Positions 1-64,000 of a DNA stretch of 64,000 bases are shown in pieces. Both the position numbers and the translations under genes were made by a program. How positions within the stretch are numbered: position 1 is the first letter of the stretch; every line of letters begins with the position of its first letter. The DNA comes from a virus (lineage: Duplodnaviria; Heunggongvirae; Uroviricota; Caudoviricetes). Location: positions 1 to 64,000 of IMG/VR virus record IMGVR_UViG_2630968876_000001. One strand, 5' to 3'. Under the pieces are notes generated by a model. It was not told where the DNA came from and searched no databases. It saw nothing but the letters and a program-made list of their open reading frames with translations.

Positions 1-664
1 TCTGTGTGGAACTTGCGAACAGCCAGCATAGGCGAAGCCGCAGAAAGGGAAAGTGATTGTTTTATCAGCGGAAATAGCGATGGAAGCAGTGATAATAACG
101 GGCGTGATGTTAATTCCAGATGCGACTGGTGCTGGTGGATCGGTGCGGTGCGCGTGCTCACCCTGGGCGGGTGCGGATCGGCGTAAAAACCGCCCGCGCA
201 GGGCGGGCCAGACGAATCAAAAGGGGCAAATCTCGTAACACGCCTGCAAAGCGTCTCCTGCAAGCGTAGCGGCATAGTACACGATAAAGGTTAGTCGTAA
301 ATTAAGAATATTCTCTGCACTGAATCGTAAATCACTGACCGCCGGGAAGGCTGCGCCGGCGCCGGATGGCAGGCAAAAAAAGACCCGCAGGAGCGGGCCA
401 ACTGATTAGGAGTTCGTCACTATTTTAGGAGTCGGTATAAAGTATAGCCGAAGCGGTGAATCCCGTATGACAGGCAGAAAAAAACCCGCCGGAGCGGGTT
501 AAGTCATTCAAACGGAGGTTTTATCTCACTCGCAGCCACGATACGCGGTTGCGGTGAGAGAGAACAGAGTAAAGCCTTTCAATTCAGATAACTGCGATAC
601 CGCGCTCACGGTTTAAATTACAAGCCGCTTAACCTGGCCTCTTATCCATCTTGAGGCCACCAGC

Positions 665-1096
665 ATGAAAACCAATACCTTCACACCTGCTCCGATCGCC
701 GCCGGCGAAACGCTTTCCGTCAGAGAGGGCATCGGCCTGTCTTATCCGCTTGCCCCGGTGCCACTGGTGATGACGTTAATCGGCAACGACGGCACGCGGG
801 CGCAGCTTACAGTGAATAACGGAAAGGTGACGTTCGAGGGCGATCCTGACGCTGCAGCGGATATGTTTATCGACGCGGTGACGCGCCGGCACGCGCAGCA
901 GTGGACCGAACAGCAGCAGAAGCTGGATAAAGCGGAGGCGCAGCTGGCGCAGTACTCGCACCATAACGGCCTGATGATGCTCTCACAGCGGCTGGTGGAC
1001 GCAGAGAAAGAGCGCGACACGCTATGGGCGGAAGTTCACCGCCTGCGGTCGGGCGGTAACGTTCACTGTAATCAGTGTATAAGCTGTAGTGAGTGA
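665..1096 (+). CDS. hypothetical protein, 143 aa
   Basis: Intact ORF with a strong rho-independent terminator immediately downstream (1111-1134). No recognisable motifs. Confidence 0.5.
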   Translation: MKTNTFTPAPIAAGETLSVREGIGLSYPLAPVPLVMTLIGNDGTRAQLTVNNGKVTFEGDPDAAADMFIDAVTRRHAQQWTEQQQKLDKAEAQLAQYSHHNGLMMLSQRLVDAEKERDTLWAEVHRLRSGGNVHCNQCISCSE

Positions 1097-1110
1097 GTTA
1101 CAGCCAATAA

Positions 1111-1134
1111 AAAAGCCCCTTAACGGGGCTTTTG
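1111..1134 (+). terminator. rho-independent terminator
   Basis: Hairpin gcccc-ttaac-ggggc followed by TTTT, directly after the stop of the 665-1096 ORF. Confidence 0.7.
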
Positions 1135-1250
1135 GCAAGGCTGCATGGGTCACTTAATCAAATGCTATAATTACATATAATTTAGATAGTGGGGTAGTTA
1201 ATTTACCCCAGCTCCGCACACTGCCTGATGCTGATCAGCGTTACCGGTGC

Positions 1251-2051
1251 TTATTCCGATGCCGCCGGCGCAGCCTCTGCCGCTGCGGCCACCAGCTCCG
1301 GCTCAGGCTGTGGGGCGTCAGTTTTCGCCTTTCCCAGTGCAATCGTGCGCAGCAGCTGCGCTTTTTCAACCGCTTCCTGCACCAGATCCTGATCCATACC
1401 CACTACAGCATATTTATCCAGGCCTTCCATGCGGTAACGGTCGAGCTCCGGCACGAACTGCAGCATGTTCTTTTCGTTATCCGGCGTCAGGTAAACCAGC
1501 CGCCCCTGCGCGTCCGCGCCGGCAGGGAACAACACCCAGGCACGCTGGCCCACGCCCAGAACCTGCAGGAACAGCAGGGAAACCGCCAGCGGCAGAGACT
1601 GCGACGCGCAGCTGACGTGCTGCTGCCTGTCTACCAGCAGGCCGTGGCTCTGCACATCATAGGGGTTAAAGCGGGAAACGGTCTCCGCGCGCCACTGGCC
1701 CGCCAGGGAACCCGACACAAACGCCTCGCCGGTTACGTTCATCGGCAGCTGGCTCATGAGGTGCTGCGCAAAGCTATGATCCATTGACGGCATCAGCAGA
1801 CGGGCGCCCGTTTTCTCATTGATGGCTTTCACCGCTGCAGCGCGTTCTTCGTCGTGCGCCGGCAGCGACTGCTCATGCGCCAGCCAGAACGATTTATCGT
1901 CATTCTCATGGCTCCAGACGGTAACGCCTTCAACGTTCTGCGGGGTAAAGCCCATCGTGGCCAGCAGGGCGATTTCCAGATCGGCAGGGCTGATCTCGCC
2001 TTTCCCGTTAAGCTCAATGGACGTTTTGCTGCTGAGAATATATTTGGTCAT
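1251..2051 (-). CDS. hypothetical protein, 266 aa
   Basis: Long ORF on the same strand as the downstream dUTPase and cre genes, tightly spaced (stop 10 bp after the dut start). No motif recognised. Confidence 0.55.
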   Translation of the reverse strand: MTKYILSSKTSIELNGKGEISPADLEIALLATMGFTPQNVEGVTVWSHENDDKSFWLAHEQSLPAHDEERAAAVKAINEKTGARLLMPSMDHSFAQHLMSQLPMNVTGEAFVSGSLAGQWRAETVSRFNPYDVQSHGLLVDRQQHVSCASQSLPLAVSLLFLQVLGVGQRAWVLFPAGADAQGRLVYLTPDNEKNMLQFVPELDRYRMEGLDKYAVVGMDQDLVQEAVEKAQLLRTIALGKAKTDAPQPEPELVAAAAEAAPAASE

Positions 2052-2060
2052 GGTCTGGCC

Positions 2061-2705
2061 TTACTTGCTGGTGGTTTTCTTGGTGGTCGTGGTGGTCTTG
2101 GTCTCTTCAGCTGGCTCAGCATCCGACGACTCTGCAGGGGCATCCTGCGACGTTACAGGCACGTCAATTGGCGCTGGCTCCTGCGAGACTGCTGCGGTGC
2201 TGTCGTCGGCCGGCGTGCTGTCGGCAGCAGGCGTCGGATCGGTTTCCGCCGGGGTGGTGGAGCCAAAGCCGTTGTCGCCGCGGTCGGTTTCGGACAGTTC
2301 ATCAACTTCTGTCCAGGTGACCGGCTCCACCTTCTCAATCACGGCCTGCGCAATGACCATGCCCGCCTTCGGCTCGATGGCCAGACCGCCTTCGTCGGCA
2401 ATCATGCGCAGCTTGATCTCACCACGGTAGTCGCTGTCGATGATGGCCACGCAGTTGGACGGGCGCAGGAAGTTAGCGGTACCCAGCCCGGAACGCGCGT
2501 AAATCTTCATGCAGTAGCCCTCGGGGATCTCCACGGCCAGCCCGGTAGTGATCCACCACGCGCGCGGCTGGCGGGCGCCGCCCTGCGTCTGTACAACGTT
2601 GAGTTTCACGTCCAGCGCGGTGATATCCCACGCTGCAGCGCCTTTTGAGCCACGGAAAGGCAGGACGGCATCAGGGGTGAGGCGTTTAATCTTTACTTCA
2701 GGCAT
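2061..2705 (-). CDS. dut: dUTP pyrophosphatase (trimeric dUTPase) with an unusual ~75-aa Thr/Pro/Asp-rich C-terminal tail ending in a K/T-rich stretch
   Basis: Conserved dUTPase motifs: AIIDSDYRGEIKL (motif III) and RGDNGFGSTT (motif V). The tail ...PAETDPTPAADSTPADD...KTTTTTKKTTSK is low complexity. Confidence 0.85.
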   Translation of the reverse strand: MPEVKIKRLTPDAVLPFRGSKGAAAWDITALDVKLNVVQTQGGARQPRAWWITTGLAVEIPEGYCMKIYARSGLGTANFLRPSNCVAIIDSDYRGEIKLRMIADEGGLAIEPKAGMVIAQAVIEKVEPVTWTEVDELSETDRGDNGFGSTTPAETDPTPAADSTPADDSTAAVSQEPAPIDVPVTSQDAPAESSDAEPAEETKTTTTTKKTTSK

Positions 2706-2708
2706 GAC

Positions 2709-3185
2709 TTACTCCGGATTTTTGAAGGTGTAGTGACGGCGGTAGCTTGTCGAAAGAGGCGCAAGCGGGACGTCGTGAAATTCCACCAGCCCGCGCTCAA
2801 TCAGGCGGCGGACGGGTTTAAGAAACTGCGCGCGGATCACGCCGTACTCGTTGAAAACGTCTGATGCAGTAATGACGTTTTTCTGGTTGAGCAGGGCGAG
2901 AATGTTGTTTTCCATCTTGGACATGCGGACCGGCGCAAGGGACGCAATAAATTTCACGGGGCGCGCCAGGCGATAGCTTTTCTCCGGCGACAGTTTGATC
3001 AGGCCGATATCCATCAGATCGGCCAGCGACTCGCGGATAGCGCAGGCGGACGTCTCAGCGGGCAGGGCGGCGGTAATGCCCCGGCGCAGGGCTGATGGCT
3101 TCTCGGTCAGCAGCGCCAGAATAGCGGAAGCGGTTTCCGGGTACCTGGCGCGAAAAATACCTAATTTAGTTAAAAGTCTGCTCAA
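2709..3185 (-). CDS. hypothetical protein, 158 aa
   Basis: ORF abutting dut on the same strand; no clear motif. Confidence 0.5.
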   Translation of the reverse strand: MSRLLTKLGIFRARYPETASAILALLTEKPSALRRGITAALPAETSACAIRESLADLMDIGLIKLSPEKSYRLARPVKFIASLAPVRMSKMENNILALLNQKNVITASDVFNEYGVIRAQFLKPVRRLIERGLVEFHDVPLAPLSTSYRRHYTFKNPE

Positions 3186-3291
3186 AGTTCTGTTATCCTT
3201 GCCAGTGGTTTATTTCAGAATCCAAAACCCAATGGTTATGAGTAAACCCGATTGAACGGAATCAGGGAGCCAGCGATGGCTCCCTTTTTCT

Positions 3292-3750
3292 TTAGTCCTG
3301 CGTCCACTTCTCGCCCGTATCAGCACACACCACGCCATGACACACGCGCCCCTGATCCAGACGATAGGCCATGCCCCCCAGCTTTATGCGTTTGCGGCAG
3401 TGCTGCGCGCCTGACAGATAGGCATGCGGAACGGCGGAATCAATCGCCCCTTCCTCGGTGCACAAGCCGTCCTCAGCATCGCTGTAGCCGCGGGCAAACT
3501 CGCTCAGCACTTCGCGCCGATCCTCAAAACGTATTGTTTCGCCCCGGTCCTGGCAGCGGGCGTACTCAATCGCGCCATACTTCGCCAGAGTGGCAATGGT
3601 TTTGGGGTGCCTGAAAATCTCCTCGCCCCAGTAATGCCCGGTGCAGGAGTCAACGTAAGAGCCGTTGGAATAGGTGCCGATAGGATTAGAGACGTCGTGT
3701 GCGGTCGCCACTGCGACGAAGAAGTTAACGACGTTGCCGGTAACAGACAT
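3292..3750 (-). CDS. hypothetical Cys-rich protein, 152 aa
   Basis: ORF in the operon downstream of cre; several Cys/His residues (CTGH, CHGVVC). Confidence 0.45.
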   Translation of the reverse strand: MSVTGNVVNFFVAVATAHDVSNPIGTYSNGSYVDSCTGHYWGEEIFRHPKTIATLAKYGAIEYARCQDRGETIRFEDRREVLSEFARGYSDAEDGLCTEEGAIDSAVPHAYLSGAQHCRKRIKLGGMAYRLDQGRVCHGVVCADTGEKWTQD

Positions 3751-4082
3751 TATTGCCCCGCAAAAAGCCGCTGGCGGCTGCTGAACGTGGGTTTACCCTG
3801 CTGGCTGAATGCGTCGTCCACCAGCCCGACAAATCCGGCAAATTCCTTTCTGTAATACTCCAGGAGTTTATTTGCGGCGCGGTCGGTGATGTTGGAAACG
3901 TAGTAGCAGGCGCTGTGTCGGTCGCGGTAGGTCTTATCGAGGGTCAGCAGCGGGGCTGCTTCTGACAGGGTGCTGACACCAAACTCCACCAGCGCAACTC
4001 CGCCGCGCATAATGGCGGTAAAGCTCAGCTGGTGGGCGTCTATGTCAAAGGTGCGGTGCAGCAGTATCTGTTGTGTGGCCAT
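3750..4082 (-). CDS. hypothetical protein, 110 aa
   Basis: ORF whose stop overlaps the next gene's start; preceded upstream (4143-4168) by an operator-like motif. Confidence 0.45.
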   Translation of the reverse strand: MATQQILLHRTFDIDAHQLSFTAIMRGGVALVEFGVSTLSEAAPLLTLDKTYRDRHSACYYVSNITDRAANKLLEYYRKEFAGFVGLVDDAFSQQGKPTFSSRQRLFAGQ

Positions 4083-4142
4083 CGTTAATCGCAGGTGCGG
4101 GACGGCCTGAATTGTGGGCTAAAAAACGCCAGGTTACAACGG

Positions 4143-4168
4143 TAATTTATTTAGAATTATGTGTGTTT
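4143..4168. promoter_or_regulatory. C1-operator-like motif (taATTTATTTAGAATTATGTGTG)
   Basis: Member of a repeated motif family (see 16938, 18324, 60158, 63951). The reverse complement ...TTCTAAATAAATTA resembles the P1 C1 operator consensus ATTGCTCTAATAAATTT. Located between the cre stop and the next minus-strand gene. Confidence 0.35.
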
Positions 4169-4176
4169 CATATCGG

Positions 4177-5208
4177 TCATTCTCCGTCGAGAATCCCGGA
4201 CATTTTGCCTTTCTGGCTTTCAGAGCGGCGCAGGTAGCGCATAACGGTTTTCGGGTCAGTCCAGGTGCCTTCCTGCATGATCTGCGTGATGGTCGCGTCG
4301 CGCTCCGCCATATCCATCGCCGCGCCCACGCGCGCACTATGGCCGGACCATTTCGTGTAGCGCCCTTTATTGTCTTTAACCGGATCTTTACCCAGCAAAT
4401 CCCACGCATCTTTGAAAATCTTCTCCGTGGCCGGGGCGCTCATGGGCTTTTCCGACACGCCGGCCGTGTTGTTGTGGCGGACGGGACCGAATATCACGGC
4501 GTCGGGGCAGTTAATCAGCCCGGATACGTCCAGCCAGCGCAGCAGGTGGCCGGCGGCAGATTTGCTCAGGTGCTTTATCACGCCAGCGGCAGTCACCATC
4601 GTTTTTGTGTGGGTCAGGTTAACGATCACATGGCCGCTTTCGTCGATATCCAGATCGCGTACCCGGATGCGGCTCAGTTCAGACATACGGCACAGGGTGT
4701 TATAGGCCAGATACAGGAACGCCAGATTGCGCATATCGGTGAGTTTGTCAGACCGGCTCATGAGGTGCGACAGCAGCTGCAGATCCGAAAGCCGGAACGG
4801 TATGGCCTGTCCGGTTCGCTCGCCGCCCACCACGGCCTCGCGCTTGATGCGCTTCATGGCGCGCTGTACGTCCACGTTCAGCAGCAGCTGCGGCAGGCCG
4901 CACTGTTTGCAGAGCATGTTCATCATGGCGTAGTGCTTTTCGATCGTGCTCGATGCAAGCCCGCTTTCCGCCATAGACAGAAAGTAAATGCGGGCCAGCT
5001 CCGGATCGATTGGCAGATATGACAGGCCACGCGCATTGCACCACGTCGCCCAGCGCCGGATCACCGAAAGCAGATCGCGGAATGTATTCTCAGAATATGC
5101 GGCTTTATCGGCAATAAAGCGGCGCAGGTTATTTGCGACGTCCTGCGGCGTCAGCGTGGTTAATTCCGCCGGAATCACGCTGCTTTTAATTTCCGCTAAA
5201 TGTCTCAT
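4177..5208 (-). CDS. cre: Cre-like tyrosine site-specific recombinase
   Basis: Alignable by eye to P1 Cre along its length: LLSVIRRWATWC vs LLSVCRSWAAWC; RMSELSRIRVRD vs RIAEIARIRVKD; WSGHSARVGAAMDMA vs WSGHSARVGAARDMA; a VMRYLRR Tyr nucleophile region; ...LDGE C-terminus vs LEDGD. Confidence 0.92.
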   Translation of the reverse strand: MRHLAEIKSSVIPAELTTLTPQDVANNLRRFIADKAAYSENTFRDLLSVIRRWATWCNARGLSYLPIDPELARIYFLSMAESGLASSTIEKHYAMMNMLCKQCGLPQLLLNVDVQRAMKRIKREAVVGGERTGQAIPFRLSDLQLLSHLMSRSDKLTDMRNLAFLYLAYNTLCRMSELSRIRVRDLDIDESGHVIVNLTHTKTMVTAAGVIKHLSKSAAGHLLRWLDVSGLINCPDAVIFGPVRHNNTAGVSEKPMSAPATEKIFKDAWDLLGKDPVKDNKGRYTKWSGHSARVGAAMDMAERDATITQIMQEGTWTDPKTVMRYLRRSESQKGKMSGILDGE

Positions 5209-5361
5209 CTATATATTTCCCTCAAAAACAGCATGGCGTCGCTACGCAAAAGTTATCAAAACGTCAGGGGGGTTATGCGTCAGATTTCACGTAGCGACGC
5301 CTGGCGATTGTTCGTTGCCTCTTCGCTCAGAATCCGTACAGAATGCCACGATTTGCACCAA

Positions 5362-5392
5362 CTGATCATTTGATCATCCAACTACTGATCAA
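5362..5392. promoter_or_regulatory. cluster of three TGATCA (GATC/Dam) sites in the cre upstream region
   Basis: aacTGATCAttTGATCAtccaactacTGATCAag, between the lox-like site and the cre start. P1 cre promoters are known to be Dam-sensitive. Confidence 0.3.
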
Positions 5393-5409
5393 GCATACAT
5401 GAAAGCTAT

Positions 5410-5443
5410 CAAACTTTATATAATGGGTATTATTTAAAGTTTC
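5410..5443. promoter_or_regulatory. lox: lox-like recombination site (13-bp inverted arms flanking an 8-bp spacer)
   Basis: CAAACTTTATATA-ATGGGTAT-TATTTAAAGTTTC. Arms are inverted repeats (11/13) and resemble the loxP arms ATAACTTCGTATA / TATACGAAGTTAT. The site lies ~200 bp upstream of the Cre-like gene, as loxP does relative to cre in P1. Confidence 0.6.
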
Positions 5444-5653
5444 ATTTCCCGGCCAAAAACAGGCGCGGCGCGTGCTGAAGCGTCAGAAAAGTGTAAAATT
5501 TAGAATCCGGGAGGTTTTTCCGCGTGATCGGTCTCAGGGCTTCATATATGATCATCTGGCAGTCTGGTTTGTTACTTCGGGTTATAGTTCTGACTCGTAA
5601 CATTGCAGGTAACATAAAGCGTAACGGTGGCGATAACACCTGTGAGAGACATG

Positions 5654-5672
5654 CGGACTTGTAGATAATTTA
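5654..5672. promoter_or_regulatory. possible operator upstream of the C1-like repressor gene
   Basis: gtagATAATTTATAAGGtcac resembles the ATTTATTTAGAA motif family; located ~140 bp upstream of the c1-like start. Confidence 0.25.
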
Positions 5673-5804
5673 TAAGGTCACTAAATACGGACTATTCTTA
5701 ATATAGGGGTTTCTAAGAAGTTATCGTTTTACAGCATTTCTTTGCCCGTCTATATTTCCGCTTATTAAGTCCAGAGAGACTGCACAGCTGCCGCCTAAAA
5801 ATTT

Positions 5805-6893
5805 TTGGAACACATTATGCCTAAGTTTAGCGACGTAGAATTTGAACAAAGCTATAAACATTTCCTGCAGGTTCAGCGTGAATGGTTCGGCCTCATTACA
5901 CCTCTAATCGTGTACTCAGAGGAAAACGCCAATGGCGAAGATGCACGCCCGATTGCCTTCACGAACGACAAAAAGATTCTGGACCGCGCACAGCACCTGA
6001 TTACCGAATGGCAGCGCTTTGCAGACCTGGCGGACGCCAAGCGCGCAGAGACCCAGGCTAAAACGCTGGCCGTCCATATCTCGTGCTACTCGCCGGTACC
6101 GACGATCATGGTAAACCCGCGCAAGGTAATAGTAACCCGTTTTCCCGGAACGTCATCAGGCAAAGCCACCCGTGAGAGCATTCTGAACCGCTATCACCAG
6201 CAGCTGCGTAAGCTGGATAAGGTTCCTTTTGCTGCCGGCGCTATCCTCTCACTGAAAGAGGAAATGAAGGCCTTTGAAAACGCACCGGAAGGGGCGCTTT
6301 ACCGCCTGCGCATGAGCAACTACTTCGATACGCAGGTTATGGCGCGGTTTGACAGCCCGAACGATGAAAGAAACGTGGATAACTACCGTTACGGCGCTCA
6401 CGGCATGCTGATTTACAGCGAGTACATGGATCTTAAAACGGATTTCACGGCAAACCTGAATCCCTCCAGCGGTGCAGTATCAGTATTTGACCTGATAAAG
6501 CCGCTGCCATGCGCCGTGCTGCCGTCCGCCACTGTTTACCTGATGGACGACGTGGACGCCGCCAAGCTCCACCACAAGCAGATTTACGTCATTGAGACGG
6601 CTATCTACCAGCGCGAACGCCTGTTTAAAAAGCGCAGCGAGGCGCTGATGTTGCGCTCCAGCACGCAGGAACAGGCGCAGAAAGCGCAGGAGAAGATTAA
6701 AGCTGGCGCAGAAGCGGTTGCTGAACTGAATGACATGGATCGTGAACTGATGAACATGAAAACAGCGGCCGGCGACACTGAATTGCTGACCGTGCCGGAA
6801 ATGCGCGCGCGTTATGCAAATGAGTTTGGTCGCCGCAGTGGCCATACTCTGCAGCAGCTGGTGGAGCGTGCGCAGAAGCTCAGAAAGGTATAA
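5805..6893 (+). CDS. c1: C1-like immunity repressor (longer than P1 C1)
   Basis: Local similarity to P1 C1: YSPVPTIMVNPRKV vs YPVPNILRGVRKV; YRLRMSNYFDTQVMARF vs FRMRVHGFSETMLRVH. Position between the lox/cre and pacB-like genes on the opposite strand, as in P1. Confidence 0.65.
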   Translation: MEHIMPKFSDVEFEQSYKHFLQVQREWFGLITPLIVYSEENANGEDARPIAFTNDKKILDRAQHLITEWQRFADLADAKRAETQAKTLAVHISCYSPVPTIMVNPRKVIVTRFPGTSSGKATRESILNRYHQQLRKLDKVPFAAGAILSLKEEMKAFENAPEGALYRLRMSNYFDTQVMARFDSPNDERNVDNYRYGAHGMLIYSEYMDLKTDFTANLNPSSGAVSVFDLIKPLPCAVLPSATVYLMDDVDAAKLHHKQIYVIETAIYQRERLFKKRSEALMLRSSTQEQAQKAQEKIKAGAEAVAELNDMDRELMNMKTAAGDTELLTVPEMRARYANEFGRRSGHTLQQLVERAQKLRKV

Positions 6894-6904
6894 CCGGACA
6901 GCAT

Positions 6905-6932
6905 GAAAAGGGCGCACAAGCGCCCTTTTTTA
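6905..6932. terminator. bidirectional rho-independent terminator between the convergent c1-like and pacB-like genes
   Basis: aaaagggcgcacaagcgcccttttttatt: perfect hairpin flanked by an A-run and a T-run. Confidence 0.7.
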
Positions 6933-6947
6933 TTGCCTGGCTGGTGG

Positions 6948-8459
6948 TCACGCCAGCAGCGCATCCAGCTCCTCCAGCTCTTTGAGTTTGCTCTCCGCAA
7001 AGTCTGCCATGCCTTCGTCAATCTCTGCCTCTGCCGGACGGTAACCCGTCAGGAAGATAAAGCAGTACGTGTCCCAGCGGTCAGGCGACTTGATGTTGAG
7101 TTTCTGGCGCATCTGAGGCTTCGGCACCATCATGATCCGCCCCATTTCATCCATGTAATACGGTATCTTCGATCCCTGCTCTGCCGTGTGCTGAGAGGCG
7201 TCTATGCGCATCCTGCCGGACCGGACAGCATCAGCGGCCATGATGTTCGCCCAGGCGCGCTGATTCTTGAAGCGCTCGCGCACCTTCTTACTGAACGGCG
7301 GTTGCCCCCAGCGGATATTGACCGCATTCACGCCCCGGCGCTCCAGCTGCTTCAGCGTGGCAGAGCCCACACCGTCACCATCGACGGCAATCGTGATCCC
7401 CGGATAGCGCTCCTGCGTACACTCGTTAGCGATGAAGTCACCGAAGGATATCGGGTCCATCGTGCCAGGCATTTCCACCAGCTTAAACGACACCACGCGC
7501 CGCGCATCGCCATGCCCGGACACCCTGCAGATGTTGAGTATCGACTTATCGCGCCCGTTACCGACGTCAGCGGTAGCCACCCAGCCCCAGCCTTTCTCCA
7601 GGTATACTTTGCGCCGCGCGGCACGATCGCACTCGTCACGCCCCAGCAGATAGCCGCTGATGTTGCGCGGGAAGCGCCCCAGCACCTTCACCATGTACTC
7701 CAGCGAGTCGCGCCCGCCATACTCCAGCAGCTTTTCCCTGATGAATTTCAGAGTAACGTGCGGCGCCTCCTCAGAATTAAGGACAATGGCATTCCAGATC
7801 CCGTCCGGGTTATCGGGGTTACGGGCTAACGAATGGTGCGAGTCATAGAAATAGCCGCTTGGCCGCGTAGGCTGCGACATCATCAGCATGCGGTTATCGG
7901 TCTCTGTCAGCGCACCACGCATGATAGCGATCGCTTTATCAGAGATACCCGACGCTTCATCGAGGATCAGCAGGATATGCGCGGCGTGCTCGCCGGCCAG
8001 TGCCTCTTCGTTACCGAGGCGGAAGCCCTTACAGAGCACTTCCCATATCCCCTTACGAGACTTCTCATAAAACATGGTGTCCGTGAGGGTGAAGTAGTTC
8101 TGCAGCCAGGGGTGACGTTTGGCGGCGTTAGCCCAGTAGGTTTTGACGTACTTGAATACGCCCGTTTTAACCTGCCCGATTTTGTTGGCCACGATGATTA
8201 CGCGCGCATCCGGGAACATGATCATGTAAATCAGCAGCATCATAGCCGTCAGGGATGATTTACCGGTACCGTGGCCGGACGTTACCGTAGTCTGGCTTCC
8301 GGTCTCCTGTACGGAGTTAAGTATCTCTTCCTGCTGCCAGGTGGGGATAAGGCCAAACAGCTCGACTACTGCCGTCGCCCAGTCATAGCGATAGCGGATC
8401 ACCATGTCGCGCCAGCGCGGATCGGTGGTGACGCTCCTGATGCGTTTTTTGCCGCTCAT
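6948..8459 (-). CDS. pacB: terminase large subunit (PacB-like)
   Basis: Walker A TSGHGTGKSS, Walker B LILDEASGI, and a C-terminal nuclease-like region. Size 503 aa vs P1 PacB 494 aa; overlaps the pacA-like stop. Confidence 0.88.
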   Translation of the reverse strand: MSGKKRIRSVTTDPRWRDMVIRYRYDWATAVVELFGLIPTWQQEEILNSVQETGSQTTVTSGHGTGKSSLTAMMLLIYMIMFPDARVIIVANKIGQVKTGVFKYVKTYWANAAKRHPWLQNYFTLTDTMFYEKSRKGIWEVLCKGFRLGNEEALAGEHAAHILLILDEASGISDKAIAIMRGALTETDNRMLMMSQPTRPSGYFYDSHHSLARNPDNPDGIWNAIVLNSEEAPHVTLKFIREKLLEYGGRDSLEYMVKVLGRFPRNISGYLLGRDECDRAARRKVYLEKGWGWVATADVGNGRDKSILNICRVSGHGDARRVVSFKLVEMPGTMDPISFGDFIANECTQERYPGITIAVDGDGVGSATLKQLERRGVNAVNIRWGQPPFSKKVRERFKNQRAWANIMAADAVRSGRMRIDASQHTAEQGSKIPYYMDEMGRIMMVPKPQMRQKLNIKSPDRWDTYCFIFLTGYRPAEAEIDEGMADFAESKLKELEELDALLA

Positions 8460-9793
8460 TCTGCGCCATCCCTGTCTTTCATAACGGATAGCATATCGGT
8501 CATAACGGATTCATCGTCGGACATAACGGATTCATCGTCGGACATGACGGATATCTCCGGCGGGATATCATCATCGTACAGGTCAGCAGTAGCCGCATAG
8601 TCAAAATTGCCGCTCAGATTGGCCTCTCCTGCGGTTTCGCCGGCGCGCATCTCTCCGTCTGCCTGGACGTCACCAAACCCGCCTTTGTCCACCAGCGCGG
8701 CAACCTCAGCACGACGCGTCTCAACAAAGGCAGCGGACGCGGCCTGTTGCCGGCGATACTCCTGCGCCTCCAGTTCCAGCTCCGCCTCGCTGACCTGGCC
8801 GCTTTCATCTACCGGCGGCTCAGCGTTCTTGAGCTCGTTTTCGAGACGTCTGGACAGAGACTCAGGCAGTTTGATGCCGTGGCGCTCGATGTACTCTGCC
8901 GTCTGCAGCAGATCCCAGTCCTCCGCCTCGCGCAGCTGGTAGGCGCGGCTGATAACCTCGCCGGCGTTATGCGTCAGCGCATGCTTCTCATTGTCGCGCC
9001 GGTTCTTATCGGTACTGCCGGCGATCGCTGCTACCCGCGTGGCGTGGTCATTAACCAGATAGCCGACCTCAATCATCAGCTTGGTCATTTTCAGGATAGG
9101 GTGTGGTCCGCCGCCGCCGTCCTCCTCCTCCCCCTTCTTTCTGCCGCTGGCCATGTTGTCGGCCTCAAGCTCAAACAGTTCTACCGCACGCGCCGTGGTG
9201 CGCTTGAGCATGTCCATGTGCGCCAGCGAGTCAAACAGCGCTGTCATGGCGCTGGCTTCCAGCCCCTCGCCCAGCACCTCTAACGCCGCTTCATAATCCT
9301 GCGGCCGCGGGTAAGCTCGCCGGTTGGCGACCAGCTTGGTTTCATGGCCTTCTTCAAAGGGTTTACCCTCGCCGCGGGGCTTGGCGGTGTGCTTCGGGCG
9401 CCCGTCACTTTGATCACCCTCATTTATGATCTTTTTGGCATGTGAAGCATTGGGCTTTTTCTTCCCGCCAGGCTGCGGCGCTGCGTCAGCGCGTGGTTCC
9501 AGCACCCCCTCCAAAGCCGCGCTGTGCCTGAGTTTGCGCCCGTTCCGGCGTATGGTGAGGTCGTCTTTTCTTGTGTGATCATTTTGATGATCAGAAGCGT
9601 GATCACCCGAATGATCATGATTGTGATCACCACTTTGATCACCCATCGCGGCCAGCGCTTTACCGTTCAGCTCCCGGCGGGCCGTGTTGAATGGCAGGTT
9701 GTAGTACTCGCAGTACTCTTTGACGGTTATCCCGCTCTCGGCCTTCTGCTCAATGAAAGCCCTTCTGTGTTCATCCCAGTTAACTTTGGACAT
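8456..9793 (-). CDS. pacA: terminase small subunit (PacA-like), with internal DH/SGDH repeat region encoded by the pac hexamer cluster
   Basis: N-terminal HTH-like MSKVNWDEHRRAFIEQKAESGITVKEYCEYYNLPFNTARRELNGK typical of TerS. Gene immediately upstream of TerL. Contains a TGATCA repeat cluster as in P1 pacA. Confidence 0.75.
   Translation of the reverse strand: MSKVNWDEHRRAFIEQKAESGITVKEYCEYYNLPFNTARRELNGKALAAMGDQSGDHNHDHSGDHASDHQNDHTRKDDLTIRRNGRKLRHSAALEGVLEPRADAAPQPGGKKKPNASHAKKIINEGDQSDGRPKHTAKPRGEGKPFEEGHETKLVANRRAYPRPQDYEAALEVLGEGLEASAMTALFDSLAHMDMLKRTTARAVELFELEADNMASGRKKGEEEDGGGGPHPILKMTKLMIEVGYLVNDHATRVAAIAGSTDKNRRDNEKHALTHNAGEVISRAYQLREAEDWDLLQTAEYIERHGIKLPESLSRRLENELKNAEPPVDESGQVSEAELELEAQEYRRQQAASAAFVETRRAEVAALVDKGGFGDVQADGEMRAGETAGEANLSGNFDYAATADLYDDDIPPEISVMSDDESVMSDDESVMTDMLSVMKDRDGAE
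8478..8565. repeat. about four tandem copies of a 21-bp unit (cataacggattcatcgtcgga) at the pacA 3' end / pacB start
   Basis: Two perfect and two degenerate copies. Encodes repeated SVMSDDE heptapeptides at the PacA-like C-terminus. Confidence 0.7.
9577..9642. repeat. pac: pac-site-like cluster of six TGATCA hexamers with exact 12-bp phasing
   Basis: GATC at 9577, 9589, 9601, 9613, 9625 and 9637. The P1 pac site is a cluster of Dam-methylated TGATCA/G hexamers inside the pacA 5' region. Confidence 0.6.
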
Positions 9794-9825
9794 GGTTTAT
9801 CGTTCAAATGAGGCCAATAAACCGG

Positions 9826-9858
9826 GATGGTAAGGAGTCTGTATTTTGCAGTGATCAC
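9826..9858 (-). promoter_or_regulatory. late-promoter-like conserved motif upstream of pacA, followed by two more 12-bp-spaced TGATCA hexamers
   Basis: ggtaaggagtctgtattttgcagTGATCAcaataaTGATCAc. The first half matches the GGTAAGGAGTYTGTAATTTGC family found upstream of five other minus-strand operons; ~45 bp from the pacA start. Confidence 0.4.
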
Positions 9859-9882
9859 AATAATGATCACGAAGCGCGCAAA

Positions 9883-9903
9883 CGCATCTGAATTTGTCAG
9901 ATG
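9883..9903. promoter_or_regulatory. palindromic operator-like site upstream of parM (candidate parC/ParR-binding or promoter operator)
   Basis: GCATCTGA-atttg-TCAGATGC: 8-bp inverted arms, ~75 bp upstream of the parM-like start. Confidence 0.35.
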
Positions 9904-9978
9904 CAGAGACACTTTTATAAAAAACTGTGTTATTTTTATGTCTCAATCGAAGTGCGAAATTAACCATTGGGTAAATAA

Positions 9979-11106
9979 ATGTCTAACAAGAAAGCAGTTT
10001 TAGTAGCAGTGGATGCTGGTTCCGGAAACGTGACTATCGCCTATGAGGAAAAAGGTCAGTGGGTCTCTCGTATCACGCCATCCCTCGTTGAAGTAGGCCA
10101 CCAGCAGTCTATTTCCAGCAACGCCTCCTCTATCTGGCTGACAGAAGGCGACTTTGGCAAAGAGACCGCATACACCGTCGTTAAAAAGGGCTTTACCGAC
10201 CTCTACGACACCTGCGACCCGGACTATCAGATCTCCGCGCCTCACCGCGTGCTGGTGCATGAATGCCTGAAACGCGCGGGTATCGTGGACTGCGACGTTA
10301 TTCTTGGTGAGACGCTGCCTATCGGGCAGTACTACAGCGGCAACGGCGTGATCAATCAGGCGCGCATTGATAAGAAAGTTGCCAGCCTCAAAAAGCCAGT
10401 ACGCAACTACAGCGACGACGTACAGCCAGCGCGCATTAAACACGTACAGGTATTCCCGGAAGCAATCCCGGCTATTCTGGCGGCTCAATCTGAGTTCCCG
10501 GAGCTGGAAGAAGAAGCGCAGACCATTCTGGTAGTGGATATTGGCCGCTTCACCTGTGATATCGCTATCGTGGATGAAGAACTGGTTCCAATCAAAAAGG
10601 CCAGCTTTGAGCATGGCATTCAGAAGATGATCAACCGCGTTCGCGTATTGCTGCAGGAGTTTGAAGTCACCTCTGGCCGCTCTTTTAATGCAGAAGAGAT
10701 CCCGCCAGGTGCAATCGACGACATTATCCGTCAGGGCTATATCGGCTCACGTCTGGAAGCAGCAAAAGCCAAGCGTATCGACGTCACCAGCGTAATTAAT
10801 CAGGCCGCAGGCGAGCTGGCAGCGGAAATCTGGCGCGACGTGCGCTCTCTGCTGCGTAACGCCATTGCGGTTGATGCAGTGCTGGTGGTAGGTGGCGGCG
10901 CTAACTATCTGGCTGGCCGTCAGGAAGGGCTGACCGACTTTACAGCGGGCTGGCATGATGTGGTCATGGTGCCGGAGAACCCGGAAGAGGCTAACGCACG
11001 CGGCGTATTCATTGCACTGATGGATGCAGAAGATGAATTGCGCGATATGGTAAAAGACGCCAGCAACGTCAGCGATATTACCAGTCGCGTCAGCGATAAA
11101 GGTTAA
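9979..11106 (+). CDS. parM: ParM/StbA-family actin-like plasmid segregation ATPase
   Basis: N-terminal phosphate-1 motif VLVAVDAGSGNVTIAY, phosphate-2 VDIGRFTCDIAIV, adenosine motif VLVVGGGANYLAG; 375 aa. Confidence 0.85.
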   Translation: MSNKKAVLVAVDAGSGNVTIAYEEKGQWVSRITPSLVEVGHQQSISSNASSIWLTEGDFGKETAYTVVKKGFTDLYDTCDPDYQISAPHRVLVHECLKRAGIVDCDVILGETLPIGQYYSGNGVINQARIDKKVASLKKPVRNYSDDVQPARIKHVQVFPEAIPAILAAQSEFPELEEEAQTILVVDIGRFTCDIAIVDEELVPIKKASFEHGIQKMINRVRVLLQEFEVTSGRSFNAEEIPPGAIDDIIRQGYIGSRLEAAKAKRIDVTSVINQAAGELAAEIWRDVRSLLRNAIAVDAVLVVGGGANYLAGRQEGLTDFTAGWHDVVMVPENPEEANARGVFIALMDAEDELRDMVKDASNVSDITSRVSDKG

Positions 11107-11108
11107 TC

Positions 11109-11690
11109 ATGAGTCAGGTATTAAGAATTGTAGGCCTGGAAGAAGATGGGCTTTTCGGTTCCGCCGTTTTAAAGTCATACAATGGTCTGGCAAGCCACAG
11201 CCATAAGCGTAACTATCTGGCGCGCATAGTGCGCAACGGGTACGCAGTGGATGAAATGGGGCTTAGCACCCTTATTGAGCTGATACAGACGACTGACGGC
11301 AAAAAGTTCATGAAGATGAACCAGCGCGACCGTATGAAGCGCCTGTTGAGCCTGATTAACGTCGTTATGTGTGAAGATGTACCGGAGCTGCCGGAGTCAG
11401 ACGTACAGCCTGCGCCTGCGCCAGTGGTAAAGGCCGCGCCAGCCCCTGCAGAGCCACCAGCTGCAGCCCCGGTCTCACAGCCGGAACCCGTGGCCACCGT
11501 AAGCGAGCCAGAGCCGGACCCGGTGCCACCAGCAGAGCCGGTAGCCGAAGCCAGTAAGCCTGAAGAGAAACCGTCTGCATCAGTTGCCCCTGACGCAGAT
11601 TCTGAAGGTGAAGCGAAGGTGTTTGGCGCAACGCGCAAAAAGTCGGGTAAAGGGCGCAGCCTGATAAACCCGGCAGGCGCGAAAAGCTGA
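11109..11690 (+). CDS. possible ParR-like adaptor protein with a PAPAP/PEP-rich C-terminal tail
   Basis: Starts 3 bp after the parM stop (ParMRC gene order). No motif recognised; proline/alanine/glutamate-rich low-complexity C-terminus. Confidence 0.35.
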   Translation: MSQVLRIVGLEEDGLFGSAVLKSYNGLASHSHKRNYLARIVRNGYAVDEMGLSTLIELIQTTDGKKFMKMNQRDRMKRLLSLINVVMCEDVPELPESDVQPAPAPVVKAAPAPAEPPAAAPVSQPEPVATVSEPEPDPVPPAEPVAEASKPEEKPSASVAPDADSEGEAKVFGATRKKSGKGRSLINPAGAKS

Positions 11691-11710
11691 TCCTGCCTTC
11701 TCCACCCCGT

Positions 11711-12118
11711 TCACATGAGCGGGGTGTTTTCTATCCTTCCCCGCATACACCTGTCCATTAGTTCCCTTGCCATCACGCATACAGAACGTAGCTCCATTTC
11801 CTTTGACTGGAGGCGGCGCTTCGTGGCGCTGGTAACAACCAGCGAATCGTAGTCAATGTCCGGGCGTCCGCGCGCTTTGAAGGTGTAGCCTTTTAACGCA
11901 TCCAGGCGGTACTGACGTGGATAAGCGTCAGGGTGTACGCAGCATTGCGCAAAAGGAGAGCGGACAAAAGAGCGCAGAATATTAGTGATGATACCGGGAT
12001 TGACTAATAAGTGCGGGTACTTTGCTTCCACCAGCCGGGTAACCTCTGCTACCGTCATATAATCACGATTGCGAACCAGCAGATCCGCCACCTCTATACT
12101 GCTCACCTTTTTGACCAT
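11711..12118 (-). CDS. hypothetical protein, 135 aa
   Basis: ORF with AT-rich upstream region containing tttaga motifs; no motif recognised. Confidence 0.4.
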   Translation of the reverse strand: MVKKVSSIEVADLLVRNRDYMTVAEVTRLVEAKYPHLLVNPGIITNILRSFVRSPFAQCCVHPDAYPRQYRLDALKGYTFKARGRPDIDYDSLVVTSATKRRLQSKEMELRSVCVMARELMDRCMRGRIENTPLM

Positions 12119-12434
12119 GTATCGCTCCGCTACGAAAACAATACATGCAATTCTAAATGATGTGAATTTTGCGTGGATTACAAAACGCGCATTTTAGAGT
12201 TTTCCCATTCAGATTTTCTTTGTGCTATGAATTTTTTACGTCTGGCTGGTTTAAGGTTGGTTAAGGTTAAGGGCTGTAATGAGGGATGGAAGCAGAGCGT
12301 AAATAGTGCTGTGCGGAGTGAATTATCTAAAATTAGTACCAAATAAAATTGAATTTTTCTACTTTGGGGTATGCGTTCCCTAAAGACTATTTTAGAAACC
12401 TGTATTCAGGGCTGGTTCAGCCAGCCCATCCAGA

Positions 12435-12833
12435 TCAGCGGTAGCTTTTCAGCAGGTGGCTAACAGTGTTCGACCAGTTTGTTACAGTGTCACGGGCTAA
12501 GCGGTGGACAACCTGGCTGTAAAGGTTATCCGGCAACGGTTCCCCGGCTTCATCCTCAAACCGTAATCCTTCTGTCGTGCCTGGCTTACTCATATTCACA
12601 CTGTAATCAAACTTGCCCGTTGCCCCGTACATGCCTATCTGCTGCTGAGCCTGCCAGGTAAAGCGCACGCCACACCCTTTCCTGATCTCAAACACTACGG
12701 TCCCTTCCACCAGCATCGCTGACTGCTTCTCACCTGTAGGCAGTGACTTATTGCGGCATGCCACCGATGTGACTTTGCAGTGATCCGCGCGCCAGCCCAG
12801 CAGCTCCAGCCCTTTGAGTTTTACCGTCTCCAT
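12435..12833 (-). CDS. hypothetical protein, 132 aa
   Basis: ORF followed by a palindrome gggctggttcagccagccc (12404-12430); start overlaps the upstream gene's stop. Confidence 0.45.
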   Translation of the reverse strand: METVKLKGLELLGWRADHCKVTSVACRNKSLPTGEKQSAMLVEGTVVFEIRKGCGVRFTWQAQQQIGMYGATGKFDYSVNMSKPGTTEGLRFEDEAGEPLPDNLYSQVVHRLARDTVTNWSNTVSHLLKSYR

Positions 12834-13411
12834 TAAATCAGTCTCCAGTCGCTTGCCAGCAGATCGGCGGTTACGGGCGTCCAGTCAGCCGTTGTCAGCT
12901 GCTCGGTGTTGGTCAGCACGAACTGAGGCATGCGCGTTACGGACGCCTGCGGATCGTGGTCAAAGAATCGCGCCGGCACGCCGTACATATCGGTGCCGTT
13001 CAGCGGGTGCCGTGTGGTGCCTCTGCTGAGGCGCAGATGCATTCCCTCTCCCCACGCTTTACGTGCCACTTTTGCGCCGTCAGAGAGCCACACATGCGCT
13101 ACGGCCATAGGCGCGCCCTCTTCCCTGAATTTCAGCATGCCCTCGTCTATCAGCTGCTCGTTGCGCAGGATCAGATCGTTCAGCTTCAGCATGGCCAGAC
13201 AGGCAGCATGATTAAGCGATTCCCCGCGGGCGGTCATGGTCAGTGCGCCTTTGCTCACCGTGGCTGACCAGTCTGTTGCGGTCTGTGACTGATGCGTTAC
13301 CACAAAGCCCAGGTGCTCCAGAGCGTTCAGCAGCGCCATATAGTCGCCGGTATAGTTGCCCGCAGCGCCGGCAATCATGCCAATCATTTCGTTTATTTGT
13401 TGATCGTTCAT
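12833..13411 (-). CDS. hypothetical protein, 192 aa
   Basis: ORF in the same minus-strand block, with stop/start overlap with the downstream gene. Confidence 0.5.
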   Translation of the reverse strand: MNDQQINEMIGMIAGAAGNYTGDYMALLNALEHLGFVVTHQSQTATDWSATVSKGALTMTARGESLNHAACLAMLKLNDLILRNEQLIDEGMLKFREEGAPMAVAHVWLSDGAKVARKAWGEGMHLRLSRGTTRHPLNGTDMYGVPARFFDHDPQASVTRMPQFVLTNTEQLTTADWTPVTADLLASDWRLI

Positions 13412-13414
13412 CGT

Positions 13415-13720
13415 TTAGTGGCCTCGTTTGGTTTTGCGCTTATGGGCGCTCTGTCTGCGCTTCTGCGCGGCCTGTCGTTTACGTTCGCGGTGCTGCTGCG
13501 CTTCTTCTACGCTGGTGGCCAGCCGCTGTATTCCTTCCTCGGCGGTCAGCTGCGGGCGGTCCGGCAGCTGCAGCGACCTGACCTGCAGCACGGGAACGGT
13601 GGGCGGCCGGCGCGCCAGCCAGGTGAGACTTCCCATCAATGCGCCCATCAGTGCGATCTTTTTCATGCTCTCTCTCTGTCGTGCAGGCGTGCAGAATCCC
13701 CGGCGATTGCCGGTGATCAA
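13415..13720 (-). CDS. small secreted basic protein, 101 aa
   Basis: N-terminal signal-peptide-like MKKIALMGALMGSLTWLA; C-terminus very basic (KRRQSAHKRKTKRGH). Confidence 0.4.
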   Translation of the reverse strand: MITGNRRGFCTPARQRESMKKIALMGALMGSLTWLARRPPTVPVLQVRSLQLPDRPQLTAEEGIQRLATSVEEAQQHRERKRQAAQKRRQSAHKRKTKRGH

Positions 13721-13806
13721 AATTCACCTGATTAATTCCGGCGCCGGGTGCGCACGGGGATGTTCTGAGGCCTGTCCCGGCGACTGGCCGGGTGGCTATG
13801 TAGGCA

Positions 13807-13908
13807 TTGTGCTGGCCGGATTTGAACCGGCGACCTTTCGCTTGTCCCTTTAACCGCCCTGCAGGCCGAATAAAAGAGCGAACGCTGCTGCCGCTGAGCT
13901 ACAACACA
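13807..13908 (-). ncRNA. tRNA-like element #1 with a ~29-nt insertion where the anticodon loop should be
   Basis: Minus strand reads acceptor TGTGTTG, D-arm GCT-CAGCGGC-AGC, anticodon-stem strands TTCGC ... GCGAA (perfect 5 bp) enclosing 36 nt, variable loop AGGTC, T-arm GCCGG-TTCAAAT-CCGGC, acceptor CAGCACA-A. No encoded CCA. Confidence 0.4.
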
Positions 13909-14351
13909 ACGATAAAAGCCCGTCTGCCGGTGCTCTTACCTGTTGGCCTGTATCAGCTGGCCACCAGCTGTGCGATCAGCCATTTATGACCGGCAAACAG
14001 TCCGGCATTCAGCAGCAGATGAAACATGACAAACTGCATCGCTCTGACTGTTTTGATGTACATGCTGGTGTCCATACTGCCTAAACCCTGATTAACTGAC
14101 TGAATTGTTCTAATCATGCCTGAATTTTCATGTCAGCGCTTATGCGTGCGTATCTGTTAGGCGTTAGTGGTGGCCGGTGCCATACCCGGCAAGTAACCTC
14201 TCAAGCGACTGGTCAACTCGGTTACTGGCGGCTTAAACCCCTATGCGGTGCGATTGATGAAGCGGGGGCCAGTCTTGCGATCGCAGCAGCAACTGCGAAT
14301 GCACCACAACGGAGAGAGCACTGAGCGGCTAATGCGCTTTCCTGTTGTGAA

Positions 14352-14375
14352 GTAAAAGGCCTCCGGAGAGGCCGG
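14352..14375 (-). terminator. rho-independent terminator after the SPFH lipoprotein gene
   Basis: On the minus strand: ggcctctccggaggcc hairpin followed by TTTT, just after the stop at 14382. Confidence 0.65.
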
Positions 14376-14381
14376 GTAATG

Positions 14382-15221
14382 CTATTTAACGCCGATAAAA
14401 GGCATTGGTGCGCTGTTGCCCATGTACTGCGGCAGCGTGCCATTCCACTTATTAATACCTTCCAGCTGCAGTACTTCCGGATTTTGGCGCAGTGCCTCAC
14501 CGCGCATGGCGATAGCGGCAGATTCAGCTTTAGCGTGCAGCATAGTTGCATCAGCTTCACCGCGGGCAATCTCGATGGCTTTCTGTGCTTCGGCTTTTGA
14601 CTGCTGAATTTCGTTTTCACGCAGCAGAGCGCGTTGAGTCGCCTCAATCTTCGCGTTAATCGACTCTTTTACCTTCGGCGGATATTCCAGATCGCTAATC
14701 CATGACAGCTTAACGATGCGAATACCCAGCGGATCGAGTTTGGATTTCAGATCGCCAGTGACCGCGTTCAGTAGCTCGGTTTTACCACCAGCAGCCAGAG
14801 AGTTAATATCCATGCGGCCGGAATGATTGATTAACGCATCGCTGATGTTCTGGCGAATGTTAATGTCGGTGATCTCTTCAACGCCTTTCCGGTACTTCTG
14901 AAAAATGGACGTTACTTTGGTCGGATCAACGTAATACTCAACGCCTACCTTTGCTTTGATATCCATTGAGTCCGCTGTCTGGAAAACAAACGGCACATCA
15001 TAGTTGTGCAGCTGGTTGAACGTCGGGAACTGATAGATTTCCTCGTTCATTGACAACCAGTAACGCCCGGTGCCGACTTCCTGCTGCTGGACACCCTTTT
15101 CATCGCCATACAGCTCAACTTTAACGCCCACAAAGCCCGTCGGCACGGTTACGCGATCGCAGCCAGAAAGTAGCAGAGACGCACCAATAGCCAGTGAAGC
15201 CAGTGCTAATTTAGTTTTCAC
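14382..15221 (-). CDS. SPFH/band-7 (prohibitin/HflKC-like) domain lipoprotein
   Basis: Lipobox LLSGC after a signal peptide. SPFH-like core (...FVFQTADSMDIKAKVGVEYYVDPTKVTSIFQKY...) and a C-terminal coiled-coil segment (QRALLRENEIQQSKAEAQKAIEIARGEADA). Confidence 0.7.
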   Translation of the reverse strand: MKTKLALASLAIGASLLLSGCDRVTVPTGFVGVKVELYGDEKGVQQQEVGTGRYWLSMNEEIYQFPTFNQLHNYDVPFVFQTADSMDIKAKVGVEYYVDPTKVTSIFQKYRKGVEEITDINIRQNISDALINHSGRMDINSLAAGGKTELLNAVTGDLKSKLDPLGIRIVKLSWISDLEYPPKVKESINAKIEATQRALLRENEIQQSKAEAQKAIEIARGEADATMLHAKAESAAIAMRGEALRQNPEVLQLEGINKWNGTLPQYMGNSAPMPFIGVK

Positions 15222-15438
15222 GCTTCGTTGCCTTACTCAGTTGATTAGAAATAACGTGCATAACGTGCTTGAGCCATTTGAGGATTAGCCATGCATAAAT
15301 CGGCATAGTGGCCAGCACAATGAATCCGGCTATGCAAAGAACGGTGTCTTTACTGGATATCAACCACGGGGCAGCGTGGCCGTAAGCCATGAATCCGACA
15401 AAAATCAGGCAAATAAATCTCAGGTAAAAGCTAATCAA
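15211..15438 (-). CDS. small two-TM membrane protein, 75 aa, overlapping the start of the SPFH gene
   Basis: Hydrophobic segments ICLIFVGFMAYGHAAPWLI and LCIAGFIVLATMPIYAWLIL; 11-bp overlap with the SPFH gene suggests an operon. Confidence 0.45.
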   Translation of the reverse strand: MISFYLRFICLIFVGFMAYGHAAPWLISSKDTVLCIAGFIVLATMPIYAWLILKWLKHVMHVISNQLSKATKREN

Positions 15439-15696
15439 ACTGCGTCCTCAAAGGTAATGCATACAGAGAGGGACACTGCGTAAAACAGAGCAACGCCCTT
15501 TTCTGCAGGTACTACCGGCGACGCTTTATCTTCGCATCACTGCGACAGGCTTTGATAACCGTTTCAAAGCCGTAAATGACCACCAGCGTGTAAATGATGG
15601 TGAGGCCTGGATGCTCTGCAGCAAACGCTAAAAACGGCATATCGTGTCCTGTCTGTTAGGGATGCTGTCTCTGATGCAACTGGTCTGTACTGAAAC

Positions 15697-15780
15697 TGGC
15701 AGTGACGGCTGGATTTGAACCAGCGACCTTCCGTACTCCTGAGTTAAAGCCGGACGCTCATTCCCCTGAGCTACATCACC
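15697..15780 (-). tRNA. tRNA-like element #2 (encoded CCA end; canonical D- and T-arms; non-canonical anticodon/variable region)
   Basis: Minus strand: GGTGATG-TA-GCTC-AGGGGAAT-GAGC-G-TCCGG-CTTTAAC-TCAGG-AGTACGGAAGGTC-GCTGG-TTCAAAT-CCAGC-CGTCACT-G-CCA. Read conventionally, the loop CTTTAAC would give anticodon UUA with a weak stem and a 13-nt variable region. Alternatively an enlarged 15-17-nt loop closed by TCCG/ACGGA. Confidence 0.4.
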
Positions 15781-16492
15781 ATAAACGGGTTGCTGTGATC
15801 GGTTTCCGTTAGCGCGATTGTTCAATGAGGCGGGAGTGAAACCCGCTTTGCCTTCGCAGCCCATCGCTGACCGCCAGCGTCGATTCGCCGGCAGGGCTTT
15901 CGCCCCGTGGATTGACTCCACAACTCCTACGGTGTGTTAAAGCAATCACCACAACGGCTGAGAGCACTGACCCCCTGCCCGGATAACGGAGCCTTTACCA
16001 GTCTCCGCCCAGTGCTCTCACCGTTGCGTGCCGGTCTTTCCCGGCTGTCACGAACTTTTTTGAGGTCTGCCGCTGACCCTGCCCTGCCACCAGCCAAATC
16101 AGCCAGTAAGCAGCGCGTCGCCTGGTGTTGACGTGTAGTGCATGGGGGGCTGGTGCCTCCAGCTGTCCGATACGGAACCTACGGACGGGATTTACCAAGA
16201 GTATATATCTGAGTTCCGCCCCGCGTGCGCATAGCCGCATTCCCCCATTTGTGAGCGTGCTGTCAGAGGCAGTTACACCCGTCGCCAGGCAGCAAGAGGA
16301 TGCCAGCACGCTCACAAATGGCGATCCCTTACGGGGATCAGGCGGGAGCTTGTTTAAGCCTCACGGGGCGTTCTATGCGCGGGATAGTCCAAAACCGCGT
16401 TCACTGCCGTGACAGGAGGGGCTACATGCCGTTCACCCTACTCATAACATGCCCGGAAAATCTGGAGACTACCGGGAGCGGCCCGTTACGAA

Positions 16493-16557
16493 CTGGTGCA
16501 GGCTGGCGGGATCGAACCGCCGACTATGAAACACTCTGCCGACTGAGCTAAGCCTGC
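16493..16557 (-). ncRNA. tRNA-like element #3 (acceptor stem, D-arm, T-arm and encoded CCA present; anticodon arm missing about 11 nt)
   Basis: Minus strand: GCAGGCT-TA-GCTC-AGTCGGCA-GAGT-GTTTCATAGTC-GGCGG-TTCGATC-CCGCC-AGCCTGC-A-CCA. Only 11 nt lie between the D- and T-arms. Confidence 0.4.
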
Positions 16558-16733
16558 TGAATTGGTGCCGGTGCATACCCGGCGCGGACACTTAGGCGTC
16601 TGGTCAACCTGTCCGCTTGCGTAAACAAAAGGGAAGAACCACCCCTGCCAGATTTGCATTGCGTCTGCCTCGCTGCTGAATCCTCTCTCCGATTCAGCCG
16701 TGAGCACACATCATGCGCTCACGGTTAAACCTG

Positions 16734-16758
16734 AAAAAAAGCCCGAAAACTATCGGGC
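16734..16758 (-). terminator. rho-independent terminator (minus strand)
   Basis: gcccgaaaactatcgggc hairpin preceded on the plus strand by an A7 run (T-run on minus). Confidence 0.6.
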
Positions 16759-16937
16759 ATTAAATGTTACCAACCAATATAAAGCGCACTCACAAAATGC
16801 GCTTTAGAGTGGGAAAAAAGACAGGCTAAACAAAATGTTACCGTCCAGCCTGATTGCACTAAATTTTTAAAGCCACGATGTTACAGCGAGAAGAAATGTA
16901 CACAAAAATACGGAAACAATCAATTAAAAATGGCTCT

Positions 16938-16960
16938 GTATTTTAGAAATGTATGTGTTT
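16938..16960. promoter_or_regulatory. C1-operator-like motif (TATTTTAGAAATGTATGTGTTT), upstream (minus sense) of tRNA-like element #3
   Basis: Member of the ATTTATTTAGAAWTRTGTG motif family, in an AT-rich non-coding stretch. Confidence 0.35.
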
Positions 16961-17178
16961 ATTTCAGGCAGCTTTTTGGCCCTTAACGACGTCTGGTATT
17001 TGGGTTTTTGAGGTTTTCAATATCGCCATTGGTTTTTGACCAGGCAATGCACCAGCTGTTAACAGCAGCGCGGATCTCGTCTACCGTGGCCTCGCTTAGC
17101 CCTTTGACCTTCACCAGTTCCGGCGGCAGCTCACCGCCCACAGCCGCCACCGTGTCATAACCGGCTTTTACCAGCGCG

Positions 17179-18255
17179 TTAAGCGCACGCGCCGGGATAG
17201 CGAGCTCGGAGACCGATGATGCGCTTGTGGAGTCGTGGAAAGTCCAGCGCCAGGCGGGTCATGATGCGCTCATGCAGTTCATCGTTGATGGCCGTGTCCC
17301 ACATAGGGAGTAAATCAGGCAGGATGCGGAATACCGGATTGCCCCATATACCCGGCACCACGTCCATTGCCAGCATCATCGCCGTGCGGATCTGGTAGTG
17401 GAAATTTGCCGTCTCAATGGACACGTCACGGATGCCGTGAAATACGCTAAGCCCGAAGTGGTAATTGTAGATATAGCAGCCCACGTCGCCGCTGCCGTCC
17501 GGCAGCTGTAGCAGGAATTGCGCCACATCTTCCTGCCCGTCGTGAAACTCCACGCGCTCTTTGAGATTGTTATGCAGAGCCGTCAGTTTAATCAGCTCAT
17601 TAGCCGTCTCACCGCGCAGGCGACGCTCTTTACCCACTTCTTTATCTGCAATATTCAGCTTCTGCTGCAGTTCCTGTATCAGTGCGCTCTGCTTTTTGCG
17701 GTCGGCGCGGTGCTGAGAAATGGTTTTGTCGCGCTCCTGCAGATCTGCCGCCAGGCGTTCAGGATTCTTGCGGCGGTAGTGTGTAAATTCCTGATTCAGA
17801 GTGGTCAGCGCCAGCTGAGCGGTAACCAGCGCACCTGCGCTGCGATCGCGGGCGTTTTCAGCATTGATAGCGCGATTTTCGGCCTCACCTTCACGAATGC
17901 GGGCTTCCTGAATGGCTTCATCAGCGGCGTTCTTCGCCTCAAGGCGAATCTGAGCTATCTCTGCGGCCAGCACGGAATGCTGGTCCAGCTCCTGCTGTAC
18001 GTGCTCCAGCGCCTCTGCCAGCACGTTGTAGGTATCAGCTTCGTGGTTAAGGCGCAGGTTGATATCAATCTGCACCTGCTCCAGCGCGGACAGGCAGTTA
18101 TCCAGCAGGCGTTTTTCTAGATCGTCGAGTTTCAGGCGCTTGCGCATAGAACTCAGCTGGCCATAGGCCGTTACAAACGTCTGGTGCAGTACTTCATCGT
18201 CAACGGGGCATTCAGGAAGTTGCTGCAGCTGCTGGAGCACATTTTGAGAAGTCAT
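17179..18255 (-). CDS. coiled-coil protein with a C-terminal globular domain, 358 aa (antirepressor-like by position and size; function unproven)
   Basis: N-terminal ~220 aa strongly heptad/charged (QQLQQLPE..., AEIAQIRLEAKNAADEAIQEARIREGEAENR). Operator-like motif directly upstream. Size close to P1 Ant1. Confidence 0.5.
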   Translation of the reverse strand: MTSQNVLQQLQQLPECPVDDEVLHQTFVTAYGQLSSMRKRLKLDDLEKRLLDNCLSALEQVQIDINLRLNHEADTYNVLAEALEHVQQELDQHSVLAAEIAQIRLEAKNAADEAIQEARIREGEAENRAINAENARDRSAGALVTAQLALTTLNQEFTHYRRKNPERLAADLQERDKTISQHRADRKKQSALIQELQQKLNIADKEVGKERRLRGETANELIKLTALHNNLKERVEFHDGQEDVAQFLLQLPDGSGDVGCYIYNYHFGLSVFHGIRDVSIETANFHYQIRTAMMLAMDVVPGIWGNPVFRILPDLLPMWDTAINDELHERIMTRLALDFPRLHKRIIGLRARYPGACA

Positions 18256-18323
18256 GGTTGGTTTCAGATCCGCTGTAAATTTGCGGCTGATTCTAACGTG
18301 AAATTAACCACTGTCTATAAAAT

Positions 18324-18344
18324 GTTTTAGAATTGTGTGTGAAT
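18324..18344. promoter_or_regulatory. C1-operator-like motif (GTTTTAGAATTGTGTGTGAAT) in the promoter region of the 358-aa gene
   Basis: Motif family member ~70 bp upstream of the 18255 start. Confidence 0.35.
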
Positions 18345-18399
18345 TTTTGGGGGGGGTCAAGGAAAGAGGCAGGGGGAGATCCCCTGTCTGGTATAAAAT

Positions 18400-18699
18400 T
18401 TAGCCTGCGAGGAGAAACCCGCAGTAAAGCGCAGTGGCTGCAACAGTCAGCCAGAACGCCTGCAGCAAAACGGACGGCGGGCGCACGCGTCCGGTTTCGT
18501 ATTCCTCCTGCGTCATATGGCCCAGATAACTCATGGCCACCAGCACGGCGTTTTCGTCAAAGTCGAGCGTTGCGCGCAGATGCTCCAGGGCAGGACGCGT
18601 CACCTGGCGCGTGTTCAGGGTAACCACGCCGGATCGCATTCTTCCCGATTCGCCGGCAAAGCAGACGGAGTGATAGTGGAAACGAGACATACGGCGCAT
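18400..18699 (-). CDS. hypothetical protein, 99 aa, with C-terminal TM segment
   Basis: ORF; C-terminal hydrophobic WLTVAATALYCGFLLAG. Confidence 0.35.
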   Translation of the reverse strand: MRRMSRFHYHSVCFAGESGRMRSGVVTLNTRQVTRPALEHLRATLDFDENAVLVAMSYLGHMTQEEYETGRVRPPSVLLQAFWLTVAATALYCGFLLAG

Positions 18700-19253
18700 C
18701 AGGTCGCCGTATGCCAGTCTGTCATTTCAAAGTCCGGCAGGCTCGGCTCATAAGGATGTTCGCTGCCGTCAGCCTGATAAAGCACCAGCTGTATTGCGCT
18801 CGGCCTGTGGCTGCGTGACTTTTTTCGTCCCATCAGAAAATGCCCCGCTGGCCACTCGGTCCGCCTCACGGCAAGCTCCAGATTTTCGTGCAGGCGATTC
18901 ATGGCGTCGTTGTACCCGAAAAGCGCGACAGGCTGGCTGTCTACGTCAATGGCACCGATACCAATTTTGCCTAAACCCTCAACCTGAACCGTTGTCATGC
19001 GTGCGCGTCCTTCTGTAAATGTTTTGCGTAAAATTAAACCAATGCCCTTCACGCCGCCGTAGTAACACAGCGTGCGTTCGCTTAAACCACTGCGGGATTT
19101 AAGCTCGTCTTTCGACACTTTCAACGCTCCAGCGTCTGCTGCCATTTCGGCAAATACCGCCAGCCCAAGCTGCAGGCTTTCCCGCGTTTTTTTACGACGC
19201 GCAGCGAGCCGGAAAGCAGGGCATGGCAGAAAAAAATTTGCATTAAACAGCAC
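18699..19253 (-). CDS. hypothetical protein, 184 aa, with HTH-like segment
   Basis: LKVSKDELKSRSGLSERTLCYY resembles a helix-turn-helix; start/stop overlap with neighbouring genes. Confidence 0.4.
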   Translation of the reverse strand: MLFNANFFLPCPAFRLAARRKKTRESLQLGLAVFAEMAADAGALKVSKDELKSRSGLSERTLCYYGGVKGIGLILRKTFTEGRARMTTVQVEGLGKIGIGAIDVDSQPVALFGYNDAMNRLHENLELAVRRTEWPAGHFLMGRKKSRSHRPSAIQLVLYQADGSEHPYEPSLPDFEMTDWHTAT

Positions 19254-19841
19254 TTAATTGCTCCAGAACTTTTCATTCTCATGCGCCGGCATGGCTTCGC
19301 CAGGCTCAAGCGCCACGTACTGTCTGATAACCCTGATGGTTTCTTCCGGTGAAAACGAGAGCAGGACATAAAATCCCCCGGCGCGAAGCCGGTTCATCCA
19401 TGTGACCTGTGTCTCAGCAGGCATTCTCTTGCCGTGCTTTTGCTCTATCCGCATGCCGTGGTAAATGCCCGACGCGATCTCAAGCCCCATATCCGGGTAA
19501 CCGCGCTTGGCCCCTTCGGCTTCAATAGCTGCCGCGGTCGCCTTTAAACGGAACCCTCCGTTTGGTATGGCAAAAAGGTGATCGTAGATATGGCTGTCTG
19601 AACGGTGAAAATGGTCGAAGATAAAGACCTGATCGTAGTGTTCCTGCTTGCCTTTGCGCTTTTCAGGGTTTTTAACGAGAGCAGCGAGTGCTGTCGCGTG
19701 GGCGGAAAGCGCTTTAACCGGTGCTAACCAGTCTGCTGCCTTGCCTGCTTTCGCTTTTGCCGGAGCCGCTTTCTTTCCTGAGTGAGTGCCTGTCTGTGTT
19801 TTTTGCCTGTAGGAGTGAAGCCAGTCTTCAGTAAAACGCAT
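19254..19841 (-). CDS. PD-(D/E)xK / VRR-NUC-like nuclease-fold protein, 195 aa
   Basis: ...HLFAIPNGGFRLKATAAAIEAEGAKRGYPDMGLEIASGIYHGMRIEQK... carries PD...E.K catalytic-like spacing. Assignment by eye only. Confidence 0.45.
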   Translation of the reverse strand: MRFTEDWLHSYRQKTQTGTHSGKKAAPAKAKAGKAADWLAPVKALSAHATALAALVKNPEKRKGKQEHYDQVFIFDHFHRSDSHIYDHLFAIPNGGFRLKATAAAIEAEGAKRGYPDMGLEIASGIYHGMRIEQKHGKRMPAETQVTWMNRLRAGGFYVLLSFSPEETIRVIRQYVALEPGEAMPAHENEKFWSN

Positions 19842-19916
19842 GTCCGGAATCTTAAGCCGCAGATAGTGTTTCTAAAAGGGATTTGCGTCGGGGGGTATTC
19901 TTAACGCTTGGAAAGG

Positions 19917-19966
19917 AAAAAACAAGCCTGTAATTTACATCTTCATGAAGTTAGCAATTACAGGCT
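19917..19966 (-). terminator. strong rho-independent terminator (11-bp stem) after the 93-aa gene
   Basis: agcctgtaatt-(20 nt loop)-aattacaggct flanked by an A-run on the plus strand (T-run on minus). Confidence 0.65.
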
Positions 19967-19978
19967 TTTATCAGGTTA

Positions 19979-20260
19979 TTAGTGCGCCAGATAAACAAAG
20001 TAAAGGCTGAAAATGATACCTAAAGTTGAAAGAACGAGTGTGACAGCCTGCCTGAATACATTAGCCGCGCCTGACTCTTGAGGTGTTTTTGTCTGGTAAA
20101 CGGTGGAGTTAACAAAGTCGCGCTGTGCAAAATTTTTCATGATATATTCTCGTTGTTGTGTGCAGGGGTGCCAGTCGCCACAACTTAACCCCTGCAATTT
20201 GTTGAAGCCCGACCATATAGCCGGGCTTTTTCGTCTGGTCTCCCCTGACTTCAAATGCAA
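19979..20260 (-). CDS. small C-terminally membrane-anchored protein, 93 aa
   Basis: C-terminal TM VTLVLSTLGIIFSLYFVYLAH; own promoter-like region upstream (20262-20330). Confidence 0.35.
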   Translation of the reverse strand: MHLKSGETRRKSPAIWSGFNKLQGLSCGDWHPCTQQREYIMKNFAQRDFVNSTVYQTKTPQESGAANVFRQAVTLVLSTLGIIFSLYFVYLAH

Positions 20261-20331
20261 ATCTAAATGCTTGTCTTAGAAAGATCAATATAAATGTGCA
20301 GGTTTTTGTATATTTTCAGGCGTGGCAAGGC

Positions 20332-20580
20332 CTACAGCGCCTCTTTCAGCCGCTTTATGGCGTCGTCCAGTGCGATATACCAGCTCTGTTTATCCAGTTC
20401 GCGCAGCGTTTTTACTCGCTGCTGCGTGTACGGATTGATCACCCAAGCCCACGTCTCAAAGTCACCGTCGGCGTAAACGTAAAACACGTTTTTGGGCCGG
20501 TTGAAGTGTAATAGTGCTCCCGCTGCGCTGACATACTGCTCGATTTCCTCTTGCTTAATGTGCTTGTTGATTCGTGGCAC
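20332..20580 (-). CDS. hypothetical protein, 82 aa
   Basis: ORF downstream of the 142-aa gene. Confidence 0.4.
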   Translation of the reverse strand: MPRINKHIKQEEIEQYVSAAGALLHFNRPKNVFYVYADGDFETWAWVINPYTQQRVKTLRELDKQSWYIALDDAIKRLKEAL

Positions 20581-20588
20581 GGCGGCTC

Positions 20589-21017
20589 CTAAATTCTTCG
20601 TTTTTCTATGGACTCGTCATAGCTGACGTACAAATACGGCTCTGTATCGTCCGCTGACGGCATAACGGGCAGCAGGTGGTATGCACTGTATACCGCGTCG
20701 TTCTCCGTGCGATCGTCGGCGTACAGGTGCGCAGCCACTACCGTCAGGGCTGGCCGGGAGAGCGAGTATATTTCGGCAACGTCGCTTTCGACTACCTGCC
20801 CGAATTGAGTAATAGCACTTTCCAGTAAAAGCAGCTTGATTGCAGGCCACCACGGGCCGAACGCGCGATACGCAAAGCGGGCGCTGCCGGCGCGCTTTAC
20901 CACGTTTTCCAGATAATACGCGACAAACGCCTCTTCGGTGCGCCCGTCCAGGGCAAGCGGCAGCAGGCTTTCAATGTAGGTTTCGGTTGGCTTAATGGTA
21001 TCAATCAGTGTCGTCAT
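20589..21017 (-). CDS. hypothetical protein, 142 aa, immediately downstream of the darB-like gene
   Basis: ORF starting 31 bp after the darB-like stop. Confidence 0.45.
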   Translation of the reverse strand: MTTLIDTIKPTETYIESLLPLALDGRTEEAFVAYYLENVVKRAGSARFAYRAFGPWWPAIKLLLLESAITQFGQVVESDVAEIYSLSRPALTVVAAHLYADDRTENDAVYSAYHLLPVMPSADDTEPYLYVSYDESIEKRRI

Positions 21018-21047
21018 GTGTGACGGCCCTTTCGGGCCGCTCCTGTG

Positions 21048-24000
21048 TTATGCGTTTTCGATATCCGCGCGCAGCGCATCGAGATCGTGTGAGGAAGGGA
21101 TAAGCCATGCAGGCTGCGTGAACTCGTTCCCGGCTACCGGATCGGCTTCAAAGTTCCAGAATTTCGCGCCGTACTTCTCTTTCATCAGGTCGCGCACCGC
21201 TTTGCGCTTAAGCACCGGCTTATCGCTGGTGTCCGTCAGCACGTAGGCGCCGCCGGCCGGGAAGTCGATTTTAAAGGTGCGGTTCTTCCACTTGCGCGAG
21301 GCCACCAGCTCCTGCTCGTTTTTCAGCACCTGGAAACCGGATGCCTGTTTCTGCGCCTGCTCAGCCCGCACGGCGGTTGCCGCTGTGGTGGCCGCAAGGT
21401 TCGCTGACGCGCGGCGCTCTGCCAGTTCTTCAGGCGAGAGTTTGCCGGTCATCAGCGCCTTATAGTCCGTCCACGTCGGCGCGTGATCCCGATATCCGCC
21501 CTCCTCCATCTGCTCCAGGAAGGTATAAAGACCGCCCACCAGCGCCTTAACCGTCCGGGAGGACAGGAAGGTTTCAGCCGTCACGTCTGATTCACTCAGA
21601 TCGCCCAGCGCCACGCTGGCGCGCAGGAACTGTGCCGCAGGCGACTCGGTAACGTTGGCCGCGTTATCAATATCGCCCATCGCTTCGTGGCGCGTTTTAT
21701 CCAGCACCGTGGCAATGGTCGCCTGGATGCTTTCCGGGGTGTACTGGCGGAACTGCTGCAGCGCTGCAGCGGCGTACTGATCAGCCAGCGCCCTGACGGC
21801 TTTAACCTTGCTTTGCCCCATCCCGTCGCGCAGCTGGTTAAACATCGCCTCGTACTCGTTGCTGTTGGAAAAGCCCGACATGGCATTACGGAACTGACGG
21901 ATGCTGATGCTGTTGCTCCAGAAATAACTGTCCTGGCTGGCGCCTAAGAAATAAGCCTTTGCCTCAGCGTCCGTTGCGCCGGTCACTTTGCGCCCCTGTG
22001 CGTCGCCTGCCTCAAATTCCGCTACCAGCTGGCTGAACACCTTAACGACGTCCTCCATGCCCGCCTGCTCGCCGTAGCCCTGCATTGCCGTGTTGTAGTT
22101 ACCGCCAAATACAGCCTTAAATACGGCCTGCACTGAATACAGGTTTCTGGTCAGGCTGTACTGATACAGCTCGCGCTTCAGCTGCTCGTCGCCGTGATCC
22201 GGATAGAGCCAGTCCTCCGCTTTAATGCTGTCCCGGACGGTAATGCCCGCGTGGATATATTCATGCTTCAGCTCGCCGGCCGCGTCGCGGTACATCCAGG
22301 CGTCCGCCTTCACGTTCATCACGCCGGCGCGAATGGCGGCGTAGAAGTCCGCGCGGCTCAGCGTGTCGGCCAGCGAAACCGGATCGATACCTTTTGCCGC
22401 CTTCTGCAGCGCTTTCGCCTGGTCAGTCGTGATTTCCACGCGATCGCCAACCAGATCCGCCGGCATTTCCGTGAATCCGCCAATGTCCGGCCTGGTATAA
22501 CAGCGAAGCGGCTTGTGGATCAGCTCAACCTCCACCGTGCCTTTCTCCGGGAAGAATTTGCGGATCTGGAATACGCCCTTTTCCTGCTTATCGTCATCCA
22601 TCCAGATTTCATAGCACGCCCCGATGCGTACCAGCTGCCCGCCGGCCAGCTTCATGTACTGCTCTGGCGCACGCAGCACGTCAGGATCGACTTCCAGCGC
22701 GCCGGACAGAATGGCACGCTCAACCTCACCGCGTGAGCGCTTAATGGTGCTGGCGGCGCTTTTGGAGCGCGTCAGCGCCTTGCGGGCGCCGTTCAGCTCC
22801 TGCTCCAGCTTCTTCTGCTTCGCCAGGCCTTCTTTGAGCGCGGCACGCGCGTTGCGGCGGTCCTGCCCGCGCCAGTTGTCCGCAGACCGTTTGCCGTATT
22901 TTTCCAGCTCAGTGTTATAAGCCGTTTCGGCGTCTGTGACGTCTGCGCGCAGCCCGTCAATGCTGCCGTTGATTTCATCAAAGGCGGCTGAAAAGTCAGC
23001 GATATTCGCTTCCAGTACCTCTGTCGGCGTGGCAGCGGCAACGCTCGCTTTCAGGTAGATATCCAGCGCGGCGGCGGCTTCGCGCTCGGCCTGCTGGCGC
23101 TCTGCTTCGCGTTTTGCCTTCAGCTGTGCGTCCACGCGCGCGCGGCGTTCTTCCGGGTTTGCGGCCAGCAGCAGGCTCTGCTCCTCTTTGGATTCCACAT
23201 CGCCATTCTTCATGCTGGACACGTCGGACTTCATGACGTCGTTGATCCAGTTTTTCTTGCGCTGCAGCGTCTCCAGGCGGAACTCGTCAAACGAACCCTT
23301 ACCGCAGTAGTAATGCACGCGCATGCTGTCGCGCTCGGAGCCTACGCGGGCGCCGCGCCCGTTGCGCTGGTCAATACTGGCCGGCGTCCAGGGTAGCGTA
23401 AGATGGTGCGTGTCAGCGGTGCCTTTGTGCAGGTTGATCCCCACTTCGGCTTTTTTGTTGCAGATGATGATTGGCGTGCGGCCTTCGTTGTAGTCGGCGG
23501 CGATCCCCTCCATCCCGGCAAGCGAGGCGTCATTCAGCGCGGCCTGATAGTCCTCATAGCGCGCCAGCTCCTGATAGTACTTATCCCACGCGCCCTCCTT
23601 AAAGCTGCCGTCCGCTTTCTCCACCGGCTCTGCGGGCTTCTTCACGGGCTTCACCTTCACGCCGGATGCTTTCGCTACCGTTGTGGCGTTGATGATGCCT
23701 ATCTGCTGCTCCTGCAGGCCCAGGGCGCTTGCGATGATGCGGCGCAGTTTGTTGTGCTGCGTCTTTTCATCCATGAAGATGATCTGCTTACCGTCCGGCA
23801 GGCCAGCTTTAAGGTTTTCTATCAGCGCGGCGTACTTCGGCGGGACCGGGTGCGAGACGTGCTGCATATCAATGCCGGCGGCGGCGATCGCGTCCAGCAC
23901 CTGCTGCTCCAGCGTGTCGCTTACCACCAGCTCCACGACGCCCCCGCGGTTCTTCAGCGTGGTTTTGACAACCTTGCTGGTGCGCGTGTCGGTCAGGCCA

Positions 24001-27000
24001 CTCTCTGCGTCCTCCGCCACTTCCTCCTCGTCGCCCGCCAGCAGCACGCCGCCCGCTTCACCCGGGAGCGCGCGTGCAACCTGCTTCACCTTTTCAAGAT
24101 CCTCTTCACGGAAGCGGAACGTGATAGCGGAGCGATACAGATCCGGGTCAATCACCACCTTATCCATGTCGCGGATCACGGAGAAAATGAAGTCATCATC
24201 GTTCTGCACGATGGACACGGTGCCGTCGCCGTTATCCTGCACGCTCTCTTTCTGCCCGATGCGGCTGGCACGCAGGCGCAGCTCCTCATAGAGCGCCTGC
24301 TGATCGCGCGTCATCGGCACGCCCACGGTTTTCTCGTCCAGACCGGGGATTTTCACGCTGTCTTTCACGTCAGCAGCAGATTTAAGCGTCGTCCAGCGGT
24401 GGAAGATGCCGCGCAGGCCATCAAGGTTTTTAAAGCCCACCAGCCCCTGCTTATCCTCGAGCTCGCCGGAAATTTTCTGCACGGTTACGGTGTCGGTTTC
24501 ACCGAACACCCGCACAAAGTCATCCGGCGTCAGGATCCCCATCGCCTTCCACTCTTCCAGCGACACGACGTGTGAGAGCATGTTGAATGCGTCGATCGGA
24601 GAGTTAACCAGCGGCGTTGCGGTCAGCATCACCACCCCGCGCCCGTTGAACTTTTTCATCATGTACTGGCTTTTCACGGCCATATCACGGGCTGTTTTGG
24701 AGACGGACGGATTCGGCAGGTAAGCCAGCTGGCCAGCTTCACGGCCGGCGCTGTGCGAGTTGCGGTAGTTATGGCCTTCGTCTGCGATCACGCTGTCAAA
24801 GTGCATATCCTCAAAGTAGGGGATCTGGCTCTTTTTCTTCGTGCCGGTATCGGCGGCTTTATCGCGGAGTTTGTTGCGGGACGTGGCGGCGCGGTGCGTG
24901 GACTTCATCAGATCCGTGCGGCCATTCTCAATCTGGTTAAAGACTGCCTGGCTGGAGTTTTCTTCAATCGTCTCCGGGCGCATCGGGATATCGCCAAACT
25001 GCTCTTTGGTCATCACCACGGCGCGGTAGTTGGAGACCGGGATCATGTTCATGCGCTCAAGCACGGTCGCGGCAGCGGACTCTTTTACCACGTTGCGCAT
25101 GACCGGCTGGCCATCTTTGTCCAGCTTCGGCTCGTTGTTTTCGTCGCGCTCCGGCGCCTGCATGATCTGGCCATCATCGCCGCGCACTTCGTCCAGGCCA
25201 ACAAACAGGATTTTCTCAAACGCCTCGGCGCTGTAGAAACCGTGGGCTTCGTGATACCAGTTCTGCAGCACGGCTTTAGGCACGACGTACACGGTACGCT
25301 TGCTGCGCCCCACCTCGTAGTTATAGGCCTCCAGCGCCAGCGCGGTTGTGGTTTTACCCAGCCCGGTACCGAATCCCATAATGCCCCGGCCATCTTCCGA
25401 CAGGCGGCGCACTTCGGCGTTCTGGTAGCTCAGCGGAATGCGCTTGCCGCTGATCTGCTGCAGCTGCAGGGACGCGGACGAATGCTCAAACGGCACGTAG
25501 CCGTTAAACGCGTCGTTGTAATCGCTGACAACCGATTCAACGTCCGGATGCGTGCGCAGCCAGTGGTTAAACTGCGCCTCCAGGCCGCTGATGCGCTTCA
25601 GGTAGACGTTAGCGTTCACGCCGCGCGGCTTCACGCCGTTCAGGTAGTTTTCCAGCTGGTTGTAGAAGCCATCTTTGTAACTGGCGCGCTTAAATTCAGT
25701 CACGCCACCTTTGCCGGTGACGGAGCGCACCTGGTAGCCGGAAAATACGCCGTCTTTCCCCGCGTAATTATCCTCCGCGGTCAGGTAGCCGTTTTCGTTT
25801 TCCAGATCCTGCGTGTACTTAAAGTCGTCAAAGCCCTGGTCAATCAGGAACTCTTTAATCAGCCGGCGATCCAGCCAGCGGGCGTTAAGGTTGACCGTAA
25901 TATCTTCAATCGGCGTGTGGTTGCGCTTCTCGTTGATCGTTTCCAGCTGGCGGACGTAGTTAGCTTTAACCGGCCCGTCCGGCGCGTCGTTAATCAGCGC
26001 CGCCAGGCGGGACACCTTGCCGCGCACGTTGCCGGTTGTGGCGCGCGCCAGCGGCATAATGTTGCCGTTACCGTCGAGCGCAATCTCCGGGAAGGTCGCC
26101 AGGTGCGCCAGCAGCGCCTCGTCATCTTCCGGCAGTTCGCCTTTAAACGCGGCGCGGAAAGCGGCCAGCGCCACCGGTACCAGATCCACGTCGCTGAAAA
26201 GGTGCGATACCACCTGCTCCGGGCTGGCAAAGTCCACCGCCACCGCCTCGCTGCGGTCAATGGTTCCGTTCAGCAGCGCGGACAAATCCCCTTCGCGGCT
26301 GACGTTGGCCTGAAAACTCAGCCAGCCTTTGGCGCTCGCATCAGAGAGACCGGCCAGCTTCAGGCCTTTCGGCGTGCCGTACTGCCCGACTTCCTCACTC
26401 ACCAGGCGCGCGGCGTCAGCGATAATGCCGCTGGCGTCGCCGCCCAGCATCTGCGTATCGAGCGCGTCGTTGATGCGCAGGCCGATGATGGATGCGCGCA
26501 TCACGCGCCAGCGGTGACCCGGCTTCTGCTGCATCGCAAAGCGAATGGCCGCGTGAATGCGATCGTCAAACAGCTGCGGGTATTCCACGCTGGCGGCATA
26601 CAGGGCGCGGCTGTCCAGCGAGAGCATGCCGTTAATTGTGCGCGTTTTCGTCTGCAGGTCGCCAAACGTGGCGGCACCGAACCGCTCCGCGTCGATCCCG
26701 CTCGATGCCGTGGTGGAATCCTTAACAAACCGCGTGCCGTCGTAGGTGTGCCAGACGCCGGCCATAAGCCGCTTATCACCCTCTACCGGTGACTGCCAGA
26801 CTGCAGCAGGCGTACCCAGCCGATCCCAGTCGATGCGGCTGTCAAAGCGGCGCGACAGCGCGGCTTTCATGGCCGCGTTGGTCAGCTGACCATCTTTTTT
26901 GACCACCAGGATGTTATTGAAGTCAGACCGCTCGGTTTCGCCGTGAACGAAGCGCCGCCCCTCGGTTTCAAACCATTTGCCGCGGATAAACGTTGGCCAC

Positions 27001-27920
27001 AGCACGCTTGCTGCCTCAAGCGACGGTTCATCGCTGTCATGCACCAGCTGCGTCAGCGCCCCGGTGTGCTTTCGCAGCACCCACACATCCACCACCGTTG
27101 CGGTACCGCTCTCGGCAAACGTGCCGGACGGCATGCGGTGTGCGCCCAGGAACTCCGCCACGCGGGAAACGCGATCGCGCAGCTTTTTGTTAGCGCCGCC
27201 GCCGTCGGTCATGCCGTTTGGCACCACCAGCACCACCAGCCCGCCGTATTTCACCTTGTCGATGGTGCGCATCACGAAGTAATGCCCGACGTTGGTTTCA
27301 TCCCGGTAGGCCGGATCGAGCTCGGCAAAGCCCGTGCGCGAGTCGCCAAACGGCACGTTGCCGACGGCATGGTCATAGCTGTTGTCCGGTACCGACGCGG
27401 CCAGCTTCTCAAACGCGCCCATGCGCACGTCATCTTCCGGGTGCAGCAGCTGGTTAATACGTCCTGACGTGTCGGAGATCTCCGCAGACGTCATCATTGC
27501 GCCGGCGGGCTTGGTTTCCTGAAATACGCCCGTGCCGGCGGACGGCTCCAGCATATGACCGCCGGTAATGCCGTAGTCCGCAAACAGATCCCATATTCCC
27601 TCCGCCATAAACGGCGGCGTGTAATATTCGTACTGACTGCCGCCGCCGCCCTCCAGACCACCCTCGCCGCTGTACCCGGCCAGAATCCGGCGCTGTTCAT
27701 CGGTGAGTTTGTTCCCGTCAAAACCCGCCGGCAGCGAGTTAAGCAGGCTCACCGCGTTATCATTTGCGGTGCGGCGCTCGCGCTGCAGGCTTACCCCTTC
27801 CCGTTTTGTGACGCCAAACGCCACAACGGTTCGCTGTTTGTGCAGACGCATCACCAGGCGGATCAGATCTTCGACCGTCCCCGCTTCCTGTATGGCCTTA
27901 TTTGCTGAGTTTTCCACCAA
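21048..27920 (-). CDS. darB: DarB-like giant antirestriction protein: N6-adenine DNA methyltransferase domain plus SNF2/DExH helicase domain, 2290 aa
   Basis: MTase motif I LEPSAGTGVF and motif IV NVPFG near the N-terminus. Helicase motif I GFGTGLGKTTTALAL, motif II ADEGHNYRN, and C-terminal helicase motifs. Size and architecture match P1 DarB (2255 aa). Confidence 0.88.
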   Translation of the reverse strand: MVENSANKAIQEAGTVEDLIRLVMRLHKQRTVVAFGVTKREGVSLQRERRTANDNAVSLLNSLPAGFDGNKLTDEQRRILAGYSGEGGLEGGGGSQYEYYTPPFMAEGIWDLFADYGITGGHMLEPSAGTGVFQETKPAGAMMTSAEISDTSGRINQLLHPEDDVRMGAFEKLAASVPDNSYDHAVGNVPFGDSRTGFAELDPAYRDETNVGHYFVMRTIDKVKYGGLVVLVVPNGMTDGGGANKKLRDRVSRVAEFLGAHRMPSGTFAESGTATVVDVWVLRKHTGALTQLVHDSDEPSLEAASVLWPTFIRGKWFETEGRRFVHGETERSDFNNILVVKKDGQLTNAAMKAALSRRFDSRIDWDRLGTPAAVWQSPVEGDKRLMAGVWHTYDGTRFVKDSTTASSGIDAERFGAATFGDLQTKTRTINGMLSLDSRALYAASVEYPQLFDDRIHAAIRFAMQQKPGHRWRVMRASIIGLRINDALDTQMLGGDASGIIADAARLVSEEVGQYGTPKGLKLAGLSDASAKGWLSFQANVSREGDLSALLNGTIDRSEAVAVDFASPEQVVSHLFSDVDLVPVALAAFRAAFKGELPEDDEALLAHLATFPEIALDGNGNIMPLARATTGNVRGKVSRLAALINDAPDGPVKANYVRQLETINEKRNHTPIEDITVNLNARWLDRRLIKEFLIDQGFDDFKYTQDLENENGYLTAEDNYAGKDGVFSGYQVRSVTGKGGVTEFKRASYKDGFYNQLENYLNGVKPRGVNANVYLKRISGLEAQFNHWLRTHPDVESVVSDYNDAFNGYVPFEHSSASLQLQQISGKRIPLSYQNAEVRRLSEDGRGIMGFGTGLGKTTTALALEAYNYEVGRSKRTVYVVPKAVLQNWYHEAHGFYSAEAFEKILFVGLDEVRGDDGQIMQAPERDENNEPKLDKDGQPVMRNVVKESAAATVLERMNMIPVSNYRAVVMTKEQFGDIPMRPETIEENSSQAVFNQIENGRTDLMKSTHRAATSRNKLRDKAADTGTKKKSQIPYFEDMHFDSVIADEGHNYRNSHSAGREAGQLAYLPNPSVSKTARDMAVKSQYMMKKFNGRGVVMLTATPLVNSPIDAFNMLSHVVSLEEWKAMGILTPDDFVRVFGETDTVTVQKISGELEDKQGLVGFKNLDGLRGIFHRWTTLKSAADVKDSVKIPGLDEKTVGVPMTRDQQALYEELRLRASRIGQKESVQDNGDGTVSIVQNDDDFIFSVIRDMDKVVIDPDLYRSAITFRFREEDLEKVKQVARALPGEAGGVLLAGDEEEVAEDAESGLTDTRTSKVVKTTLKNRGGVVELVVSDTLEQQVLDAIAAAGIDMQHVSHPVPPKYAALIENLKAGLPDGKQIIFMDEKTQHNKLRRIIASALGLQEQQIGIINATTVAKASGVKVKPVKKPAEPVEKADGSFKEGAWDKYYQELARYEDYQAALNDASLAGMEGIAADYNEGRTPIIICNKKAEVGINLHKGTADTHHLTLPWTPASIDQRNGRGARVGSERDSMRVHYYCGKGSFDEFRLETLQRKKNWINDVMKSDVSSMKNGDVESKEEQSLLLAANPEERRARVDAQLKAKREAERQQAEREAAAALDIYLKASVAAATPTEVLEANIADFSAAFDEINGSIDGLRADVTDAETAYNTELEKYGKRSADNWRGQDRRNARAALKEGLAKQKKLEQELNGARKALTRSKSAASTIKRSRGEVERAILSGALEVDPDVLRAPEQYMKLAGGQLVRIGACYEIWMDDDKQEKGVFQIRKFFPEKGTVEVELIHKPLRCYTRPDIGGFTEMPADLVGDRVEITTDQAKALQKAAKGIDPVSLADTLSRADFYAAIRAGVMNVKADAWMYRDAAGELKHEYIHAGITVRDSIKAEDWLYPDHGDEQLKRELYQYSLTRNLYSVQAVFKAVFGGNYNTAMQGYGEQAGMEDVVKVFSQLVAEFEAGDAQGRKVTGATDAEAKAYFLGASQDSYFWSNSISIRQFRNAMSGFSNSNEYEAMFNQLRDGMGQSKVKAVRALADQYAAAALQQFRQYTPESIQATIATVLDKTRHEAMGDIDNAANVTESPAAQFLRASVALGDLSESDVTAETFLSSRTVKALVGGLYTFLEQMEEGGYRDHAPTWTDYKALMTGKLSPEELAERRASANLAATTAATAVRAEQAQKQASGFQVLKNEQELVASRKWKNRTFKIDFPAGGAYVLTDTSDKPVLKRKAVRDLMKEKYGAKFWNFEADPVAGNEFTQPAWLIPSSHDLDALRADIENA

Positions 27921-27980
27921 TCATCCTTATCTACAGATTGCATAAAGCTAATACACTCTACATTCTAAATTGTTAATGTT

Positions 27981-29690
27981 TTGCAGAGGTATATTTTGGC
28001 AAAGAAAAATAAAACGCTTTCCGTATTGAGCGCGCTCAGGCAGGCATTCAGGGGCGCAGATGCTGACGCGCCTGAAAGTTTGCCGTGGAGTAACGGACAA
28101 AACGTCGTGGTGTCCCGTTCCGGGCTGGCTGCACTGGCGTATCAGGAAGGTAAGGCAGGTGAAATGACCACGGCCGGCGACAGCCTCTACCTCGGCGCAG
28201 AGCTGCCGCTGGACCGGCTGCAGCGTTACGCCATTCTTGAGGAAATGGCCAACAGCCCGACCTGCTCCGCCGCGCTGAATATCCACATTGGCCACGCGCT
28301 CGCGCCGGACAAAAAGACCGGGCTGGCGTTCTGCATTGCTCCGGTGGACCCGTCGGACAAAGAAGGCGCGGCGCGGGCAAAAGAGCTGCAGGATGATTTG
28401 GGCGCGATGATTAACAGACACCTGCCGTCACTGGCTATGACCATGGCGATTTTTGGCGTCGCTTATGTGCGTCCCTATGCCCGGACCGGCAGCGGGATCA
28501 CCAGCCTGGAAAACAGCTATTACTCGCTGCCCTACTTTGTGCAGGAATTTTATAAGGGCGATCAGCTGGTGGGCTTCGGCGGGGATTACGTGCTGTCACC
28601 CGATACGCATACCCGCACGCTTTCCTCGCCGTGGTCTCTGGTACCCATGAAAAACCCGTACTGGACGCCCACGCGTAACGTGCAGCCCATAACGTCCGGC
28701 AACCGGGGCTATTCGCTGCTGAGTGAAGAGGAGGATAAGGAAGTTGCGGAGACGCAGAACTACGGTACCAGCTTCCTCGCGCACGCTTATGAGCCGTTCC
28801 TCAACCTGACGGGTGCCCTGAATGCGCTGAAAGCCACGCGCTACAACGCTGCCAAAATTGACCGCCTGATTGCGCTCACCACCAACTCACTCGACCCGGT
28901 TGTGGGTGCCAACTACACCCGCACCGTATCGCAGACGCTTAAACGCCACGGCGAGGCGCTGCAGAAAAAGGCGGTGAACGGGAACACCATGCCAACCGTG
29001 ATGAACCATGTGATCCCGGTTATGGGGGATGGTAAAAACGGGATCACGATTGATACGCAGTCGATACCCGCGGACATTACCGGCATCGAGGACGTGATGT
29101 TTCACCTGCGCCAGCTGTGCGCCGCGCTCGGTATTGATTCAACGATGCTGGGCTGGGCGGATCAGATGGCAGGCGGGCTGGGGGAAGGCGGCTGGATTCA
29201 GACGGCCATACAGGCGGCGCTGCGGGCGCAGTGGCTGCGCCAGGGTGCGCAGGAGATGATTTACCGGCTCATAGATATTCACCTGGCGTTCAAATACGGC
29301 AAGGTTTACCCGGTGAATGACCGGCCCTACGTTGTACAGTTTAACTCCATGAACACGGCGATTCAGGAAGAAGAAAGCCGTGAAATGGACGCGCGCGCCA
29401 ACTTCATTACGCTCATGGTGCAGGTTATGGACGCGCTGCAGGCCAACAACAAGCTGGCGGAGAATGACACGTTCATGCGCTACCTGTTCAGCGATCAGCT
29501 GAAGATGGACGGCGGAACGCTGGATAAGATGCTGGCGGAGTTCAGCAAAAGCCGTGACAAGGCCGATGCGCAGGAGGATGACGCCGGCAGCATGATGAAC
29601 GAGTCAGCGCCAAAAGGCGACGATCCGGCCAGCTGGACGCATGAGGAGCTGGTGGCGTTTGCCCGCTATGTTGTCAGGCCGGAAAGTTAA
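27981..29690 (+). CDS. putative portal protein (Prt-like), 569 aa; start codon uncertain (TTG at 27981 in the ORF track)
   Basis: Divergently transcribed from the darB-like gene, as prt is adjacent to darB in P1. Size matches. No motif verifiable by eye. Confidence 0.45.
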   Translation: MQRYILAKKNKTLSVLSALRQAFRGADADAPESLPWSNGQNVVVSRSGLAALAYQEGKAGEMTTAGDSLYLGAELPLDRLQRYAILEEMANSPTCSAALNIHIGHALAPDKKTGLAFCIAPVDPSDKEGAARAKELQDDLGAMINRHLPSLAMTMAIFGVAYVRPYARTGSGITSLENSYYSLPYFVQEFYKGDQLVGFGGDYVLSPDTHTRTLSSPWSLVPMKNPYWTPTRNVQPITSGNRGYSLLSEEEDKEVAETQNYGTSFLAHAYEPFLNLTGALNALKATRYNAAKIDRLIALTTNSLDPVVGANYTRTVSQTLKRHGEALQKKAVNGNTMPTVMNHVIPVMGDGKNGITIDTQSIPADITGIEDVMFHLRQLCAALGIDSTMLGWADQMAGGLGEGGWIQTAIQAALRAQWLRQGAQEMIYRLIDIHLAFKYGKVYPVNDRPYVVQFNSMNTAIQEEESREMDARANFITLMVQVMDALQANNKLAENDTFMRYLFSDQLKMDGGTLDKMLAEFSKSRDKADAQEDDAGSMMNESAPKGDDPASWTHEELVAFARYVVRPES

Positions 29691-29705
29691 TTTCCGGAAA
29701 AACTA

Positions 29706-29745
29706 AAAAGGCCGCACACAAATTCACAGGGGGTGTGCGGCTTGA
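29706..29745. terminator. bidirectional terminator (9-bp stem gccgcacac/gtgtgcggc)
   Basis: Hairpin between the convergent 27981-29690 (+) and 29823-30131 (-) genes, with an A-run upstream. Confidence 0.65.
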
Positions 29746-29822
29746 TAAAATACGTCATCAAAAGCAGATATAAAAACTGAAGGAAAATATATCTGCGCTC
29801 CGGGATGATTAATGCCCTGCCG

Positions 29823-30131
29823 TTAACTGTTATCCAGATGCTTCACCGGTCTGAATATCTTTTTTTCGGCAGGTTTTTTAGGTTTCTTCGGGGCATTAAG
29901 CACCAGGTATTCATTCTGCCCTTCTTGTTCGTCCGGTCTGGTAATACAGAACGGACAAACCTTAACGCCCGAAAAATGTATTCCGGCTACGGTCAGCGCC
30001 TGATTCAGCGTATAGCAGCTGCCGATAAAGGTGCGCTCCTCAATGGACGGCAGCTGCGGGCAGTCCACGCGGTGCAGGAGCAACCCGGACGGGAAATGGT
30101 CGCTGACATAAAACTTCATAGCCTTGTACAT
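29823..30131 (-). CDS. small Cys-containing (possible Zn-ribbon) protein, 102 aa
   Basis: CPQ...CPFC pairs. Confidence 0.35.
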   Translation of the reverse strand: MYKAMKFYVSDHFPSGLLLHRVDCPQLPSIEERTFIGSCYTLNQALTVAGIHFSGVKVCPFCITRPDEQEGQNEYLVLNAPKKPKKPAEKKIFRPVKHLDNS

Positions 30132-30673
30132 GCTTCATCCTCTTGCTGCGTGCATAAAACGTCCATGTTGAATATGAAACTTTTCAGCGTAAATTTACGC
30201 GTAAAAAGTTTCCGCAAAAGCTACGTGATTTTTATTTAACTTCATCAACACATTAACTAAATTGCGTTAACAGAAAATAACATCATTAATTTAATTTAAA
30301 GAAGCACTTTTTTCAGGTCTAAATTAATGTCCAGCCCTTAAAGAGGGGGGATCAAAATGTCTCTTTTAATGGTACACAATCTGTAAGCGTATGATTTTTA
30401 CCACCTCGGTTACATTTACAGGTAAAAGGCATCCTGAAGCATTAGGAAAAACCCCACTGAAAAAAAACCAGACGTTTTCTGAGTGCTTTATTTCCCCTCT
30501 CGCGCCACGGGCTCACTCTCTCAGTATTTCTGACTTAAACGCAGGCTTATGAGCAGAATATTTGCCGCTTCACTTTTTCCATACAAAGATGATAATCCAC
30601 TCTGGCAACAATCTGTAAGCAAAGCCGTTGTGTGGTCAGACCATCTGATTAGATAAACTTCTGACTCCAGCTG

Positions 30674-30931
30674 TCACTCTGTAACCCGGATAATCTGCCA
30701 GTCCTCGGAAGTCAGATCTGCAGGCGACGGAACGTAAACAGACAGCCTGCCGGACTCGTTCATGAAGATGAGACTCAGCAGATCCTGCGCGTCAGCCTGG
30801 AAAGATACGTGACGGGGAGTGTTGCCCCACCGTGCGCGGCGGCAAATAACACCAGCGTTCTCGCAGATAATTGAAATAGCCTGGCAGTACAGATACGCCG
30901 CAGGGGGTGGCGCGTGAGGGATATCAGACAT
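30674..30931 (-). CDS. hypothetical protein, 85 aa
   Basis: ORF at the edge of an AT-rich non-coding region. Confidence 0.3.
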   Translation of the reverse strand: MSDIPHAPPPAAYLYCQAISIICENAGVICRRARWGNTPRHVSFQADAQDLLSLIFMNESGRLSVYVPSPADLTSEDWQIIRVTE

Positions 30932-31324
30932 GGTGTGCTCCCTGTGCTTTGAGAAGCGTCACGACAGGAGGTTCCAATCTCCGGGTGGTGACGTTGACAG
31001 GGTTGGAACTACCGGTGCACAAGAAAACCGGCCTACCCGAAGGTAGCCCCGCCAACGCCACCATAGATACGCCCGGAATTTTCCGGACGTGGTAGCGCCG
31101 AAGGCACTGTGTGCCAGCTCTCATGCTTTTTCAGGGTTCCAATCCCGGCCACTGTTTTGCAGCGGCGCGCACACTATATCCGCCGCGCTGATAAATTCAA
31201 TATGTCTAATGTGAAATTATCCACTGGTCATTAGATCCACGCATGAATCAAGAAAAGTTACCTACGCAAATTACAACCTTCCTACCATCAGTCCGCGCAG
31301 GCAATCGCCAGCGCTGCCGCCGCT

Positions 31325-32362
31325 TTGCGGGGCATCACCTGTAGTTATGAGGACAACATGAAAGCACTCCGCACGGTAACGGATCGTTTTTCACTCATTG
31401 ATAAAATTCGTCGTTTCACGCCGCAAAATGATCGCAATTACCTGCTGCGCTCGGTCCGGGAAACGTTCAGCAGCCCGGAAACGCAGGAACGTATTCAGCT
31501 GGGGGAAATGTTCGGCTACTACGGCCACGGACGACGCGCCGCCTACTACGCGAAAACCGGACGTCTGAACCTGCCGGAATTTGCCGTTGTCATGGTAGAC
31601 GGCAAGCCGGTGACGATTGAAAACGTGCCTTCAAACCGCACGCTTGAAGCCAGCGTTGATGATAACGGAGTGGTCACTCACGTTCAGGAGATTCTGGACA
31701 CCGATCCGGGCAACATTGTTGATGGCATGAGCCGTTCACGCGCCGGCGGCTGGTCATGGGCGACCGGCGGCGACGATAACGCCGTGTCAAAAGTCACCAG
31801 CTTTCACGGGTTCGACTATGTGACCGTTCCCAATTACATCAGCCTGGAGCATCCATCAGCCATGCTGGAATCAGCCAGCGATCGTGAAAGTATGATTTGC
31901 GCAGGGCTGGTGGAAAAAGGGTATTCGGAGAATCAGGCAGCTGACATTTTCCAGCACTTTGAAAGCATGCGCGGCCAGGCAGCAATGTTTGAATCGGGGG
32001 ATGCATCTTTGCTGGAATCGGCGCTGCACATCGAGCACGGCAAGCGACTGGAACTGGAGGATCGGCTGCGCAGCGCCAATCTGATGATTGAGAACGCCGG
32101 CAACGTGGCAAAAGCCCGCCGTAAAGTTATGAAAGAGGCGCTGGCCAGCCTGCCGCTGTTTATCAGTAAAGAGCAGACTGCCGCGCTGTGCCGGATGGAC
32201 ACACCGGAAGATGCGCAGATCGTCGCCGCCATGCTGGAATCCATCGGATCAAACGTTACGGCTACGCTTCCTATTGGCGCGCAGCAAAAACATTCGCTTC
32301 CGCAAACGCGTCAAAAAGCGACGGAATGTAACCCGCTTTTATGGATAAATTCAGTAAAATAA
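31325..32362 (+). CDS. hypothetical protein, 345 aa, upstream of the rep gene (KilA-like position; function unknown)
   Basis: Long ORF followed by a terminator hairpin at 32379-32400. Confidence 0.5.
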   Translation: MRGITCSYEDNMKALRTVTDRFSLIDKIRRFTPQNDRNYLLRSVRETFSSPETQERIQLGEMFGYYGHGRRAAYYAKTGRLNLPEFAVVMVDGKPVTIENVPSNRTLEASVDDNGVVTHVQEILDTDPGNIVDGMSRSRAGGWSWATGGDDNAVSKVTSFHGFDYVTVPNYISLEHPSAMLESASDRESMICAGLVEKGYSENQAADIFQHFESMRGQAAMFESGDASLLESALHIEHGKRLELEDRLRSANLMIENAGNVAKARRKVMKEALASLPLFISKEQTAALCRMDTPEDAQIVAAMLESIGSNVTATLPIGAQQKHSLPQTRQKATECNPLLWINSVK

Positions 32363-32601
32363 AGGGGATAAGGAGAGTACGCCCTATACAGGGCGTTTCT
32401 CGGAGCGGATTCTAAAACACCGGAAAATTCTTACCTGTGTTGATCCTTTTACAGATCACGTTTATTATCCGCGTTCTGACCAAGCCGGTAAGCCTGATCA
32501 GAACAAAAAAAATCGCCTGCTGGTAACAGCCGATTTTTCTACAACTTTATGTGGTTAGCGCCACAACGGCATTGCGCCGTACTACTTACAGGAGTAAATC
32601 A

Positions 32602-32674
32602 ATGGAAATATCCATTCACAGGGAAAGAGATAACCAGGAACGATTAACCATTCACAGGGAAGGAAATAACCAGT
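32602..32674 (+). CDS. 24-codon leader ORF (MEISIHRERDNQERLTIHREGNNQ) translationally coupled to the rep gene
   Basis: SD ggagt 7 nt upstream of the ATG; stop TGA overlaps the GTG start of the rep ORF (cagTGAag / GTGaag). Sequence is formed by two 26-bp direct repeats. Confidence 0.3.
32612..32673. repeat. two 26-27-bp direct repeats (ccattcacagggaaRgaRataaccag) abutting the rep start
   Basis: Copies at 32612-32638 and 32648-32673; candidate iterons and/or a leader-peptide repeat. Confidence 0.6.
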
Positions 32675-33560
32675 GAAGATAGTAGCTAAAAACGCCGATC
32701 ACGGCAACACTTTTCCCTCGCTTTGCTCAGATAATAAGCAAAACCCTGTACGAATTACCGGGTATGATTTCACCCACGTTATTGAGCTTTCACCTCTTCC
32801 AAAATCACTCACTCGCGTACTGAAATTCGCGTGTAATCTGGCGTGTTCAACGTCCAGATTTGAGATCATCAAATCCCTCAGCACCCTGGCAGAAGAAGCA
32901 GGCGTGAGCGTTTCTACCGTACAGCGCGCTTATCGCCTGGCGGTTAAACTCGGCATCCTCACTCATGAGGAGCAGCGCTGCAAAAATAACCACAAATGGA
33001 GTAAGCCCAGCAAGTACACGTTCACCAGCAAAGCACTGGCTTTTGTACAGGCGAGTCTGGCTGAACTGAAAGCGGCTAATCTTCAGCCTGCGGGGCGTCA
33101 GAGTCTTGTCCGGAGAATCGTTGCTGACACCTTCTCAAAATTAAATTTCACCCTCGCTACCCCTAGTCAGAATGAACAGGCTACCCCTGGTCAAAATGAC
33201 CAACAAGAAGTAAGAGATCTCTCCAGAACAAGAGAAACACAATACAGTGAGTCAGCAATTTCGGAATCGAAAGAGATTGCGCCAGAGCCACCAGCACCAG
33301 AGAAAAAATTCGGGATTTATCAGGAATCACTGCAAAGCCTGGCAGCAGGATCAGCAGCAGCAGACAAAGAGCGCCGCGCAGAGGCATACCAGCGCAACGG
33401 CCAGCTGATGCACAAGGTGTACGGCTACATCAAATCCACGTTTAAGCCCAAAGCAGCTGCAGGCCGGAAACCAGAAAGCCGCCGCCAGACGGGTGATTTC
33501 GCCGGCGACGGTCTGAAGCACGATAATTACGCGATCCCGGAAGGGTTCAGAGGCGCTTAA
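32673..33560 (+). CDS. repL: RepL-like replication initiator (winged-HTH), 295 aa
   Basis: HTH LSTLAEEAGVSVSTVQRAYRLAVKLGIL resembles the RepL-family recognition helix. Size near P1 RepL (281 aa); preceded by direct repeats. Confidence 0.5.
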   Translation: MKIVAKNADHGNTFPSLCSDNKQNPVRITGYDFTHVIELSPLPKSLTRVLKFACNLACSTSRFEIIKSLSTLAEEAGVSVSTVQRAYRLAVKLGILTHEEQRCKNNHKWSKPSKYTFTSKALAFVQASLAELKAANLQPAGRQSLVRRIVADTFSKLNFTLATPSQNEQATPGQNDQQEVRDLSRTRETQYSESAISESKEIAPEPPAPEKKFGIYQESLQSLAAGSAAADKERRAEAYQRNGQLMHKVYGYIKSTFKPKAAAGRKPESRRQTGDFAGDGLKHDNYAIPEGFRGA

Positions 33561-34048
33561 TCAGTAACTGTGCCACCAGCGTCACGATAGGCAGTCAGCA
33601 GCGTATCAAGCGCGTGCGTTTTCTGACCATACGGCGATCCGGTGAGCGACGCCCAGATATCGTTGGTTTTGCCAATGGCCGTGCGGATTCGTCCGGCGTG
33701 AACGTCGGCATACGCGCCCTGCTCTTTCAGCAGCTGGTCAAGCAAGCGCTCCTGTGACGCGGGGCTGAAGTCAGGCAATTTCAGCTGTTTTTTGTAGACC
33801 GGCCAGTAGCGGTAAAGCTGCTGATAGCGCCCTGCTGCAGTTGAGGCCAGACCATGCTTATTGAGTTTTTTCGGGCTGCGATTCGTGAACGGGTGATCGG
33901 TGAAGTCGGTGAAGATTTCGCCCAGCTTGTCGCCCAGCCCGGTCACGATAACGTCATAGCCAAGCATGCGGGTTAACGGGTGAGTACTGGTGCCTTCTGA
34001 GAACGCCAGCATGTCGCCAAAGGCTTTACGGTTTGCGGATTGCTCCAT
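33557..34048 (-). CDS. R: endolysin, lambda R-type lytic transglycosylase
   Basis: Alignable to lambda R: RKAFGDMLAFSEGT vs RKAFLDMLAWSEGT; GYDVIV; AGRYQQLYRYWPVYKKQLKLPDFSP vs AGRYQLLSRWWDAYRKQLGLKDFSP; IWASLTGSPYGQ vs IWASLPGAGYGQ; C-terminal AGGTV. Confidence 0.9.
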   Translation of the reverse strand: MEQSANRKAFGDMLAFSEGTSTHPLTRMLGYDVIVTGLGDKLGEIFTDFTDHPFTNRSPKKLNKHGLASTAAGRYQQLYRYWPVYKKQLKLPDFSPASQERLLDQLLKEQGAYADVHAGRIRTAIGKTNDIWASLTGSPYGQKTHALDTLLTAYRDAGGTVTD

Positions 34049-34084
34049 TGTGATACCACTCTGTAATGATTGAGAGCGGGACTG

Positions 34085-34104
34085 TATGGAGTTTGTAATT
34101 TGCG
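34085..34104 (-). promoter_or_regulatory. late-promoter-like conserved motif (GGAGTTTGTAATTTGC) ~42 bp upstream of the endolysin gene
   Basis: One of six copies of the same element at similar distance from minus-strand operon starts. Confidence 0.4.
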
Positions 34105-34140
34105 GTGGGTGAAAAAAGGCCGCATTGCGCGGCCTCCGGA

Positions 34141-34443
34141 TCAGTTAATTTCTTCTGGCTCGGGGATCTCGCCAGGATGCTCAATCATGCTTTCCGGCCA
34201 GTCGAACGTTACGCCGGCTGCATTAAGCGTTGCCAGCAGCGTGCCGCTGTCGCAGGCGTCGATATCGCTGCAGAGCCCATATTCGGTCGCCTGTCCGGCC
34301 AGATAAACAATGGCGGCAACGTCCAGCCGCTTCAGATCGCCGGTTACGGTAAAGGATTCCCGCTCCTGCGGGTCTGGCGTGTCGCTTTCAAATACCAGCG
34401 AAAAGTTGCGGGTTCCGTGCTGCATGGGGATCGTGAGTGCCAT
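34141..34443 (-). CDS. hypothetical protein, 100 aa
   Basis: ORF; stop overlaps the start region of the upstream 970-aa gene. Confidence 0.45.
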   Translation of the reverse strand: MALTIPMQHGTRNFSLVFESDTPDPQERESFTVTGDLKRLDVAAIVYLAGQATEYGLCSDIDACDSGTLLATLNAAGVTFDWPESMIEHPGEIPEPEEIN

Positions 34444-37355
34444 TAGTTGTGCTCCTTGTGCAGCTGACCTAAAACAAAGTCCATGATTTCATCGCCGGCA
34501 GAAACGGAATCGTTCATCAGTCGCGGGTCTGCCAGCATCTGCAGCCCCATTGAGAGTATTTCTGTCGCGCTTGTGTTGCCGATAGTACCATCCCCGTAGA
34601 GTCGGCCCATATAGGCAGACGAAAAGCCGCCGTCCACACCGCGCTCTTTCTGGCCTTTCTTATAAGACCATTCATTCAGACTGTCACTGCGCTGGCGGTG
34701 CCTTAAAAATGCTTTTGACTGCTCCAGCATATCGGCACTGCTGAACTCATAGTGATGCCCGACTTCGTGCCAGAGCACGCTGATATCATTGTGATCGGCC
34801 AGCGTGATCCCCCCGCTGGCCATGCCTGCGCTGGCCCGTCCGGTGGTTTTGAATCCGACGCGTTTAAGGGTATTCAGCTTTCCGCCGGTCAGCCGGTAAA
34901 GATCGCTCAGATTGCGCTGTAGCGCGTCTTTGCCGTAGCGTGCATCGAAACTTTTTGCCGCCTTTTTGTCTATTTCAATGCTGCCCGCCCATGCATCAGC
35001 CTCTTCCTGCGTGATACGCGATCCGGCGATGATTTTCTGCACATGCTCATTCAGCCGTTGCTGTGCCGGGCTGACCGGAATGTTTACGGTGCTGCGGATA
35101 GTTTCAGCCAGCTCCGGATCAACAGCCTGCACCTTTTCCAGCATGGCCATATCGCCAGCCGAAAGCGTGTCCCGCAACGCCCGTTCCCCGCGGGCTACTG
35201 CGTTCAGCGTACCGGGTGCGTAACGCATGTTGGCAAACAGCTTACCCAGGAATGAATCAAAGCCCGTTTCATCGTCCAGCGCTTCAAACTTTTCGCTGGC
35301 TGATTTCAGCTGCTCCGTTCTGGCTTTCACGCTTTCAGTGTTATCCGGGTTCAGGCCTAAATCCGCCATGATTGCTGCGCCGGCCGCTATGCGGGAAAGC
35401 GCCTGCCTGCCTGCTTCTTCAGGAGTCAGCGCCGCTGGTGGCTGATAACTGGCGCACTCCATCAGATCGGAGTAAACGCTCGCAAAGCTGGACACTCCGC
35501 TCAGCCGCATGACGCCCAGCACGCCGTCGGGAAATACCCGCTTCCCTTTGAGGCGTTTGTAATAGGCCGGGAATATCTGCTTTGCCAGCGGGGCTTTTTC
35601 GCTGATATCAGCAGCCCGCATAAACGCCTGCAGCAGCGAGGCATACTGCAGCAGTTCGCCCTGATTAAAGACCAATGACCAGTCTGCCTGCGTGCTTATA
35701 CTTTTCAGGCCTGCCTGGCGCAGCAGCGTATAAACAGAATTAGTCTCATATTGCTGCTTAACCTCCTTGATGTTCTTCCCCACCAGCGCGGCGTTAAGCT
35801 CCTGGTACGTTGTCAGCGCGGCAGTGTCATCCGGCGTAGTATTCATCAGGCGTTTTATAGACGCCATTATGGCGGCTACCGGAACGGCGCCCGGTTGATG
35901 CGATGGAAAGCCCCACACAATATCCACCAGCGCGCTTACCGACTGCGCGCCGGCAACGATACGTGCGGCCAGTTTTCGCCTGTCCGGAGCGCGGGTGCCG
36001 GCGGCTTCAAACATGGCGAAACTTAATCCCTTTCCCTCGCCAAATTCCTCCTCAATTTCTCCTGATACCGCCGTCAGCACGTCATTCAGCGTCAGCTCGC
36101 CGCCGCCGAACATATCCCCCAGCGCCTGCTGCTGGTGTAACAGCTCGTCGTTGATCTTCTGCGCCATCTTTTTAAACGCTGCGCCGATCCGCTTCGCGCT
36201 GCGGTTGTTGGCCACGATAAACAGCGCCAGGGCTTCGGCCTCTTTGCTGGCCTCCTCAAAGAGCCCCTGCTGCGCCAGCACTTCCTGTATTGCCTGCCCG
36301 CTGTCCTTCGCCTGGCGCACCAGCTTAATCGCCTCCTGCAGCGCGGCTATCGCCTGCTGATCCAGCCCGTTCACCGACTGCACGCCGTCCACCAGCCCGG
36401 TAACCGCCTGGCGGTGAACGTCTCCGGAGAGCGTCTGCATCTGCGCAAACTCACTGGCCGCGGTATTAAGTGCCGTCAGGATGTTGCGCATATCCGGATC
36501 GGGTTCCTCAGATACCAGCTTTACCAGCCGTTCATCCTTATAGGCGCGGGCAAAGATCGCATTCTGAATGCGGTCAATCAGCTGCTTTGTCGGGCGCCCG
36601 TCGTCGGTCAGCAGGCCTGCTGTTGCCGTGTCGCCTATTTCTTTCATGAATGCCCGGATAAAGCCGTCATTTGAGCGCGCCAGCAGGTTGCCGTCATCGG
36701 ACGGATTGAAGATGGCCATCAGGCGTTCGTCGAGCATTTCCGCATCCACAAACGCCTTTTCGCTCGCCGCCATTTCCTGCAGATCGGAGAGGTTGGAATC
36801 CTTCGCAAACTGCGCCCGGTCAACGTCCGTCAGGCGCTCGCGCACCAGCACGGGCATATACATCTGCGCGATATCCGACGCCTTCAGGCCATAGTCTTTC
36901 GCGTGCTCAATCAGGTACTGGCGGTATTCATCGGCCTGCCCCTGTTCATAGGCGCGCGTGATCCCCATTGAGCGCCCGTTGCCTGACTCCACCACGTTAT
37001 CCGCGCCCACGATTGGCGCACCGTGGCTGCTCATGCCGGAGTCGGTCAGCTTCGCCGGCCGCAGGTTGCCCGCAATTTTTGAAACCTGCACTTTACTGGT
37101 CAGGCGCGTGCGGTCGCGCGGTTGCAGCTCTGCCGGAAACGCCGGATTAATGGTGCCGTCGAGGTTGTTTGAGATAATCAGGTCGCGGGCATCCACCACC
37201 TTAAACGCAGTTTTCACTTCCTGACCTTTGCCGGTCACGACGTAGGACGATCGTCCTGTTTGGGTCTCTGTTTTGCGCAGTGAACCAACGAGCCCAATCA
37301 GGGCAAAAATGCTGCCGGCGTCGCCCAGCAGGCTCTTTAATTTCTCGTTAAGCAT
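34443..37355 (-). CDS. large virion-associated protein, 970 aa, with C-terminal HExxH zinc-metallopeptidase-like motif (DdrB-sized member of a Dar-operon-like cluster)
   Basis: HEVGHHYEF motif near residue 885. Position downstream of holin/antiholin-like genes plus a 718-aa PE-repeat protein mirrors the P1 lydA-lydB-darA-ddrA-ddrB layout. Confidence 0.55.
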   Translation of the reverse strand: MLNEKLKSLLGDAGSIFALIGLVGSLRKTETQTGRSSYVVTGKGQEVKTAFKVVDARDLIISNNLDGTINPAFPAELQPRDRTRLTSKVQVSKIAGNLRPAKLTDSGMSSHGAPIVGADNVVESGNGRSMGITRAYEQGQADEYRQYLIEHAKDYGLKASDIAQMYMPVLVRERLTDVDRAQFAKDSNLSDLQEMAASEKAFVDAEMLDERLMAIFNPSDDGNLLARSNDGFIRAFMKEIGDTATAGLLTDDGRPTKQLIDRIQNAIFARAYKDERLVKLVSEEPDPDMRNILTALNTAASEFAQMQTLSGDVHRQAVTGLVDGVQSVNGLDQQAIAALQEAIKLVRQAKDSGQAIQEVLAQQGLFEEASKEAEALALFIVANNRSAKRIGAAFKKMAQKINDELLHQQQALGDMFGGGELTLNDVLTAVSGEIEEEFGEGKGLSFAMFEAAGTRAPDRRKLAARIVAGAQSVSALVDIVWGFPSHQPGAVPVAAIMASIKRLMNTTPDDTAALTTYQELNAALVGKNIKEVKQQYETNSVYTLLRQAGLKSISTQADWSLVFNQGELLQYASLLQAFMRAADISEKAPLAKQIFPAYYKRLKGKRVFPDGVLGVMRLSGVSSFASVYSDLMECASYQPPAALTPEEAGRQALSRIAAGAAIMADLGLNPDNTESVKARTEQLKSASEKFEALDDETGFDSFLGKLFANMRYAPGTLNAVARGERALRDTLSAGDMAMLEKVQAVDPELAETIRSTVNIPVSPAQQRLNEHVQKIIAGSRITQEEADAWAGSIEIDKKAAKSFDARYGKDALQRNLSDLYRLTGGKLNTLKRVGFKTTGRASAGMASGGITLADHNDISVLWHEVGHHYEFSSADMLEQSKAFLRHRQRSDSLNEWSYKKGQKERGVDGGFSSAYMGRLYGDGTIGNTSATEILSMGLQMLADPRLMNDSVSAGDEIMDFVLGQLHKEHN

Positions 37356-37399
37356 TGTGATCCCGGTAATAAAAAACCCCGCCGAAACGGGGTTGCTGA

Positions 37400-37789
37400 T
37401 TAAGCTGCGAGGCCGCTGGCGGCTATCCAGCTGGCGGTTTGCTCTTTCGCGTCGTCCAGCGCCAGATAAACGCCGATGTAGTCACCGACTTTGCGCAGCG
37501 TCTCCACAAAATCCAGCTGTGCCTGATGCGTGAATTTCCCGGCCAGAAAGTCTTTAACCACTTCCGGGACGGGCTGATCCTCTTTAACAGGGTCCGGCTG
37601 TGGCTCCGGTACCGGATCGGGAGCGCTGGTGGCCGGTGCCGGCGCTGCGCCATAACCCAGCTGCAGCATGATTGCTTCCATCTGGTCATTAAGATCCAGA
37701 AGGTCCAGCCCCTTTACCGTCGGGGCTTTGATAATCAGTTCGTCCAGCTGGTCGGCTAAATCCAGCTTTTCAAGGGCGGTTAACGTCAT
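37400..37789 (-). CDS. hypothetical acidic protein, 129 aa (DdrA-like position)
   Basis: ORF overlapping the stop of the 718-aa gene; contains a PEPQPDP proline-rich stretch. Confidence 0.4.
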   Translation of the reverse strand: MTLTALEKLDLADQLDELIIKAPTVKGLDLLDLNDQMEAIMLQLGYGAAPAPATSAPDPVPEPQPDPVKEDQPVPEVVKDFLAGKFTHQAQLDFVETLRKVGDYIGVYLALDDAKEQTASWIAASGLAA

Positions 37790-39942
37790 GCTGCTACCCC
37801 TTTACGCTGCACGGCCACCAGCAGATCGCTCAGGTGCTGCACCGCGCCGTTCACCAGCGCTTCGTTTTCATCAAACACGCCTGCAGCCGTCAGCGCGGCA
37901 ATCGCCTCGCGCACCTGATTGCGGCCGGCGCGGATCACGTCCATGTCGTCGGTATCAAGTGAGGTCAGCCCCTGCAGGTAGTCGATCGCCTTCTGCGCTT
38001 CAGAGTCTGCTTCCGGCACGGGCTCCGGTTCCGGCTGTGGTGCTGGCTCTGGCTCTGGCTCTGGCTGTGGTTCTGGTTCTGGTGCCGGTTTCGGAGTGTT
38101 CAGTTCCTCCACCAGCGGAATACGCTTGCCGGAGATCATCGCGGTTTCTACTGCCTTCAGATACTCAGGACTCTGATTAGCCTCCACGATGTCCGCTACC
38201 TGCTTCAGCTGCTCACTGCCATACCCCCGCATTTGAGCCCAGGCGTTAACCAGGTCAGACGCCCATCCCACCAGATCGCCCACGCGTTTGGCAGCAATCC
38301 AGAACGGGTCTCTGGTTTCACGATCGTCAGTCACGTCGGTCTCTTCTCCTTCACCTGCTGCCAGCTGCTGCAGCGCGGCTTTGATAGCGCCCGTGAAATA
38401 GGCCTCATCTTTCCCTTCCGGATATGCCACGCCGGTCAGCTGCTTACGGGCCACCATGCGCACCTGTTTGGCGTAGGTGTCCGGATCTTCTTCTGACATT
38501 TCCAGATACTGCGCAGCGTAATCGCTCATTTTCTCCGCCACGGTCGCGGCCAGCGCATCGAGATCCGCATGCGTCGGTATCAGCTTCAGCTCAAAGTCAG
38601 CAATCTCTTTGTCAGTCAGCGGACGGTCATAGGAAATGATGCCGTTACGGGCAACGCCGCTGTACGGCTCGCCTGCTGCTGGCTGATCCGCCACGGCGGC
38701 AAAGTTCGGCGGTACCGCCCCAATACCTGCAGGACGGTTAACCAGCGCATAGCGCCAGACGGTTGCCGGCGCAATGGGTTCCGGCTGTGGCTCAGGGGCT
38801 GGTGCTGGCTCAGCAGCAGCAACGCGGTACTTTTCCGCCGCGCCGGTGCGGTAGGCTTTCAGCATCTTTGTTGCCGTTTTACCCATCTCCGCACCCTGGC
38901 TGGATTTAGAAGGCATTTCATACGTGGTGCCGTCGGCTTCTGTGATGATCACTTTGCCTTCCAGTTCGCCGTTCTGGTCAGCGACGTGATAACGAACCGT
39001 CGCGCCGTTGCTCAGCGTGGCCTGCCCGTCCATGTTCAGGCGCGCTTTAACCTGAATAGTGCGATCACTGAAAGTGTCAGTGTTTTCCGGTTCGCTGGCT
39101 TTTGCCTGCTGCAGCGCGGCCAGCTGCCCGGTAAGGTCGGCATTCAGCTGTTTCTGGCTGGCGAGTTTGCCGCGCAGCGTCTGCTCATTGCCCTGCATCA
39201 GCTGCGCGCGTGCGGTCTGAGTGTCCACCTGCTCCAGCAGCGCTGACTGCTGCTCTGCCAGCTTATCGGTCTCAGCCTGCGTGGTTTCCACTTCCGCGCG
39301 CAGCTTCGCCTGTGCGTCCTTCTGCTTCGTAAATTTGCCGCTGTTCTTCTCGATCAGGTTGGAAAGCGCCTGCGTCACCTGCTGCAGCGACACGTCACGC
39401 CCGCCAATCGGCGCAACGATGTGCGTCACGTCGCGCTTGTTGATCAGGAACTGGAAGGCTACCAGCGTGTCCTGGTTACGGATCTTGCCGTTGTCCGCAG
39501 TCGGTGAGTGGAACACCAGCGACACGGTTTGCCCGTCGGATAACGGGATAAGCGCGCTCAGAACCGGAATGCTGGCCACGCGGCGCACTTTGCCGATCAC
39601 CGCGCCGCCCACGGTTTTCTGCCCGGTCGTGTCCGCGCCGGCGTCGTCGGTCCCGGCGATAATGTCGGTGCCGTTCAGGCCACGGTTCAGCGCCTTCACA
39701 AATGCGCGCATAGTTTGCGCCAGGCGTATACGCTCCGTGCTGATAGCCTCAAACATCGCGCCCGGTAACACGCTTTCTTCACCCAGATAGGCGTGATCGA
39801 TATCGTCGATAGTGGCGCTTTCCAGCATCATATCCGCGCTGCTGCCGGTCATCAGGCCGTCATACACCGCCTGCGCCAGCTCTGCGCCCTGCGTGCGGCG
39901 CTGGAAGTCCAGCACCATACGGTTTTTAAGGATCTCACTCAT
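37786..39942 (-). CDS. large protein with PEPEPQPEPEPEP repeat linkers, 718 aa (DarA-like position; probable capsid-internal protein)
   Basis: Two PEP-repeat tracts encoded at ~38020-38090 and ~38770-38810; operon position between the antiholin-like genes and the 970-aa gene. Confidence 0.5.
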   Translation of the reverse strand: MSEILKNRMVLDFQRRTQGAELAQAVYDGLMTGSSADMMLESATIDDIDHAYLGEESVLPGAMFEAISTERIRLAQTMRAFVKALNRGLNGTDIIAGTDDAGADTTGQKTVGGAVIGKVRRVASIPVLSALIPLSDGQTVSLVFHSPTADNGKIRNQDTLVAFQFLINKRDVTHIVAPIGGRDVSLQQVTQALSNLIEKNSGKFTKQKDAQAKLRAEVETTQAETDKLAEQQSALLEQVDTQTARAQLMQGNEQTLRGKLASQKQLNADLTGQLAALQQAKASEPENTDTFSDRTIQVKARLNMDGQATLSNGATVRYHVADQNGELEGKVIITEADGTTYEMPSKSSQGAEMGKTATKMLKAYRTGAAEKYRVAAAEPAPAPEPQPEPIAPATVWRYALVNRPAGIGAVPPNFAAVADQPAAGEPYSGVARNGIISYDRPLTDKEIADFELKLIPTHADLDALAATVAEKMSDYAAQYLEMSEEDPDTYAKQVRMVARKQLTGVAYPEGKDEAYFTGAIKAALQQLAAGEGEETDVTDDRETRDPFWIAAKRVGDLVGWASDLVNAWAQMRGYGSEQLKQVADIVEANQSPEYLKAVETAMISGKRIPLVEELNTPKPAPEPEPQPEPEPEPAPQPEPEPVPEADSEAQKAIDYLQGLTSLDTDDMDVIRAGRNQVREAIAALTAAGVFDENEALVNGAVQHLSDLLVAVQRKGVAA

Positions 39943-40559
39943 TACGCTGTCTCCTCCAGTTGGGCGATCTGCTCTTTAAGCTGGCGCGTCAGTGCCTGCT
40001 CCTGATTAAGCTCAGTCTGCAGGCTGTCCGCACTTTTCTGCGCGTCGTCCGCGCTGCGCGTCAGCTGCTCCACCTTCGCTTTGGTTTCCGCGATGCCTGA
40101 CTTATAGGCGTCACGCTGCTGGCGCACTTCGGCCAGCAGCTGCACCGAGGATTTCACGCCGCGTTTGGGCTGCGCCGTGTCATCGCTGGTGGCAGCCGCG
40201 CGCGCCATCCTGCGCGCCAGGGCTTTCTGAAAAGCCGTTGAGCCTTTGCTGAATAGCGTGGCCAGCTGGCGCCCGAGCTCAGGGATCGTGGTGACGTGGG
40301 TAAACGGCACGTTTTTCCCGTTCAGCTTCAGGCCGGAAATGTCGCCGCTGTCGTTGACCTGCACGGTCATAACCTGCTCGTCCATGCCGGTGAGGCTGAA
40401 AGTTTTGGTCGGCACGCCGTCTTTCCTGCGCGCGGTGCCGGCGGCGGTGACTTTGGCAATCTCATAGCCGCCGGTGGCGATCGCCTTCTTCAGCTTCGCC
40501 AGGCCCTTATCGTTCAGTTCGTCAAAATTCAGCAGCACGTAGCCTTTAGGATTCGACAC
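39942..40559 (-). CDS. hypothetical protein, 205 aa, with C-terminal coiled coil
   Basis: ORF; C-terminal heptad-rich segment. Confidence 0.45.
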   Translation of the reverse strand: MSNPKGYVLLNFDELNDKGLAKLKKAIATGGYEIAKVTAAGTARRKDGVPTKTFSLTGMDEQVMTVQVNDSGDISGLKLNGKNVPFTHVTTIPELGRQLATLFSKGSTAFQKALARRMARAAATSDDTAQPKRGVKSSVQLLAEVRQQRDAYKSGIAETKAKVEQLTRSADDAQKSADSLQTELNQEQALTRQLKEQIAQLEETA

Positions 40560-41001
40560 TGAATACCCCCTGCTCTGACTTGCTCAGCTGGTACTTTCTG
40601 GAAATGGTGTCCTGCAGCGGGAAGATCCGGTAAAGCGGGTTCAGGCGGCTGTTGCCGTGCGTCACGCGCACGGTAAGCAGCCATTCACCCGGCTCAAGAT
40701 AACGCGTGTCAATCAGCAGAAATTCCTCGCTCACGCCTTTTGGCGAGAGGTCGAGCGTGCGCTGCTTGCCGGAAATAACCACCGTCGGATCGTTGCTGTC
40801 GCGCAGCCAGTACTCAATTTTTGCGCCTGCCAGTTTGCCGGCGCAGGCAATGTTAAGCCGGACCGGGAACGCCAGCGCGTTATCACGCACCACGGCGGTA
40901 CCGCACCCCAGCAATTCCACCTTTTTACGGGCAAATACGCAGCGGTCCGCCACCATTGCTGCAGCCATCGCCGTAATAAACAGATTCTGATAATCAATCA
41001 T
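40546..41001 (-). CDS. antiholin-like (LydB-position) protein, 151 aa
   Basis: Follows the holin-like gene with a 4-bp overlap; size similar to P1 LydB. No motif. Confidence 0.35.
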   Translation of the reverse strand: MIDYQNLFITAMAAAMVADRCVFARKKVELLGCGTAVVRDNALAFPVRLNIACAGKLAGAKIEYWLRDSNDPTVVISGKQRTLDLSPKGVSEEFLLIDTRYLEPGEWLLTVRVTHGNSRLNPLYRIFPLQDTISRKYQLSKSEQGVFSVES

Positions 41002-41315
41002 TGGCCTGAGCCTCCTTTTGACCCAAGCACGCCGTTTATTGCCGCAATGAGTCGTTCTTTGAATACAGTTGAAAGTTCACGCCAGTTGTTGCTCGCCACC
41101 AGCACGGCGAGGTAAATCACGATTTCGTCCAGTCCCTGCTGCCGCGCAAAAAAGTAGGCCGTGAGGCCGGTAATCAGCGCCAGCACCAGCTCAGTGACAA
41201 AGTTGAATACGTTCGGTTTGATCCGGTATTCGCGTACTCCCAGCAGGAAAACGCCTGTGCCACTCAGCAGGGACAGGAGAAGCGAAACCGCGAGCATTTT
41301 TTCTACATCGGTCAC
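40998..41315 (-). CDS. holin (LydA-like), 105 aa, three predicted TM segments
   Basis: Hydrophobic segments LAVSLLLSLLSGTGVFLLGV, FVTELVLALITGLTAYFFA and IVIYLAVLVASNNW, with a charged C-terminus; late-motif upstream. Confidence 0.55.
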   Translation of the reverse strand: MTDVEKMLAVSLLLSLLSGTGVFLLGVREYRIKPNVFNFVTELVLALITGLTAYFFARQQGLDEIVIYLAVLVASNNWRELSTVFKERLIAAINGVLGSKGGSGQ

Positions 41316-41359
41316 ATACCCCCCTTTGGTACCTGGTTATCAGGTGGCGAGAGGGTAAG

Positions 41360-41380
41360 CAGTCTGTAATTTAGAGAGGT
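41360..41380 (-). promoter_or_regulatory. late-promoter-like motif variant (gcagtCTGTAATTTAgag) ~50 bp upstream of the holin gene
   Basis: Degenerate member of the GGAGTTTGTAATTTGC family. Confidence 0.3.
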
Positions 41381-41435
41381 AAAGAAAAACAGCGCCCGGA
41401 GGCGCTGTTTTTAGGTGTGACGTGTAATTCGGCTA

Positions 41436-42032
41436 TCAAACTGAGGGCTTGTCCGGCCAGGCTACGGCAGCTCCGGCTGATATGTCGATATTCTGCAGCA
41501 GTTCGGCGTAGGCCATCCACTCAATCAGTTTCGCTTTGCTGGCGTCACTGATCATGTTCAGCAGTAGCTGCGTCTGCCATAACTGCGTCGCGCTGTGTAC
41601 CTCTGCCAGCTTATCGGCACGCAGCTTTTCAGCCGCCTCGCGTGCTGCAGCTTCTGCCGCGGCGCTGTCAGTGACCCAGGCGCTGCCAGACCATACATCG
41701 TGCTCTGTCGCCGGTGCCTCAAGCGTCATGGAATCATCAAGCGGGCCGACTTCGGTAACTTCCAGGACATAACGGGTACTCTTCTGATAAGCCTTCAGGC
41801 CACGAAAATCGTCAATGATTTCCCAGCCATCGCCGCTGAAGCGGGCGATCTTCAGCTCGTCCGGAAGGATGGCTGGCGGAGCCTGAATAGTGCAGAAGGC
41901 GGGCAGGCCAACGCCTTTTGTTACTTTCTCTGTTGTCGAGCCCGCATACAGCCCGGTTGACGGGTGCGCATTATAGGCAGTCACCACGCCATTCGCTGTG
42001 GCGAGCCCGTTTTTGAACGTAACCTTTTTCAT
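41436..42032 (-). CDS. tail fiber assembly protein (Tfa/gpU/gpG family)
   Basis: Typical Tfa features: N-terminal TAYNAHPSTGLYAGSTTEKV, C-terminal ...ISAGAAVAWPDKPSV (conserved WP-x-x-P end); directly downstream of the tail fiber gene. Confidence 0.8.
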   Translation of the reverse strand: MKKVTFKNGLATANGVVTAYNAHPSTGLYAGSTTEKVTKGVGLPAFCTIQAPPAILPDELKIARFSGDGWEIIDDFRGLKAYQKSTRYVLEVTEVGPLDDSMTLEAPATEHDVWSGSAWVTDSAAAEAAAREAAEKLRADKLAEVHSATQLWQTQLLLNMISDASKAKLIEWMAYAELLQNIDISAGAAVAWPDKPSV

Positions 42033-45000
42033 TAAGCAGCTCTCACAATGTAGTTAAATGCGATGTTTCGTGGTCTCACCCTGAAACCCGTGCCTCCTCC
42101 TAATCCTGTAGGTACAAGTGTGGTTCCTGGATAATGCGCAGACGTTGAGGCCAGCGACTCCCTGCCATCATGATCCTGCGTATAATAGTTAGATGAATAA
42201 TTATCCAGAACTGTTCCAACCGGACGCGTAACGAGGGTGAAGTTACCGTCTGTTCGTTTTGCAATGCCCCAGTTTTCAACCAGTGTTGCGGCCTGCCAGG
42301 TCATAACCTGACGTCCGTTGTCCACACCACGCCCGTTATCCGCACCACGAATAAATTCGCCGCGCAAATCAGGAAGTGTCAGGTTCGGGTAGGCTCTTGC
42401 CAGTTCTGGATAATCTGACGCACTGAACTTTGCGCCATTGCAGAGTAGCCAGCCGTAGGGGATTTCATCAGATGGCCACGGTAAAGGTATGCCAGCAGGA
42501 AGGTTCAGCGCTTCTAACGTCGGTTTATATCCTTCGTGATAAACGCGCTGATTGTCATACTGCAAAGAACCATCGTTTACTAACCGGAGAAACTTTTTGG
42601 TAGTCGCATTCCCCATATAAACATCATTCGCTGCACACCCAAAATTGAGCAATGACGTTATTCCTGGCGCTTTGACCGTTAACTCACTGCTGAACTGAAC
42701 CGGCCCTGTAAAAAGTGCGCTGCTGCGTACCACAAGACCGATATCGCTATCCGGAAGGCTGGTGTCTGTGCTGCCGATGATTGTCTGGCCGCGCAGATAG
42801 TTTGGCGCGGTTCCCTGCAGGTACAGGTTCCATCGGTTCACGCCGGGGCGCTCATTCAGACGCCCGTCAAAAGCGGCAGCTGACAGAATGTTCTCGCTGG
42901 CTTTATCGTAGGCGCGGAACGAAGAAAAATTGCTAATTTTCGTAGTGCTGTTAACGGTACCGGAATTAGCCCAGAACTCTACCGCGTCATTCAGGGTATG
43001 TGCTGTTTTCCCGTCGCCAAACGTTACCTCTGTGCCAAAGCCTATAGCGCGCTCAGTCGCGTCCGCGCCAATATTCGCATACGCCATCGCCACCAGCTGC
43101 GTGGTGCCGGTCAGATTGCCATTGCCGGCGACTCCATTACCCAGCGTCAGCAGCCGGGAAGCGGACGCGCCAGCCCCCAGGCCGACAGAAAGCTGGCCTC
43201 TGGAACCAAAAGCAGCACAATACTTGCTCCACGTTTTCCCGTTATCCCGGTTATCTGCCTCCAGCAGCAGGTTAGTGCCGTAGGTTCGCCAGCGATATGA
43301 CGGGTTATTTGTAGTGCGATCAATGAGCGCCAGCGCAGGCGAAAAGCTGTTAACGGTAATGCCCTGGCTGCCGTCACCATTACTGCCGTTCACCACCATC
43401 GCCGCACCGGTAAGATCGCCAATGGCAGTTGAGCCTTTCGCCAGGACGGTCACCGGCCCGGTAAAGTCAGCGCCGGCCGCAACAGTCAGGCTACCGGCGA
43501 CTGAAGCCCCGCCGCGAAACTTCATTGTCGAGACGTTGATATCGCCCGTGCCGTCGGCAGAGAGGCTGATCCATGTATTGGGTATCGAATTGCCCCAGGT
43601 CACGGTATCGGTGTTATCGACTGACTGACCTAAATACCAGTGCAGCGTGTCGTCTGACTTCCGTCCGCGAAGATAATAGGCTTTATCTTTGGTTGAGGGC
43701 TTCAGCTGCAGCGCAACCTGATCAGCTGAAAAGAGGCCTGCCCCATCAGAACGCAGACCGCCGCCGCCGACTAATGAAAGTCCGCCAGATCCCTGCAGCG
43801 TGGCGGTACCGTCGCCGCTGTTGAGGACAAAGCGCGCCGTGGTCGCGCCGGAACGCGCGCGCGCATCGAGCGCAAGCTGTCCGCCGCCGTGCGTCATGTT
43901 CGTGATAGTGATACTGCCGAGCACCCTTCCGCCCCAGGTATCGGTCGTCGTGGACGCCAGACGCCCGAAGATGTTCATCACGTCGGTGTCATACGCCGTC
44001 GGCGTATCTTCCGGCTGATCGGTACGCACAAACGTCATGACCGGCGTTGACGGCTCAGAGCGGATCACACCGATACGGAATCCGGCCTGAATCTGTGAAT
44101 TAACTTCCAGATTCTTTGCCAGCCTTACCTTTGCCGTATTGATATCTGTCAGGCTGTTCAGGCTGGTAATGTCGTTGTTCCAGCCCGCCCTTGCAGCGCC
44201 CAGGTTCAGCAGATCGGTCAGCGTCATGCTGGCCGTGTCCATCTGTTTACGCCAGCCGTTTGCATCAGCGCCGCTTGTCAGGCCATGCCACGCCCAGGAG
44301 CCGTTACCGCCGCCTGCGGTGCGGATATACACCGTGCCGTTTTGCGCGGCCAGCAGCTGCACCAGCGACGCGCCGGCATCATAGCTGCGGCGCATGTTAA
44401 TCAGCTGCCCGCTCAGCGCCAGTGGCGCTTTGCCAAGTTCAACCGGACCGTCCGTAAAGCTGCCGCTCAGCGTCCAGAAGGCACTCAGGCGGGTGACGAC
44501 TATGTTGGACAGTGAAGTGATTTTGCTGTCCAGCACGGCAGACGCTGCGCCCAGGCCAAACGCCCCCACGGCCATCAGCGCGCCGGCCGTATTATCAGTC
44601 GGGGATTGCTGGACGTTCGCCAGCGCGGCGGTACCAAGCCCAAGATGTTTACGGGCTTCCGGAACGTCCGGCAGATCCCCCAGGTTTTGAGCGGCCTTCA
44701 GCTGCTTGTCATTGGTTACCTGGTCGAGTTCGATGTTCTGACGAAAAAGGGCTTTATCCTCAATATCCGAGCCGTTGTTGGCGCTGACCATGTTGTTATC
44801 GATCAAGGCCTTCAGGATTTTCAGCCCCTTCAGGTTGGCGGCGATCAGTTCGTCGTCGCTGTCGTTCACCGAGTCGAGCGTGATACCTACCTGCCGGTTG
44901 ATGCGGTAGTTCGTCACGATCATTGCCTGCGTCACCTGCGTGGTGCCGGTTGGCACAAGCACGCGGCAAAGCTCCAGCTGGTTCGGCGCCAGCGCAACCG

Positions 45001-45412
45001 ACAGATCCTGCGCAAAGACGCGCGCGGCCTTAACGGCGGAATCGCGGTTAACCTGCTCTGTCACAGTGCCGACTTTGTAGTTCGCCTCCAGCACAATGCG
45101 CGTGGTTTTGCCCGCCACCACAGGCAGCGTGAGATCCGCCAGATGCTGTACCGTGATCTGGTGCGCGTTCACGTCAATGGAGGCGGCGCCCTGCCCGTCC
45201 TCCGCCCCTTTTGAGGTGACGACAACATTCAGCCCGGTCCCGGCAACCGGCGAGAAGCCCAGGTAAAAGCCGGGGCGCACCACACCTTTTAACTTCCGGT
45301 TAAGCGCGGAACTGGTGTAGGTCTCCAGGTACTGCATATCCGCCGACAGCGGCGCGGAGCCATACGCATAGCCTGACATAACGCCTACGTCGGTAATTTC
45401 GTTATCAGTCAT
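42032..45412 (-). CDS. tail fiber protein (P1 S / Mu S / P2 H type), 1126 aa, with C-terminal phage tail-collar-type receptor-binding region
   Basis: Conserved N-terminal MTDNEITDVGVMSGYAYGSAPLSADMQYLETYTSSALNRKLKGVVRPGFY. C-terminal ...IPYGWLLCNGAKFSASDYPELARAYPNLTLPDLRGEFIRGADNGRGVDNGR matches the tail-fiber collar motif. Confidence 0.88.
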   Translation of the reverse strand: MTDNEITDVGVMSGYAYGSAPLSADMQYLETYTSSALNRKLKGVVRPGFYLGFSPVAGTGLNVVVTSKGAEDGQGAASIDVNAHQITVQHLADLTLPVVAGKTTRIVLEANYKVGTVTEQVNRDSAVKAARVFAQDLSVALAPNQLELCRVLVPTGTTQVTQAMIVTNYRINRQVGITLDSVNDSDDELIAANLKGLKILKALIDNNMVSANNGSDIEDKALFRQNIELDQVTNDKQLKAAQNLGDLPDVPEARKHLGLGTAALANVQQSPTDNTAGALMAVGAFGLGAASAVLDSKITSLSNIVVTRLSAFWTLSGSFTDGPVELGKAPLALSGQLINMRRSYDAGASLVQLLAAQNGTVYIRTAGGGNGSWAWHGLTSGADANGWRKQMDTASMTLTDLLNLGAARAGWNNDITSLNSLTDINTAKVRLAKNLEVNSQIQAGFRIGVIRSEPSTPVMTFVRTDQPEDTPTAYDTDVMNIFGRLASTTTDTWGGRVLGSITITNMTHGGGQLALDARARSGATTARFVLNSGDGTATLQGSGGLSLVGGGGLRSDGAGLFSADQVALQLKPSTKDKAYYLRGRKSDDTLHWYLGQSVDNTDTVTWGNSIPNTWISLSADGTGDINVSTMKFRGGASVAGSLTVAAGADFTGPVTVLAKGSTAIGDLTGAAMVVNGSNGDGSQGITVNSFSPALALIDRTTNNPSYRWRTYGTNLLLEADNRDNGKTWSKYCAAFGSRGQLSVGLGAGASASRLLTLGNGVAGNGNLTGTTQLVAMAYANIGADATERAIGFGTEVTFGDGKTAHTLNDAVEFWANSGTVNSTTKISNFSSFRAYDKASENILSAAAFDGRLNERPGVNRWNLYLQGTAPNYLRGQTIIGSTDTSLPDSDIGLVVRSSALFTGPVQFSSELTVKAPGITSLLNFGCAANDVYMGNATTKKFLRLVNDGSLQYDNQRVYHEGYKPTLEALNLPAGIPLPWPSDEIPYGWLLCNGAKFSASDYPELARAYPNLTLPDLRGEFIRGADNGRGVDNGRQVMTWQAATLVENWGIAKRTDGNFTLVTRPVGTVLDNYSSNYYTQDHDGRESLASTSAHYPGTTLVPTGLGGGTGFRVRPRNIAFNYIVRAA

Positions 45413-45417
45413 GTGCG

Positions 45418-45861
45418 TTACGCCGTTTTCTGTTCAATGGTAACCAGCAGGTTATAGGCCTTGCCGCGAAATACCGTGTCCTGCTGCAGACAAAGCACGG
45501 CAAAGGCGTTGCCGTCTGCATCCACCAGCGTCAGTGTATTAAGGTCATAGGCCTTGTCAGCGGCAAGCTCTGACTCGTTAAGCTGGATAGAGACAGAGAT
45601 TTCCGCGCCCGTGCTGGTCAGGATCAGCGGCGTCTCAGTAAACTTGCCGGACAGGTTGGCATTGCTGAAGGTGGAAGGAATATCCGCAATGTTCCAGCCG
45701 CCGGCAGCATTACTGGTGACCAGCGCAGACTTGCCCCAGTAGGCTTTGACCATCTGGAAGCGGTTTCCCTTGCCGATGGATGATTCAGCGCGACGGATGT
45801 AGTAGTAGTCCAGCAGCTTCGCCTTAAACAGCTTGCTGCTGACGGAGATGGTATCAGCCAT
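45418..45861 (-). CDS. tail-fiber-associated structural protein (gpR-like position), 147 aa
   Basis: Immediately upstream of the tail fiber gene with a late-motif promoter upstream. Confidence 0.4.
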   Translation of the reverse strand: MADTISVSSKLFKAKLLDYYYIRRAESSIGKGNRFQMVKAYWGKSALVTSNAAGGWNIADIPSTFSNANLSGKFTETPLILTSTGAEISVSIQLNESELAADKAYDLNTLTLVDADGNAFAVLCLQQDTVFRGKAYNLLVTIEQKTA

Positions 45862-45897
45862 AAAAAAGCCTCTCAGAGTTAAGAGGCCAGAGGGTAA

Positions 45898-45918
45898 GGA
45901 GTTTGTAAAATCCGCAGG
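45898..45918 (-). promoter_or_regulatory. late-promoter-like motif (GGAGTTTGTAAAATCCGC) ~40 bp upstream of the tail-fiber operon, next to a hairpin (45869-45891)
   Basis: Motif family member; hairpin gcctct-cagagtta-agaggc just upstream suggests a terminator/promoter junction. Confidence 0.35.
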
Positions 45919-45922
45919 TCAA

Positions 45923-47014
45923 CTATGAGACAAATTGCTCGTAAAAAAGCATTGTAACCGTGCTGGTGTCGCTGCCGTCCGCGGGCAGCGCCAGAATAAA
46001 CTCCGGCGTCCCATCGAAGGGAAACGCCACTGTTTCACTGCTGCCGTCGTCACGCGTGACCGTAACGCCCTGATAGTCACCCTTCAGGATAGCGATGTAC
46101 TCCACGCCTTCCTCCGTAAATAACCGGGCGCGGCTGTCACCGCCGGCGCTGGTAATAACAACCGGCGCCGGAGCGGCGTCCGGTTTGTTCTGGTAGTCAT
46201 TCCACCAGGCATCAGCAGGTAGCGCGTCATAGCGCTTAACGTAGCGCGCTTCTCTGACGGGCTCAGGAGACATGACATGCAGCTGTTGTGACGTCATGTG
46301 CAGCGTCTTTATTTCCGATTGCAGATCGGCGTAGGACATTTTGGCCCGGTAGTCGATACCGGCACTAATCAGCCGCACGCGCTCTGAATCAGCGGTAAGT
46401 TCAAACGAGATAAACAGTGCCACGCCGTCAAACACAATATGCAGCGGCAGCAGCGGCTCAATGATCTGGTCAAACTGGCTCAGCAGTTTGTTAACCGCCT
46501 CCGTCTGCTCCACGTAGCCATAGCGCTCGTACAATTCGTTAAGCGCCACCGAAATTTGGGCGCGAGACGTCAGAAAGAACTCGCCATACTGCTCCTGCGC
46601 AACCTCCACGCCCTCTTTTGTGGTGAAAAATGAGCCGTAAGGTGCTTTCTCCTGGTCCACCGGTGCATAAAGCGGTTGCCAGGTCACGGGCAGGTTATCG
46701 AACTCGCGCCAGAACGTTGATGTGATCGGCTTATCGGTACCCTTAAAATGCACTTCGTCCAGGCGCTGCGCCAGCAAAACCGGCCTGCTGGTGTCCGTGG
46801 TTTCCGCCACGACAAAAAAGCGGCCATACTCGCTCATGCGCAGCGTCAGATCGTCTTTGTCCATCGTGAAATAGCTTTTGCGGTTGGTAATGCGTTCAAG
46901 CGTTGGCTCTACCGCCTGCTCAAATACTGACTGCAGGATATTTGCAAAGCCCGACCACAGCTCTGACGTGCTTTTCTCTTTAGTGAGCCGGTCTTTTACC
47001 CAGTTTCTGATCAT
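45923..47014 (-). CDS. baseplate-associated protein, 363 aa
   Basis: Position between the baseplate J-like gene and the tail fibre operon. Confidence 0.4.
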   Translation of the reverse strand: MIRNWVKDRLTKEKSTSELWSGFANILQSVFEQAVEPTLERITNRKSYFTMDKDDLTLRMSEYGRFFVVAETTDTSRPVLLAQRLDEVHFKGTDKPITSTFWREFDNLPVTWQPLYAPVDQEKAPYGSFFTTKEGVEVAQEQYGEFFLTSRAQISVALNELYERYGYVEQTEAVNKLLSQFDQIIEPLLPLHIVFDGVALFISFELTADSERVRLISAGIDYRAKMSYADLQSEIKTLHMTSQQLHVMSPEPVREARYVKRYDALPADAWWNDYQNKPDAAPAPVVITSAGGDSRARLFTEEGVEYIAILKGDYQGVTVTRDDGSSETVAFPFDGTPEFILALPADGSDTSTVTMLFYEQFVS

Positions 47015-47023
47015 GGCTCAGCC

Positions 47024-48457
47024 TCAGAGATAGTTAATTTCGATGCTGGAGTTAGCAACGTCGAGATAGATAAAGTCATTCAGCTGCACGGCAGTTTTCA
47101 GATTGTTTGTCTGCACGTCATAGGAGATAAACAGATCAAGCTCCTCAATGACGCGCCACAGGTCTTTTACCTGCACCTGCGCAAACTGTTTGCCGGCGGC
47201 GACATCACTCTGATAGCTGTCGCCAAACGTAGTCGCGTCGCGCCCGAATTGCGCTTCCAGCAGCTTCTGCACCTCGTCTTTCGCATCAGAAATAATGACG
47301 TTCTTCTTCGCCACGGCGTTAATGCTTACCGTGAAAGGCTCCTCCTGCGTGCGCACGTAGCGGAAGGTTTTATTCAGCTCGTTGGGTACCGACAGGACGG
47401 CGGTCATGATCAGTTCTTCGAGCTCTGCCTGTGTATACCCCGGCTTATGGCCACAAAAGAAAATCGTGTTGATGTTGGAGAGCGATTTAACGCCGGTTGA
47501 CTGCTCCTGCTCCTTTTCGCCCCAGGCGCTGATCCACGACATACCCGGCACTTTGCGATTCAGGAAGTATTTGTAATCACCGCCCCATACAACCTGCTCA
47601 TCATAGGTAACGTAGTACTGCGCCCGGTTGCGGGTCTCCTCGGTTGATTCAAAACCGCTGCCACCGGTGATCGGCGTCATAGTCACCACCTCAATTTTGC
47701 TGCTCATATCGGCAATGTTGCCCGCCGGCGTCAGCTTCTGGCCCTGCGTCAGCGTGGTATCGCCCCGGCTGCACCAGACGTCCAGATCGACTTTGCTGCC
47801 GGTTGTTGGCATTTTGCCGATTGCACCGTCGCCAAAGCGAACGCCCAGCTGTTCGGACGGCTTATAGACCATCACATAATGCTTACTGGAGCCGCGCGAC
47901 AGGCGAAACAACGGATTATTTGTCCACTGCGTTTTGTCCTCGTTTTCCGTTACAAAAACGTCGAGTGAAACGGCCTCCTCGGTAATGTCACGCGGCAGCA
48001 TAACCGTGTAAAACGCCGATTCAGCCTCAATGGTGGTGGACACGTTGACGTACTCCATCTGGCGCACGTCATTCACCGTCACGCTTTTACCTGCGGGGAT
48101 ATGAATCACGTCGGTTGTGACGTAGGGCAGCTGCGCCAGCGACAGTAATTCTGCATAAATCGGCAGCTGAATATCCTGATCCGTTTTATTGGTGATCTTC
48201 ACGCTGCCCCAGGACGGCGTGATTAAGTGGCCAATGTAGTTACGATCTTCGGCTGCGGCCAGAATGCTCGATCGCTTCGTTGCCGTGGAGATAAAGCCCT
48301 CAGTCAGCCCGCGTTCGGCGGTGCTCTGCGCGGCGTAAATGATTTGCGCGCCAAACACGGCCATCATCTGAATGAACTGGCTATTGGTAAACTTTCTCCA
48401 CCAGCTGTTGCTCTGCAGCAGCCCGTTAAATTTGTCCTGTAATGCCTGAATGTTCAC
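47024..48457 (-). CDS. baseplate J-like protein, 477 aa
   Basis: Size and position after the gpW-like gene and before the fibre genes. Confidence 0.45.
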   Translation of the reverse strand: MNIQALQDKFNGLLQSNSWWRKFTNSQFIQMMAVFGAQIIYAAQSTAERGLTEGFISTATKRSSILAAAEDRNYIGHLITPSWGSVKITNKTDQDIQLPIYAELLSLAQLPYVTTDVIHIPAGKSVTVNDVRQMEYVNVSTTIEAESAFYTVMLPRDITEEAVSLDVFVTENEDKTQWTNNPLFRLSRGSSKHYVMVYKPSEQLGVRFGDGAIGKMPTTGSKVDLDVWCSRGDTTLTQGQKLTPAGNIADMSSKIEVVTMTPITGGSGFESTEETRNRAQYYVTYDEQVVWGGDYKYFLNRKVPGMSWISAWGEKEQEQSTGVKSLSNINTIFFCGHKPGYTQAELEELIMTAVLSVPNELNKTFRYVRTQEEPFTVSINAVAKKNVIISDAKDEVQKLLEAQFGRDATTFGDSYQSDVAAGKQFAQVQVKDLWRVIEELDLFISYDVQTNNLKTAVQLNDFIYLDVANSSIEINYL

Positions 48458-48469
48458 GATATTCCCCGG

Positions 48470-48829
48470 TTAACTTTTGTTCATGGACACGGCCAGCGTG
48501 CCGTTTGATGTGACGAATGTGATTTGCCAGGTATCAACGTTCTCCGGGGCGCAGCGGATGGCGCGTAACCCCAGCCCCGGCAGATCGATACGCAGCTTGC
48601 GCAGCAGCGCCGCTTCTATGGCGACTTCGGTTAAATGGCCGGTCTCCGATCCGACTGGCTCATGTTTGTAGTCCTGCATGGTGTTCCCCCAGCCAGGCAG
48701 GCCATAGACGCTGCCCTGCGGGGTTCTCAGCCACTCCTCAAGGCGGGCAAGCCACGCCTGAGAATCGCCCTCTTTCAGCACGACGCCGCCCTCATCCACG
48801 CGCATCAGGCAGTCAATTTCGTTTTGCAT
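48470..48829 (-). CDS. baseplate wedge protein (gpW/gp25-like), 119 aa
   Basis: Size and position immediately after the tape measure gene. Confidence 0.45.
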   Translation of the reverse strand: MQNEIDCLMRVDEGGVVLKEGDSQAWLARLEEWLRTPQGSVYGLPGWGNTMQDYKHEPVGSETGHLTEVAIEAALLRKLRIDLPGLGLRAIRCAPENVDTWQITFVTSNGTLAVSMNKS

Positions 48830-48832
48830 GCG

Positions 48833-51800
48833 TTAGTCCCTCAGTAATTCGTTGAGCGCCGGATCGCTGATGCTCAGCGACGACGACTGGCGCGGCGCCG
48901 GCTGCGCGGTATTGACCACTTTATCCGGTGCTTCTTCGCCTTTTTTCTTGGTGACGCCCAGCAGCGCCTCCAGCTGCGTGCGCATGGCTTTCAGCTCTTT
49001 GAGCATGTCTGAATCCTGACCGGCGCTGTCGCCCTTCATCATCGGACGCATGCCGCTGGCGCCTAAATCAGTGACGTTCGGGATTTGTGCCGGGTGACTC
49101 AGCAGCGGCTGCTGCGGTGCGGAACGTGCCGGGGATGCGCTGCCGCCTGCAAAAAATGACTGGCCGGCGCTGGCCAGCGACTCTATGCCGCTGTCCAGAA
49201 AACCACCCGCTTTGCTGGTGAGCGGTGACACGGCGCTGAGAATCCCCGGATCGGTTATGCCCGCCTGACCCAGCACGCCGCTTATCATGTCGTTACCGCT
49301 GAAGCCTCCCAGCGTCTGGCTGAAGGTGTCGCCCAGGGCAGGCATGACGGCAGAGCCAACGGCTTTTACCCCGTCCATCGCGCCACCCATCATGCGATCA
49401 AAAAATCCGGCTTCTGCTGCAGGCTGTGCCGGCGCGCTGTCAGCCGCCATAGCCCTGTTGATGACCTGCTCTTTCGCCGCATTAACAACACTGCCGGACG
49501 TGGCAGAGTTCGGACGGACGCGGGCGCGGCCAAACGATGCGCCTGACGTAGCGACAGGACGTGAGCGCGTGGCAATCTGGCCCGGTGAGAGCGCCGCCAT
49601 CTGCAGGCCAGCCGGAAGCGAGTCACCCGCCGGCAGTGAGAGGCCGCTGGTTGGCCGGTTGCGGGCCAAACCTTCCACGCCCAGTGATTCAGCAGCGCCC
49701 TGTAACTTTCCGTCAGCCCACTGGTTAAGGCCTTTCACGCCGCCCCAGGCGGACGACGCACTCTGTTTGATGTTGTCGGTTAAGCCCGTGGCAGGTTTGT
49801 CTTTGTCAGATTTCGCGGCGGCGGCGGCAACCTGTGAGCCGGTTGGCGCAGCGGGCGCATTTACCACGACGGCAGGTGCGGCCTGGACGGGTGCGGCAGC
49901 GGGTGCCGCTGCGCCAGGCGTTACTTTTACTTTGTCGCCGGCCGAATAAAGCGAATCAGCGGCAACGGGTGCCAGCCCCTGCTTTGTCCGCGCTTCGTTT
50001 ACCGATTTCAGGGATTCATCGCTGAATTTGCCCCCTACCCACTTGCCGTTTTCATTGTGGCCAATGGCATTCATCATGAAGTCATTCGTCACCTGCGGGT
50101 TTCCGCCCTCAATGGTGGCGATACCCCGCATCATCTGCGTCATGACTTTGGGATCTTTGAGGTCAAGCTGCTGATTGCTTTTCACACCCAGCTTTTTAGA
50201 GAGTGAATCGACGTAATTCGACGTGTCATTTTCACTCTGCGGGGCATACAGCTTGATAATGTCCTCAACGGTATTGAGCTTCTTGTAACCGGCAGCTTTA
50301 GAGGTGCCTTCGGAATAGCTGGTAAGCTGGTTGGCCAGCGCCCTGAAACCTTCCTCCGGCGTGTTGAATTTCGCAAAGCGCGCCTCGCCTTTGGCGTTCT
50401 TCGCTTCCAGGCTTGCGCCCTCCTGCCCGACAAAATTCAGGTTGCCAAAATTGTTGTTGCGGAAGGATCGGGTTTTCGCGTTGGCGCCGCCGATGTTGAG
50501 ATCCGCGCCGATGCTGTTTTTCGCCACGTCGGCATAGTCAGCCGTGCTTTTACCCTGCGCACCTACGCCATCCTCACCCCATGTGCCACCCTGCAGCTGT
50601 GAGCCCAGCCGGTTGATCGCCGTAACGGTTTTCTCGGTCCCGTCCGTGATCGCCTTCGTCTGCTCAGCGCTGGTGCCGGTGAGCTTGTCATAGGCGCTGA
50701 CGGCGCTGGTGGAAAACGAGGTGAACACGTCGCCTACCTTGCTCAGCCCCGAATCCAGCCCCTTAGCGATATCCCCGGTGTCAAACGTCAGCGCCTTAGC
50801 CGCACCATCCATACCCAGCGCGCTCGCGCCCTTCGCCAGCAACCCGGCGCCGCCCGACAGCAGCCCGCCCATGTTCAGCACGTTAGCAGCGGTGTATTCG
50901 CCTTTCTGTCTGCCGCTGACAGCCTGATTCTCTTTCAGGCCGAACGCCTTTTTCTGGCCGTCGGTATCGTGAAAGCCTTCATAGGCGTCCATTCCCGCAC
51001 CTATTGCGGTACCCACCAGCGGGATCGCTTTCAGCGCGGTTTTTCCGGCGACCTTCCCGGCCACTTTAAGACCACCTTTCTCAGCGGTTTGCTCAGCGGC
51101 AGCGGCAGCGGCTTTCTCAGATACGGCAATGCCCTCTTTAGCTGCTACCTTGCCTGCGGTATCTGTAGCGGCTTTAGCTCCTTCCTTTGCGGCGGTTTCG
51201 CCTGCTGCTTTCGTACTGGCAAGCACGGTTGCGCCGGTGGCCGCTGTTGCAGCTGCAGCGCCAGCGCCGGCAACGGTTGCCGCTTTTTTGCCGCCTTTCA
51301 GGGCTTCCATTGCCTTTGTCAGCAGGCTTTTCTTCTTAGGCTCAGGCCGGGTTTTTTCCCCATGAGGCTTCTTCTTGCCGTCCGGCAGCAGATCGCCTGC
51401 GGTATCAAGCGCCCCTGCAGCGGCAGTAAGCGCACCACGCTTGCGCCCGCGGGAGCGTCGTTTACGCCTGCCGGGTATGAGCGAGTCCAGCAGCCCGCCG
51501 TCTTTGCCACCCGACGCATGCGCGAGCTTTTTGATTTCGTCGCGCACGTCGTCCAGGCCGCTGATGATACGATCGTCATTGGCGGCAAGTATTTTGGTTT
51601 GCTCCTGCGTGACCTGTACGGCCTTTGCCTGCTGCGCGCTCTTATAGCCATCAGCTGATTTTGGCTTGCCGACGGCCGGCGGCTGCTTCGCTGCTGCGGT
51701 AACTGGCGGGTGCGTCACCGGCGGTTCAATTTTCAGCGCGGCGTTGCCTTCGGTTTTTCCCTGCATGAAGTTTTTCAGCGAGACGACGTTTTTACCGACT

Positions 51801-52660
51801 TCGGCGGAAATGTCGTACATGCCTTTACCCATCATCCAGAGCGGCCCCCCTGCGGCGGTACCGGCAATGTCTGTCCCTGATGACATGGCATCGCTGTTTG
51901 TTTCAGTAGCAGATTTCATCATGCTGGTTAGCGATCGGTAAAAGCCCTGCTGCTGCTTATGCTCGGCGCGACGGGCATTTTTCTCCTGCTGCGCAGCCGA
52001 TGCATCACCTGACTCAGTGCGCGATTTGAAGCGTCCGTTAGCGTCCCGGTTGGACTGCCCCTCAGCCTGCGGATCAGAATTTTTAGCCGCGGAATCACGG
52101 GCTGCAGGCGCACTGTTTCCTGCTAAATTTGTGCCGCTATTTATGCGCGTAATTCTATTTTTATGCCCCGATTGTTGCTTAATTTTTTCATTTTTTTGTC
52201 TTTCATTACGTCTAAATTCTGAAAGCGTTACTATATTGTCGTTATCAGACACATTGACGCGCGATTTTTTGACGGATGATCTGACTTTTTTATCACCTGA
52301 ATTTTCATTTTTGTGATTAATTTTATCATTTGTATTATTTGTGGATTTTCCTCTCTCTTTTTTATCTTTTCCTGCGTCATTTTTTGGCAGTTTTTTCTCA
52401 TTCTCACTACCTGAAGTCCGCTGTGAAAGGGATCGCCTTACCGTTAACCCGTCCGTATCTTTACTGCTTTTTTCTGTTATTTTTCCAGCATTATTCAGCA
52501 GGGCGCGCCTGATTATCGCCAGTTCTTTCAGTTCCTCGCGGCTGGCATGCTCTATGGCTGAAATTATTTGTGAAAATTCTTCTACGTTTTTCATTCCGAT
52601 CCGCCCCGGCTCCTTTGCAGTTGGTCGATAAGCGTTTTGTTCATCTGGATTGCCCGCCAT
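48833..52660 (-). CDS. sit: tail tape measure protein (Sit-like), 1275 aa, with K/N-rich N-terminal insertion, G/A-rich repeats and a conserved putative peptidoglycan-hydrolase-like region
   Basis: Extensive AxxA/GxxG low-complexity repeats. Conserved block FRNNNFGNLNFVGQEGASLEAKNAKGEARFAKFNTPEEGFRALANQL...YAPQSENDTSNYVDSL. Location between the chaperone-like and baseplate genes. Confidence 0.72.
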   Translation of the reverse strand: MAGNPDEQNAYRPTAKEPGRIGMKNVEEFSQIISAIEHASREELKELAIIRRALLNNAGKITEKSSKDTDGLTVRRSLSQRTSGSENEKKLPKNDAGKDKKERGKSTNNTNDKINHKNENSGDKKVRSSVKKSRVNVSDNDNIVTLSEFRRNERQKNEKIKQQSGHKNRITRINSGTNLAGNSAPAARDSAAKNSDPQAEGQSNRDANGRFKSRTESGDASAAQQEKNARRAEHKQQQGFYRSLTSMMKSATETNSDAMSSGTDIAGTAAGGPLWMMGKGMYDISAEVGKNVVSLKNFMQGKTEGNAALKIEPPVTHPPVTAAAKQPPAVGKPKSADGYKSAQQAKAVQVTQEQTKILAANDDRIISGLDDVRDEIKKLAHASGGKDGGLLDSLIPGRRKRRSRGRKRGALTAAAGALDTAGDLLPDGKKKPHGEKTRPEPKKKSLLTKAMEALKGGKKAATVAGAGAAAATAATGATVLASTKAAGETAAKEGAKAATDTAGKVAAKEGIAVSEKAAAAAAEQTAEKGGLKVAGKVAGKTALKAIPLVGTAIGAGMDAYEGFHDTDGQKKAFGLKENQAVSGRQKGEYTAANVLNMGGLLSGGAGLLAKGASALGMDGAAKALTFDTGDIAKGLDSGLSKVGDVFTSFSTSAVSAYDKLTGTSAEQTKAITDGTEKTVTAINRLGSQLQGGTWGEDGVGAQGKSTADYADVAKNSIGADLNIGGANAKTRSFRNNNFGNLNFVGQEGASLEAKNAKGEARFAKFNTPEEGFRALANQLTSYSEGTSKAAGYKKLNTVEDIIKLYAPQSENDTSNYVDSLSKKLGVKSNQQLDLKDPKVMTQMMRGIATIEGGNPQVTNDFMMNAIGHNENGKWVGGKFSDESLKSVNEARTKQGLAPVAADSLYSAGDKVKVTPGAAAPAAAPVQAAPAVVVNAPAAPTGSQVAAAAAKSDKDKPATGLTDNIKQSASSAWGGVKGLNQWADGKLQGAAESLGVEGLARNRPTSGLSLPAGDSLPAGLQMAALSPGQIATRSRPVATSGASFGRARVRPNSATSGSVVNAAKEQVINRAMAADSAPAQPAAEAGFFDRMMGGAMDGVKAVGSAVMPALGDTFSQTLGGFSGNDMISGVLGQAGITDPGILSAVSPLTSKAGGFLDSGIESLASAGQSFFAGGSASPARSAPQQPLLSHPAQIPNVTDLGASGMRPMMKGDSAGQDSDMLKELKAMRTQLEALLGVTKKKGEEAPDKVVNTAQPAPRQSSSLSISDPALNELLRD

Positions 52661-52714
52661 AGCGGCAGGGCATCCACGTCACTGACAGGCTGGCGCGCAA
52701 CCAGCGTCAGGTTG

Positions 52715-53533
52715 TCAATGATGGTTAGCCATCCACTGAGTTGAAAATTTCGGAATAAATAATCCAGAGCGAAAGGGGATAAACAGTTGAGTGGTGTTCA
52801 TCTGCATGCCCTCCTTTTCGCATGGTGTTGGCGGAAGCAGCAGGCGCACCTGACCCTGTGTGATCTGCATGCGCAGACCGTGACGCAGGTTTCTCTGCAT
52901 CAGCTGGATATGCGCCACCAGTGGTGCAAACTCCAGATCGGGAACCATGTTTTCCATAATGTCGAAGCGACGGTTTGCGGCAGCTTCAAAATCTTCCGGA
53001 TCGTCATCCAGCGAGGTACAGAGCGCGAACTCAGCAATGCGCATGCGTACAAGCGCTGCCTCATACTCCGGCGCGTCTGCATCCGGCAGGCTCACGCGCA
53101 GGCGCTCCAGCATCTCCTGACCGCGCCCGGTAAGCGGCTTTAGCGTCCAGCTGGTTGCCACGCCGTTGACCGGCACGCTCACGCGCTCGTATGGCTCAAT
53201 GGTCAGCAGCTCGACGGTTTCCGCCAGGTCTGACAGGTCAAAGTCGTAGGTATGCACTTCTTTGCAGTGTTCGCAGGTGTAGTGAAACGCCTCAAGGTTA
53301 TCTGCGCGGCTGTTAATCATGATCCACCAGAGCGCGGTGCGCCGTTCCTGCGCAGTCCAGTCGCGGCTGTCGCTCAGCGGGCCTTCCTGCAGGTGATTGA
53401 GGTATTCAGTCACGCGGCGTTCGTCACTGATTTCATCCGGCGTGCTGTATTTGAGCGCGTCTTTCATGACCGGCTGGCGAAACTGAATTTCGGTACCGGG
53501 ACGCGAGGCCAGGGGAAGCGGAGGAATATTCAC
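52715..53533 (-). CDS. Zn-ribbon-containing protein (YTCEHCKEVH), 272 aa; tail assembly chaperone candidate by position
   Basis: Immediately upstream of the tape measure gene; CxxC...HC motif. Confidence 0.35.
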   Translation of the reverse strand: MNIPPLPLASRPGTEIQFRQPVMKDALKYSTPDEISDERRVTEYLNHLQEGPLSDSRDWTAQERRTALWWIMINSRADNLEAFHYTCEHCKEVHTYDFDLSDLAETVELLTIEPYERVSVPVNGVATSWTLKPLTGRGQEMLERLRVSLPDADAPEYEAALVRMRIAEFALCTSLDDDPEDFEAAANRRFDIMENMVPDLEFAPLVAHIQLMQRNLRHGLRMQITQGQVRLLLPPTPCEKEGMQMNTTQLFIPFRSGLFIPKFSTQWMANHH

Positions 53534-53544
53534 GGCAGTGTCCT

Positions 53545-54267
53545 TCAGAATTTAATGAGGTTTGATACGGATGATTGAACCTGGTTTGTAATTCCTCCGG
53601 TTAATCCTTTTGCCAGTCCGTTCAGCGCGCCGCCGGCACTGGTGTACTTCACAAAAGTCACAGGGAAGGTGGCAAACTCGCCCACGGCATCGCGCGCGCG
53701 GGAGATCTCGCCAATCGTGGTAATGAAACCCTTCATTTCTTCTTCCAGTGAGGCCTGACCATCCTGCGTCACCCGGTAAATCCGGATGTTTAACAGGTAG
53801 GCAGGAGGGAGGTTAAAGGTGCCGTCGCCGTTGGATATGCGCGCCCGCTTCTCCTTGAATTTCTGCAGCAGTTCGCCGCTTTCGTTGTCGCGGAGCGTCA
53901 TGGTGACAGAGCCCGCCGTAACGTGGGTTGGCTTCACGAACTCCACGCCGCCAATCAGCTTGCTCTCGGTCTCCACGTTGTTAGCGCTGTAGGTGATATC
54001 TTTCACGTACATATCCACGCGCGAGAAGCCGTCTATTTCGATGTTCCATTGCCAGCCCTGCGCGTAGCGAATGCGCATCGCCATTTCCAGAATGGCTTTA
54101 GCACTGGAGAGCTCAGGCGGCAGGCCTGCATAAGACGCGCCACCGCCGCCGCTCATGTTTGAGGAGGCACGCGCCAGAATGTTTGATATCAGGCTACTGC
54201 CAGCCTGTCTGGCCGTACTGGAAGCCAGGCCTTTGATGTTCCCGGCCAGCCCGTCAAAAAAGCTCAT
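53545..54267 (-). CDS. tail structural protein, 240 aa
   Basis: In the tail gene block. Confidence 0.4.
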   Translation of the reverse strand: MSFFDGLAGNIKGLASSTARQAGSSLISNILARASSNMSGGGGASYAGLPPELSSAKAILEMAMRIRYAQGWQWNIEIDGFSRVDMYVKDITYSANNVETESKLIGGVEFVKPTHVTAGSVTMTLRDNESGELLQKFKEKRARISNGDGTFNLPPAYLLNIRIYRVTQDGQASLEEEMKGFITTIGEISRARDAVGEFATFPVTFVKYTSAGGALNGLAKGLTGGITNQVQSSVSNLIKF

Positions 54268-54276
54268 GCAGTCTCC

Positions 54277-54828
54277 TTACCAGGAACTCATTGCGGGGAT
54301 AATTGCCCGGTTAGCGGAGATCTGCGCTTCCAGATCGGTTTTGCGCTGGTGCAGCGTGGCTTCATCCGGCAGAAACGTTGCATCAAACTTTCCGGCGATG
54401 TGCAGCCGGCGCAGGCGCTCCACGTTAGGAATCGCTATCAGCGCTTCAAGGTAATCTTCAATCAGCCCGGTAATGTCCGGCGGCAGCGTCGCCACGTCAT
54501 AATCGCAGTCGCGGATATTGCGAAAGTAGAGCAGGGTGAGCGGCCATTTTTCGCGGCCAGTCAGCTCAAGCTCTATGGTGGATTCCCAGGGATCGGCGTA
54601 TACCAGCGCGCCATTGAAGTCGTTCACGTTTACCAGCGAGAGGTAATCAGACGGAAACGGGAGGCTTGCGCCCCCCGTTTTTTCAATGCGTATGCGACCG
54701 GTTACGCCGGCCCGATCCTGATAGACGCCCAGTGCCTGGCGGAGAAGGCTTTGCAGCAGCGGTGCCTCGTCCACCAGCAGCGTCGTGAAGCGCGTTTTTA
54801 CGGCTTCAAGCAGTTCGGCCGGCGTCAT
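54277..54828 (-). CDS. tail structural/assembly protein, 183 aa
   Basis: Tightly packed in the tail operon. Confidence 0.4.
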   Translation of the reverse strand: MTPAELLEAVKTRFTTLLVDEAPLLQSLLRQALGVYQDRAGVTGRIRIEKTGGASLPFPSDYLSLVNVNDFNGALVYADPWESTIELELTGREKWPLTLLYFRNIRDCDYDVATLPPDITGLIEDYLEALIAIPNVERLRRLHIAGKFDATFLPDEATLHQRKTDLEAQISANRAIIPAMSSW

Positions 54829-54830
54829 GA

Positions 54831-55322
54831 TTATTCAGCCCAGTTGTACACAACGCGCAGCGGCAGCTTGACGGCTGCAGTCGTGTCCTCGGAGCCAAAA
54901 TCCACGGCGTCTGAGTAGATTTTGCAGTGCAGGTAGTTACGCGTCAGGCCAGCGTCAGCGCCGCTGTTTGACTCGGCGGCGGCGGCAAAGGTGAGATCCA
55001 GATACTCTTTGTTGAGCACCATTTTGCGGACGGCTGCAAAGACGTCGCCCTTAATGGTTTCAACGCAGGTCATCTGGAACTCGCCGGAGTTTTTCAGTAC
55101 GCCGTGCTGGTTAAACTTCATGCCGCCTGGCGCAACGTCCTCAACGTCCTCGCGCGCCATTTCAGGCAGCTGAGTTGTGCGGACCAGAATGGACAGATTC
55201 GGGTAACCCTTAACGGTCATCCAGTATTCGGAGCCGATAAGTTTTTCACCGGCGGCAAGGTTCTGGTTAAAGCGTTTTTTCAGAAATGCCACGTCGGGTT
55301 TTGTGTTGGAAAAGCCGGACAT
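54831..55322 (-). CDS. tail tube protein candidate, 163 aa
   Basis: Size typical for contractile-tail tube proteins. Confidence 0.35.
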   Translation of the reverse strand: MSGFSNTKPDVAFLKKRFNQNLAAGEKLIGSEYWMTVKGYPNLSILVRTTQLPEMAREDVEDVAPGGMKFNQHGVLKNSGEFQMTCVETIKGDVFAAVRKMVLNKEYLDLTFAAAAESNSGADAGLTRNYLHCKIYSDAVDFGSEDTTAAVKLPLRVVYNWAE

Positions 55323-55332
55323 AAATTGTTCC

Positions 55333-55923
55333 TCAGATAAACATAAATGGAATATCAGACTGGTTCTGGACGCTCTGGCCGGAGCACTGCAGCGTGACGG
55401 TGTTGTGCGTGTAATACCCCTCAGCGGTGCGGGGCGCGTCCAGCTGGTAGCTGACGCTTTTGATCACAACGTCCATGATCTTCAGGCGGCGCCCGATATC
55501 CAGAATGACGGGGAGAGGACGGCGACCGCCGGGGAGGGCGGCATTCAGTTCAGGCGAAGCCATCTGCTGCAGCGCCATGATTGCGTCCATCACTTCGATC
55601 TTCGCGTTCACGGTGGCCATCAGGTCTACCACGATGCTGAACTCTGGCGGCTGCTGGCCTTCCCAGATAAGCAGGGAGTTAAATTCAGACTTTGAGGTAT
55701 TCCCGGTTGCCGCCTGCGTGCCGCTTGCCAGCTTGCCCGCTGCCGTGCTGACCGCACCGGCCACGCCGCCAAGCGAGTCATTGGCAAAAGGGGATTCCCA
55801 CATGGATTCGAGACTGGCGCTCGACCCTTCCCCGATATAGCCCACTACCATCGCCGTCTGAGACGTGATGTAGAGCTTCAGGAATGGGCTTACCCCGTCC
55901 GGCATGATTGCACCGCAGATCAT
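55333..55923 (-). CDS. tail structural protein, 196 aa
   Basis: In the tail operon. Confidence 0.4.
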   Translation of the reverse strand: MICGAIMPDGVSPFLKLYITSQTAMVVGYIGEGSSASLESMWESPFANDSLGGVAGAVSTAAGKLASGTQAATGNTSKSEFNSLLIWEGQQPPEFSIVVDLMATVNAKIEVMDAIMALQQMASPELNAALPGGRRPLPVILDIGRRLKIMDVVIKSVSYQLDAPRTAEGYYTHNTVTLQCSGQSVQNQSDIPFMFI

Positions 55924-55966
55924 CGCGCTATCCTCATTGCCGCCGGCGTTAACCGGCGGCTATCCC

Positions 55967-56671
55967 TTACAGACCGCGCTTTTTGCGCAGCTTCATCGAC
56001 TTCTTACGGTGCGCGTTCGCCATTGAGCTGTGCGCCTTCATGCGGGCTTTTTTGAGCGCCTGCTTCTGCAGAGACGTCATGCGGCGCTTCTTCGGACGCT
56101 TGCGGATAAGCGTTACCACGCCATCGCGCACGGCTTTGAACGTGGCTGACTCAAGCATGGCTTCGCCACCTTTGCCGCCGGCAACGGTGTAGTCAGCAAT
56201 GGCTTCGTCGTCGTCGCTCAGGCCGGAAAGCGCCTCGAAAACGTTCTCAGCAGCGCTGTCGTCGTCGTCGTCGATCATGCTGGTGATGTCATCCTGATCC
56301 GCACCCAGGGCAACGGCAGCGTTAGCCAGCTGGCCCAGCGCGTCGTTAAACTGATCCACCTGGTCATCAGTCAGATCGTCGTCCTCTGCAATGCCATCCA
56401 GACCGGCCAGCACCAGCGCCAGCGCTTCAAAACTTTCAGCGTCGGCTTCGCCGTCGGCAATCCAGCCCGCCAGCAGGGACGCTGCAACAGAGCGGGCATC
56501 CTCACCGGCGCGACGCTCCACGGCTTCAAACATCGCCATGACGCGCGACTCTGCCGCTTTTTCGTCGTTGACGCCTTCCGCCATAAAGTCCTGTTTTACG
56601 GGCTCAGCTGCCGGCGCGGCAAACGCCGCGCCCAGGAGGCCATGAGACTTGTGGTTAAAAATGTTGTTCAT
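55967..56671 (-). CDS. highly acidic protein (poly-D tracts), 234 aa; scaffold/chaperone-like
   Basis: DDDDD, DDDLTDD and DDDDDSAAE tracts with a basic C-terminus (KKRRMTSLQKQALKKARMKAHS...). Confidence 0.4.
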   Translation of the reverse strand: MNNIFNHKSHGLLGAAFAAPAAEPVKQDFMAEGVNDEKAAESRVMAMFEAVERRAGEDARSVAASLLAGWIADGEADAESFEALALVLAGLDGIAEDDDLTDDQVDQFNDALGQLANAAVALGADQDDITSMIDDDDDSAAENVFEALSGLSDDDEAIADYTVAGGKGGEAMLESATFKAVRDGVVTLIRKRPKKRRMTSLQKQALKKARMKAHSSMANAHRKKSMKLRKKRGL

Positions 56672-56682
56672 AATTTCCTCTG

Positions 56683-58260
56683 TTAGCGGAGCAGGGTTGG
56701 CTTACCGACGATGCGGCGTGAAGAACCGGTAGGGCAGACAGACCAGGTGGCTTCCCACAGGTCGATATCTTTCTGCACAACGGCGATGACAAACGGCTCG
56801 GTACCCTGCGTGGCGTCACGCGGCTTAACCAGCGCCTCCGCGGCAACGAAGCGCTCCAGAACGTCTTTCAGGCCATCCGTGAGGCCTTTAAAGGTGATAC
56901 CGTCCGGCTCATGCTTGAGCGCTTCCGCCACGTCGTAAAAACTGCGCGCGATTGCGTTCATCAGTGAACTGATGTGCTGCAGGCGCAGGTAGTTGTTTTT
57001 GGCGAAGGTGGTCAGGGAATCGTCAATGTACATATTCCCGTTCTTGTCCAGGCTGACCGGGTTAATACGCGCATTTACAAAGGCTTCGCGGTCGATTTCA
57101 TCCAGGCTCGGGATCGGCTTGATGTTCTGGCGTCCGATAATGGCGCGCGACACGCCTGCCGGCGCGTAGTGCCAGCCACCGACGTCGGAGACCAGCGCAA
57201 CACCTTTCGCTTTCGCCACAAACGCATCGCAGGAGATCCCCCAGCTGACGTTGGTCCCGGTAAACGCGTCGCGCGCGGTGTACGGCCAGTAGTAACGCGC
57301 CGCCTGATGCGAACCGCCGAAACTATGGCTCTGCGCTTCGGCAATAGCGGCGGCTGACAGCTGCGCCCCGTGAATGTCATAAAACATATCGGTACGGGTA
57401 TCTTCAGCCAGCTTCACCAGCGCGGCGAGGATGGTCGGGTCATAGCAGCCCAGCGACAGCACGGCGGTCCAGGTGAACATGGACTTGCGCAGCACGGTCA
57501 GCGCTTTGGAGTAATCCGCCGTTTCAATCGCAGACAGATCGCCGTCGGTACCGCCGCTGAACTGCATATCCTCGAAGCCTTCGGTGATCTGCAGCATCTG
57601 CGTTTCAACGTCATCAGCTACCACGGCGCGCAGGCGGGTAGAGCCGTTTTCCAGCGCGGTCGGCAGGAACGCCGGAGATCCCATATCGCTGGTGGCGTCC
57701 GGATTAAAGGAGATCTGGTGTGACTCCAGCTCCGTTTCACCGCCGGCCGCGTCAACCTGCTTCAGCGTCAGGATGTAGAAGCCCGGAGCGGTTTTATCCG
57801 CCTCCATGCTCAGCGTGCGGTCTGCAGAGGCGTCACCATCCTCAATGTAAATCATGGCCGCAGCGCCAGCCGCCAGAACCGGATCGGTTCCCGGCGCGAA
57901 GTTGGTGGCAACCACGCTCAGCTCCTGCATGGTGGTATCAGCAGTCAGTGACAGGGCGGGGATCTTCATTCCCGGCGCCGGCACGCGTACCACATAGCCA
58001 TCGCCGCCGTTTACCGCCGTTGCAACGTGGCGCAGAGGTTCAAAAGCGGCGCCGCTGCGCGGGTGAATAGGCGCGCCCAGCACCGCCTGAAAGTTGTCAG
58101 CCGTAACGCGCAGTACGGAGCCGATTTTACCGCGGCGGGAAATGACCAGGCCTGCAAAGACGGACGCGCCGCCGGATGTGACCGACGTCGTTGCGTCAGC
58201 ATTGACTTCGCTTATGCCGACGCCAGCCGCCTGGCCTACTGCAAAAGGGATCTTATTCAT
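56683..58260 (-). CDS. tail sheath protein, 525 aa
   Basis: N-terminal sheath-like MNKIPFAVGQAAGVGISEVNADATT...SVFAGLVISRRGKIG. Size ~57 kDa, matching P1 gp22. Downstream of the capsid gene. Confidence 0.65.
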   Translation of the reverse strand: MNKIPFAVGQAAGVGISEVNADATTSVTSGGASVFAGLVISRRGKIGSVLRVTADNFQAVLGAPIHPRSGAAFEPLRHVATAVNGGDGYVVRVPAPGMKIPALSLTADTTMQELSVVATNFAPGTDPVLAAGAAAMIYIEDGDASADRTLSMEADKTAPGFYILTLKQVDAAGGETELESHQISFNPDATSDMGSPAFLPTALENGSTRLRAVVADDVETQMLQITEGFEDMQFSGGTDGDLSAIETADYSKALTVLRKSMFTWTAVLSLGCYDPTILAALVKLAEDTRTDMFYDIHGAQLSAAAIAEAQSHSFGGSHQAARYYWPYTARDAFTGTNVSWGISCDAFVAKAKGVALVSDVGGWHYAPAGVSRAIIGRQNIKPIPSLDEIDREAFVNARINPVSLDKNGNMYIDDSLTTFAKNNYLRLQHISSLMNAIARSFYDVAEALKHEPDGITFKGLTDGLKDVLERFVAAEALVKPRDATQGTEPFVIAVVQKDIDLWEATWSVCPTGSSRRIVGKPTLLR

Positions 58261-58306
58261 GTGATATTTCCATGAAATGCCCCCTTAACGGGGGCGTTAA
58301 AGGGGA

Positions 58307-60046
58307 TTAGCTGGCAGTACCGGTGGTGACAGCTTCAGGTGCGGTTTCGCCCTGAATTTTCTTGCCGGTCAGCATGTCGTAAGCGCCTTCTTTCGCATTG
58401 GTCAGCGTCAGCTTGGCGAAGTAATTCTCACCATTGCGCGGGTGCAGCTCGTTGAGGGAAGAACCCCAAAGCGTGGTGCGGTTGACCAGAGACGGGTTGG
58501 TTTCGTGGACATACGGGATTGCCGGAACGGCGTCACCGGCGATCAGGCCAGCATCACCGATGGAATCACCACGGCCATAAAACAGAATGTCCTCTTTGCT
58601 CAGCGCGACGCCGTTGGCCACAAACTGATCGCAGATAGCGGTCGGTACTTCGTAGATCGGATAGATGCCAAACAGGGTGCCGATGCGCTGAATGTACGGC
58701 GACTGGACAAAGTTAGGATCGGCCTGGAACACGTTAGCCGGAAGGCTTTTCAGGAAGTTTGCCGCCTCGCCACCTGCAAAACCGCCACGGATGCCAGCCT
58801 TACGGGTACGGTTCACCATGTCAGTGCTCAGCTGCGTAATGGCATGCTTCAGCAGCGTTACCCACGATTCGTAGGTCTGGCCTTCCGGCAGCGCTACGTC
58901 AAACTCACGATTGTAAACGGTGTGGAATGCCATAGTGCGCAGACGCATCATGTCCTGCTCATGGCTCAGCCAGTTACGCATTGCAGTAAACTGCGTGGAC
59001 GACAGGTTGATGCCAAATTCACGGCTCAGATCGGACGCAGACATCACGGTATGCTCTGACGCAATAACGAACTGCGACGGCTTGATGGTGAACTCACGCA
59101 TTGACTGGTTGATAACCGGGATCAGGCCTGGCGCTTTTTCAACGTTGATCTCGACCTGTGCGGCCAGCTCAGTACCTTTAGCCGGCGCATCGGTAAAGGT
59201 CACAGCAATGGTGCCTTTGTCGTAATCGACTTTACAGGTAGCCTGGAACTGGTTGCCTTTGACGTCTTTGTCGGAGAAAAACAGGTTGCCGTCAGTATCA
59301 TCGACTTTACTCGGACGACGGTTGATCAGCAGCTTGGTGCGGCCAGCACGGATCGGCATATCCGCATTCTCAATCGCCTTAATGCTGAAGGTGAAGGTTT
59401 TCTTGGTGCCGTCCGGCTGCGCTGCAGCAGGGAACAGGTACAGGCGTTTCATCTGCGAGTAAACCGCCGCAGACTGCATATGCATTTCATCGCCCTTCTG
59501 GAAGGTGCCAAAGCTGGTACCGGCCACGTTCATCAGCTCGTAAATCTTCGCTTCGTCGCGCTCGCACGGAACAAAGGTACATGCGTCGCTGGTGGCAGCG
59601 CCCAGCACCGCAGGCAGGATCAGCGCGGCAAACTGCGCCTGACGCATTACGCCGTCAGAGGTGCGCATATCAGCAGCCACGGACTCAAACATCGCTTTGC
59701 CGTTGCCTTCATGCTTTTCAGCCGCTGATTCGATCATCAGGTTTTCAAGCGCGCGGCTGGCGTTCGCCAGCTGATCAGCTGGTGGGTAATGACCGTTACG
59801 CTCTTTGTACTCGATCATGCTTGACGCCCACGCGGTGCCTACCAGACGGCAAAACTCCGGGTTAACGCCTTCAAACATCGGATCACGGCCAGCCGCCTCG
59901 CCAATACTGACGGACATAGACTGGCGGTCAGAAATCATTGAGCCATCTGCGTTGCGCTGTGCGTCAACGGTGAAAGCCATAACGCGCGATGCACGCTGCA
60001 TAACGTCCTGCTCGCGCTGGCGAGCCGGGGAAATATCTTTACTCAC
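58307..60046 (-). CDS. major capsid protein candidate (P1 gp23-like size), 579 aa
   Basis: Size ~62 kDa. Adjacent to the sheath gene, as genes 22/23 are in P1. Late-motif promoter upstream. Confidence 0.5.
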   Translation of the reverse strand: MSKDISPARQREQDVMQRASRVMAFTVDAQRNADGSMISDRQSMSVSIGEAAGRDPMFEGVNPEFCRLVGTAWASSMIEYKERNGHYPPADQLANASRALENLMIESAAEKHEGNGKAMFESVAADMRTSDGVMRQAQFAALILPAVLGAATSDACTFVPCERDEAKIYELMNVAGTSFGTFQKGDEMHMQSAAVYSQMKRLYLFPAAAQPDGTKKTFTFSIKAIENADMPIRAGRTKLLINRRPSKVDDTDGNLFFSDKDVKGNQFQATCKVDYDKGTIAVTFTDAPAKGTELAAQVEINVEKAPGLIPVINQSMREFTIKPSQFVIASEHTVMSASDLSREFGINLSSTQFTAMRNWLSHEQDMMRLRTMAFHTVYNREFDVALPEGQTYESWVTLLKHAITQLSTDMVNRTRKAGIRGGFAGGEAANFLKSLPANVFQADPNFVQSPYIQRIGTLFGIYPIYEVPTAICDQFVANGVALSKEDILFYGRGDSIGDAGLIAGDAVPAIPYVHETNPSLVNRTTLWGSSLNELHPRNGENYFAKLTLTNAKEGAYDMLTGKKIQGETAPEAVTTGTAS

Positions 60047-60104
60047 AAGTAGACCCTTTTTTCAGGGCGCGGCTGCGAGGGAACTTTTGACGGGGCAAAT
60101 TTAG

Positions 60105-60120
60105 GCGGTTTGTAATTTGC
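60105..60120 (-). promoter_or_regulatory. late-promoter-like motif (GGCGGTTTGTAATTTGC) ~60 bp upstream of the capsid gene
   Basis: Motif family member. Confidence 0.4.
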
Positions 60121-60157
60121 GTTGTGCGGTAGGCAAGAAAAAATTGCAATTATGAGG

Positions 60158-60183
60158 ATTTATTTTAGAAATGCATGTACATT
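60158..60183. promoter_or_regulatory. C1-operator-like motif (ATTTATTTTAGAAATGCATGTACAT) ~30 bp upstream of the plus-strand 60215 gene
   Basis: Motif family member in a divergent promoter region. Confidence 0.35.
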
Positions 60184-60214
60184 TAGGCGATGAATTTGAC
60201 CACTGGTATACCTC

Positions 60215-60649
60215 ATGGCTTATAAGCTCTACTTTCAATACGCAAACGGCTCCCGCTCACACATGCTTTCGACCGGCAGCCGGCGCGACGCCCAGCAGCA
60301 CCTTGATTACCTTCTGAGTGAGGCCGAACCCCGCTCACTGGCGCAGCAGATCATCATCATGTACGGCTCAGAAATTATTATGGAAGTCAGCCCGACATTA
60401 GATGATGACGGGATTCGCGCACTGCCTCGCTGGCGTAAAGCCGGTAACACGCAGCAGATGCATAACCCGGTTACGGCGTCTATTTACATGCCGAGTGCAG
60501 CGCGTGATTTTCTGCTGCTGGCGGGTGAGGGCAATCTGGCAGCGGGCATGCGTAAAATCATGCTGGAAACAGGCAGGCCGGAAATCACAGCAGCGTATAT
60601 GGCAGACACAGCGGGTAATTCTGAAACTGCCGCGCAGCCAGTGAATTGA
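60215..60649 (+). CDS. hypothetical protein, 144 aa (plus-strand insert in the structural module)
   Basis: ORF followed by a clean terminator (60692-60717). Confidence 0.45.
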   Translation: MAYKLYFQYANGSRSHMLSTGSRRDAQQHLDYLLSEAEPRSLAQQIIIMYGSEIIMEVSPTLDDDGIRALPRWRKAGNTQQMHNPVTASIYMPSAARDFLLLAGEGNLAAGMRKIMLETGRPEITAAYMADTAGNSETAAQPVN

Positions 60650-60691
60650 AAGTCTGAATAAAATAAAATAGCCACACACTAATAAATCATA

Positions 60692-60717
60692 AGCCGCTAT
60701 GTCAGCGGCTTTTTTTG
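60692..60717 (+). terminator. rho-independent terminator
   Basis: agccgct-atgtc-agcggct followed by TTTTTTT. Confidence 0.7.
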
Positions 60718-60747
60718 TGCGCGTTTTGCGCCTTGCAAGGAACACAC

Positions 60748-61338
60748 ATGGCTATTATTTCTACTCAGAATAACAAGAAATCTCCCCTCAATTACTGTCG
60801 TAAATTACTGCTGATTGCGTCAGTAATAACCGTTTTTTCAGGCACTCCAGGCATAGCAATAGCTGCGCAGGAAAATCCCGATGATCGCTCCTCAAAGGTA
60901 TCTGGCGAAGGATCTTTGCAATGGACAAATCAAGTAACGGGCCAAACTATACAGGTTCCTAAAGGCTGGAGTGTCTCAATGTCGTTAGTGAACGATCGGG
61001 TGTTTACGCTCTTTCACGAAGATATGAGCGGCGCAGAAATAACTATTTGTTATGAAGAAACCACAGATGAACTTGAGCGTTATGTGGCCGATATGCTGAA
61101 AATTTACCCCCAGCGGCATATAAAAATCACTGATTCCGATTTCACTAAGGCAGATGCAATTACTTTCTGGCTTGCAGATGGAGAAATAGAAAATGAAGCA
61201 GACAAGCGTTTCAGGACAGTTATATCTAAAAAGGATGGGCGCATGTGGATTATATCTGCAAATTTCCCCTTATGGATGCTTTATAAAAAAACAGACCTTG
61301 ATGATCTCATTGGCGACATAAGCTTGACAGCTTTATAA
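60748..61338 (+). CDS. secreted/periplasmic protein with signal peptide (AT-rich insert)
   Basis: ATG at 60748 with SD aagga. N-terminal MAIISTQNNKKSPLNYCRKLLLIASVITVFSGTPGIAIAAQ. Lower GC than flanking genes. Opposite strand to the surrounding late operons. Confidence 0.5.
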   Translation: MAIISTQNNKKSPLNYCRKLLLIASVITVFSGTPGIAIAAQENPDDRSSKVSGEGSLQWTNQVTGQTIQVPKGWSVSMSLVNDRVFTLFHEDMSGAEITICYEETTDELERYVADMLKIYPQRHIKITDSDFTKADAITFWLADGEIENEADKRFRTVISKKDGRMWIISANFPLWMLYKKTDLDDLIGDISLTAL

Positions 61339-61358
61339 GCAGCCCCGAAGGGCTACTT

Positions 61359-61661
61359 TCAGCGACTGGCGTTATAGTCTGATATCAGACCGTTTCGCCT
61401 GTTGCATTCATCGACTGAGGCCAGTATTCCTGCCACATAAGCGGGTAGCCTGTCGGTGAAGCCGGGAATGTTTTCATCCACCTGGCACGGCTGGTAAGCC
61501 AGCGCCTTTTGAGGCGGCAGCTCCACCAGCTTTGTGACCGTCACGACTTCGGGAATTAACGGCGCGGGCTTTGTCCCGGAGCATGCGAATAACGCTGGCA
61601 GGCAAAGCAGTATGATTAACGCCGGCAAGCAGTATCGCCCGGTTAATTTCATCAATTTCAT
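61359..61661 (-). CDS. o-spanin (Rz1-like outer-membrane lipoprotein) embedded in a different frame of the i-spanin gene
   Basis: Lipobox LFAC in MKLMKLTGRYCLPALIILLCLPALFACSG; small, Pro-rich and Cys-containing; overlaps the 3' part of the i-spanin gene. Confidence 0.65.
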   Translation of the reverse strand: MKLMKLTGRYCLPALIILLCLPALFACSGTKPAPLIPEVVTVTKLVELPPQKALAYQPCQVDENIPGFTDRLPAYVAGILASVDECNRRNGLISDYNASR

Positions 61662-61998
61662 TCTGACTATCCTCTTTAAGTTTCTGCAGATCCTGCTCAA
61701 GCTGCGCCTGTTTCTGCGCGTAGTCCTGGCGTTCTTTTTCCCGTTTCTCCAGCGCCTGCTGCAGCGTCTGCAGCTGCGCCTGCTGCTCAGAGAGCGAGGT
61801 TTTAAGCGTGCTGTTATTGCCGGTCAGCGTTTTGTTGTTCGCAGTAAGCGTGCTGTTTGCCGCCTCCAGCTGCGCAACGTGCGCAAAGTGATCCGTGACA
61901 ATCACATATCCCTTATGGCCTGCGGTCAGCAGCACGACGCAGAGCGCCACGGCTACCGCACGCTTGAGCCAGCCGGTCAGGGTGATTTGACTGAACAT
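61474..61998 (-). CDS. i-spanin (Rz-like), N-terminal TM followed by a coiled-coil periplasmic domain
   Basis: TM AVAVALCVVLLTAGH, then coiled-coil QLEAANSTLTANNKTLTGNNSTLKTSLSEQQAQLQTLQQALEKREKERQDYAQKQAQLEQDLQKL. Confidence 0.7.
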   Translation of the reverse strand: MFSQITLTGWLKRAVAVALCVVLLTAGHKGYVIVTDHFAHVAQLEAANSTLTANNKTLTGNNSTLKTSLSEQQAQLQTLQQALEKREKERQDYAQKQAQLEQDLQKLKEDSQNEIDEINRAILLAGVNHTALPASVIRMLRDKARAVNSRSRDGHKAGGAAASKGAGLPAVPGG

Positions 61999-62000
61999 AG

Positions 62001-62768
62001 TTACTCCTCGTTGAGCGCAGCCAGAACGGCTGCGGGCATAATGGCGCTGACGGCCTGACCCATAACCGGATCGCCGCTCAGGCCGGACGTAAGCGCGATG
62101 GCCACCGCATCCGACATGGCTTTTTTTGCCGTGCTGGTGGACGCGCTGACCTGATCCGCCAGGCGGGCAAGTGCAGACGTGCTGCCGGGAAGGGGCAACA
62201 GCAGTGCATCGAGCGCGCTGGTTGCCTCGCTCAGCGCGGCTGTTTCCTCTTCGGTGAACGCTGGCGCGATTGCGGCCCCTCCCGTTGCGCCCGGTGCTGC
62301 AGCAGCGCCTGCTTTTGCGTTAATTGCCCCCATTGCCCCAGAGAGCGCGGAGAGCGATACGGCCTGCAGCAGATCGCCCACTGCGCCTGTAATGGCTTTA
62401 TCCCCCATTGCGGCCACCAGCGCGAACGCCGGAGCCGGAGAGAGACGATTACCCTTTACGTGACACTCCCATCCGGTTTTCAGCTGCAGCAGCTCAGACG
62501 GGCTGCTGAAGGGCTTAACCGCTGCCACGAATCCGGCAGCAGCGCCTGCTGCAGTGTCCAGGCTCGCCGCATAGCCTGACAGCTTCCCGGTATACCCGGA
62601 GACCTCAGCCGGATAGGTGACGTCCGGCAGCAGCAGCGCCCTGACGGATGCGGCCAGCTGCTCAGCGCGTGCCTGCGCCCCCTCGCACACTACAACCGGC
62701 GCTGGCGTAACCATGCCGGAGGCGGAGAGGGCAGCAAATGCGTTGATCTGTTTGTCGTTGTCGAGCAT
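62001..62768 (-). CDS. Ala/Gly-rich protein, 255 aa
   Basis: ORF between the PAAR-like gene and the spanins. Confidence 0.4.
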   Translation of the reverse strand: MLDNDKQINAFAALSASGMVTPAPVVVCEGAQARAEQLAASVRALLLPDVTYPAEVSGYTGKLSGYAASLDTAAGAAAGFVAAVKPFSSPSELLQLKTGWECHVKGNRLSPAPAFALVAAMGDKAITGAVGDLLQAVSLSALSGAMGAINAKAGAAAAPGATGGAAIAPAFTEEETAALSEATSALDALLLPLPGSTSALARLADQVSASTSTAKKAMSDAVAIALTSGLSGDPVMGQAVSAIMPAAVLAALNEE

Positions 62769-63052
62769 TACTTAACCTCAAACCCGGCTTCGCCCGTGGC
62801 GACCACCGACCCGCACGAAACCGGATCGTTGACGCACACAATGCCTTTGCCGTTGATGGTGAACCACGGACGACCCGTAACCGCCGTGCCGTTGTGAGTA
62901 CTGCTGCCGTCGGTGTGATCCGGAAACAGCTTGCCGTCCACCAGCACGGGCTTGCCGTTGATGGTGAGCCCCGCGTCAGCCTCAGCGGTCTGACGCGAGG
63001 GGAAGCCATCGTGTCCGGAACAAACCGAGTCCAGCGTGCCGGCGGCAGGCAT
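62768..63052 (-). CDS. PAAR-repeat-like spike-tip protein, 94 aa
   Basis: Repeated Gly/Cys-containing beta-strand motifs: SVCSGHDGFP, LTINGKPVLVDGK, FTINGKGIVCVNDPVSCGSVVATG. Confidence 0.45.
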   Translation of the reverse strand: MPAAGTLDSVCSGHDGFPSRQTAEADAGLTINGKPVLVDGKLFPDHTDGSSTHNGTAVTGRPWFTINGKGIVCVNDPVSCGSVVATGEAGFEVK

Positions 63053-63079
63053 CAGACTGCCCCGGCGCCGGAGCGCGCT

Positions 63080-63277
63080 TTATTCGTCATCAGGTATCAG
63101 CTCCAGATCCCCGCGGGTGTAGTTAAGCGGGCAGGTGTAGTACGGGTGTTTCAGCACATAGCGCTGCCCGTTCTCCAGCCAGTCCACCCGGTCAACTACG
63201 CACACTTCACCGTTAAACAGGTTGCCGCGTATGCATACGCGGGAGCCTTTGCGGATCGGCTTCTCAGCTGTGACCAT
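63080..63277 (-). CDS. small protein, 65 aa
   Basis: ORF overlapping the stop of the upstream gene. Confidence 0.3.
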   Translation of the reverse strand: MVTAEKPIRKGSRVCIRGNLFNGEVCVVDRVDWLENGQRYVLKHPYYTCPLNYTRGDLELIPDDE

Positions 63278-63855
63278 CAGGATTCCAGCAGCTCGTAGAA
63301 GTCATCAGGGATATCGCTGAACGACATGAACATACCCAGCCAGACGGCGCGGCTTGCGTCGGTGATATAGCGCGACATTTTGACGGTAGACAGCACGTTG
63401 CTGACCCATTTGGTCTGCGTGCGCTGGTCAAGCGGTGACATTTCATCCCACTTATCCGTAGCCATTTCGCGTGCCAGGTTAAGGGCGTACATGGTGGCCC
63501 ACATTACCGGCATCAGATCGACGGTTTCCGGCTCGTCCGGCAGCTCTGCCTGCGCTTCCAGATAGAACTCATACGCGACCTGGCAGATGTAGGTTGGCGT
63601 CAGCATGTAGCGCGATTCCGGGCGCATGGCCATCAGGCGCACGCGGGTATCTTCTGCCGTGGCGTTTGCCATGATCTGCTCAATCATGATGTTGCGTGTG
63701 GCGCGCTGCGACGGGGTAAAGCGCCAGTAAGGCGTTTCCAGCAGCACGCGGGTTTCAGGGGAGTAGTTATATTCGTACTGGAACTGCGGATCTTCGCGCA
63801 GCGCCATGCTCAGGTTGTGGAAAAGCTCAAATGCGGTAGGCTTACGGTTGCTCAT
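63277..63855 (-). CDS. hypothetical protein, 192 aa, first gene of a late operon
   Basis: Late-motif 38 bp upstream of its start. Confidence 0.45.
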   Translation of the reverse strand: MSNRKPTAFELFHNLSMALREDPQFQYEYNYSPETRVLLETPYWRFTPSQRATRNIMIEQIMANATAEDTRVRLMAMRPESRYMLTPTYICQVAYEFYLEAQAELPDEPETVDLMPVMWATMYALNLAREMATDKWDEMSPLDQRTQTKWVSNVLSTVKMSRYITDASRAVWLGMFMSFSDIPDDFYELLES

Positions 63856-63892
63856 AATTTACTCTGTTGAGTTAAAGGAAGCGGCACCTTAA

Positions 63893-63914
63893 CCAGTTTG
63901 TAATTTGCAGGCGG
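63893..63914 (-). promoter_or_regulatory. late-promoter-like motif (CCAGTTTGTAATTTGCAGGCGG)
   Basis: Motif family member 38 bp upstream of the 63855 start. Confidence 0.4.
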
Positions 63915-63950
63915 AGAACAAGAAGGGAATTTATATACATAGTTTCTGAT

Positions 63951-63970
63951 TAATTTATTTAGAAACCATG
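63951..63970. promoter_or_regulatory. C1-operator-like motif (TAATTTATTTAGAAACCATG)
   Basis: Shares TAATTTATTTAGAA with the copy at 4143; followed by tttttgtatattttgg, also seen at 20300 and 27975. Confidence 0.3.
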
Positions 63971-64000
63971 TTGCAGTTTTTGTATATTTTGGCTTATAGT

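What the first reader, a model, noticed from the sequence alone, without database searches (positions are those of the whole stretch)
5362..5443. Divergent Cre/lox module: lox-like 34-bp site with loxP-related arms but a different spacer
CAAACTTTATATA-ATGGGTAT-TATTTAAAGTTTC at 5410-5443 has loxP-like 13-bp inverted arms (AtAACTTcgTATA vs cAAACTTtaTATA) and an 8-bp asymmetric spacer that differs from GCATACAT. It lies ~200 bp upstream of a Cre homologue that retains all catalytic regions but is highly diverged. It may be a naturally orthogonal Cre/lox pair. A triple TGATCA cluster (5362-5392) in the cre upstream region suggests Dam-regulated expression as in P1.
Basis: partly seen in the sequence, partly recalled or inferred. 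Interest (0 to 1): 0.6.

Follow-up and report, generated by a model that had tools for sequence, protein, structure and literature searches.

The report
Panto/pox-type Cre-like recombination site
The 34-bp palindrome is real and is almost certainly the crossover site of the neighbouring Cre-like recombinase of a P1-like phage-plasmid from Pantoea. It belongs to the already characterised Panto/pox (Dre/rox-related) system, and only its 8-bp spacer is new.

Summary
Window 5410-5443 is a 13-8-13 inverted repeat. It lies 201 bp upstream of a 343-aa Cre homologue (4177-5208, minus strand), and three TGATCA hexamers lie between the two.

The window is Pantoea sp. PSNIH1 plasmid pPSP-26e, a P1/D6-like phage-plasmid. 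The recombinase is 42% identical to Cre, 55% to Dre and about 83% to Panto, the published recombinase from Pantoea sp. aB. On the recombinase strand the site matches native pox at 25 of 26 arm positions, including pox's own arm asymmetry. It differs from pox only in the spacer (ATACCCAT against ATAAGTCT).

The residues that distinguish rox/pox from loxP recognition are the Dre/Panto ones (R44, P259, K263). The enzyme is therefore probably orthogonal to Cre/loxP but not to Dre/rox or Panto/pox. Only the spacer allele is private to this plasmid.

Comparison of about 100 related loci supports function. The arms change symmetrically between clades, the site is single-copy, and it is a junction between differently related flanks. 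The GATC cluster is invariant in the clade and parallels the three annotated Dam sites of P1 cre, but Dam regulation is not shown.

Verdict: an ordinary new member of a known kind, of low to moderate interest.

The parts
5410..5443 (.). Lox-like (pox-type) 34-bp recombination site. The arm 5410-5422 is CAAACTTTATATA, the spacer 5423-5430 is ATGGGTAT and the arm 5431-5443 is TATTTAAAGTTTC. On the recombinase strand it reads GAAACTTTAAATA-ATACCCAT-TATATAAAGTTTG.
   Evidence: Sequence and inverted repeat. It has 1 mismatch to the pox arms with 0 expected by chance. The native pox sequence comes from the PMC4957104 supplement. The same site sits at the same place in 28 Panto-clade loci. It is single-copy on the plasmid.
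4177..5208 (-). Cre-type tyrosine recombinase of 343 aa, a Panto orthologue. The catalytic residues are R174, K202, H290, R293, W316 and Y325. The specificity positions are R44, P259 and K263.
   Evidence: It matches Cre chains in the PDB at E = 1.6e-74 over residues 12-341 and Pfam Phage_integrase. Identity is 41.9% to Cre, 54.9% to Dre and 82-84% to Panto and Panto-like proteins.
5362..5403 (-). A 42-bp block, near-invariant across the clade, between the site and the recombinase gene. It holds the three TGATCA hexamers (5363, 5371, 5386). On the minus strand it can be read as a weak promoter, TTGATC-16-AATGAT.
   Evidence: TGATCA positions are. Apart from two or three positions, the block is conserved across 26 distinct Panto-clade loci. 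GATC averages 1.93 per 90 bp on the recombinase side of the site against a background of 0.43 over 91 loci. P1 has three annotated Dam sites in the equivalent place. The promoter reading is my own, matches 8 of 12 consensus positions, and fell below the scan threshold.
5234..5302 (-). Conserved inverted repeat in the recombinase leader. The core arms are 5240-5255 and 5281-5296. On the sense strand it reads CGCTACGTGAAATCTG ... TAACTTTTGCGTAGCG, matching the family pattern CGCTACGTgAAaTCTG...cAGAtTTcaCGTAGCG (this locus departs at the first three positions of the right arm).
   Evidence: The repeat was found. The same element, with a fixed 44-nt register, is present in 69 loci including P1. 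In P1 the annotated -10 of P3cre lies inside the left arm. Base-pair covariation does not exceed the shuffle control, and Rfam has no match.
5817..6893 (+). Divergently transcribed gene resembling the D6 c1 repressor (358 aa).
   Evidence: It is 28% identical to the D6 C1 repressor at E = 1e-41 and matches phrog_1678. The c1 - site - recombinase order is the same as in D6 and P1.
6948..9793 (-). Terminase genes resembling pacB (6948-8459) and pacA (8456-9793). They place the site about 4.2 kb from the pac-like hexamer arrays, as in P1.
   Evidence: PHROG terminase hits are. TGATCA arrays lie at 9576-9641 and 9852-9869. In P1 the pac cleavage site at 90806 is about 4.0 kb from lox at 94800/1.

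Best explanation
The 34-bp palindrome is the crossover site of the adjacent Cre-type tyrosine recombinase of pPSP-26e. That plasmid is a P1/D6-like phage-plasmid of Pantoea.

**Mechanism, inferred from homology to Cre, Dre and Panto.** One recombinase monomer binds each 13-14-bp arm. Two occupied sites synapse as a tetramer. Tyr325 cleaves within the 8-bp spacer, and strands are exchanged through a Holliday junction in the asymmetric central region (TACCCA on the recombinase strand). That asymmetry gives the site its direction.

**Biological role, inferred by analogy with P1.** The module resolves plasmid-prophage dimers. It also circularises terminally redundant DNA packaged from the pac site about 4 kb away.

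**Classification.** The module is an orthologue of the characterised Panto/pox system, in the Dre/rox branch of the Cre family. It has the pox arms and a private spacer allele. It should therefore recombine its own site and recognise pox or rox arms. It should not exchange efficiently with sites that carry other spacers, and it should not act on loxP.

**Expression.** Recombinase expression is probably driven through the conserved GATC block and leader dyad downstream of the site. Dam sensitivity, as reported for P1 cre, is plausible but not shown.
For: **The enzyme**
- It shows full-length homology to Cre structures, E = 1.6e-74.
- All six catalytic residues are present, and the Dre/Panto specificity residues R44, P259 and K263 are in place (their role is described in PMC4957104).
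- It is 82-84% identical to Panto and Panto-like proteins.

**The site**
- 25 of 26 arm positions equal native pox, including pox's conserved arm asymmetry.
- The site is unique on the plasmid.
- Across 26 distinct Panto-clade loci the inner 11 bp of both arms and spacer positions 1, 2 and 8 never vary. Spacer positions 3-7 do vary.
- Across 91 wider family loci, a site 170-440 bp upstream (one at -645) changes symmetrically in both arms from clade to clade. Examples are CTGACTTCATATA/TATATGAAGTCAG and CTAACATTATATA/TATATAATGTTAG.

**Evidence of natural crossover**
- Against L010, L090 and L091, identity is 61% in the 100 bp on the c1 side of the site and 87-97% on the recombinase side.
- L093 shows the opposite pattern.

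**Experimental precedent and context**
- Panto recombines pox in E. coli and in mammalian cells (PMC4957104).
- The gene order pacA-pacB-c1-site-recombinase matches P1 and D6.
Against: - No recombination assay exists for this enzyme or for this spacer allele. Activity is inferred.
- The exact spacer allele was found nowhere else: not in IMG/VR, not in JGI metagenomes, not in PLSDB. A sequencing error at 5426-5427 cannot be excluded.
- Palindromy on its own is not statistically strong.
- The outermost arm base and one inner position are asymmetric.
- The biological roles, dimer resolution and cyclisation, are taken from P1 and were not tested.
- No promoter overlapping the GATC sites reached the scan threshold.
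Confidence: 0.85

Rival explanations
1. This is the first reader's reading: a naturally orthogonal Cre/lox pair with a target specificity distinct from all known systems.
For: The enzyme is only 42% identical to Cre. The spacer differs from loxP, rox and pox. The spacer allele is unique in the collections searched.
Against: The arms are those of pox at 25 of 26 positions. They are 1-2 mismatches from each 14-bp rox half-site. The enzyme is about 83% identical to Panto. It carries the R/P/K specificity residues shared by Dre and Panto. Panto and Dre recombine each other's sites (PMC4957104). A different spacer gives site-level heterospecificity, as with the lox511 and lox2272 variants. It does not give a new enzyme specificity.
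Confidence: 0.05
2. The palindrome is mainly a transcriptional element, either an operator or promoter for the divergent c1-like and recombinase genes. On this reading it is not a recombination site.
For: A promoter-like match on the minus strand, TTGGCC-16-AATAAT at 5456-5429, overlaps the site. In many family members the arm-spacer junction reads TATAAT. P1 has a promoter, P4cre, that reads through lox.
Against: The arms equal those of a site shown experimentally to be recombined by an 83%-identical enzyme. The 13-8-13 geometry and the spacer-only variation are the signature of Cre-type sites. The site is a junction between differently related flanks. A promoter role could coexist with recombination but does not replace it.
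Confidence: 0.03
3. The module is a decayed or weak relic. The private double substitution at the spacer centre, or changes in the protein, leave it poorly active on this plasmid.
For: The spacer allele is unique. Some natural Cre-type candidates were weak or inactive in E. coli; only 8 of 17 worked in PMC10250229.
Against: The ORF is intact with every catalytic residue. The protein is 100% identical in a second plasmid and at least 96% identical in several ~90-kb viral contigs. For Cre-type enzymes the spacer sequence matters mainly for identity between the two partner sites. That is established knowledge for Cre/lox and is only inferred here. A plasmid dimer carries two identical copies of the site.
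Confidence: 0.07

Closest known systems
Panto/pox (Pantoea sp. aB; Karimova et al. 2016, PMC4957104)
   Same: Both enzymes are 343 aa and about 83% identical. The arms are the same 13 bp, including the natural AAATA/TATA asymmetry. The site sits about 200-235 bp upstream of the gene in both. Both come from ~90-kb Pantoea phage-plasmids.
   Different: The spacer is ATACCCAT here against ATAAGTCT in pox, so 4 of 8 positions differ. The outermost base of one arm differs. About 17% of protein residues differ. The flank on the c1 side belongs to another lineage.
Dre/rox of phage D6 (Sauer and McDermott 2004; record AY753669)
   Same: It is in the same branch of the Cre family, at 55% identity. The c1 - site - recombinase arrangement is the same. 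The half-sites differ from rox by 1 and 2 of 14 positions. The spacer ATGGGTAT matches rox ATTGGCAT at 6 of 8 positions. The R/P/K specificity residues are the same.
   Different: The protein is much more diverged. D6 has no GATC cluster between rox and dre. The spacer differs.
Cre/loxP of phage P1
   Same: The fold and the catalytic hexad are shared. The pacA-pacB-c1-lox-cre synteny and the ~4-kb pac-to-lox distance match. There are three GATC sites after the site, and the first TGATCA starts 19 nt from the arm in both. The leader dyad is homologous.
   Different: Identity is only 42%. The arms match loxP at 9 of 13 positions. The spacers are unrelated. There is no cra ORF between the site and the gene. 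The double TGATCA is about 45 nt further from the leader dyad than in P1.
Cre-type recombinase candidates of Jelicic et al. 2023 (PMC10250229)
   Same: That study's screen asked for a recombinase under 90% identical to Panto, and a 13-15-bp inverted repeat with an 8-bp spacer within 1 kb. This locus meets those criteria.
   Different: Whether this locus is among their ~500 predicted pairs, or among the 17 tested, could not be checked. The supplement is not held.

Membership tests
Cre-type tyrosine site-specific recombinases (Cre/Dre/Panto group) | A tyrosine-recombinase catalytic domain with the R-K-H-R-W-Y residues (Cre R173, K201, H289, R292, W315, Y324). | tested here: met
   R174, K202, H290, R293, W316 and Y325 are all present. 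Pfam Phage_integrase scores 66 bits against a cut-off of 27.
Cre-type tyrosine site-specific recombinases (Cre/Dre/Panto group) | Full-length homology to Cre, including the N-terminal DNA-binding domain. | tested here: met
   Residues 12-341 align to Cre 11-340 at E = 1.6e-74.
Cre-type tyrosine site-specific recombinases (Cre/Dre/Panto group) | A simple target of about 34 bp, two 13-14-bp inverted arms around a short asymmetric spacer, lying next to the gene. | tested here: met
   The site is at 5410-5443, 201 bp upstream. Homologous sites were found in 91 related loci.
Cre-type tyrosine site-specific recombinases (Cre/Dre/Panto group) | Recombination between two such sites without accessory factors. 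| not testable with these tools
   This needs an in vivo or in vitro assay. It has been shown for Panto on pox (PMC4957104).
Panto/pox system | The recombinase is closely related to Panto. | tested here: met
   It is 82.4% identical to the machine-read (OCR) copy of the published sequence and 83-84% to intact Panto-like proteins. Those proteins are 96-98% identical to Panto.
Panto/pox system | The arms are those of pox (GAAACTTTAAATA / TATATAAAGTTTC). | tested here: met
   25 of 26 positions match. Only the outermost base differs.
Panto/pox system | The spacer is that of pox (ATAAGTCT). | tested here: not met
   The spacer here is ATACCCAT. Seven alleles in all occur on these arms: the window's, which is seen only in this plasmid, and six others found in relatives.
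Dre/rox system | The rox sequence (TAACTTTAAATAAT-TGGC-ATTATTTAAAGTTA) together with the Dre protein. | tested here: not met
   Protein identity is 55%. The half-sites differ at 1 and 2 positions and the central 4 bp differ. Cross-reaction is expected from the behaviour of Panto but was not tested.
Cre/loxP of P1 | The loxP arms and the GCATACAT spacer. | tested here: not met
   The arms match at 9 of 13 positions, the spacer is unrelated and the protein is 42% identical.
Dam-regulated cre promoter (P1 P3cre/pR1 type) | GATC sites overlap the promoter hexamers of the recombinase gene, and expression changes with Dam methylation. | tested here: inconclusive
   Three GATC sites lie in a block that is near-invariant across the clade. 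GATC enrichment is family-wide. P1 has annotated Dam sites in the same place. The only GATC-overlapping promoter reading is TTGATC-16-AATGAT at 8 of 12 consensus positions, below the scan threshold. Methylation dependence cannot be tested here.
P1-like phage-plasmid immC/pac region | The synteny lpa-pacA-pacB-c1-lox-recombinase, with pac about 4 kb from the site. | tested here: met
   The record is a circular plasmid of 87,166 bp with repA and parM-like genes together with phage structural genes.

The most novel reading that the evidence does not exclude
The spacer of these lox-like sites may act as a fast-switching compatibility barcode.

**Evidence**
- pPSP-26e and an otherwise almost identical plasmid, CP060164, differ by 5 substitutions in 64 kb. 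Two of the five are adjacent at the centre of the crossover region, window 5426-5427.
- At least seven spacer alleles circulate on identical arms.
- The site is a junction between differently related flanks.

**What this could mean**
- Spacer changes might be generated at the site by the recombinase itself, through heteroduplex repair. Alternatively they might be selected.
- Either way they would isolate a phage-plasmid from Cre-mediated fusion with co-resident relatives while leaving its own dimer resolution intact.

**A second unexcluded novelty**
- The GATC block and the leader dyad, conserved from P1 to Pantoea, may form an undescribed control module of Cre-family genes.
Probability: 0.15. 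Interest if true: 0.5.

Novelty: new member of a known kind. Interest (0 to 1): 0.22.

Why it matters
- **Practical value.** The locus adds one natural spacer allele to the pox/rox toolbox. It also adds one more Panto-like enzyme, 17% diverged yet with identical arms, which could help map specificity determinants. It is not a new orthogonal recombinase system.
- **Biological value.** The comparative data give natural evidence that these sites are used for crossover between phage-plasmid lineages, because the flanks on the two sides have different histories.
- **Regulation.** They also suggest that the Dam/GATC architecture and a leader dyad known only from the P1 sequence are ancient, conserved features of Cre-family loci.
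- **Annotation.** The site is unannotated in the deposited record and the gene is called only 'integrase'. Neither label conveys what the module is.

Tried and rejected
- **RNA hairpin in the leader.** On its own the sequence folds well (z = -2.6). On 54 sequences, however, pair covariation equals the shuffle control (0.118 against 0.115, with 165 of 500 shuffles as high). An RNA helix maintained by compensatory change is therefore not supported. Rfam gave nothing above noise.
- **General hypervariability of the spacer.** This was rejected. Many locus pairs that are 1-5% diverged share identical spacers. Spacer divergence is only about twice the flank divergence. The window against CP060164 is a single striking case.
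- **Independent occurrences of the exact allele.** None were found in IMG/VR, JGI metagenomes or PLSDB.
- **A better 13-8-13 site elsewhere.** The other hits, at window 16670 and 29927, have unrelated GC-rich arms and are at the level expected by chance. A 1-mismatch palindrome lies beside repA outside the window (CP060164:170). It has no resemblance to lox, rox or pox.
- **A second, loxP-like site around the exact GCATACAT 8-mer at 5393-5400.** Its flanks are not inverted repeats, so this was rejected by inspection.
- **ArgR or PepA accessory control.** The literature shows no such control at P1 loxP (PMC2409434), so I did not pursue it.
- **Whether this locus is in the Jelicic 2023 candidate table.** The supplement is not held.

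Full report
**What is in the sequence.**
Window 5410-5443 reads CAAACTTTATATA-ATGGGTAT-TATTTAAAGTTTC. The repeat finder reports the dyad as 17-nt arms, 88% complementary, with 4 nt between them. In a 13-8-13 frame the arms match at 11 of 13 positions. Three TGATCA hexamers lie at 5363, 5371 and 5386. A 343-aa ORF runs from 5208 to 4177 on the minus strand, so its ATG is 201 bp from the site.

Palindromy alone is weak evidence. The window holds 3 such repeats, and shuffles gave a mean of 0.75. The sequence itself is not a chance match. On the minus strand it matches the pox arms with one mismatch in 26 specified positions, and shuffles gave no matches.

**Where the window comes from.**
The window is 100% identical to Pantoea sp. 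PSNIH1 plasmid pPSP-26e (CP009882.1, 87,166 bp, circular). The neighbouring genes are pacA- and pacB-like terminase genes, a gene 28% identical to the c1 repressor of phage D6, a dUTPase, and further on phage structural genes together with repA and a parM-like gene. The order pacA-pacB-c1-site-recombinase is the same as in P1 and D6. The site lies about 4.2 kb from a pac-like array of TGATCA hexamers, against about 4.0 kb in P1. This is a P1/D6-like phage-plasmid.

**The recombinase.**
It aligns over its full length to Cre crystal-structure chains at E = 1.6e-74. All six catalytic residues are present: R174, K202, H290, R293, W316 and Y325. Identity is 41.9% to Cre and 54.9% to Dre. It is 82-84% to Panto and to intact Panto-like proteins, which are themselves 96-98% identical to the published Panto sequence.

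Karimova et al. showed that three Cre positions, K43, R259 and G263, switch Cre from loxP towards rox. At those positions this enzyme has R, P and K, exactly as Dre and Panto do.

**The site compared with known sites.**
Native pox is GAAACTTTAAATA-ATAAGTCT-TATATAAAGTTTC. Its 8-bp spacer ATAAGTCT is read from the assay primers, because the machine-read native string in the PMC4957104 supplement has lost letters. The published assays used a version made symmetric by one A-to-T change. On the recombinase strand the window site reads GAAACTTTAAATA-ATACCCAT-TATATAAAGTTTG. The arms are the same, including pox's natural asymmetry, except for the outermost base. The spacer differs at 4 of 8 positions.

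Rox is TAACTTTAAATAAT-TGGC-ATTATTTAAAGTTA. The two half-sites here differ from it at 1 and 2 positions. A loxP arm matches at only 9 of 13.

Panto recombines pox and rox, and Dre recombines pox. Cre does not recombine pox (PMC4957104). By homology this enzyme should be orthogonal to Cre/loxP but not to Dre/rox or Panto/pox. That is an inference, not a test.

**Comparative evidence that the site is functional.**
I fetched about 100 related loci.
- In 91 of them a 13-8-13 site lies upstream of the recombinase gene, 170-440 bp away in all but one locus. It has a conserved core, TATA-AT-NNNNN-T-TATA.
- The arms change symmetrically from clade to clade. That is the signature of a dimer-binding site under selection.
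- Within the Panto clade (26 distinct loci, recombinases 80-100% identical), the inner 11 bp of both arms and spacer positions 1, 2 and 8 never vary. Spacer positions 3-7 do vary.
- Seven spacer alleles occur on these arms. The window's allele was not found anywhere else.
- The site is single-copy on the plasmid.
- It is also a junction between flanks of different ancestry. Against L010, L090 and L091, identity is 61% in the 100 bp on the c1 side and 87-97% on the recombinase side. L093 shows the reverse pattern. That is what crossover at the site between plasmid lineages would leave behind.

**A striking detail.**
Plasmid CP060164 is labelled Acinetobacter venetianus. It is the same element plus an 8.4-kb insertion of Tn3 and ISEc9-family transposase genes that carries blaTEM-1 and blaCTX-M-3. 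Over 64 kb it differs from the window by only 5 substitutions. Two of them are adjacent at the centre of the spacer, window 5426-5427, GG against TT.

If the pair counts as one event, the chance that it falls in this 8-bp stretch is about 5e-4 by my own arithmetic. Spacers are not hypervariable in general, however. Many locus pairs 1-5% diverged share identical spacers. This is one case, and an assembly error cannot be excluded.

**The GATC cluster.**
The three TGATCA hexamers sit in a 42-bp block (5362-5403) that, apart from two or three positions, is conserved across the Panto clade. The hexamers themselves are conserved in all but two loci (L094 and L106), which share one change in the first hexamer, so the block is held nearly as tightly as the arms. 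Over 91 loci, GATC occurs 1.93 times per 90 bp on the recombinase side of the site. The figure is 0.66 on the other side and 0.43 as background. These loci are phylogenetically related, so they are not independent counts.

Many clades show GATC pairs about 12 bp apart flanking a TATCAT or TATGAT hexamer. P1 has three annotated Dam sites in the cre regulatory region, one of them inside the -35 of P3cre. Its first TGATCA starts 19 nt after the lox arm, exactly as here.

The promoter scan found no GATC-overlapping promoter. The best reading I could make by eye is TTGATC-16-AATGAT, which matches 8 of 12 consensus positions. Dam control is therefore a reasonable inference with good conservation behind it, but it has not been shown.

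**The leader dyad.**
Between the GATC block and the start codon lies an inverted repeat with arms at 5240-5255 and 5281-5296. Its family consensus is CGCTACGTgAAaTCTG...cAGAtTTcaCGTAGCG. The same element, in a fixed 44-nt register, is present in 69 loci including P1. There the annotated -10 of P3cre lies in its left arm.

Pair covariation does not exceed the shuffle control, and Rfam has no match. The element therefore looks like a sequence-conserved DNA dyad rather than an RNA helix. The P1 annotation I retrieved shows no feature for it. I found no paper describing it, although my searches were not aimed at it.

**Verdict.**
The module is an orthologue of the characterised Panto/pox system and differs only in a private spacer. 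It is a new member of a known kind, of low to moderate interest.

The more interesting leads are side observations:
- the spacer-only difference between near-identical plasmids;
- the junction of differently related flanks at the site;
- the conserved GATC and dyad architecture shared with P1.

Noticed in passing
window 9576-9641 and 9852-9869 (minus-strand pacA-like gene 8456-9793): Six TGATCA hexamers lie at an exact 12-bp period inside the pacA-like gene. There they encode a repeated ..DH.. peptide. Two more lie just upstream of its start codon. This resembles the Dam-methylated hexamer arrays of the P1 pac site.
   Followed up: partly
window 5234-5302 (arms 5240-5255 / 5281-5296): A sequence-conserved dyad lies in the recombinase leader. 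Its family consensus is CGCTACGTgAAaTCTG...cAGAtTTcaCGTAGCG. It is present in a fixed 44-nt register in 69 loci, including P1 at 115-178. There is no base-pair covariation and no Rfam match. The central ~20 bp are inverted in L056, L061 and L085.
   Followed up: partly
window 5426-5427 against CP060164.1 24530-24531: An otherwise near-identical plasmid differs from the window by 5 substitutions in 64 kb. Two of them are adjacent at the spacer centre: ATGGGTAT here against ATGTTTAT there. The window's allele was found in no other collection.
   Followed up: partly
window 5444-5830 against 5209-5409; loci L010, L090, L091, L093: The site is a junction between differently related flanks. Identity to close relatives jumps from about 61% on the c1 side to 87-97% on the recombinase side. 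For L093 the pattern is reversed.
   Followed up: partly
loci L016-L080, first 50 bp after each lox-like site: Many clades of the wider family have GATC at +1, +13, +30 and +42, that is in pairs about 12 bp apart. The pairs flank a -10-like TATCAT or TATGAT hexamer directly beside the site. This is possibly a conserved Dam- or SeqA-sensitive promoter abutting the recombinase-binding arm.
   Followed up: partly
window 5393-5400: The exact loxP spacer 8-mer GCATACAT lies inside the clade-conserved block beside the site. Its flanks are not inverted repeats, so it is probably a coincidence.
   Followed up: no
window 5596-5638: Two direct repeats, CGTAACATTGCAGGTAACA and CGTAACGGTGGCGATAACA, lie 24 bp apart between the c1-like gene and the site. 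They are possible repressor operators.
   Followed up: no
window ~1777-1781; CP060164.1 12509-20880: CP060164 is labelled Acinetobacter venetianus but is the same Pantoea-type phage-plasmid. At this point it carries an 8.4-kb insertion with Tn3 and ISEc9-family transposase genes, blaTEM-1 and blaCTX-M-3. The host label looks doubtful.
   Followed up: no
window 5176-5208: The deposited annotation starts the 'integrase' 11 codons late, giving 332 aa. The 343-aa start (MRHLAEIK...) matches the N-terminus of published Panto (MKHLAQIK...) and the RefSeq calls in relatives.
   Followed up: partly
CP060164.1 170-203 (outside the window, just upstream of repA): A 13-8-13 palindrome with one mismatch, TGTTTATAAACAT-GCTAGACG-ATGTTTGTAAACA. 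It is unrelated to lox, rox or pox arms and is probably a repA or origin control element.
   Followed up: no

Follow-up and report, generated by a model that had tools for sequence, protein, structure and literature searches.

A probable P1-type pac site of phased TGATCA hexamers within the pacA homologue of a Pantoea phage-plasmid

We identified an array of TGATCA hexamers within the pacA homologue of the Pantoea phage-plasmid pPSP-26e and consider it likely that this array serves for recognition within a P1-type pac site, at which headful packaging would start. The analyzed sequence was a stretch of viral DNA of 64,000 nucleotides (IMGVR_UViG_2630968876_000001:1-64000), referred to as the window. 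The element is real and strongly selected, and it is very probably a pac site of the P1 type that belongs to a distant PacA lineage. This reading is based on the homology of the gene, the conserved position of the hexamers, the constraint on synonymous sites, and the presence of pacB, lpa, and a Dmt-type methylase gene. The same lines of evidence support a preliminary description of this DNA, which had proposed a P1-type pac site of Dam hexamers inside the pacA-like gene. The predicted site has variant features, namely six perfectly phased hexamers, a 6 + 2 layout of the intragenic clusters, and an additional hexamer pair upstream of the gene.

Genomic context and PacA homologue

Region 8400-10000 of the window was 100% identical to plasmid pPSP-26e of Pantoea sp. 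PSNIH1 (CP009882.1; 87,166 bp, circular), with window coordinates corresponding to the record coordinates minus 70. Four plasmids of Pantoea agglomerans and P. eucalypti were ~83-84% identical to this region, and a near-identity DNA search with it against phage records yielded no match. The genes relevant to this study are:

8456..9793, minus strand: pacA homologue, small (recognition) subunit of the pacase, 445 amino acids, phrog_1711
6948..8459, minus strand: pacB homologue, large terminase subunit, 503 amino acids, phrog_5902 (E 4e-139)
11711..12118, minus strand: lpa homologue, late promoter activating protein, Pfam PF25716 BPP1_LPA (E 1e-29)
9979-11106: ParM partition gene, neighbor of pacA
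4177-5208: Cre-like tyrosine recombinase (integrase), neighboring gene
5805-6893: C1-type repressor, neighboring gene
CP009882 64559-67462, just outside the window: Dmt-like methylase, 967 amino acids, PF02086 and PF00145

The pacB open reading frame is located immediately downstream of pacA and overlaps its stop codon. Its product also matched the terminase large subunit family phrog_2 (E 3.6e-38) and is annotated as terminase in CP009882.1. The counterparts of lpa in related Pantoea plasmids are annotated as late promoter activating protein. Because pacA, pacB, ParM, lpa, a C1-like repressor, and a Cre-like integrase occur together, the element can be assigned to the P1/D6-related phage-plasmids. 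The Dmt-like protein consists of a D12-class (Dam family) adenine methylase (PF02086, E 1e-49) fused to a C5 cytosine methylase (PF00145, E 9e-32), the same D12 (Dam-type) and C5 architecture as in P1 Dmt. In CP009882 its gene is annotated as 'multidrug DMT transporter permease', evidently a misread gene name.

The PacA homologue matched the phrog_1711 terminase family over its full length (residues 4-422, E 4.9e-138), and its N-terminus matched the terminase small subunit families phrog_370 (residues 1-126) and phrog_51 (residues 1-62). A tblastn search against phage records retrieved only pacA genes of the P1, P7, and D6 type and their relatives, with local identities of ~37% to D6 PacA and ~25% to P1 PacA, the latter over residues 184-380. 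No family was found in a Pfam search with PacA, and no relative in a sequence search of the PDB. In the protein, an N-terminal HTH is followed by a linker with predicted disorder, whose coding sequence carries both intragenic hexamer clusters, and by a helical C-terminal domain. In an AlphaFold2 model (mean pLDDT 66.7), a three-helix N-terminal domain was predicted for residues 6-53 (pLDDT about 80) and the helical C-terminal domain for residues 164-371. The pLDDT was below 50 at residues 54-78 and 98-129, which are the segments carrying the two clusters.

Hexamer clusters in and upstream of pacA

The hexamers are arranged in the following elements:

9576..9641: left (major) cluster, six TGATCA at exact 12-bp spacing, pacA codons 51-73
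9433..9575: spacer between the intragenic clusters and predicted pac cleavage region, 149 bp between the flanking GATCs, GC-rich
9411..9432: right (minor) cluster, TGATCA at 9411-9416 and AGATCA (gene strand) at 9427-9432, 16 bp apart
9852..9869: upstream non-coding TGATCA pair, starts at 9852 and 9864, 12 bp apart, about -75/-63 from the pacA ATG

The six hexamers of the left cluster, whose number and exact spacing in the pacA-like 5' region were confirmed as described previously, start at 9576, 9588, 9600, 9612, 9624, and 9636 (GATC at 9577 to 9637) and lie at +153..+213 from the pacA start. Each of the five 6-bp spacers is different (TTTTGA, GAAGCG, CCCGAA, TGATTG, and CCACTT). On the minus strand, every hexamer is read in the codons xxT-GAT-CAx, which encode DQ or DH, and the cluster as a whole encodes PacA residues 52-73, DQSGDHNHDHSGDHASDHQNDH. 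The right cluster is located at +362/+378. Its GATC at 9428, which reads TGATCT on the plus strand and AGATCA on the gene strand, had been regarded as isolated; the site is present, but the full TGATCA at 9411-9416, just outside the interval considered at the time, had been overlooked. The intragenic elements thus number eight (seven TGATCA and one AGATCA), with two further hexamers upstream. These two 12-bp-spaced copies were also correctly described, but not their assignment as a flanking cluster, as the equivalent of the second P1 cluster is the downstream pair at 9411-9432. That the upstream pair is in exact 12-bp register with the array (216 = 18 x 12) was judged coincidental; the register is lost in other lineages and disrupted by a 1-bp indel in one locus (L070).

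TGATCA occurs 31 times in the window compared to 11.9 ± 3.2 times in shuffled sequences, and 31 copies were reached in none of 100 shuffles. The whole 87-kb plasmid contains only three TGATCA clusters, and the array is its sole place with at least five GATC per 100 bp. Tandem Repeats Finder did not call the array at a minimum score of 30. Chance and simple tandem duplication are ruled out by the excess over shuffled sequences, the plasmid-wide uniqueness, the unlike spacers, and the missing repeat call. Another TGATCA cluster of the window is situated at 5363-5391, within a promoter region. A search for the IHF consensus WATCAANNNNTTR with at most one mismatch gave no match in 9380-9900; the annotated site of P1 itself is also a poor fit to this consensus.

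Conservation and specificity of the signature

We surveyed 76 distinct pacA loci from GTDB genomes, IMG/VR, and GenBank, which covered 24-100% PacA identity and included P1. Nearly every lineage had hexamers clustered on the left at +150..+250 and on the right at +315..+400, while the number and exact places of the hexamers turned over among lineages. To judge from these sequences, the pattern fits a conserved site composed of redundant elements. Many non-P1 lineages additionally possess a non-coding cluster of two to five hexamers at -126..-54. The commonest hexamer spacing was 12 bp in both coding (29/54) and non-coding DNA (12/25, with a non-coding range of 11-15 bp). As the 12-bp period also occurs in the non-coding clusters, it is not just a codon effect. 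The strict phasing that the preliminary description had singled out is therefore exact in this element but not peculiar to it, since 12 bp is the commonest spacing throughout the family, P1 included.

The same layout as in the window was found in 22 further metagenome contigs, some of which lack the upstream pair. None of these matches was within 370 bp of an end of the compared DNA, and no rearrangement was seen. In one metagenome scaffold (L094), 1,439 bp are cleanly deleted, so that window position 9485 is joined to 8045 and PacA residue 103 is fused to PacB. The junction has no microhomology, and one endpoint falls within the predicted cleavage region; as a single case, the deletion may be a misassembly.

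IMG/VR was scanned for runs of four TGATCA in exact 12-bp phase, which gave 53 contigs:

21 contigs: arrays in PacA homologues, spacers mostly or entirely unlike
1 contig (L112): array in a phrog_370 small terminase (E 6.8e-48), spacers unlike
1 contig (L103): array in a small Xis-like HTH open reading frame, spacers unlike
2 contigs (L130/L137): arrays in one family of acidic GDQ-repeat protein, spacers unlike
28 contigs: arrays without PacA match, tandem repeats, many in giant-virus MAGs, spacers identical or near-identical

Phased TGATCA arrays with unlike spacers were found almost only in PacA-type terminase genes. The 21 contigs include a divergent PacA homologue (L106) with six hexamers right after the HTH.

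Evidence for selection on the DNA motif

We compared 20 distinct sequences of the Pantoea clade with 82-100% PacA identity. Hexamers 2-6 of the left cluster were invariant in 19 of them, with variable spacers, and the right cluster at +362/+378 was kept in nearly all. Third-codon-position diversity over pacA averaged 0.228 and showed two sharp minima. The first (0.016-0.032), which is the lowest in the gene, covers codons 55-72 and coincides with the array, and the second (0.040-0.048) covers codons 109-126 (9469-9416) and corresponds to the following block:

9416..9469: strongly reduced synonymous variation, right cluster and ~40 bp on its 5' side in gene direction

Hexamers are also read in the ATC (Ile) frame, both in P1 and at 9427 in this element, and hence the DNA motif rather than the DH dipeptide has been kept. 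These sequence data indicate that the array is selected at the DNA level and not at the protein level. The motif occupies the coding sequence of a predicted disordered linker, where the protein can accommodate it, and the DH/DQ peptide repeat therefore appears to result from the motif being translated in frame. The earlier proposal of a coupling between DNA site and protein repeat thus holds insofar as the hexamers encode DH/DQ, whereas a functional coupling is unlikely.

Two explanations without a DNA-binding function have to be weighed against this reading. If selection acted on the protein, for example on a His/Asp-rich metal-binding or low-complexity PacA linker in which TGATCA is incidental, one frame encoding D-H or D-Q would be expected for all six hexamers, as is the case, and the unrelated phage protein family L130/L137 demonstrates that phased TGATCA can arise from acidic GDQ repeats. 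However, the codon choice in the array is strongly biased: Asp is always encoded by GAT and the preceding codon always ends in T, compared to 45% and 18%, respectively, outside the array, and D-[H/Q] dipeptides are encoded by TGATCA in 6/6 cases in the array but in only 4/28 cases in the rest of the window (P ~2.7e-7 given the peptide). Moreover, the residues between the dipeptides are variable, disorder is predicted for the region, and hexamers also occur in the Ile frame and in the upstream non-coding DNA, so that we regard selection on the peptide as very improbable. Even less credible, with a practically negligible probability, is a recent, microsatellite-like 12-bp tandem duplication without function. 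The exact period would agree with such an origin, and most of the 53 phased arrays from IMG/VR are of this type, with identical or near-identical spacers. Here, in contrast, all five spacers differ and no tandem repeat was called, and the number and position of the array elements are kept in relatives with ~83% DNA identity, and synonymous diversity over the array is the lowest in the gene.

Upstream hexamer pair and candidate late promoter

The P1 late-promoter consensus AAGTKAYTW-N4-TAnnnT had no match in the window, after which a lineage-specific motif was derived. A scan of 9300-10050 for sigma-70 promoters and terminators detected nothing. The copy of the derived motif at pacA is:

9827..9845, minus strand: candidate Lpa-type late promoter of pacA, AATACAGACTCCTTACCAT, -10 element TACCAT

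The 19-mer consensus matched four times in the window against 0.04 expected matches. All four copies (9827, 31270, 41352, and 45891) are intergenic and directly upstream of open reading frames in the same orientation, and the motif resembles the layout of P1 late promoters (-22 box, 4 nt, TAnnnT). On these grounds, we regard it as a candidate for the Lpa-dependent late promoter of this lineage. The copy at 41352 is preceded by a terminator-like hairpin.

At pacA, the candidate promoter begins 6 bp downstream of the second upstream hexamer. No hexamers were found near the other three copies, and the upstream pair is therefore specific to pacA. Among the Pantoea relatives, conservation begins exactly at the first upstream hexamer (-76), and the DNA on its parM side is unrelated between them. 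The promoter motif also directly follows a hexamer cluster in lineages with 44-49% PacA identity, while the pair is absent from P1 and from some close relatives. The possibility that the pair belongs to a ParM centromere was rejected, as the interval between the pair and parM varies in the relatives and the pair is conserved together with pacA. The pair probably has an accessory role, which may be to provide an additional arm for pacase binding or to control the promoter. More tentatively, and with a rather modest chance of being correct, the upstream cluster (two copies here and up to five in relatives) may act as a third element that responds to the pacase or to Dam and links transcription of the pacase genes to whether pac is methylated or occupied, and the near-12-bp period, which is shared by coding and non-coding clusters, may mirror the subunit pitch of a PacA oligomer wrapping the DNA. 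If true, this coupling would be a feedback loop that has not been described for P1.

The upstream pair also bears on two other readings of the whole arrangement. The array could mainly be a Dam/SeqA-dependent regulatory element with a role in the timing of pacA expression or in sequestration of the region after replication, and packaging would start elsewhere. Closely spaced GATCs are good SeqA targets, P1 regulates its cre and kilA promoters via Dam sites according to its annotation, the upstream pair adjoins the candidate late promoter of pacA, and the other TGATCA cluster of the window mentioned above likewise sits in a promoter region. Yet both intragenic clusters are located 150-380 bp inside the coding region, throughout the family they occupy places equivalent to the P1 pac clusters that have been defined by experiment, and the three other copies of the late-promoter motif lack hexamers. 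A mainly regulatory role is thus unlikely. We consider it similarly unlikely that the upstream pair (9852/9864) and the array serve as the functional pac arms and that cleavage occurs in the 216 bp between them, which cover the pacA start and the HTH-coding region. Such an arrangement would agree with the conservation of clusters of two to five upstream hexamers in several lineages, with their being largest where the intragenic left cluster is smallest (L026-L032 and L044), and with the onset of conservation exactly at the upstream hexamer. However, P1, several other lineages, and some close relatives have no upstream cluster, whereas the right intragenic cluster is present in nearly all lineages. 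Furthermore, the second minimum of synonymous diversity is found at 9416-9469 and not over the HTH-coding region.

Proposed function and significance

With a P1-type pac site formed by the two intragenic clusters as the preferred explanation, we infer by analogy that the PacA/PacB pacase would bind the hexamers of the major (9576-9641) and minor cluster (9411-9432) and would cut the ~145-bp spacer between them, probably near 9480-9500, followed by headful packaging. Methylation by the Dam enzyme of the host or by the Dmt of the element would gate cleavage in that hemimethylated DNA is bound but left uncut and fully methylated DNA is cut. A probable basis of the near-12-bp period is the distance between HTH domains in a small-terminase oligomer, which would wrap the DNA.

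The results provide a candidate pac site and a predicted cut region (~9480-9500) for widespread, experimentally unstudied phage-plasmids of Pantoea and other Enterobacterales. A defined pac site is a requirement for Pantoea transducing phagemids or for predicting the capacity for generalized transduction. The P1-g2 subgroup has been reported to lack pacA in a survey (PMC7969092). Whether or not it belongs to this subgroup, the window illustrates how divergent PacA homologues with pac-type hexamer arrays could escape similarity searches.

Comparison with P1 and other packaging systems

The P1 pac site was reportedly described by Sternberg & Coulby (1987-1990) and Skorupski et al. (1992-1994). 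In the P1 genome (AF234172), we located hexamers at +194, 201, 213, and 228 and at +324, 336, 347, and 375 from the pacA start, and the GenBank annotation places an IHF site and the primary cuts between these two groups. The published site is 161 bp long and contains seven Dam hexamers of the form TGATCA/G (HEX4 and HEX3); binding of hemimethylated DNA is assumed, and the fully methylated form is cleaved (PMC10028697). In the same study, the P1 hexamers were recoded synonymously. The site predicted here agrees with that of P1 in its location within the 5'-terminal third of the small-terminase gene, immediately behind the sequence for the HTH, in the arrangement of Dam-site TGATCA hexamers ~12 bp apart in two clusters around a spacer, and in that the hexamers mostly encode Asp-His or Asp-Gln. 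Both elements possess pacB, lpa, and a Dmt-type Dam methylase. When P1 features were projected via a protein alignment (A1), the left cluster fell at 9579-9537, the cuts at 9495-9486, and the right cluster at 9453-9405, which is the same order in both elements; this projection is only a guide owing to the 25% identity across a low-complexity linker.

The two sites differ in several respects. A comparison of hexamer number and spacing, as the preliminary description had suggested, revealed a 6 + 2 layout with a perfectly phased major cluster (12 bp) in this element compared to 4 + 3(4) hexamers with left-cluster spacings of 7, 12, and 15 bp in P1. The right cluster is weak here, with one canonical hexamer and AGATCA instead of three or four hexamers. 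The inter-cluster spacer is GC-rich and 149 bp long, whereas that of P1 is AT-richer and 96 bp long, and an IHF site is annotated in P1 but none is recognizable here. P1 lacks an equivalent of the upstream hexamer pair next to the candidate late promoter, and its own late-promoter motif, AAGTGACTT-N4-TAnnnT, is a different one. Finally, pacA and lpa are separated by a ParM/ParR-type partition locus in this element.

Phage D6 is the closest characterized relative by PacA identity (~37% in the matched parts) and shares the gene order pacA-pacB-c1. D6 and its relative L087 have no TGATCA array but five GATCs in other contexts (GGATCA and TGATCC) at +315..+446, which are conserved between both. 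The motif is therefore not obligatory in the PacA family. In P22 (gene 3), SPP1 (gene 1), and Sf6, the recognition site likewise resides inside the small-terminase gene and packaging is headful, but these sites are not Dam-site palindromes, and we know of no methylation gating of the pac sites in these phages. Their oligomeric small terminases with HTH domains are thought to wrap DNA. The Dam-hexamer design of the P1 pac site is conserved across PacA proteins down to ~25% identity and is also found in one phrog_370 small terminase. The mechanism itself is not new, and our analysis would extend the known P1 mechanism to a new phage lineage.

GATC sites in other small terminase genes

The pacA genes of the D6 type, that is, those of phage D6 itself and of the surveyed locus L087, are without a TGATCA array. 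Both carry five GATC sites (GGATCA, AGATCA and TGATCC) at the same positions, +315 to +446 from the pacA start, and this set may represent a different form of the site. In best local alignments, the PacA N-terminal regions of D6 and L087 matched the window PacA at ~64% and ~56%, respectively. A small terminase assigned to another family was found on contig L112:

L112:8115-8966, minus strand, phrog_370 small terminase, 283 aa (E 6.8e-48)

The N-terminal HTH of this protein is PacA-like, and its linker is encoded by an array (8614-8655) of four to five TGATCA hexamers in 12-bp phase. The combination of a phrog_370 terminase with phased TGATCA hexamers therefore shows that the design reaches past the PacA family proper.

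Repeats and a possible deletion around pacA

Two further repeats lie within or close to the window pacA gene:

8480-8552, 21-bp tandem repeat, 3.5 copies, coding for SVMSDDE repeats at the PacA C-terminus
9884-9904, perfect 8-bp inverted repeat GCATCTGA-N5-TCAGATGC, between parM and the TGATCA pair upstream of pacA

The copy number of the tandem repeat varies between close relatives, with one copy fewer in P0001-P0004 than in the window. Outside the window, a single close relative (L011) carries the inverted repeat, which shows no conservation across the remainder of the clade.

The metagenomic contig L094 (ENA ERZ28635721 scaffold_8713) has a clean 1,439-bp deletion relative to window positions 8046-9484, which joins PacA residue 103 to the interior of PacB. 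The junction lacks microhomology, and the endpoint at 9485 coincides with the P1 cut sites (9486-9495) as projected through a protein alignment of ~25% identity. This single case (n = 1) could be a misassembly.

Host records and phage-plasmid classification

The 95.6-kb plasmid CP060164.1 is 99.9% identical to the Pantoea plasmid across the pacA region and is recorded under Acinetobacter venetianus. This host is unexpected for an Enterobacterales phage-plasmid, and contamination or mislabelling of the record is possible. A survey of phage-plasmids listed members of the P1-g2 subgroup with pacB homologues only (PMC7969092). The window PacA matches no Pfam family and has ~25% identity to P1 PacA; divergent PacA proteins of this kind may have been overlooked in that survey.

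Comparison with regulatory elements of P1

The window holds four copies of the 19-bp motif AWTACAGACTNCTTACCMT (0.04 expected), each immediately 5' of a co-oriented ORF:

9827-9845, minus strand
31270-31288, plus strand
41352-41370, minus strand
45891-45909, minus strand

The motif is probably the late promoter of this lineage that depends on Lpa, the late promoter activating protein, and it differs from the P1 late-promoter motif AAGTGACTT-N4-TAnnnT.

Just outside the window, a Dmt-like methylase gene is annotated as 'multidrug DMT transporter permease', a mistaken label that probably stems from the gene name dmt:

CP009882.1 64559-67462 (L093:4560-7463), minus strand

Its product is a C5 cytosine methylase fused to a Dam-type adenine methylase, a fusion that resembles P1 Dmt.

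Additional TGATCA hexamers are located in the intergenic region upstream of a Cre-like integrase gene:

4177-5208, minus strand, Cre-like integrase
5363-5391, TGATCA cluster, three copies within 29 bp
5408-5445, lox-like inverted repeat ATCAAACTTTATATAAT/ATTATTTAAAGTTTCAT (17-nt arms, 4-nt gap), adjoining the cluster
5549-5554, fourth TGATCA

In P1, the cre regulatory region beside loxP has three Dam sites. By analogy, these hexamers and the lox-like repeat may be the counterpart of the Dam-regulated cre promoter and recombination site of P1.

Follow-up and report, generated by a model that had tools for sequence, protein, structure and literature searches.

The repeated element described here marks what we take to be the late-gene promoters of pPSP-26e, a P1/D6-like phage-plasmid of Pantoea sp. 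PSNIH1 (87,166 bp, i.e. ~87 kb), of which a stretch of 64,000 nt (hereafter, the window) was analysed. We put at roughly 85% the probability that these sites are late promoters that possess a -10 element only and are activated by Lpa; since the motif would mark P1/D6-like late-gene promoters, it would belong to a known system, of which it is a sequence variant.

Re-inspected in gene orientation, the window contains all six copies listed in the initial annotation, which, once aligned on TACA, have in common GCAAATTACAAAC-N4-TAnnnT; their coordinates in table 1 are those of the 23-mers from -29 to -7. The full element is GC-AAATTACAAAC-N4-TAnnnT, in which a 4-bp spacer separates a box centred at -22 from a -10 hexamer. 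The box itself ((GC)AAATTACAAAC, 11-13 bp, about -29 to -17) is asymmetric and not palindromic, AAATTACAAAC having no dyad symmetry. The conserved unit reaches 3' as far as the TAnnnT hexamer with a fixed spacing, the conserved block stopping exactly 4 bp before the hexamer at every site, and the hexamer is found at 8/8 sites of the window and 9/9 of the plasmid. In an alignment of 60 sites from six D6-type elements, information content peaks at -27 to -16 and again at -12, -11 and -7, with T-12 conserved in 87%, A-11 in 98% and T-7 in 100% of the sites. The same alignment displays no -35 element (0.43 bit or less from -36 to -30), and none of the seven sigma-70 consensus matches found between positions 30000 and 47000 overlaps a motif site. 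The activator site had initially been described as replacing the -35 region: the lack of a -35 element is borne out, but the box, at -27 to -17, lies in the spacer region and does not occupy the -35 position.

This motif is over-represented. The 16-mer GGAGTTTGTAATTTGC has a single exact match (34088-34103) and seven matches with up to three mismatches, versus 0.53 expected from shuffles, and the pattern AWTACARNCNNNNTANNNT has seven matches in the window versus 0.06 expected. A 27-mer position weight matrix trained on seven minus-strand sites was then used to scan both strands of the 87,166-bp plasmid, and separated nine sites (scores of 21.7-40.9) from everything else (next best, 6.6). Eight of these lie in the window (table 1) and the ninth outside it, at plasmid positions 74715-74737, before the mat/tail operon. 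Thus, the six copies initially reported, all on the minus strand, do exist, but the list had missed two plus-strand sites, 613-635 and 31266-31288, which scored 22.1 and 21.7, respectively, even though they are outside the training set. Each of the eight window sites lies between genes and has the orientation of the next gene, a placement with a chance of ~0.059 per site, i.e. ~1.5e-10 for the eight and 8.8e-12 for the nine plasmid sites. A near-match within a coding region (35552-35567) has no -10 and a score of only 5.1. Sites lie 29-69 nt upstream of late genes; measured from the 3' end of the box, the start codon is 39-61 nt away, in close agreement with the 38-60 bp first given.

Table 1. 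Predicted late promoters and related features of the window (box-spacer-hexamer in gene orientation).
Feature	Position	Strand	Sequence or profile
Late promoter, 143-aa ORF 665-1096 (unknown function)	613..635	+	TTAAATTACAAGC-CGCT-TAACCT
C1-like gene	5805-6893		
Late promoter, pacA-pacB (terminase)	9827..9849	-	GCAAAATACAGAC-TCCT-TACCAT
lpa homologue, 135 aa, predicted late-promoter activator	11711..12118	-	PF25716, PHROG 1704
Region upstream of lpa	12150..12178	-	GCAAAATTCACATCATTTAGAAT, contains TTTAGAAT motif
Ambiguous degenerate site before darB	27962..27984	-	GCAAAACATTAAC-AATT-TAGAAT
Late promoter, head-processing (pro-like) gene, ATG 31358	31266..31288	+	GCAAATTACAACC-TTCC-TACCAT
Late promoter, endolysin gene (34048-33557)	34081..34103	-	GCAAATTACAAAC-TCCA-TACAGT
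Late promoter, holin-lydB-hdf-darA-ddrA-ddrB operon	41352..41374	-	CTAAATTACAGAC-TGCT-TACCCT
Late promoter, R-S-U tail-fibre operon	45891..45913	-	GGATTTTACAAAC-TCCT-TACCCT
Decayed late-promoter candidate before pmgB-like gene	53575..53597	-	GGAATTACAAAC-CAGG-TTCAAT
Late promoter, capsid-sheath-tube-baseplate operon	60098..60120	-	GCAAATTACAAAC-CGCC-TAAATT
Late promoter, ORF 63855-63277 onward	63886..63908	-	GCAAATTACAAAC-TGGT-TAAGGT

Operons downstream of seven of the window sites encode terminase, endolysin, holin, tail-fibre, capsid/sheath, head-processing or PAAR/spanin proteins, and a gene of unknown function follows the eighth, 613-635. Several of these affiliations come from PHROG families, namely 1711 for the terminase PacA (33 nt separate the end of the -10 from its ATG at 9793), 90 for the endolysin, 1527 for the holin and 2032 for the R-like gene of the tail-fibre operon. 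The capsid-sheath-tube-baseplate operon spans ~14 kb (60046 down to 45923), and its GenBank annotation includes a capsid protein and a tail sheath protein; the operon starting with ORF 63855-63277 (192 aa, unknown) also contains genes for a PAAR protein and an Rz-like spanin, together with an upfB-like gene. Directly upstream of the endolysin promoter, a T run follows a GC-rich hairpin.

A site before darB is degenerate and ambiguous: it is not among the 25 best position weight matrix matches of the plasmid scan and overlaps a TTTAGAAT motif; Leclercia and Citrobacter display clear late boxes at this position. Another, before the pmgB-like gene, lies within the 3' end of the tail-tube gene and its -10 hexamer does not have A at position 2; with intact counterparts in Leclercia, Citrobacter and D6, it is probably a decayed late promoter. 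Neither the portal gene nor darB is preceded by a good site in pPSP-26e, which leaves some late-type genes uncovered.

The box is shared with relatives from Pantoea, Leclercia, Citrobacter and Enterobacter (pEuc3, Leclercia pE1_003, a C. freundii plasmid and E. hormaechei p60214CZ_1) and with phage D6; in these it is found before operons orthologous to one another (those of holin, R, capsid, mat, lyz, pacA, pmgB, darB and prt). Between pPSP-26e and pEuc3, identity reaches 94% in the box and 100% in TA..T, versus 62% and 76% in the flanks; the endolysin site is 100% conserved despite a diverged leader, and pEuc3 has a site orthologous to 613-635 at 88765, on the minus strand. We define here a D6-supercluster family, in which rCAAAt(T/C/A)ACA(A/G)AC-N4-TAnnnT precedes orthologous late operons and the Lpa protein has a TN(I/V)xR helix 3; pPSP-26e displays both features.

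A dedicated activator had been predicted, encoded either outside the window or elsewhere within it, with an lpa (gene 10) homologue as the candidate. Such a homologue is present inside the window and not outside: it matches Pfam PF25716 BPP1_LPA (E=1e-29, 104 bits for a cut-off of 35) and PHROG 1704 (E=1e-44), and is 23-24% identical to P1 Lpa and 40% identical to D6 Lpa. Its candidate recognition helix covers residues ~41-52 (GIITNILRSFVR). The AlphaFold2 model of this protein is of low confidence (mean pLDDT 53), and a fold comparison gave no significant match to winged-helix domains (E of at least 0.57). With identical spacing, no -35 element, late-function genes downstream and an Lpa-family gene present, the proposal that these are P1-style late promoters is supported.

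Most likely, it is the phage itself that supplies the Lpa-type activator turning on the late genes. By analogy with P1, from which Lpa binding, SspA dependence, transcription start sites and late timing are all transposed, the lifting of prophage repression would lead to production of the Lpa homologue, which would bind the box via a winged-helix-like N-terminal domain and, probably together with the host RNA-polymerase-associated SspA, would let the sigma-70 holoenzyme start at these -10-only promoters. Packaging (pacAB), lysis (endolysin/holin), head (capsid/pro), tail and tail-fibre operons would thus be switched on jointly.

Box and Lpa vary together across the elements compared. P1 and a Serratia plasmid combine AA(G/C)T(G/C)ACTT boxes with an Lpa helix 3 of the form D(V/I)Y(L/I)RLK; six D6-type elements combine the box AAATyACArAC with an xVTN(I/V)xR helix; and an IMG/VR contig combines AAATCTCTAAC with QISSMVRNF. 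The -22 spacing is kept in all three classes. Changes in the box core go along with changes in the third helix predicted for Lpa, which points to Lpa reading the box; this co-variation is based on three classes, the third of which is a single IMG/VR contig with six sites. These sites could also be promoters whose box is read by another phage-encoded regulator or by a host factor, the Lpa homologue doing something else; Lpa binding is indeed a prediction, the structural model of Lpa is weak, and the pPSP-26e box is unlike the one read by P1 Lpa. However, besides the shift of the box core with helix 3 on a constant spacing and skeleton, every motif-bearing element has an Lpa gene and the Lpa family is tiny (16 clusters among 1.84 billion representatives); we consider a reader other than Lpa unlikely.

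It is likewise improbable that the box is a repressor operator lying over ordinary sigma-70 promoters, with genes turned on by repressor loss and no activator. The box does overlap the core promoter, like many operators, and P1-family prophages use many dispersed operators; however, in the absence of a -35 and with a weak -10 (T, A and final T alone being conserved), unaided sigma-70 activity should be poor, and motif sites are confined to late-function operons. A better operator candidate is the TTTAGAAT motif, often found as inverted pairs, which precedes early-type genes including lpa. Upstream of lpa, where no good late box was detected (12150-12178), this motif may be a C1-like repressor operator, an early -10, or both. 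Finally, a recombination, packaging or other DNA site that is not a promoter and falls between operons by chance would also be intergenic and dispersed, but is highly improbable given the TAnnnT hexamer at a fixed distance, the orientation, which always agrees with that of the downstream gene whichever the strand, the narrow range of start-codon distances, and the position kept before orthologous genes in elements with rearranged gene order.

Under the preferred reading, that of Lpa-activated late promoters, the motif provides a late-transcription map for a poorly annotated phage-plasmid family, of which PLSDB contains about 130 D6-type plasmids, many from clinical Enterobacterales. The co-variation of box core and helix 3 also offers a testable handle on an old, partly understood mechanism (-22 activator and SspA), and names candidate orthogonal promoter/activator pairs. 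Whether the Lpa family has split into three or more pairs of activator and box specificity with a common -22 spacing is, in our opinion, evenly balanced, the pairs proposed being AAsTsACTT with helix 3 YxRLK (P1/Serratia), AAATyACArAC with TNxxR (D6/Pantoea) and AAATCTCTAAC with SSMVR (uncultured, IMG/VR). If so, natural variants would map Lpa residues to the bases that they read and supply orthogonal activator/promoter parts, and, if these pairs do not cross-activate, plasmid prophages of the P1-like and D6-like types residing in the same cell would not activate one another's late genes.

Among known systems, the middle promoters of T4 have a MotA box at -30, and the co-activator AsiA remodels sigma region 4. 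There, as here, a phage activator box stands in for the -35 and the sigma-70 -10 is kept; however, the T4 box requires AsiA, the pPSP-26e box is located at -22 and the proteins are unrelated. General Pfam/PHROG scans retrieved no MotA or AsiA homologue among the window proteins scanned. D6 (MF356679) has the same box family, AAAT(C/A)ACA(A/C)AC-N4-TAnnnT, before lydA, R, pmgB, capsid, mat, gp26, gp7, darB, prt and upfC. Pantoea has T at position -23 and D6 has C or A. In D6, lpa is fused to pacA, and pacA lacks a late promoter of its own. Late promoters are annotated in neither of the GenBank records of D6 (MF356679, AY753669).

In P1, 11 late promoters contain a conserved 9-bp repeat that is the Lpa-binding site (PMC10695390), Lpa being a sequence-specific DNA-binding protein thought to work through SspA (PMC1891329), and late transcription involves Lpa and host SspA (PMC1891329, PMC8198154). 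The P1 promoters compared (LPs, LPsit, LPdar, LPlyz, LP23, LP26, LPpac, LPmat, LPpro and others; GenBank AF234172) consist of a 9-bp '-22 region', 4 bp and a 6-bp -10 (AAGTGACTT-N4-TAnnnT). In both systems, the box is centred at -22, 4 bp separate it from a TAnnnT -10 and a -35 is lacking, and about 9-11 copies per genome lie ahead of packaging, lysis, head and tail operons; orthologous operons carry the sites (pacA, lyz, the lydA/dar operon, R/S, gene 23 and mat), and an Lpa-family protein is encoded (gp10 in P1). Other traits differ: LPpro lies ahead of prt-pro in P1, whereas the pPSP-26e site lies ahead of pro alone; a ParM partition module separates lpa from pacA in pPSP-26e, unlike in P1; and P1-type C1 operators are absent here. 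The two Lpa proteins differ in helix 3, and the P1 box is a 9-bp palindrome, AAGTGACTT, whereas that of pPSP-26e is the longer, asymmetric AAATTACAAAC; with only ~3/9 box positions in common, homology of the DNA elements themselves is not demonstrable. A P1-type box (AAGTGACTTNNNNTANNNT, up to two mismatches) has one match in the window versus 2.15 expected, and a P1 position weight matrix (at least 13 bits) has no match in the plasmid versus 14 in P1. The late-promoter architecture of P1 is conserved across the whole P1/D6 supercluster, with its recognition sequence replaced.

The window is identical (100% identity) to part of the circular plasmid pPSP-26e of Pantoea sp. PSNIH1 (CP009882.1, 87,166 bp), window coordinates being plasmid coordinates minus 70. 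It carries the genes of a P1-like myovirus plasmid prophage, among them head and packaging genes (terminase, portal, head-processing protein, capsid), tail genes (sheath, tube, baseplate, tail fibres), and genes for a holin, a lysozyme, a DarB-like helicase, a Cre-like recombinase and a C4 antisense RNA. The C4 RNA scores 85 bits against Rfam RF01695 and indicates an immI-like region adjoining the predicted plus-strand late promoter at 31266–31288. A tRNA with anticodon TTA (ARAGORN ‘tRNA-Stop’, like an ochre suppressor; Rfam tRNA, 50 bits) is also present, as is a second Rfam tRNA match of 102 nt that ARAGORN does not call. No near relative was found among deposited phages, and PLSDB contains Pantoea plasmids (approx. 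81% identity) and, further off, Leclercia and Citrobacter plasmids. Five complete relatives were compared: P. eucalypti plasmid pEuc3, Leclercia pE1_003, a C. freundii plasmid, E. hormaechei p60214CZ_1 and phage D6. A record filed as an Acinetobacter venetianus plasmid (CP060164.1, 95,580 bp) matches a 16-kb window query at 100% identity; either its host range is unexpected or the entry was misassigned or contaminated.

The initial annotation described a repeated motif as six minus-strand, P1-style late promoters, and this motif is real. Read in gene orientation, the six sites yield the gap-free alignment GCAAATTACAAAC-N4-TAnnnT, and a position weight matrix (27-mer, trained on seven minus-strand sites) scanned across the plasmid separates sites from background, nine sites scoring 21.7–40.9 against 6.6 for the next best. 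Two of these nine, both on the plus strand, came from outside the training set. All six copies thus stand, but the count was incomplete, as the window holds eight sites on both strands, and the motif unit is longer than had been proposed, the −10 belonging to it. The 16-mer occurs once exactly and seven times with at most three mismatches (0.53 expected), AWTACARNCNNNNTANNNT has seven matches in the window (0.06 expected), and the regular expression TACA[AG]AC.{4}TA...T has only seven plasmid-wide, each of them on the minus strand. None of the nine plasmid sites lies inside a coding region: all are intergenic, point in the same direction as the next gene and leave 29–69 nt between the end of the −10 and the start codon, a placement (intergenic, co-oriented and near a start codon) with a chance of approximately 0.059 per site.

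Positions of predicted late sites, related motifs and neighbouring features (window coordinates unless stated)
Feature	Position	Strand	Remark
Late site	613-635	+	29 nt ahead of ATG 665, 143-aa ORF
Late site	31266-31288	+	Ahead of pro-like head-processing gene
Ninth late site	Plasmid 74715-74737, beyond window		Ahead of mat/tail operon
Probable decayed late-promoter copy	53575-53597	-	GGAATTACAAAC-CAGG-TTCAAT
Serratia NZ_OW849140.1 late site			Ahead of capsid gene; AACTCACTT-TCGT-TAATAT
Serratia NZ_OW849140.1 late site			Ahead of holin gene; AAGTCACTT-TTGC-TAGTCT
D6-type-like late box in P1	P1 31571-31593	-	GGAAATCACAAAGTACATACCGT, 38 nt ahead of lydC
lpa homologue	11711-12118	-	
C1-like repressor	5805-6893		
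TTTAGAAT copies	12150-12156, 27962-27968, 18296/18327, 5500, 4151, 32415, 20266		Motif occurrence
TTTAGAAT copies outside window	Plasmid 69212/69222, 76247/76257		Motif occurrence
Iterons	Plasmid 76.6-78.5 kb, beyond window		Unannotated stretch
C4 antisense RNA	30981-31068	-	
tRNA (anticodon TTA)	15697-15780	-	
Second Rfam tRNA match	13807-13908	-	
PmgS-like gene	17179-18255	-	PHROG 1660
R leader stem	45867-45888	-	
Capsid leader	60046-60091	-	
TGATCA pair	~9852-9875	-	Directly upstream of pacA late box

Extra copies of TTACAAAC were rejected as late sites: they lack a −10 and occur because palindromic iterons contain them. About 20 such iterons, TGTTT(AT/GC/AC)AAACA, fill a stretch that probably serves as the origin of plasmid replication. 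For the portal gene and darB, only degenerate candidate sites were seen, and the probable decayed copy sits in the tube gene, within its 3′ end, at the position of an intact pmgB late promoter in relatives. The D6-type-like box of P1 precedes a gene, lydC, without an annotated promoter, and could either have been left by exchange with a D6-type phage or have arisen by chance.

In the five relatives, the box family rCAAAt(T/C/A)ACA(A/G)AC-N4-TAnnnT is found ahead of orthologous late genes (holin, R, capsid, mat, endolysin, pacA, pmgB, bplB, darB, portal and PAAR/upfC), a placement that is kept despite differing gene order and strand among the elements. Between pPSP-26e and pEuc3, identity reaches 94% in the box and 100% in TA..T, versus 62% and 76% in the 30-nt flanks. 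In an alignment of 60 sites of the family, positions −27 to −16, −12, −11 and −7 are rich in information, whereas positions −36 to −30 do not exceed 0.43 bit. The late sites have no −35, and a sigma-70 consensus scan of 30000–47000 gave no match on any of them. Position weight matrices of 19-mers at a fixed threshold were too lineage-specific for a clean classification of D6 and Enterobacter sites.

The initial annotation also predicted a dedicated late activator, and an Lpa-family gene is indeed located inside the window. It is the single homologue of P1 Lpa retrieved by tblastn in the plasmid (24% identity, E = 3e-9), matches Pfam PF25716 (BPP1_LPA; 104 bits, cut-off 35) and PHROG 1704 ‘Lpa-like transcriptional activator’ (E = 1e-44), and shares 40% identity with phage D6 Lpa; a ParM/StbA partition module lies between lpa and pacA. 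The family is small: clustering at 50% identity gives 16 clusters among 1.84 billion representatives. An AlphaFold2 model (12-sequence alignment) is weak, with a mean pLDDT of 53, its better-modelled N-terminal part showing three helices then a beta hairpin, a winged-helix-like order that would make residues 41–52 the recognition helix. A Foldseek search of the PDB with this model gave no significant match, the top weak ones being the Fur, PerR and Pex winged helices (E = 0.6–2), so that the resemblance is a hint only. Searches with Lpa alignments, as a profile against PDB sequences and for related loci in genome contigs, gave no match.

Lpa is predicted to read the box because three box classes track three helix classes, which is the best evidence available here, and this co-variation suggests that helix 3 sets box specificity. 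A Serratia marcescens P1-like plasmid (NZ_OW849140.1) has P1-type boxes. Its Lpa is roughly equidistant from P1 Lpa (30%) and the D6-group proteins (23–27%), and the predicted helix 3 motif D(V/I)Y(L/I)RLK is common to the Serratia and P1 proteins. In each of the six elements carrying D6-type boxes, helix 3 reads x(V/I)(T/S)N(I/V)xR. The family alignment contains a third helix class, xIS(G/F/Y/S)xVR, known with its boxes from one contig, UViG_2890906962_000004 (IMG/VR, 92 kb; Lpa helix QISSMVRNF), in which six sites, those of capsid, PAAR, R and pacA plus two others, read GC-AAATCTCTAAC-N4-TAnnnT, with a variant, AAATAGCGAAC, at pacA. Skeleton and spacing are those of the D6-type box, whereas the ACA core, 97–98% conserved across 60 D6-type sites, becomes TCT or GCG. 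The third-class pattern is too unspecific for a collection-wide DNA scan. A Xenorhabdus megaplasmid locus encodes a P1-class Lpa and has too few late operons for a box to be defined.

Upstream of lpa lies TTTAGAAT, which recurs ahead of early-type genes, often as inverted pairs (some of the form ATTCTAAA-N8-TTTAGAAT). The plasmid holds 15 copies, against approximately 5 expected by a rough, uncomputed estimate, and one TTAGATT; most look intergenic, and copies precede lpa, darB and pmgS or fall in the c1-cre region. They may be operators or −10 elements of the C1-like repressor regulon. P1-type C1 operators (ATTGCTCTAATAAATTT) were absent across the plasmid; by analogy with Olpa in P1, we infer that TTTAGAAT may belong to the operator that the C1-like repressor binds. 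Derepression would then allow Lpa to be made, Lpa would occupy the −22 boxes and, with SspA and the sigma-70 holoenzyme, would fire eight or nine operons together. Beyond the existence and placement of the motif, we infer the steps of this mechanism.

Recurrent hairpins seen by eye in mRNA leaders were rejected, fold z-scores from assumed starts (−1.55 to +0.85) not being significant. In the R leader, a 9-pair stem and then a T run stand directly ahead of the ATG, and the capsid leader contains GTCAAAAG...GCGCCC-loop-GGGC, kept in pEuc3, D6, Leclercia and Citrobacter. The two TGATCA palindromes (Dam GATC sites) at the pacA box occupy the same place in the pEuc3, Leclercia and Citrobacter relatives, and Dam-sensitive control of packaging-gene expression is possible. 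In pEuc3, Leclercia and Citrobacter, the apparent counterparts of the PmgS-like head-morphogenesis protein, matched on size and gene location, carry the RefSeq label ‘RNA polymerase alpha C-terminal domain-containing’.

Lpa-dependent late promoters are a kind of system already known. D6-type boxes are annotated in none of the GenBank records examined, both D6 records included, and a full-text literature search, whose coverage excluded the D6 and P1 genome papers and Sauer & McDermott 2004, retrieved no paper tying D6-like elements to late promoters. The main value of these results is a regulatory map for D6-type phage-plasmids, together with a natural series of Lpa specificities. In P1, late genes require Lpa (PMC8198154), a sequence-specific DNA-binding activator thought to act via SspA, a host protein associated with RNA polymerase (PMC1891329, citing Hansen et al. 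2003), and the Lpa site is a conserved 9-bp repeat (PMC10695390). The late promoters annotated in AF234172 consist of a 9-bp ‘−22 region’ followed after 4 bp by a 6-bp −10, and read AAGTGACTT-N4-TAnnnT. This P1 box is absent from the window, and a P1 position weight matrix found no matches on the plasmid. The spacing is identical in the Pantoea element, with a conserved block ending 4 bp ahead of TAnnnT, but the block itself, AAATTACAAAC, differs: it has approximately three of nine positions in common with the P1 box, is longer and is not palindromic.
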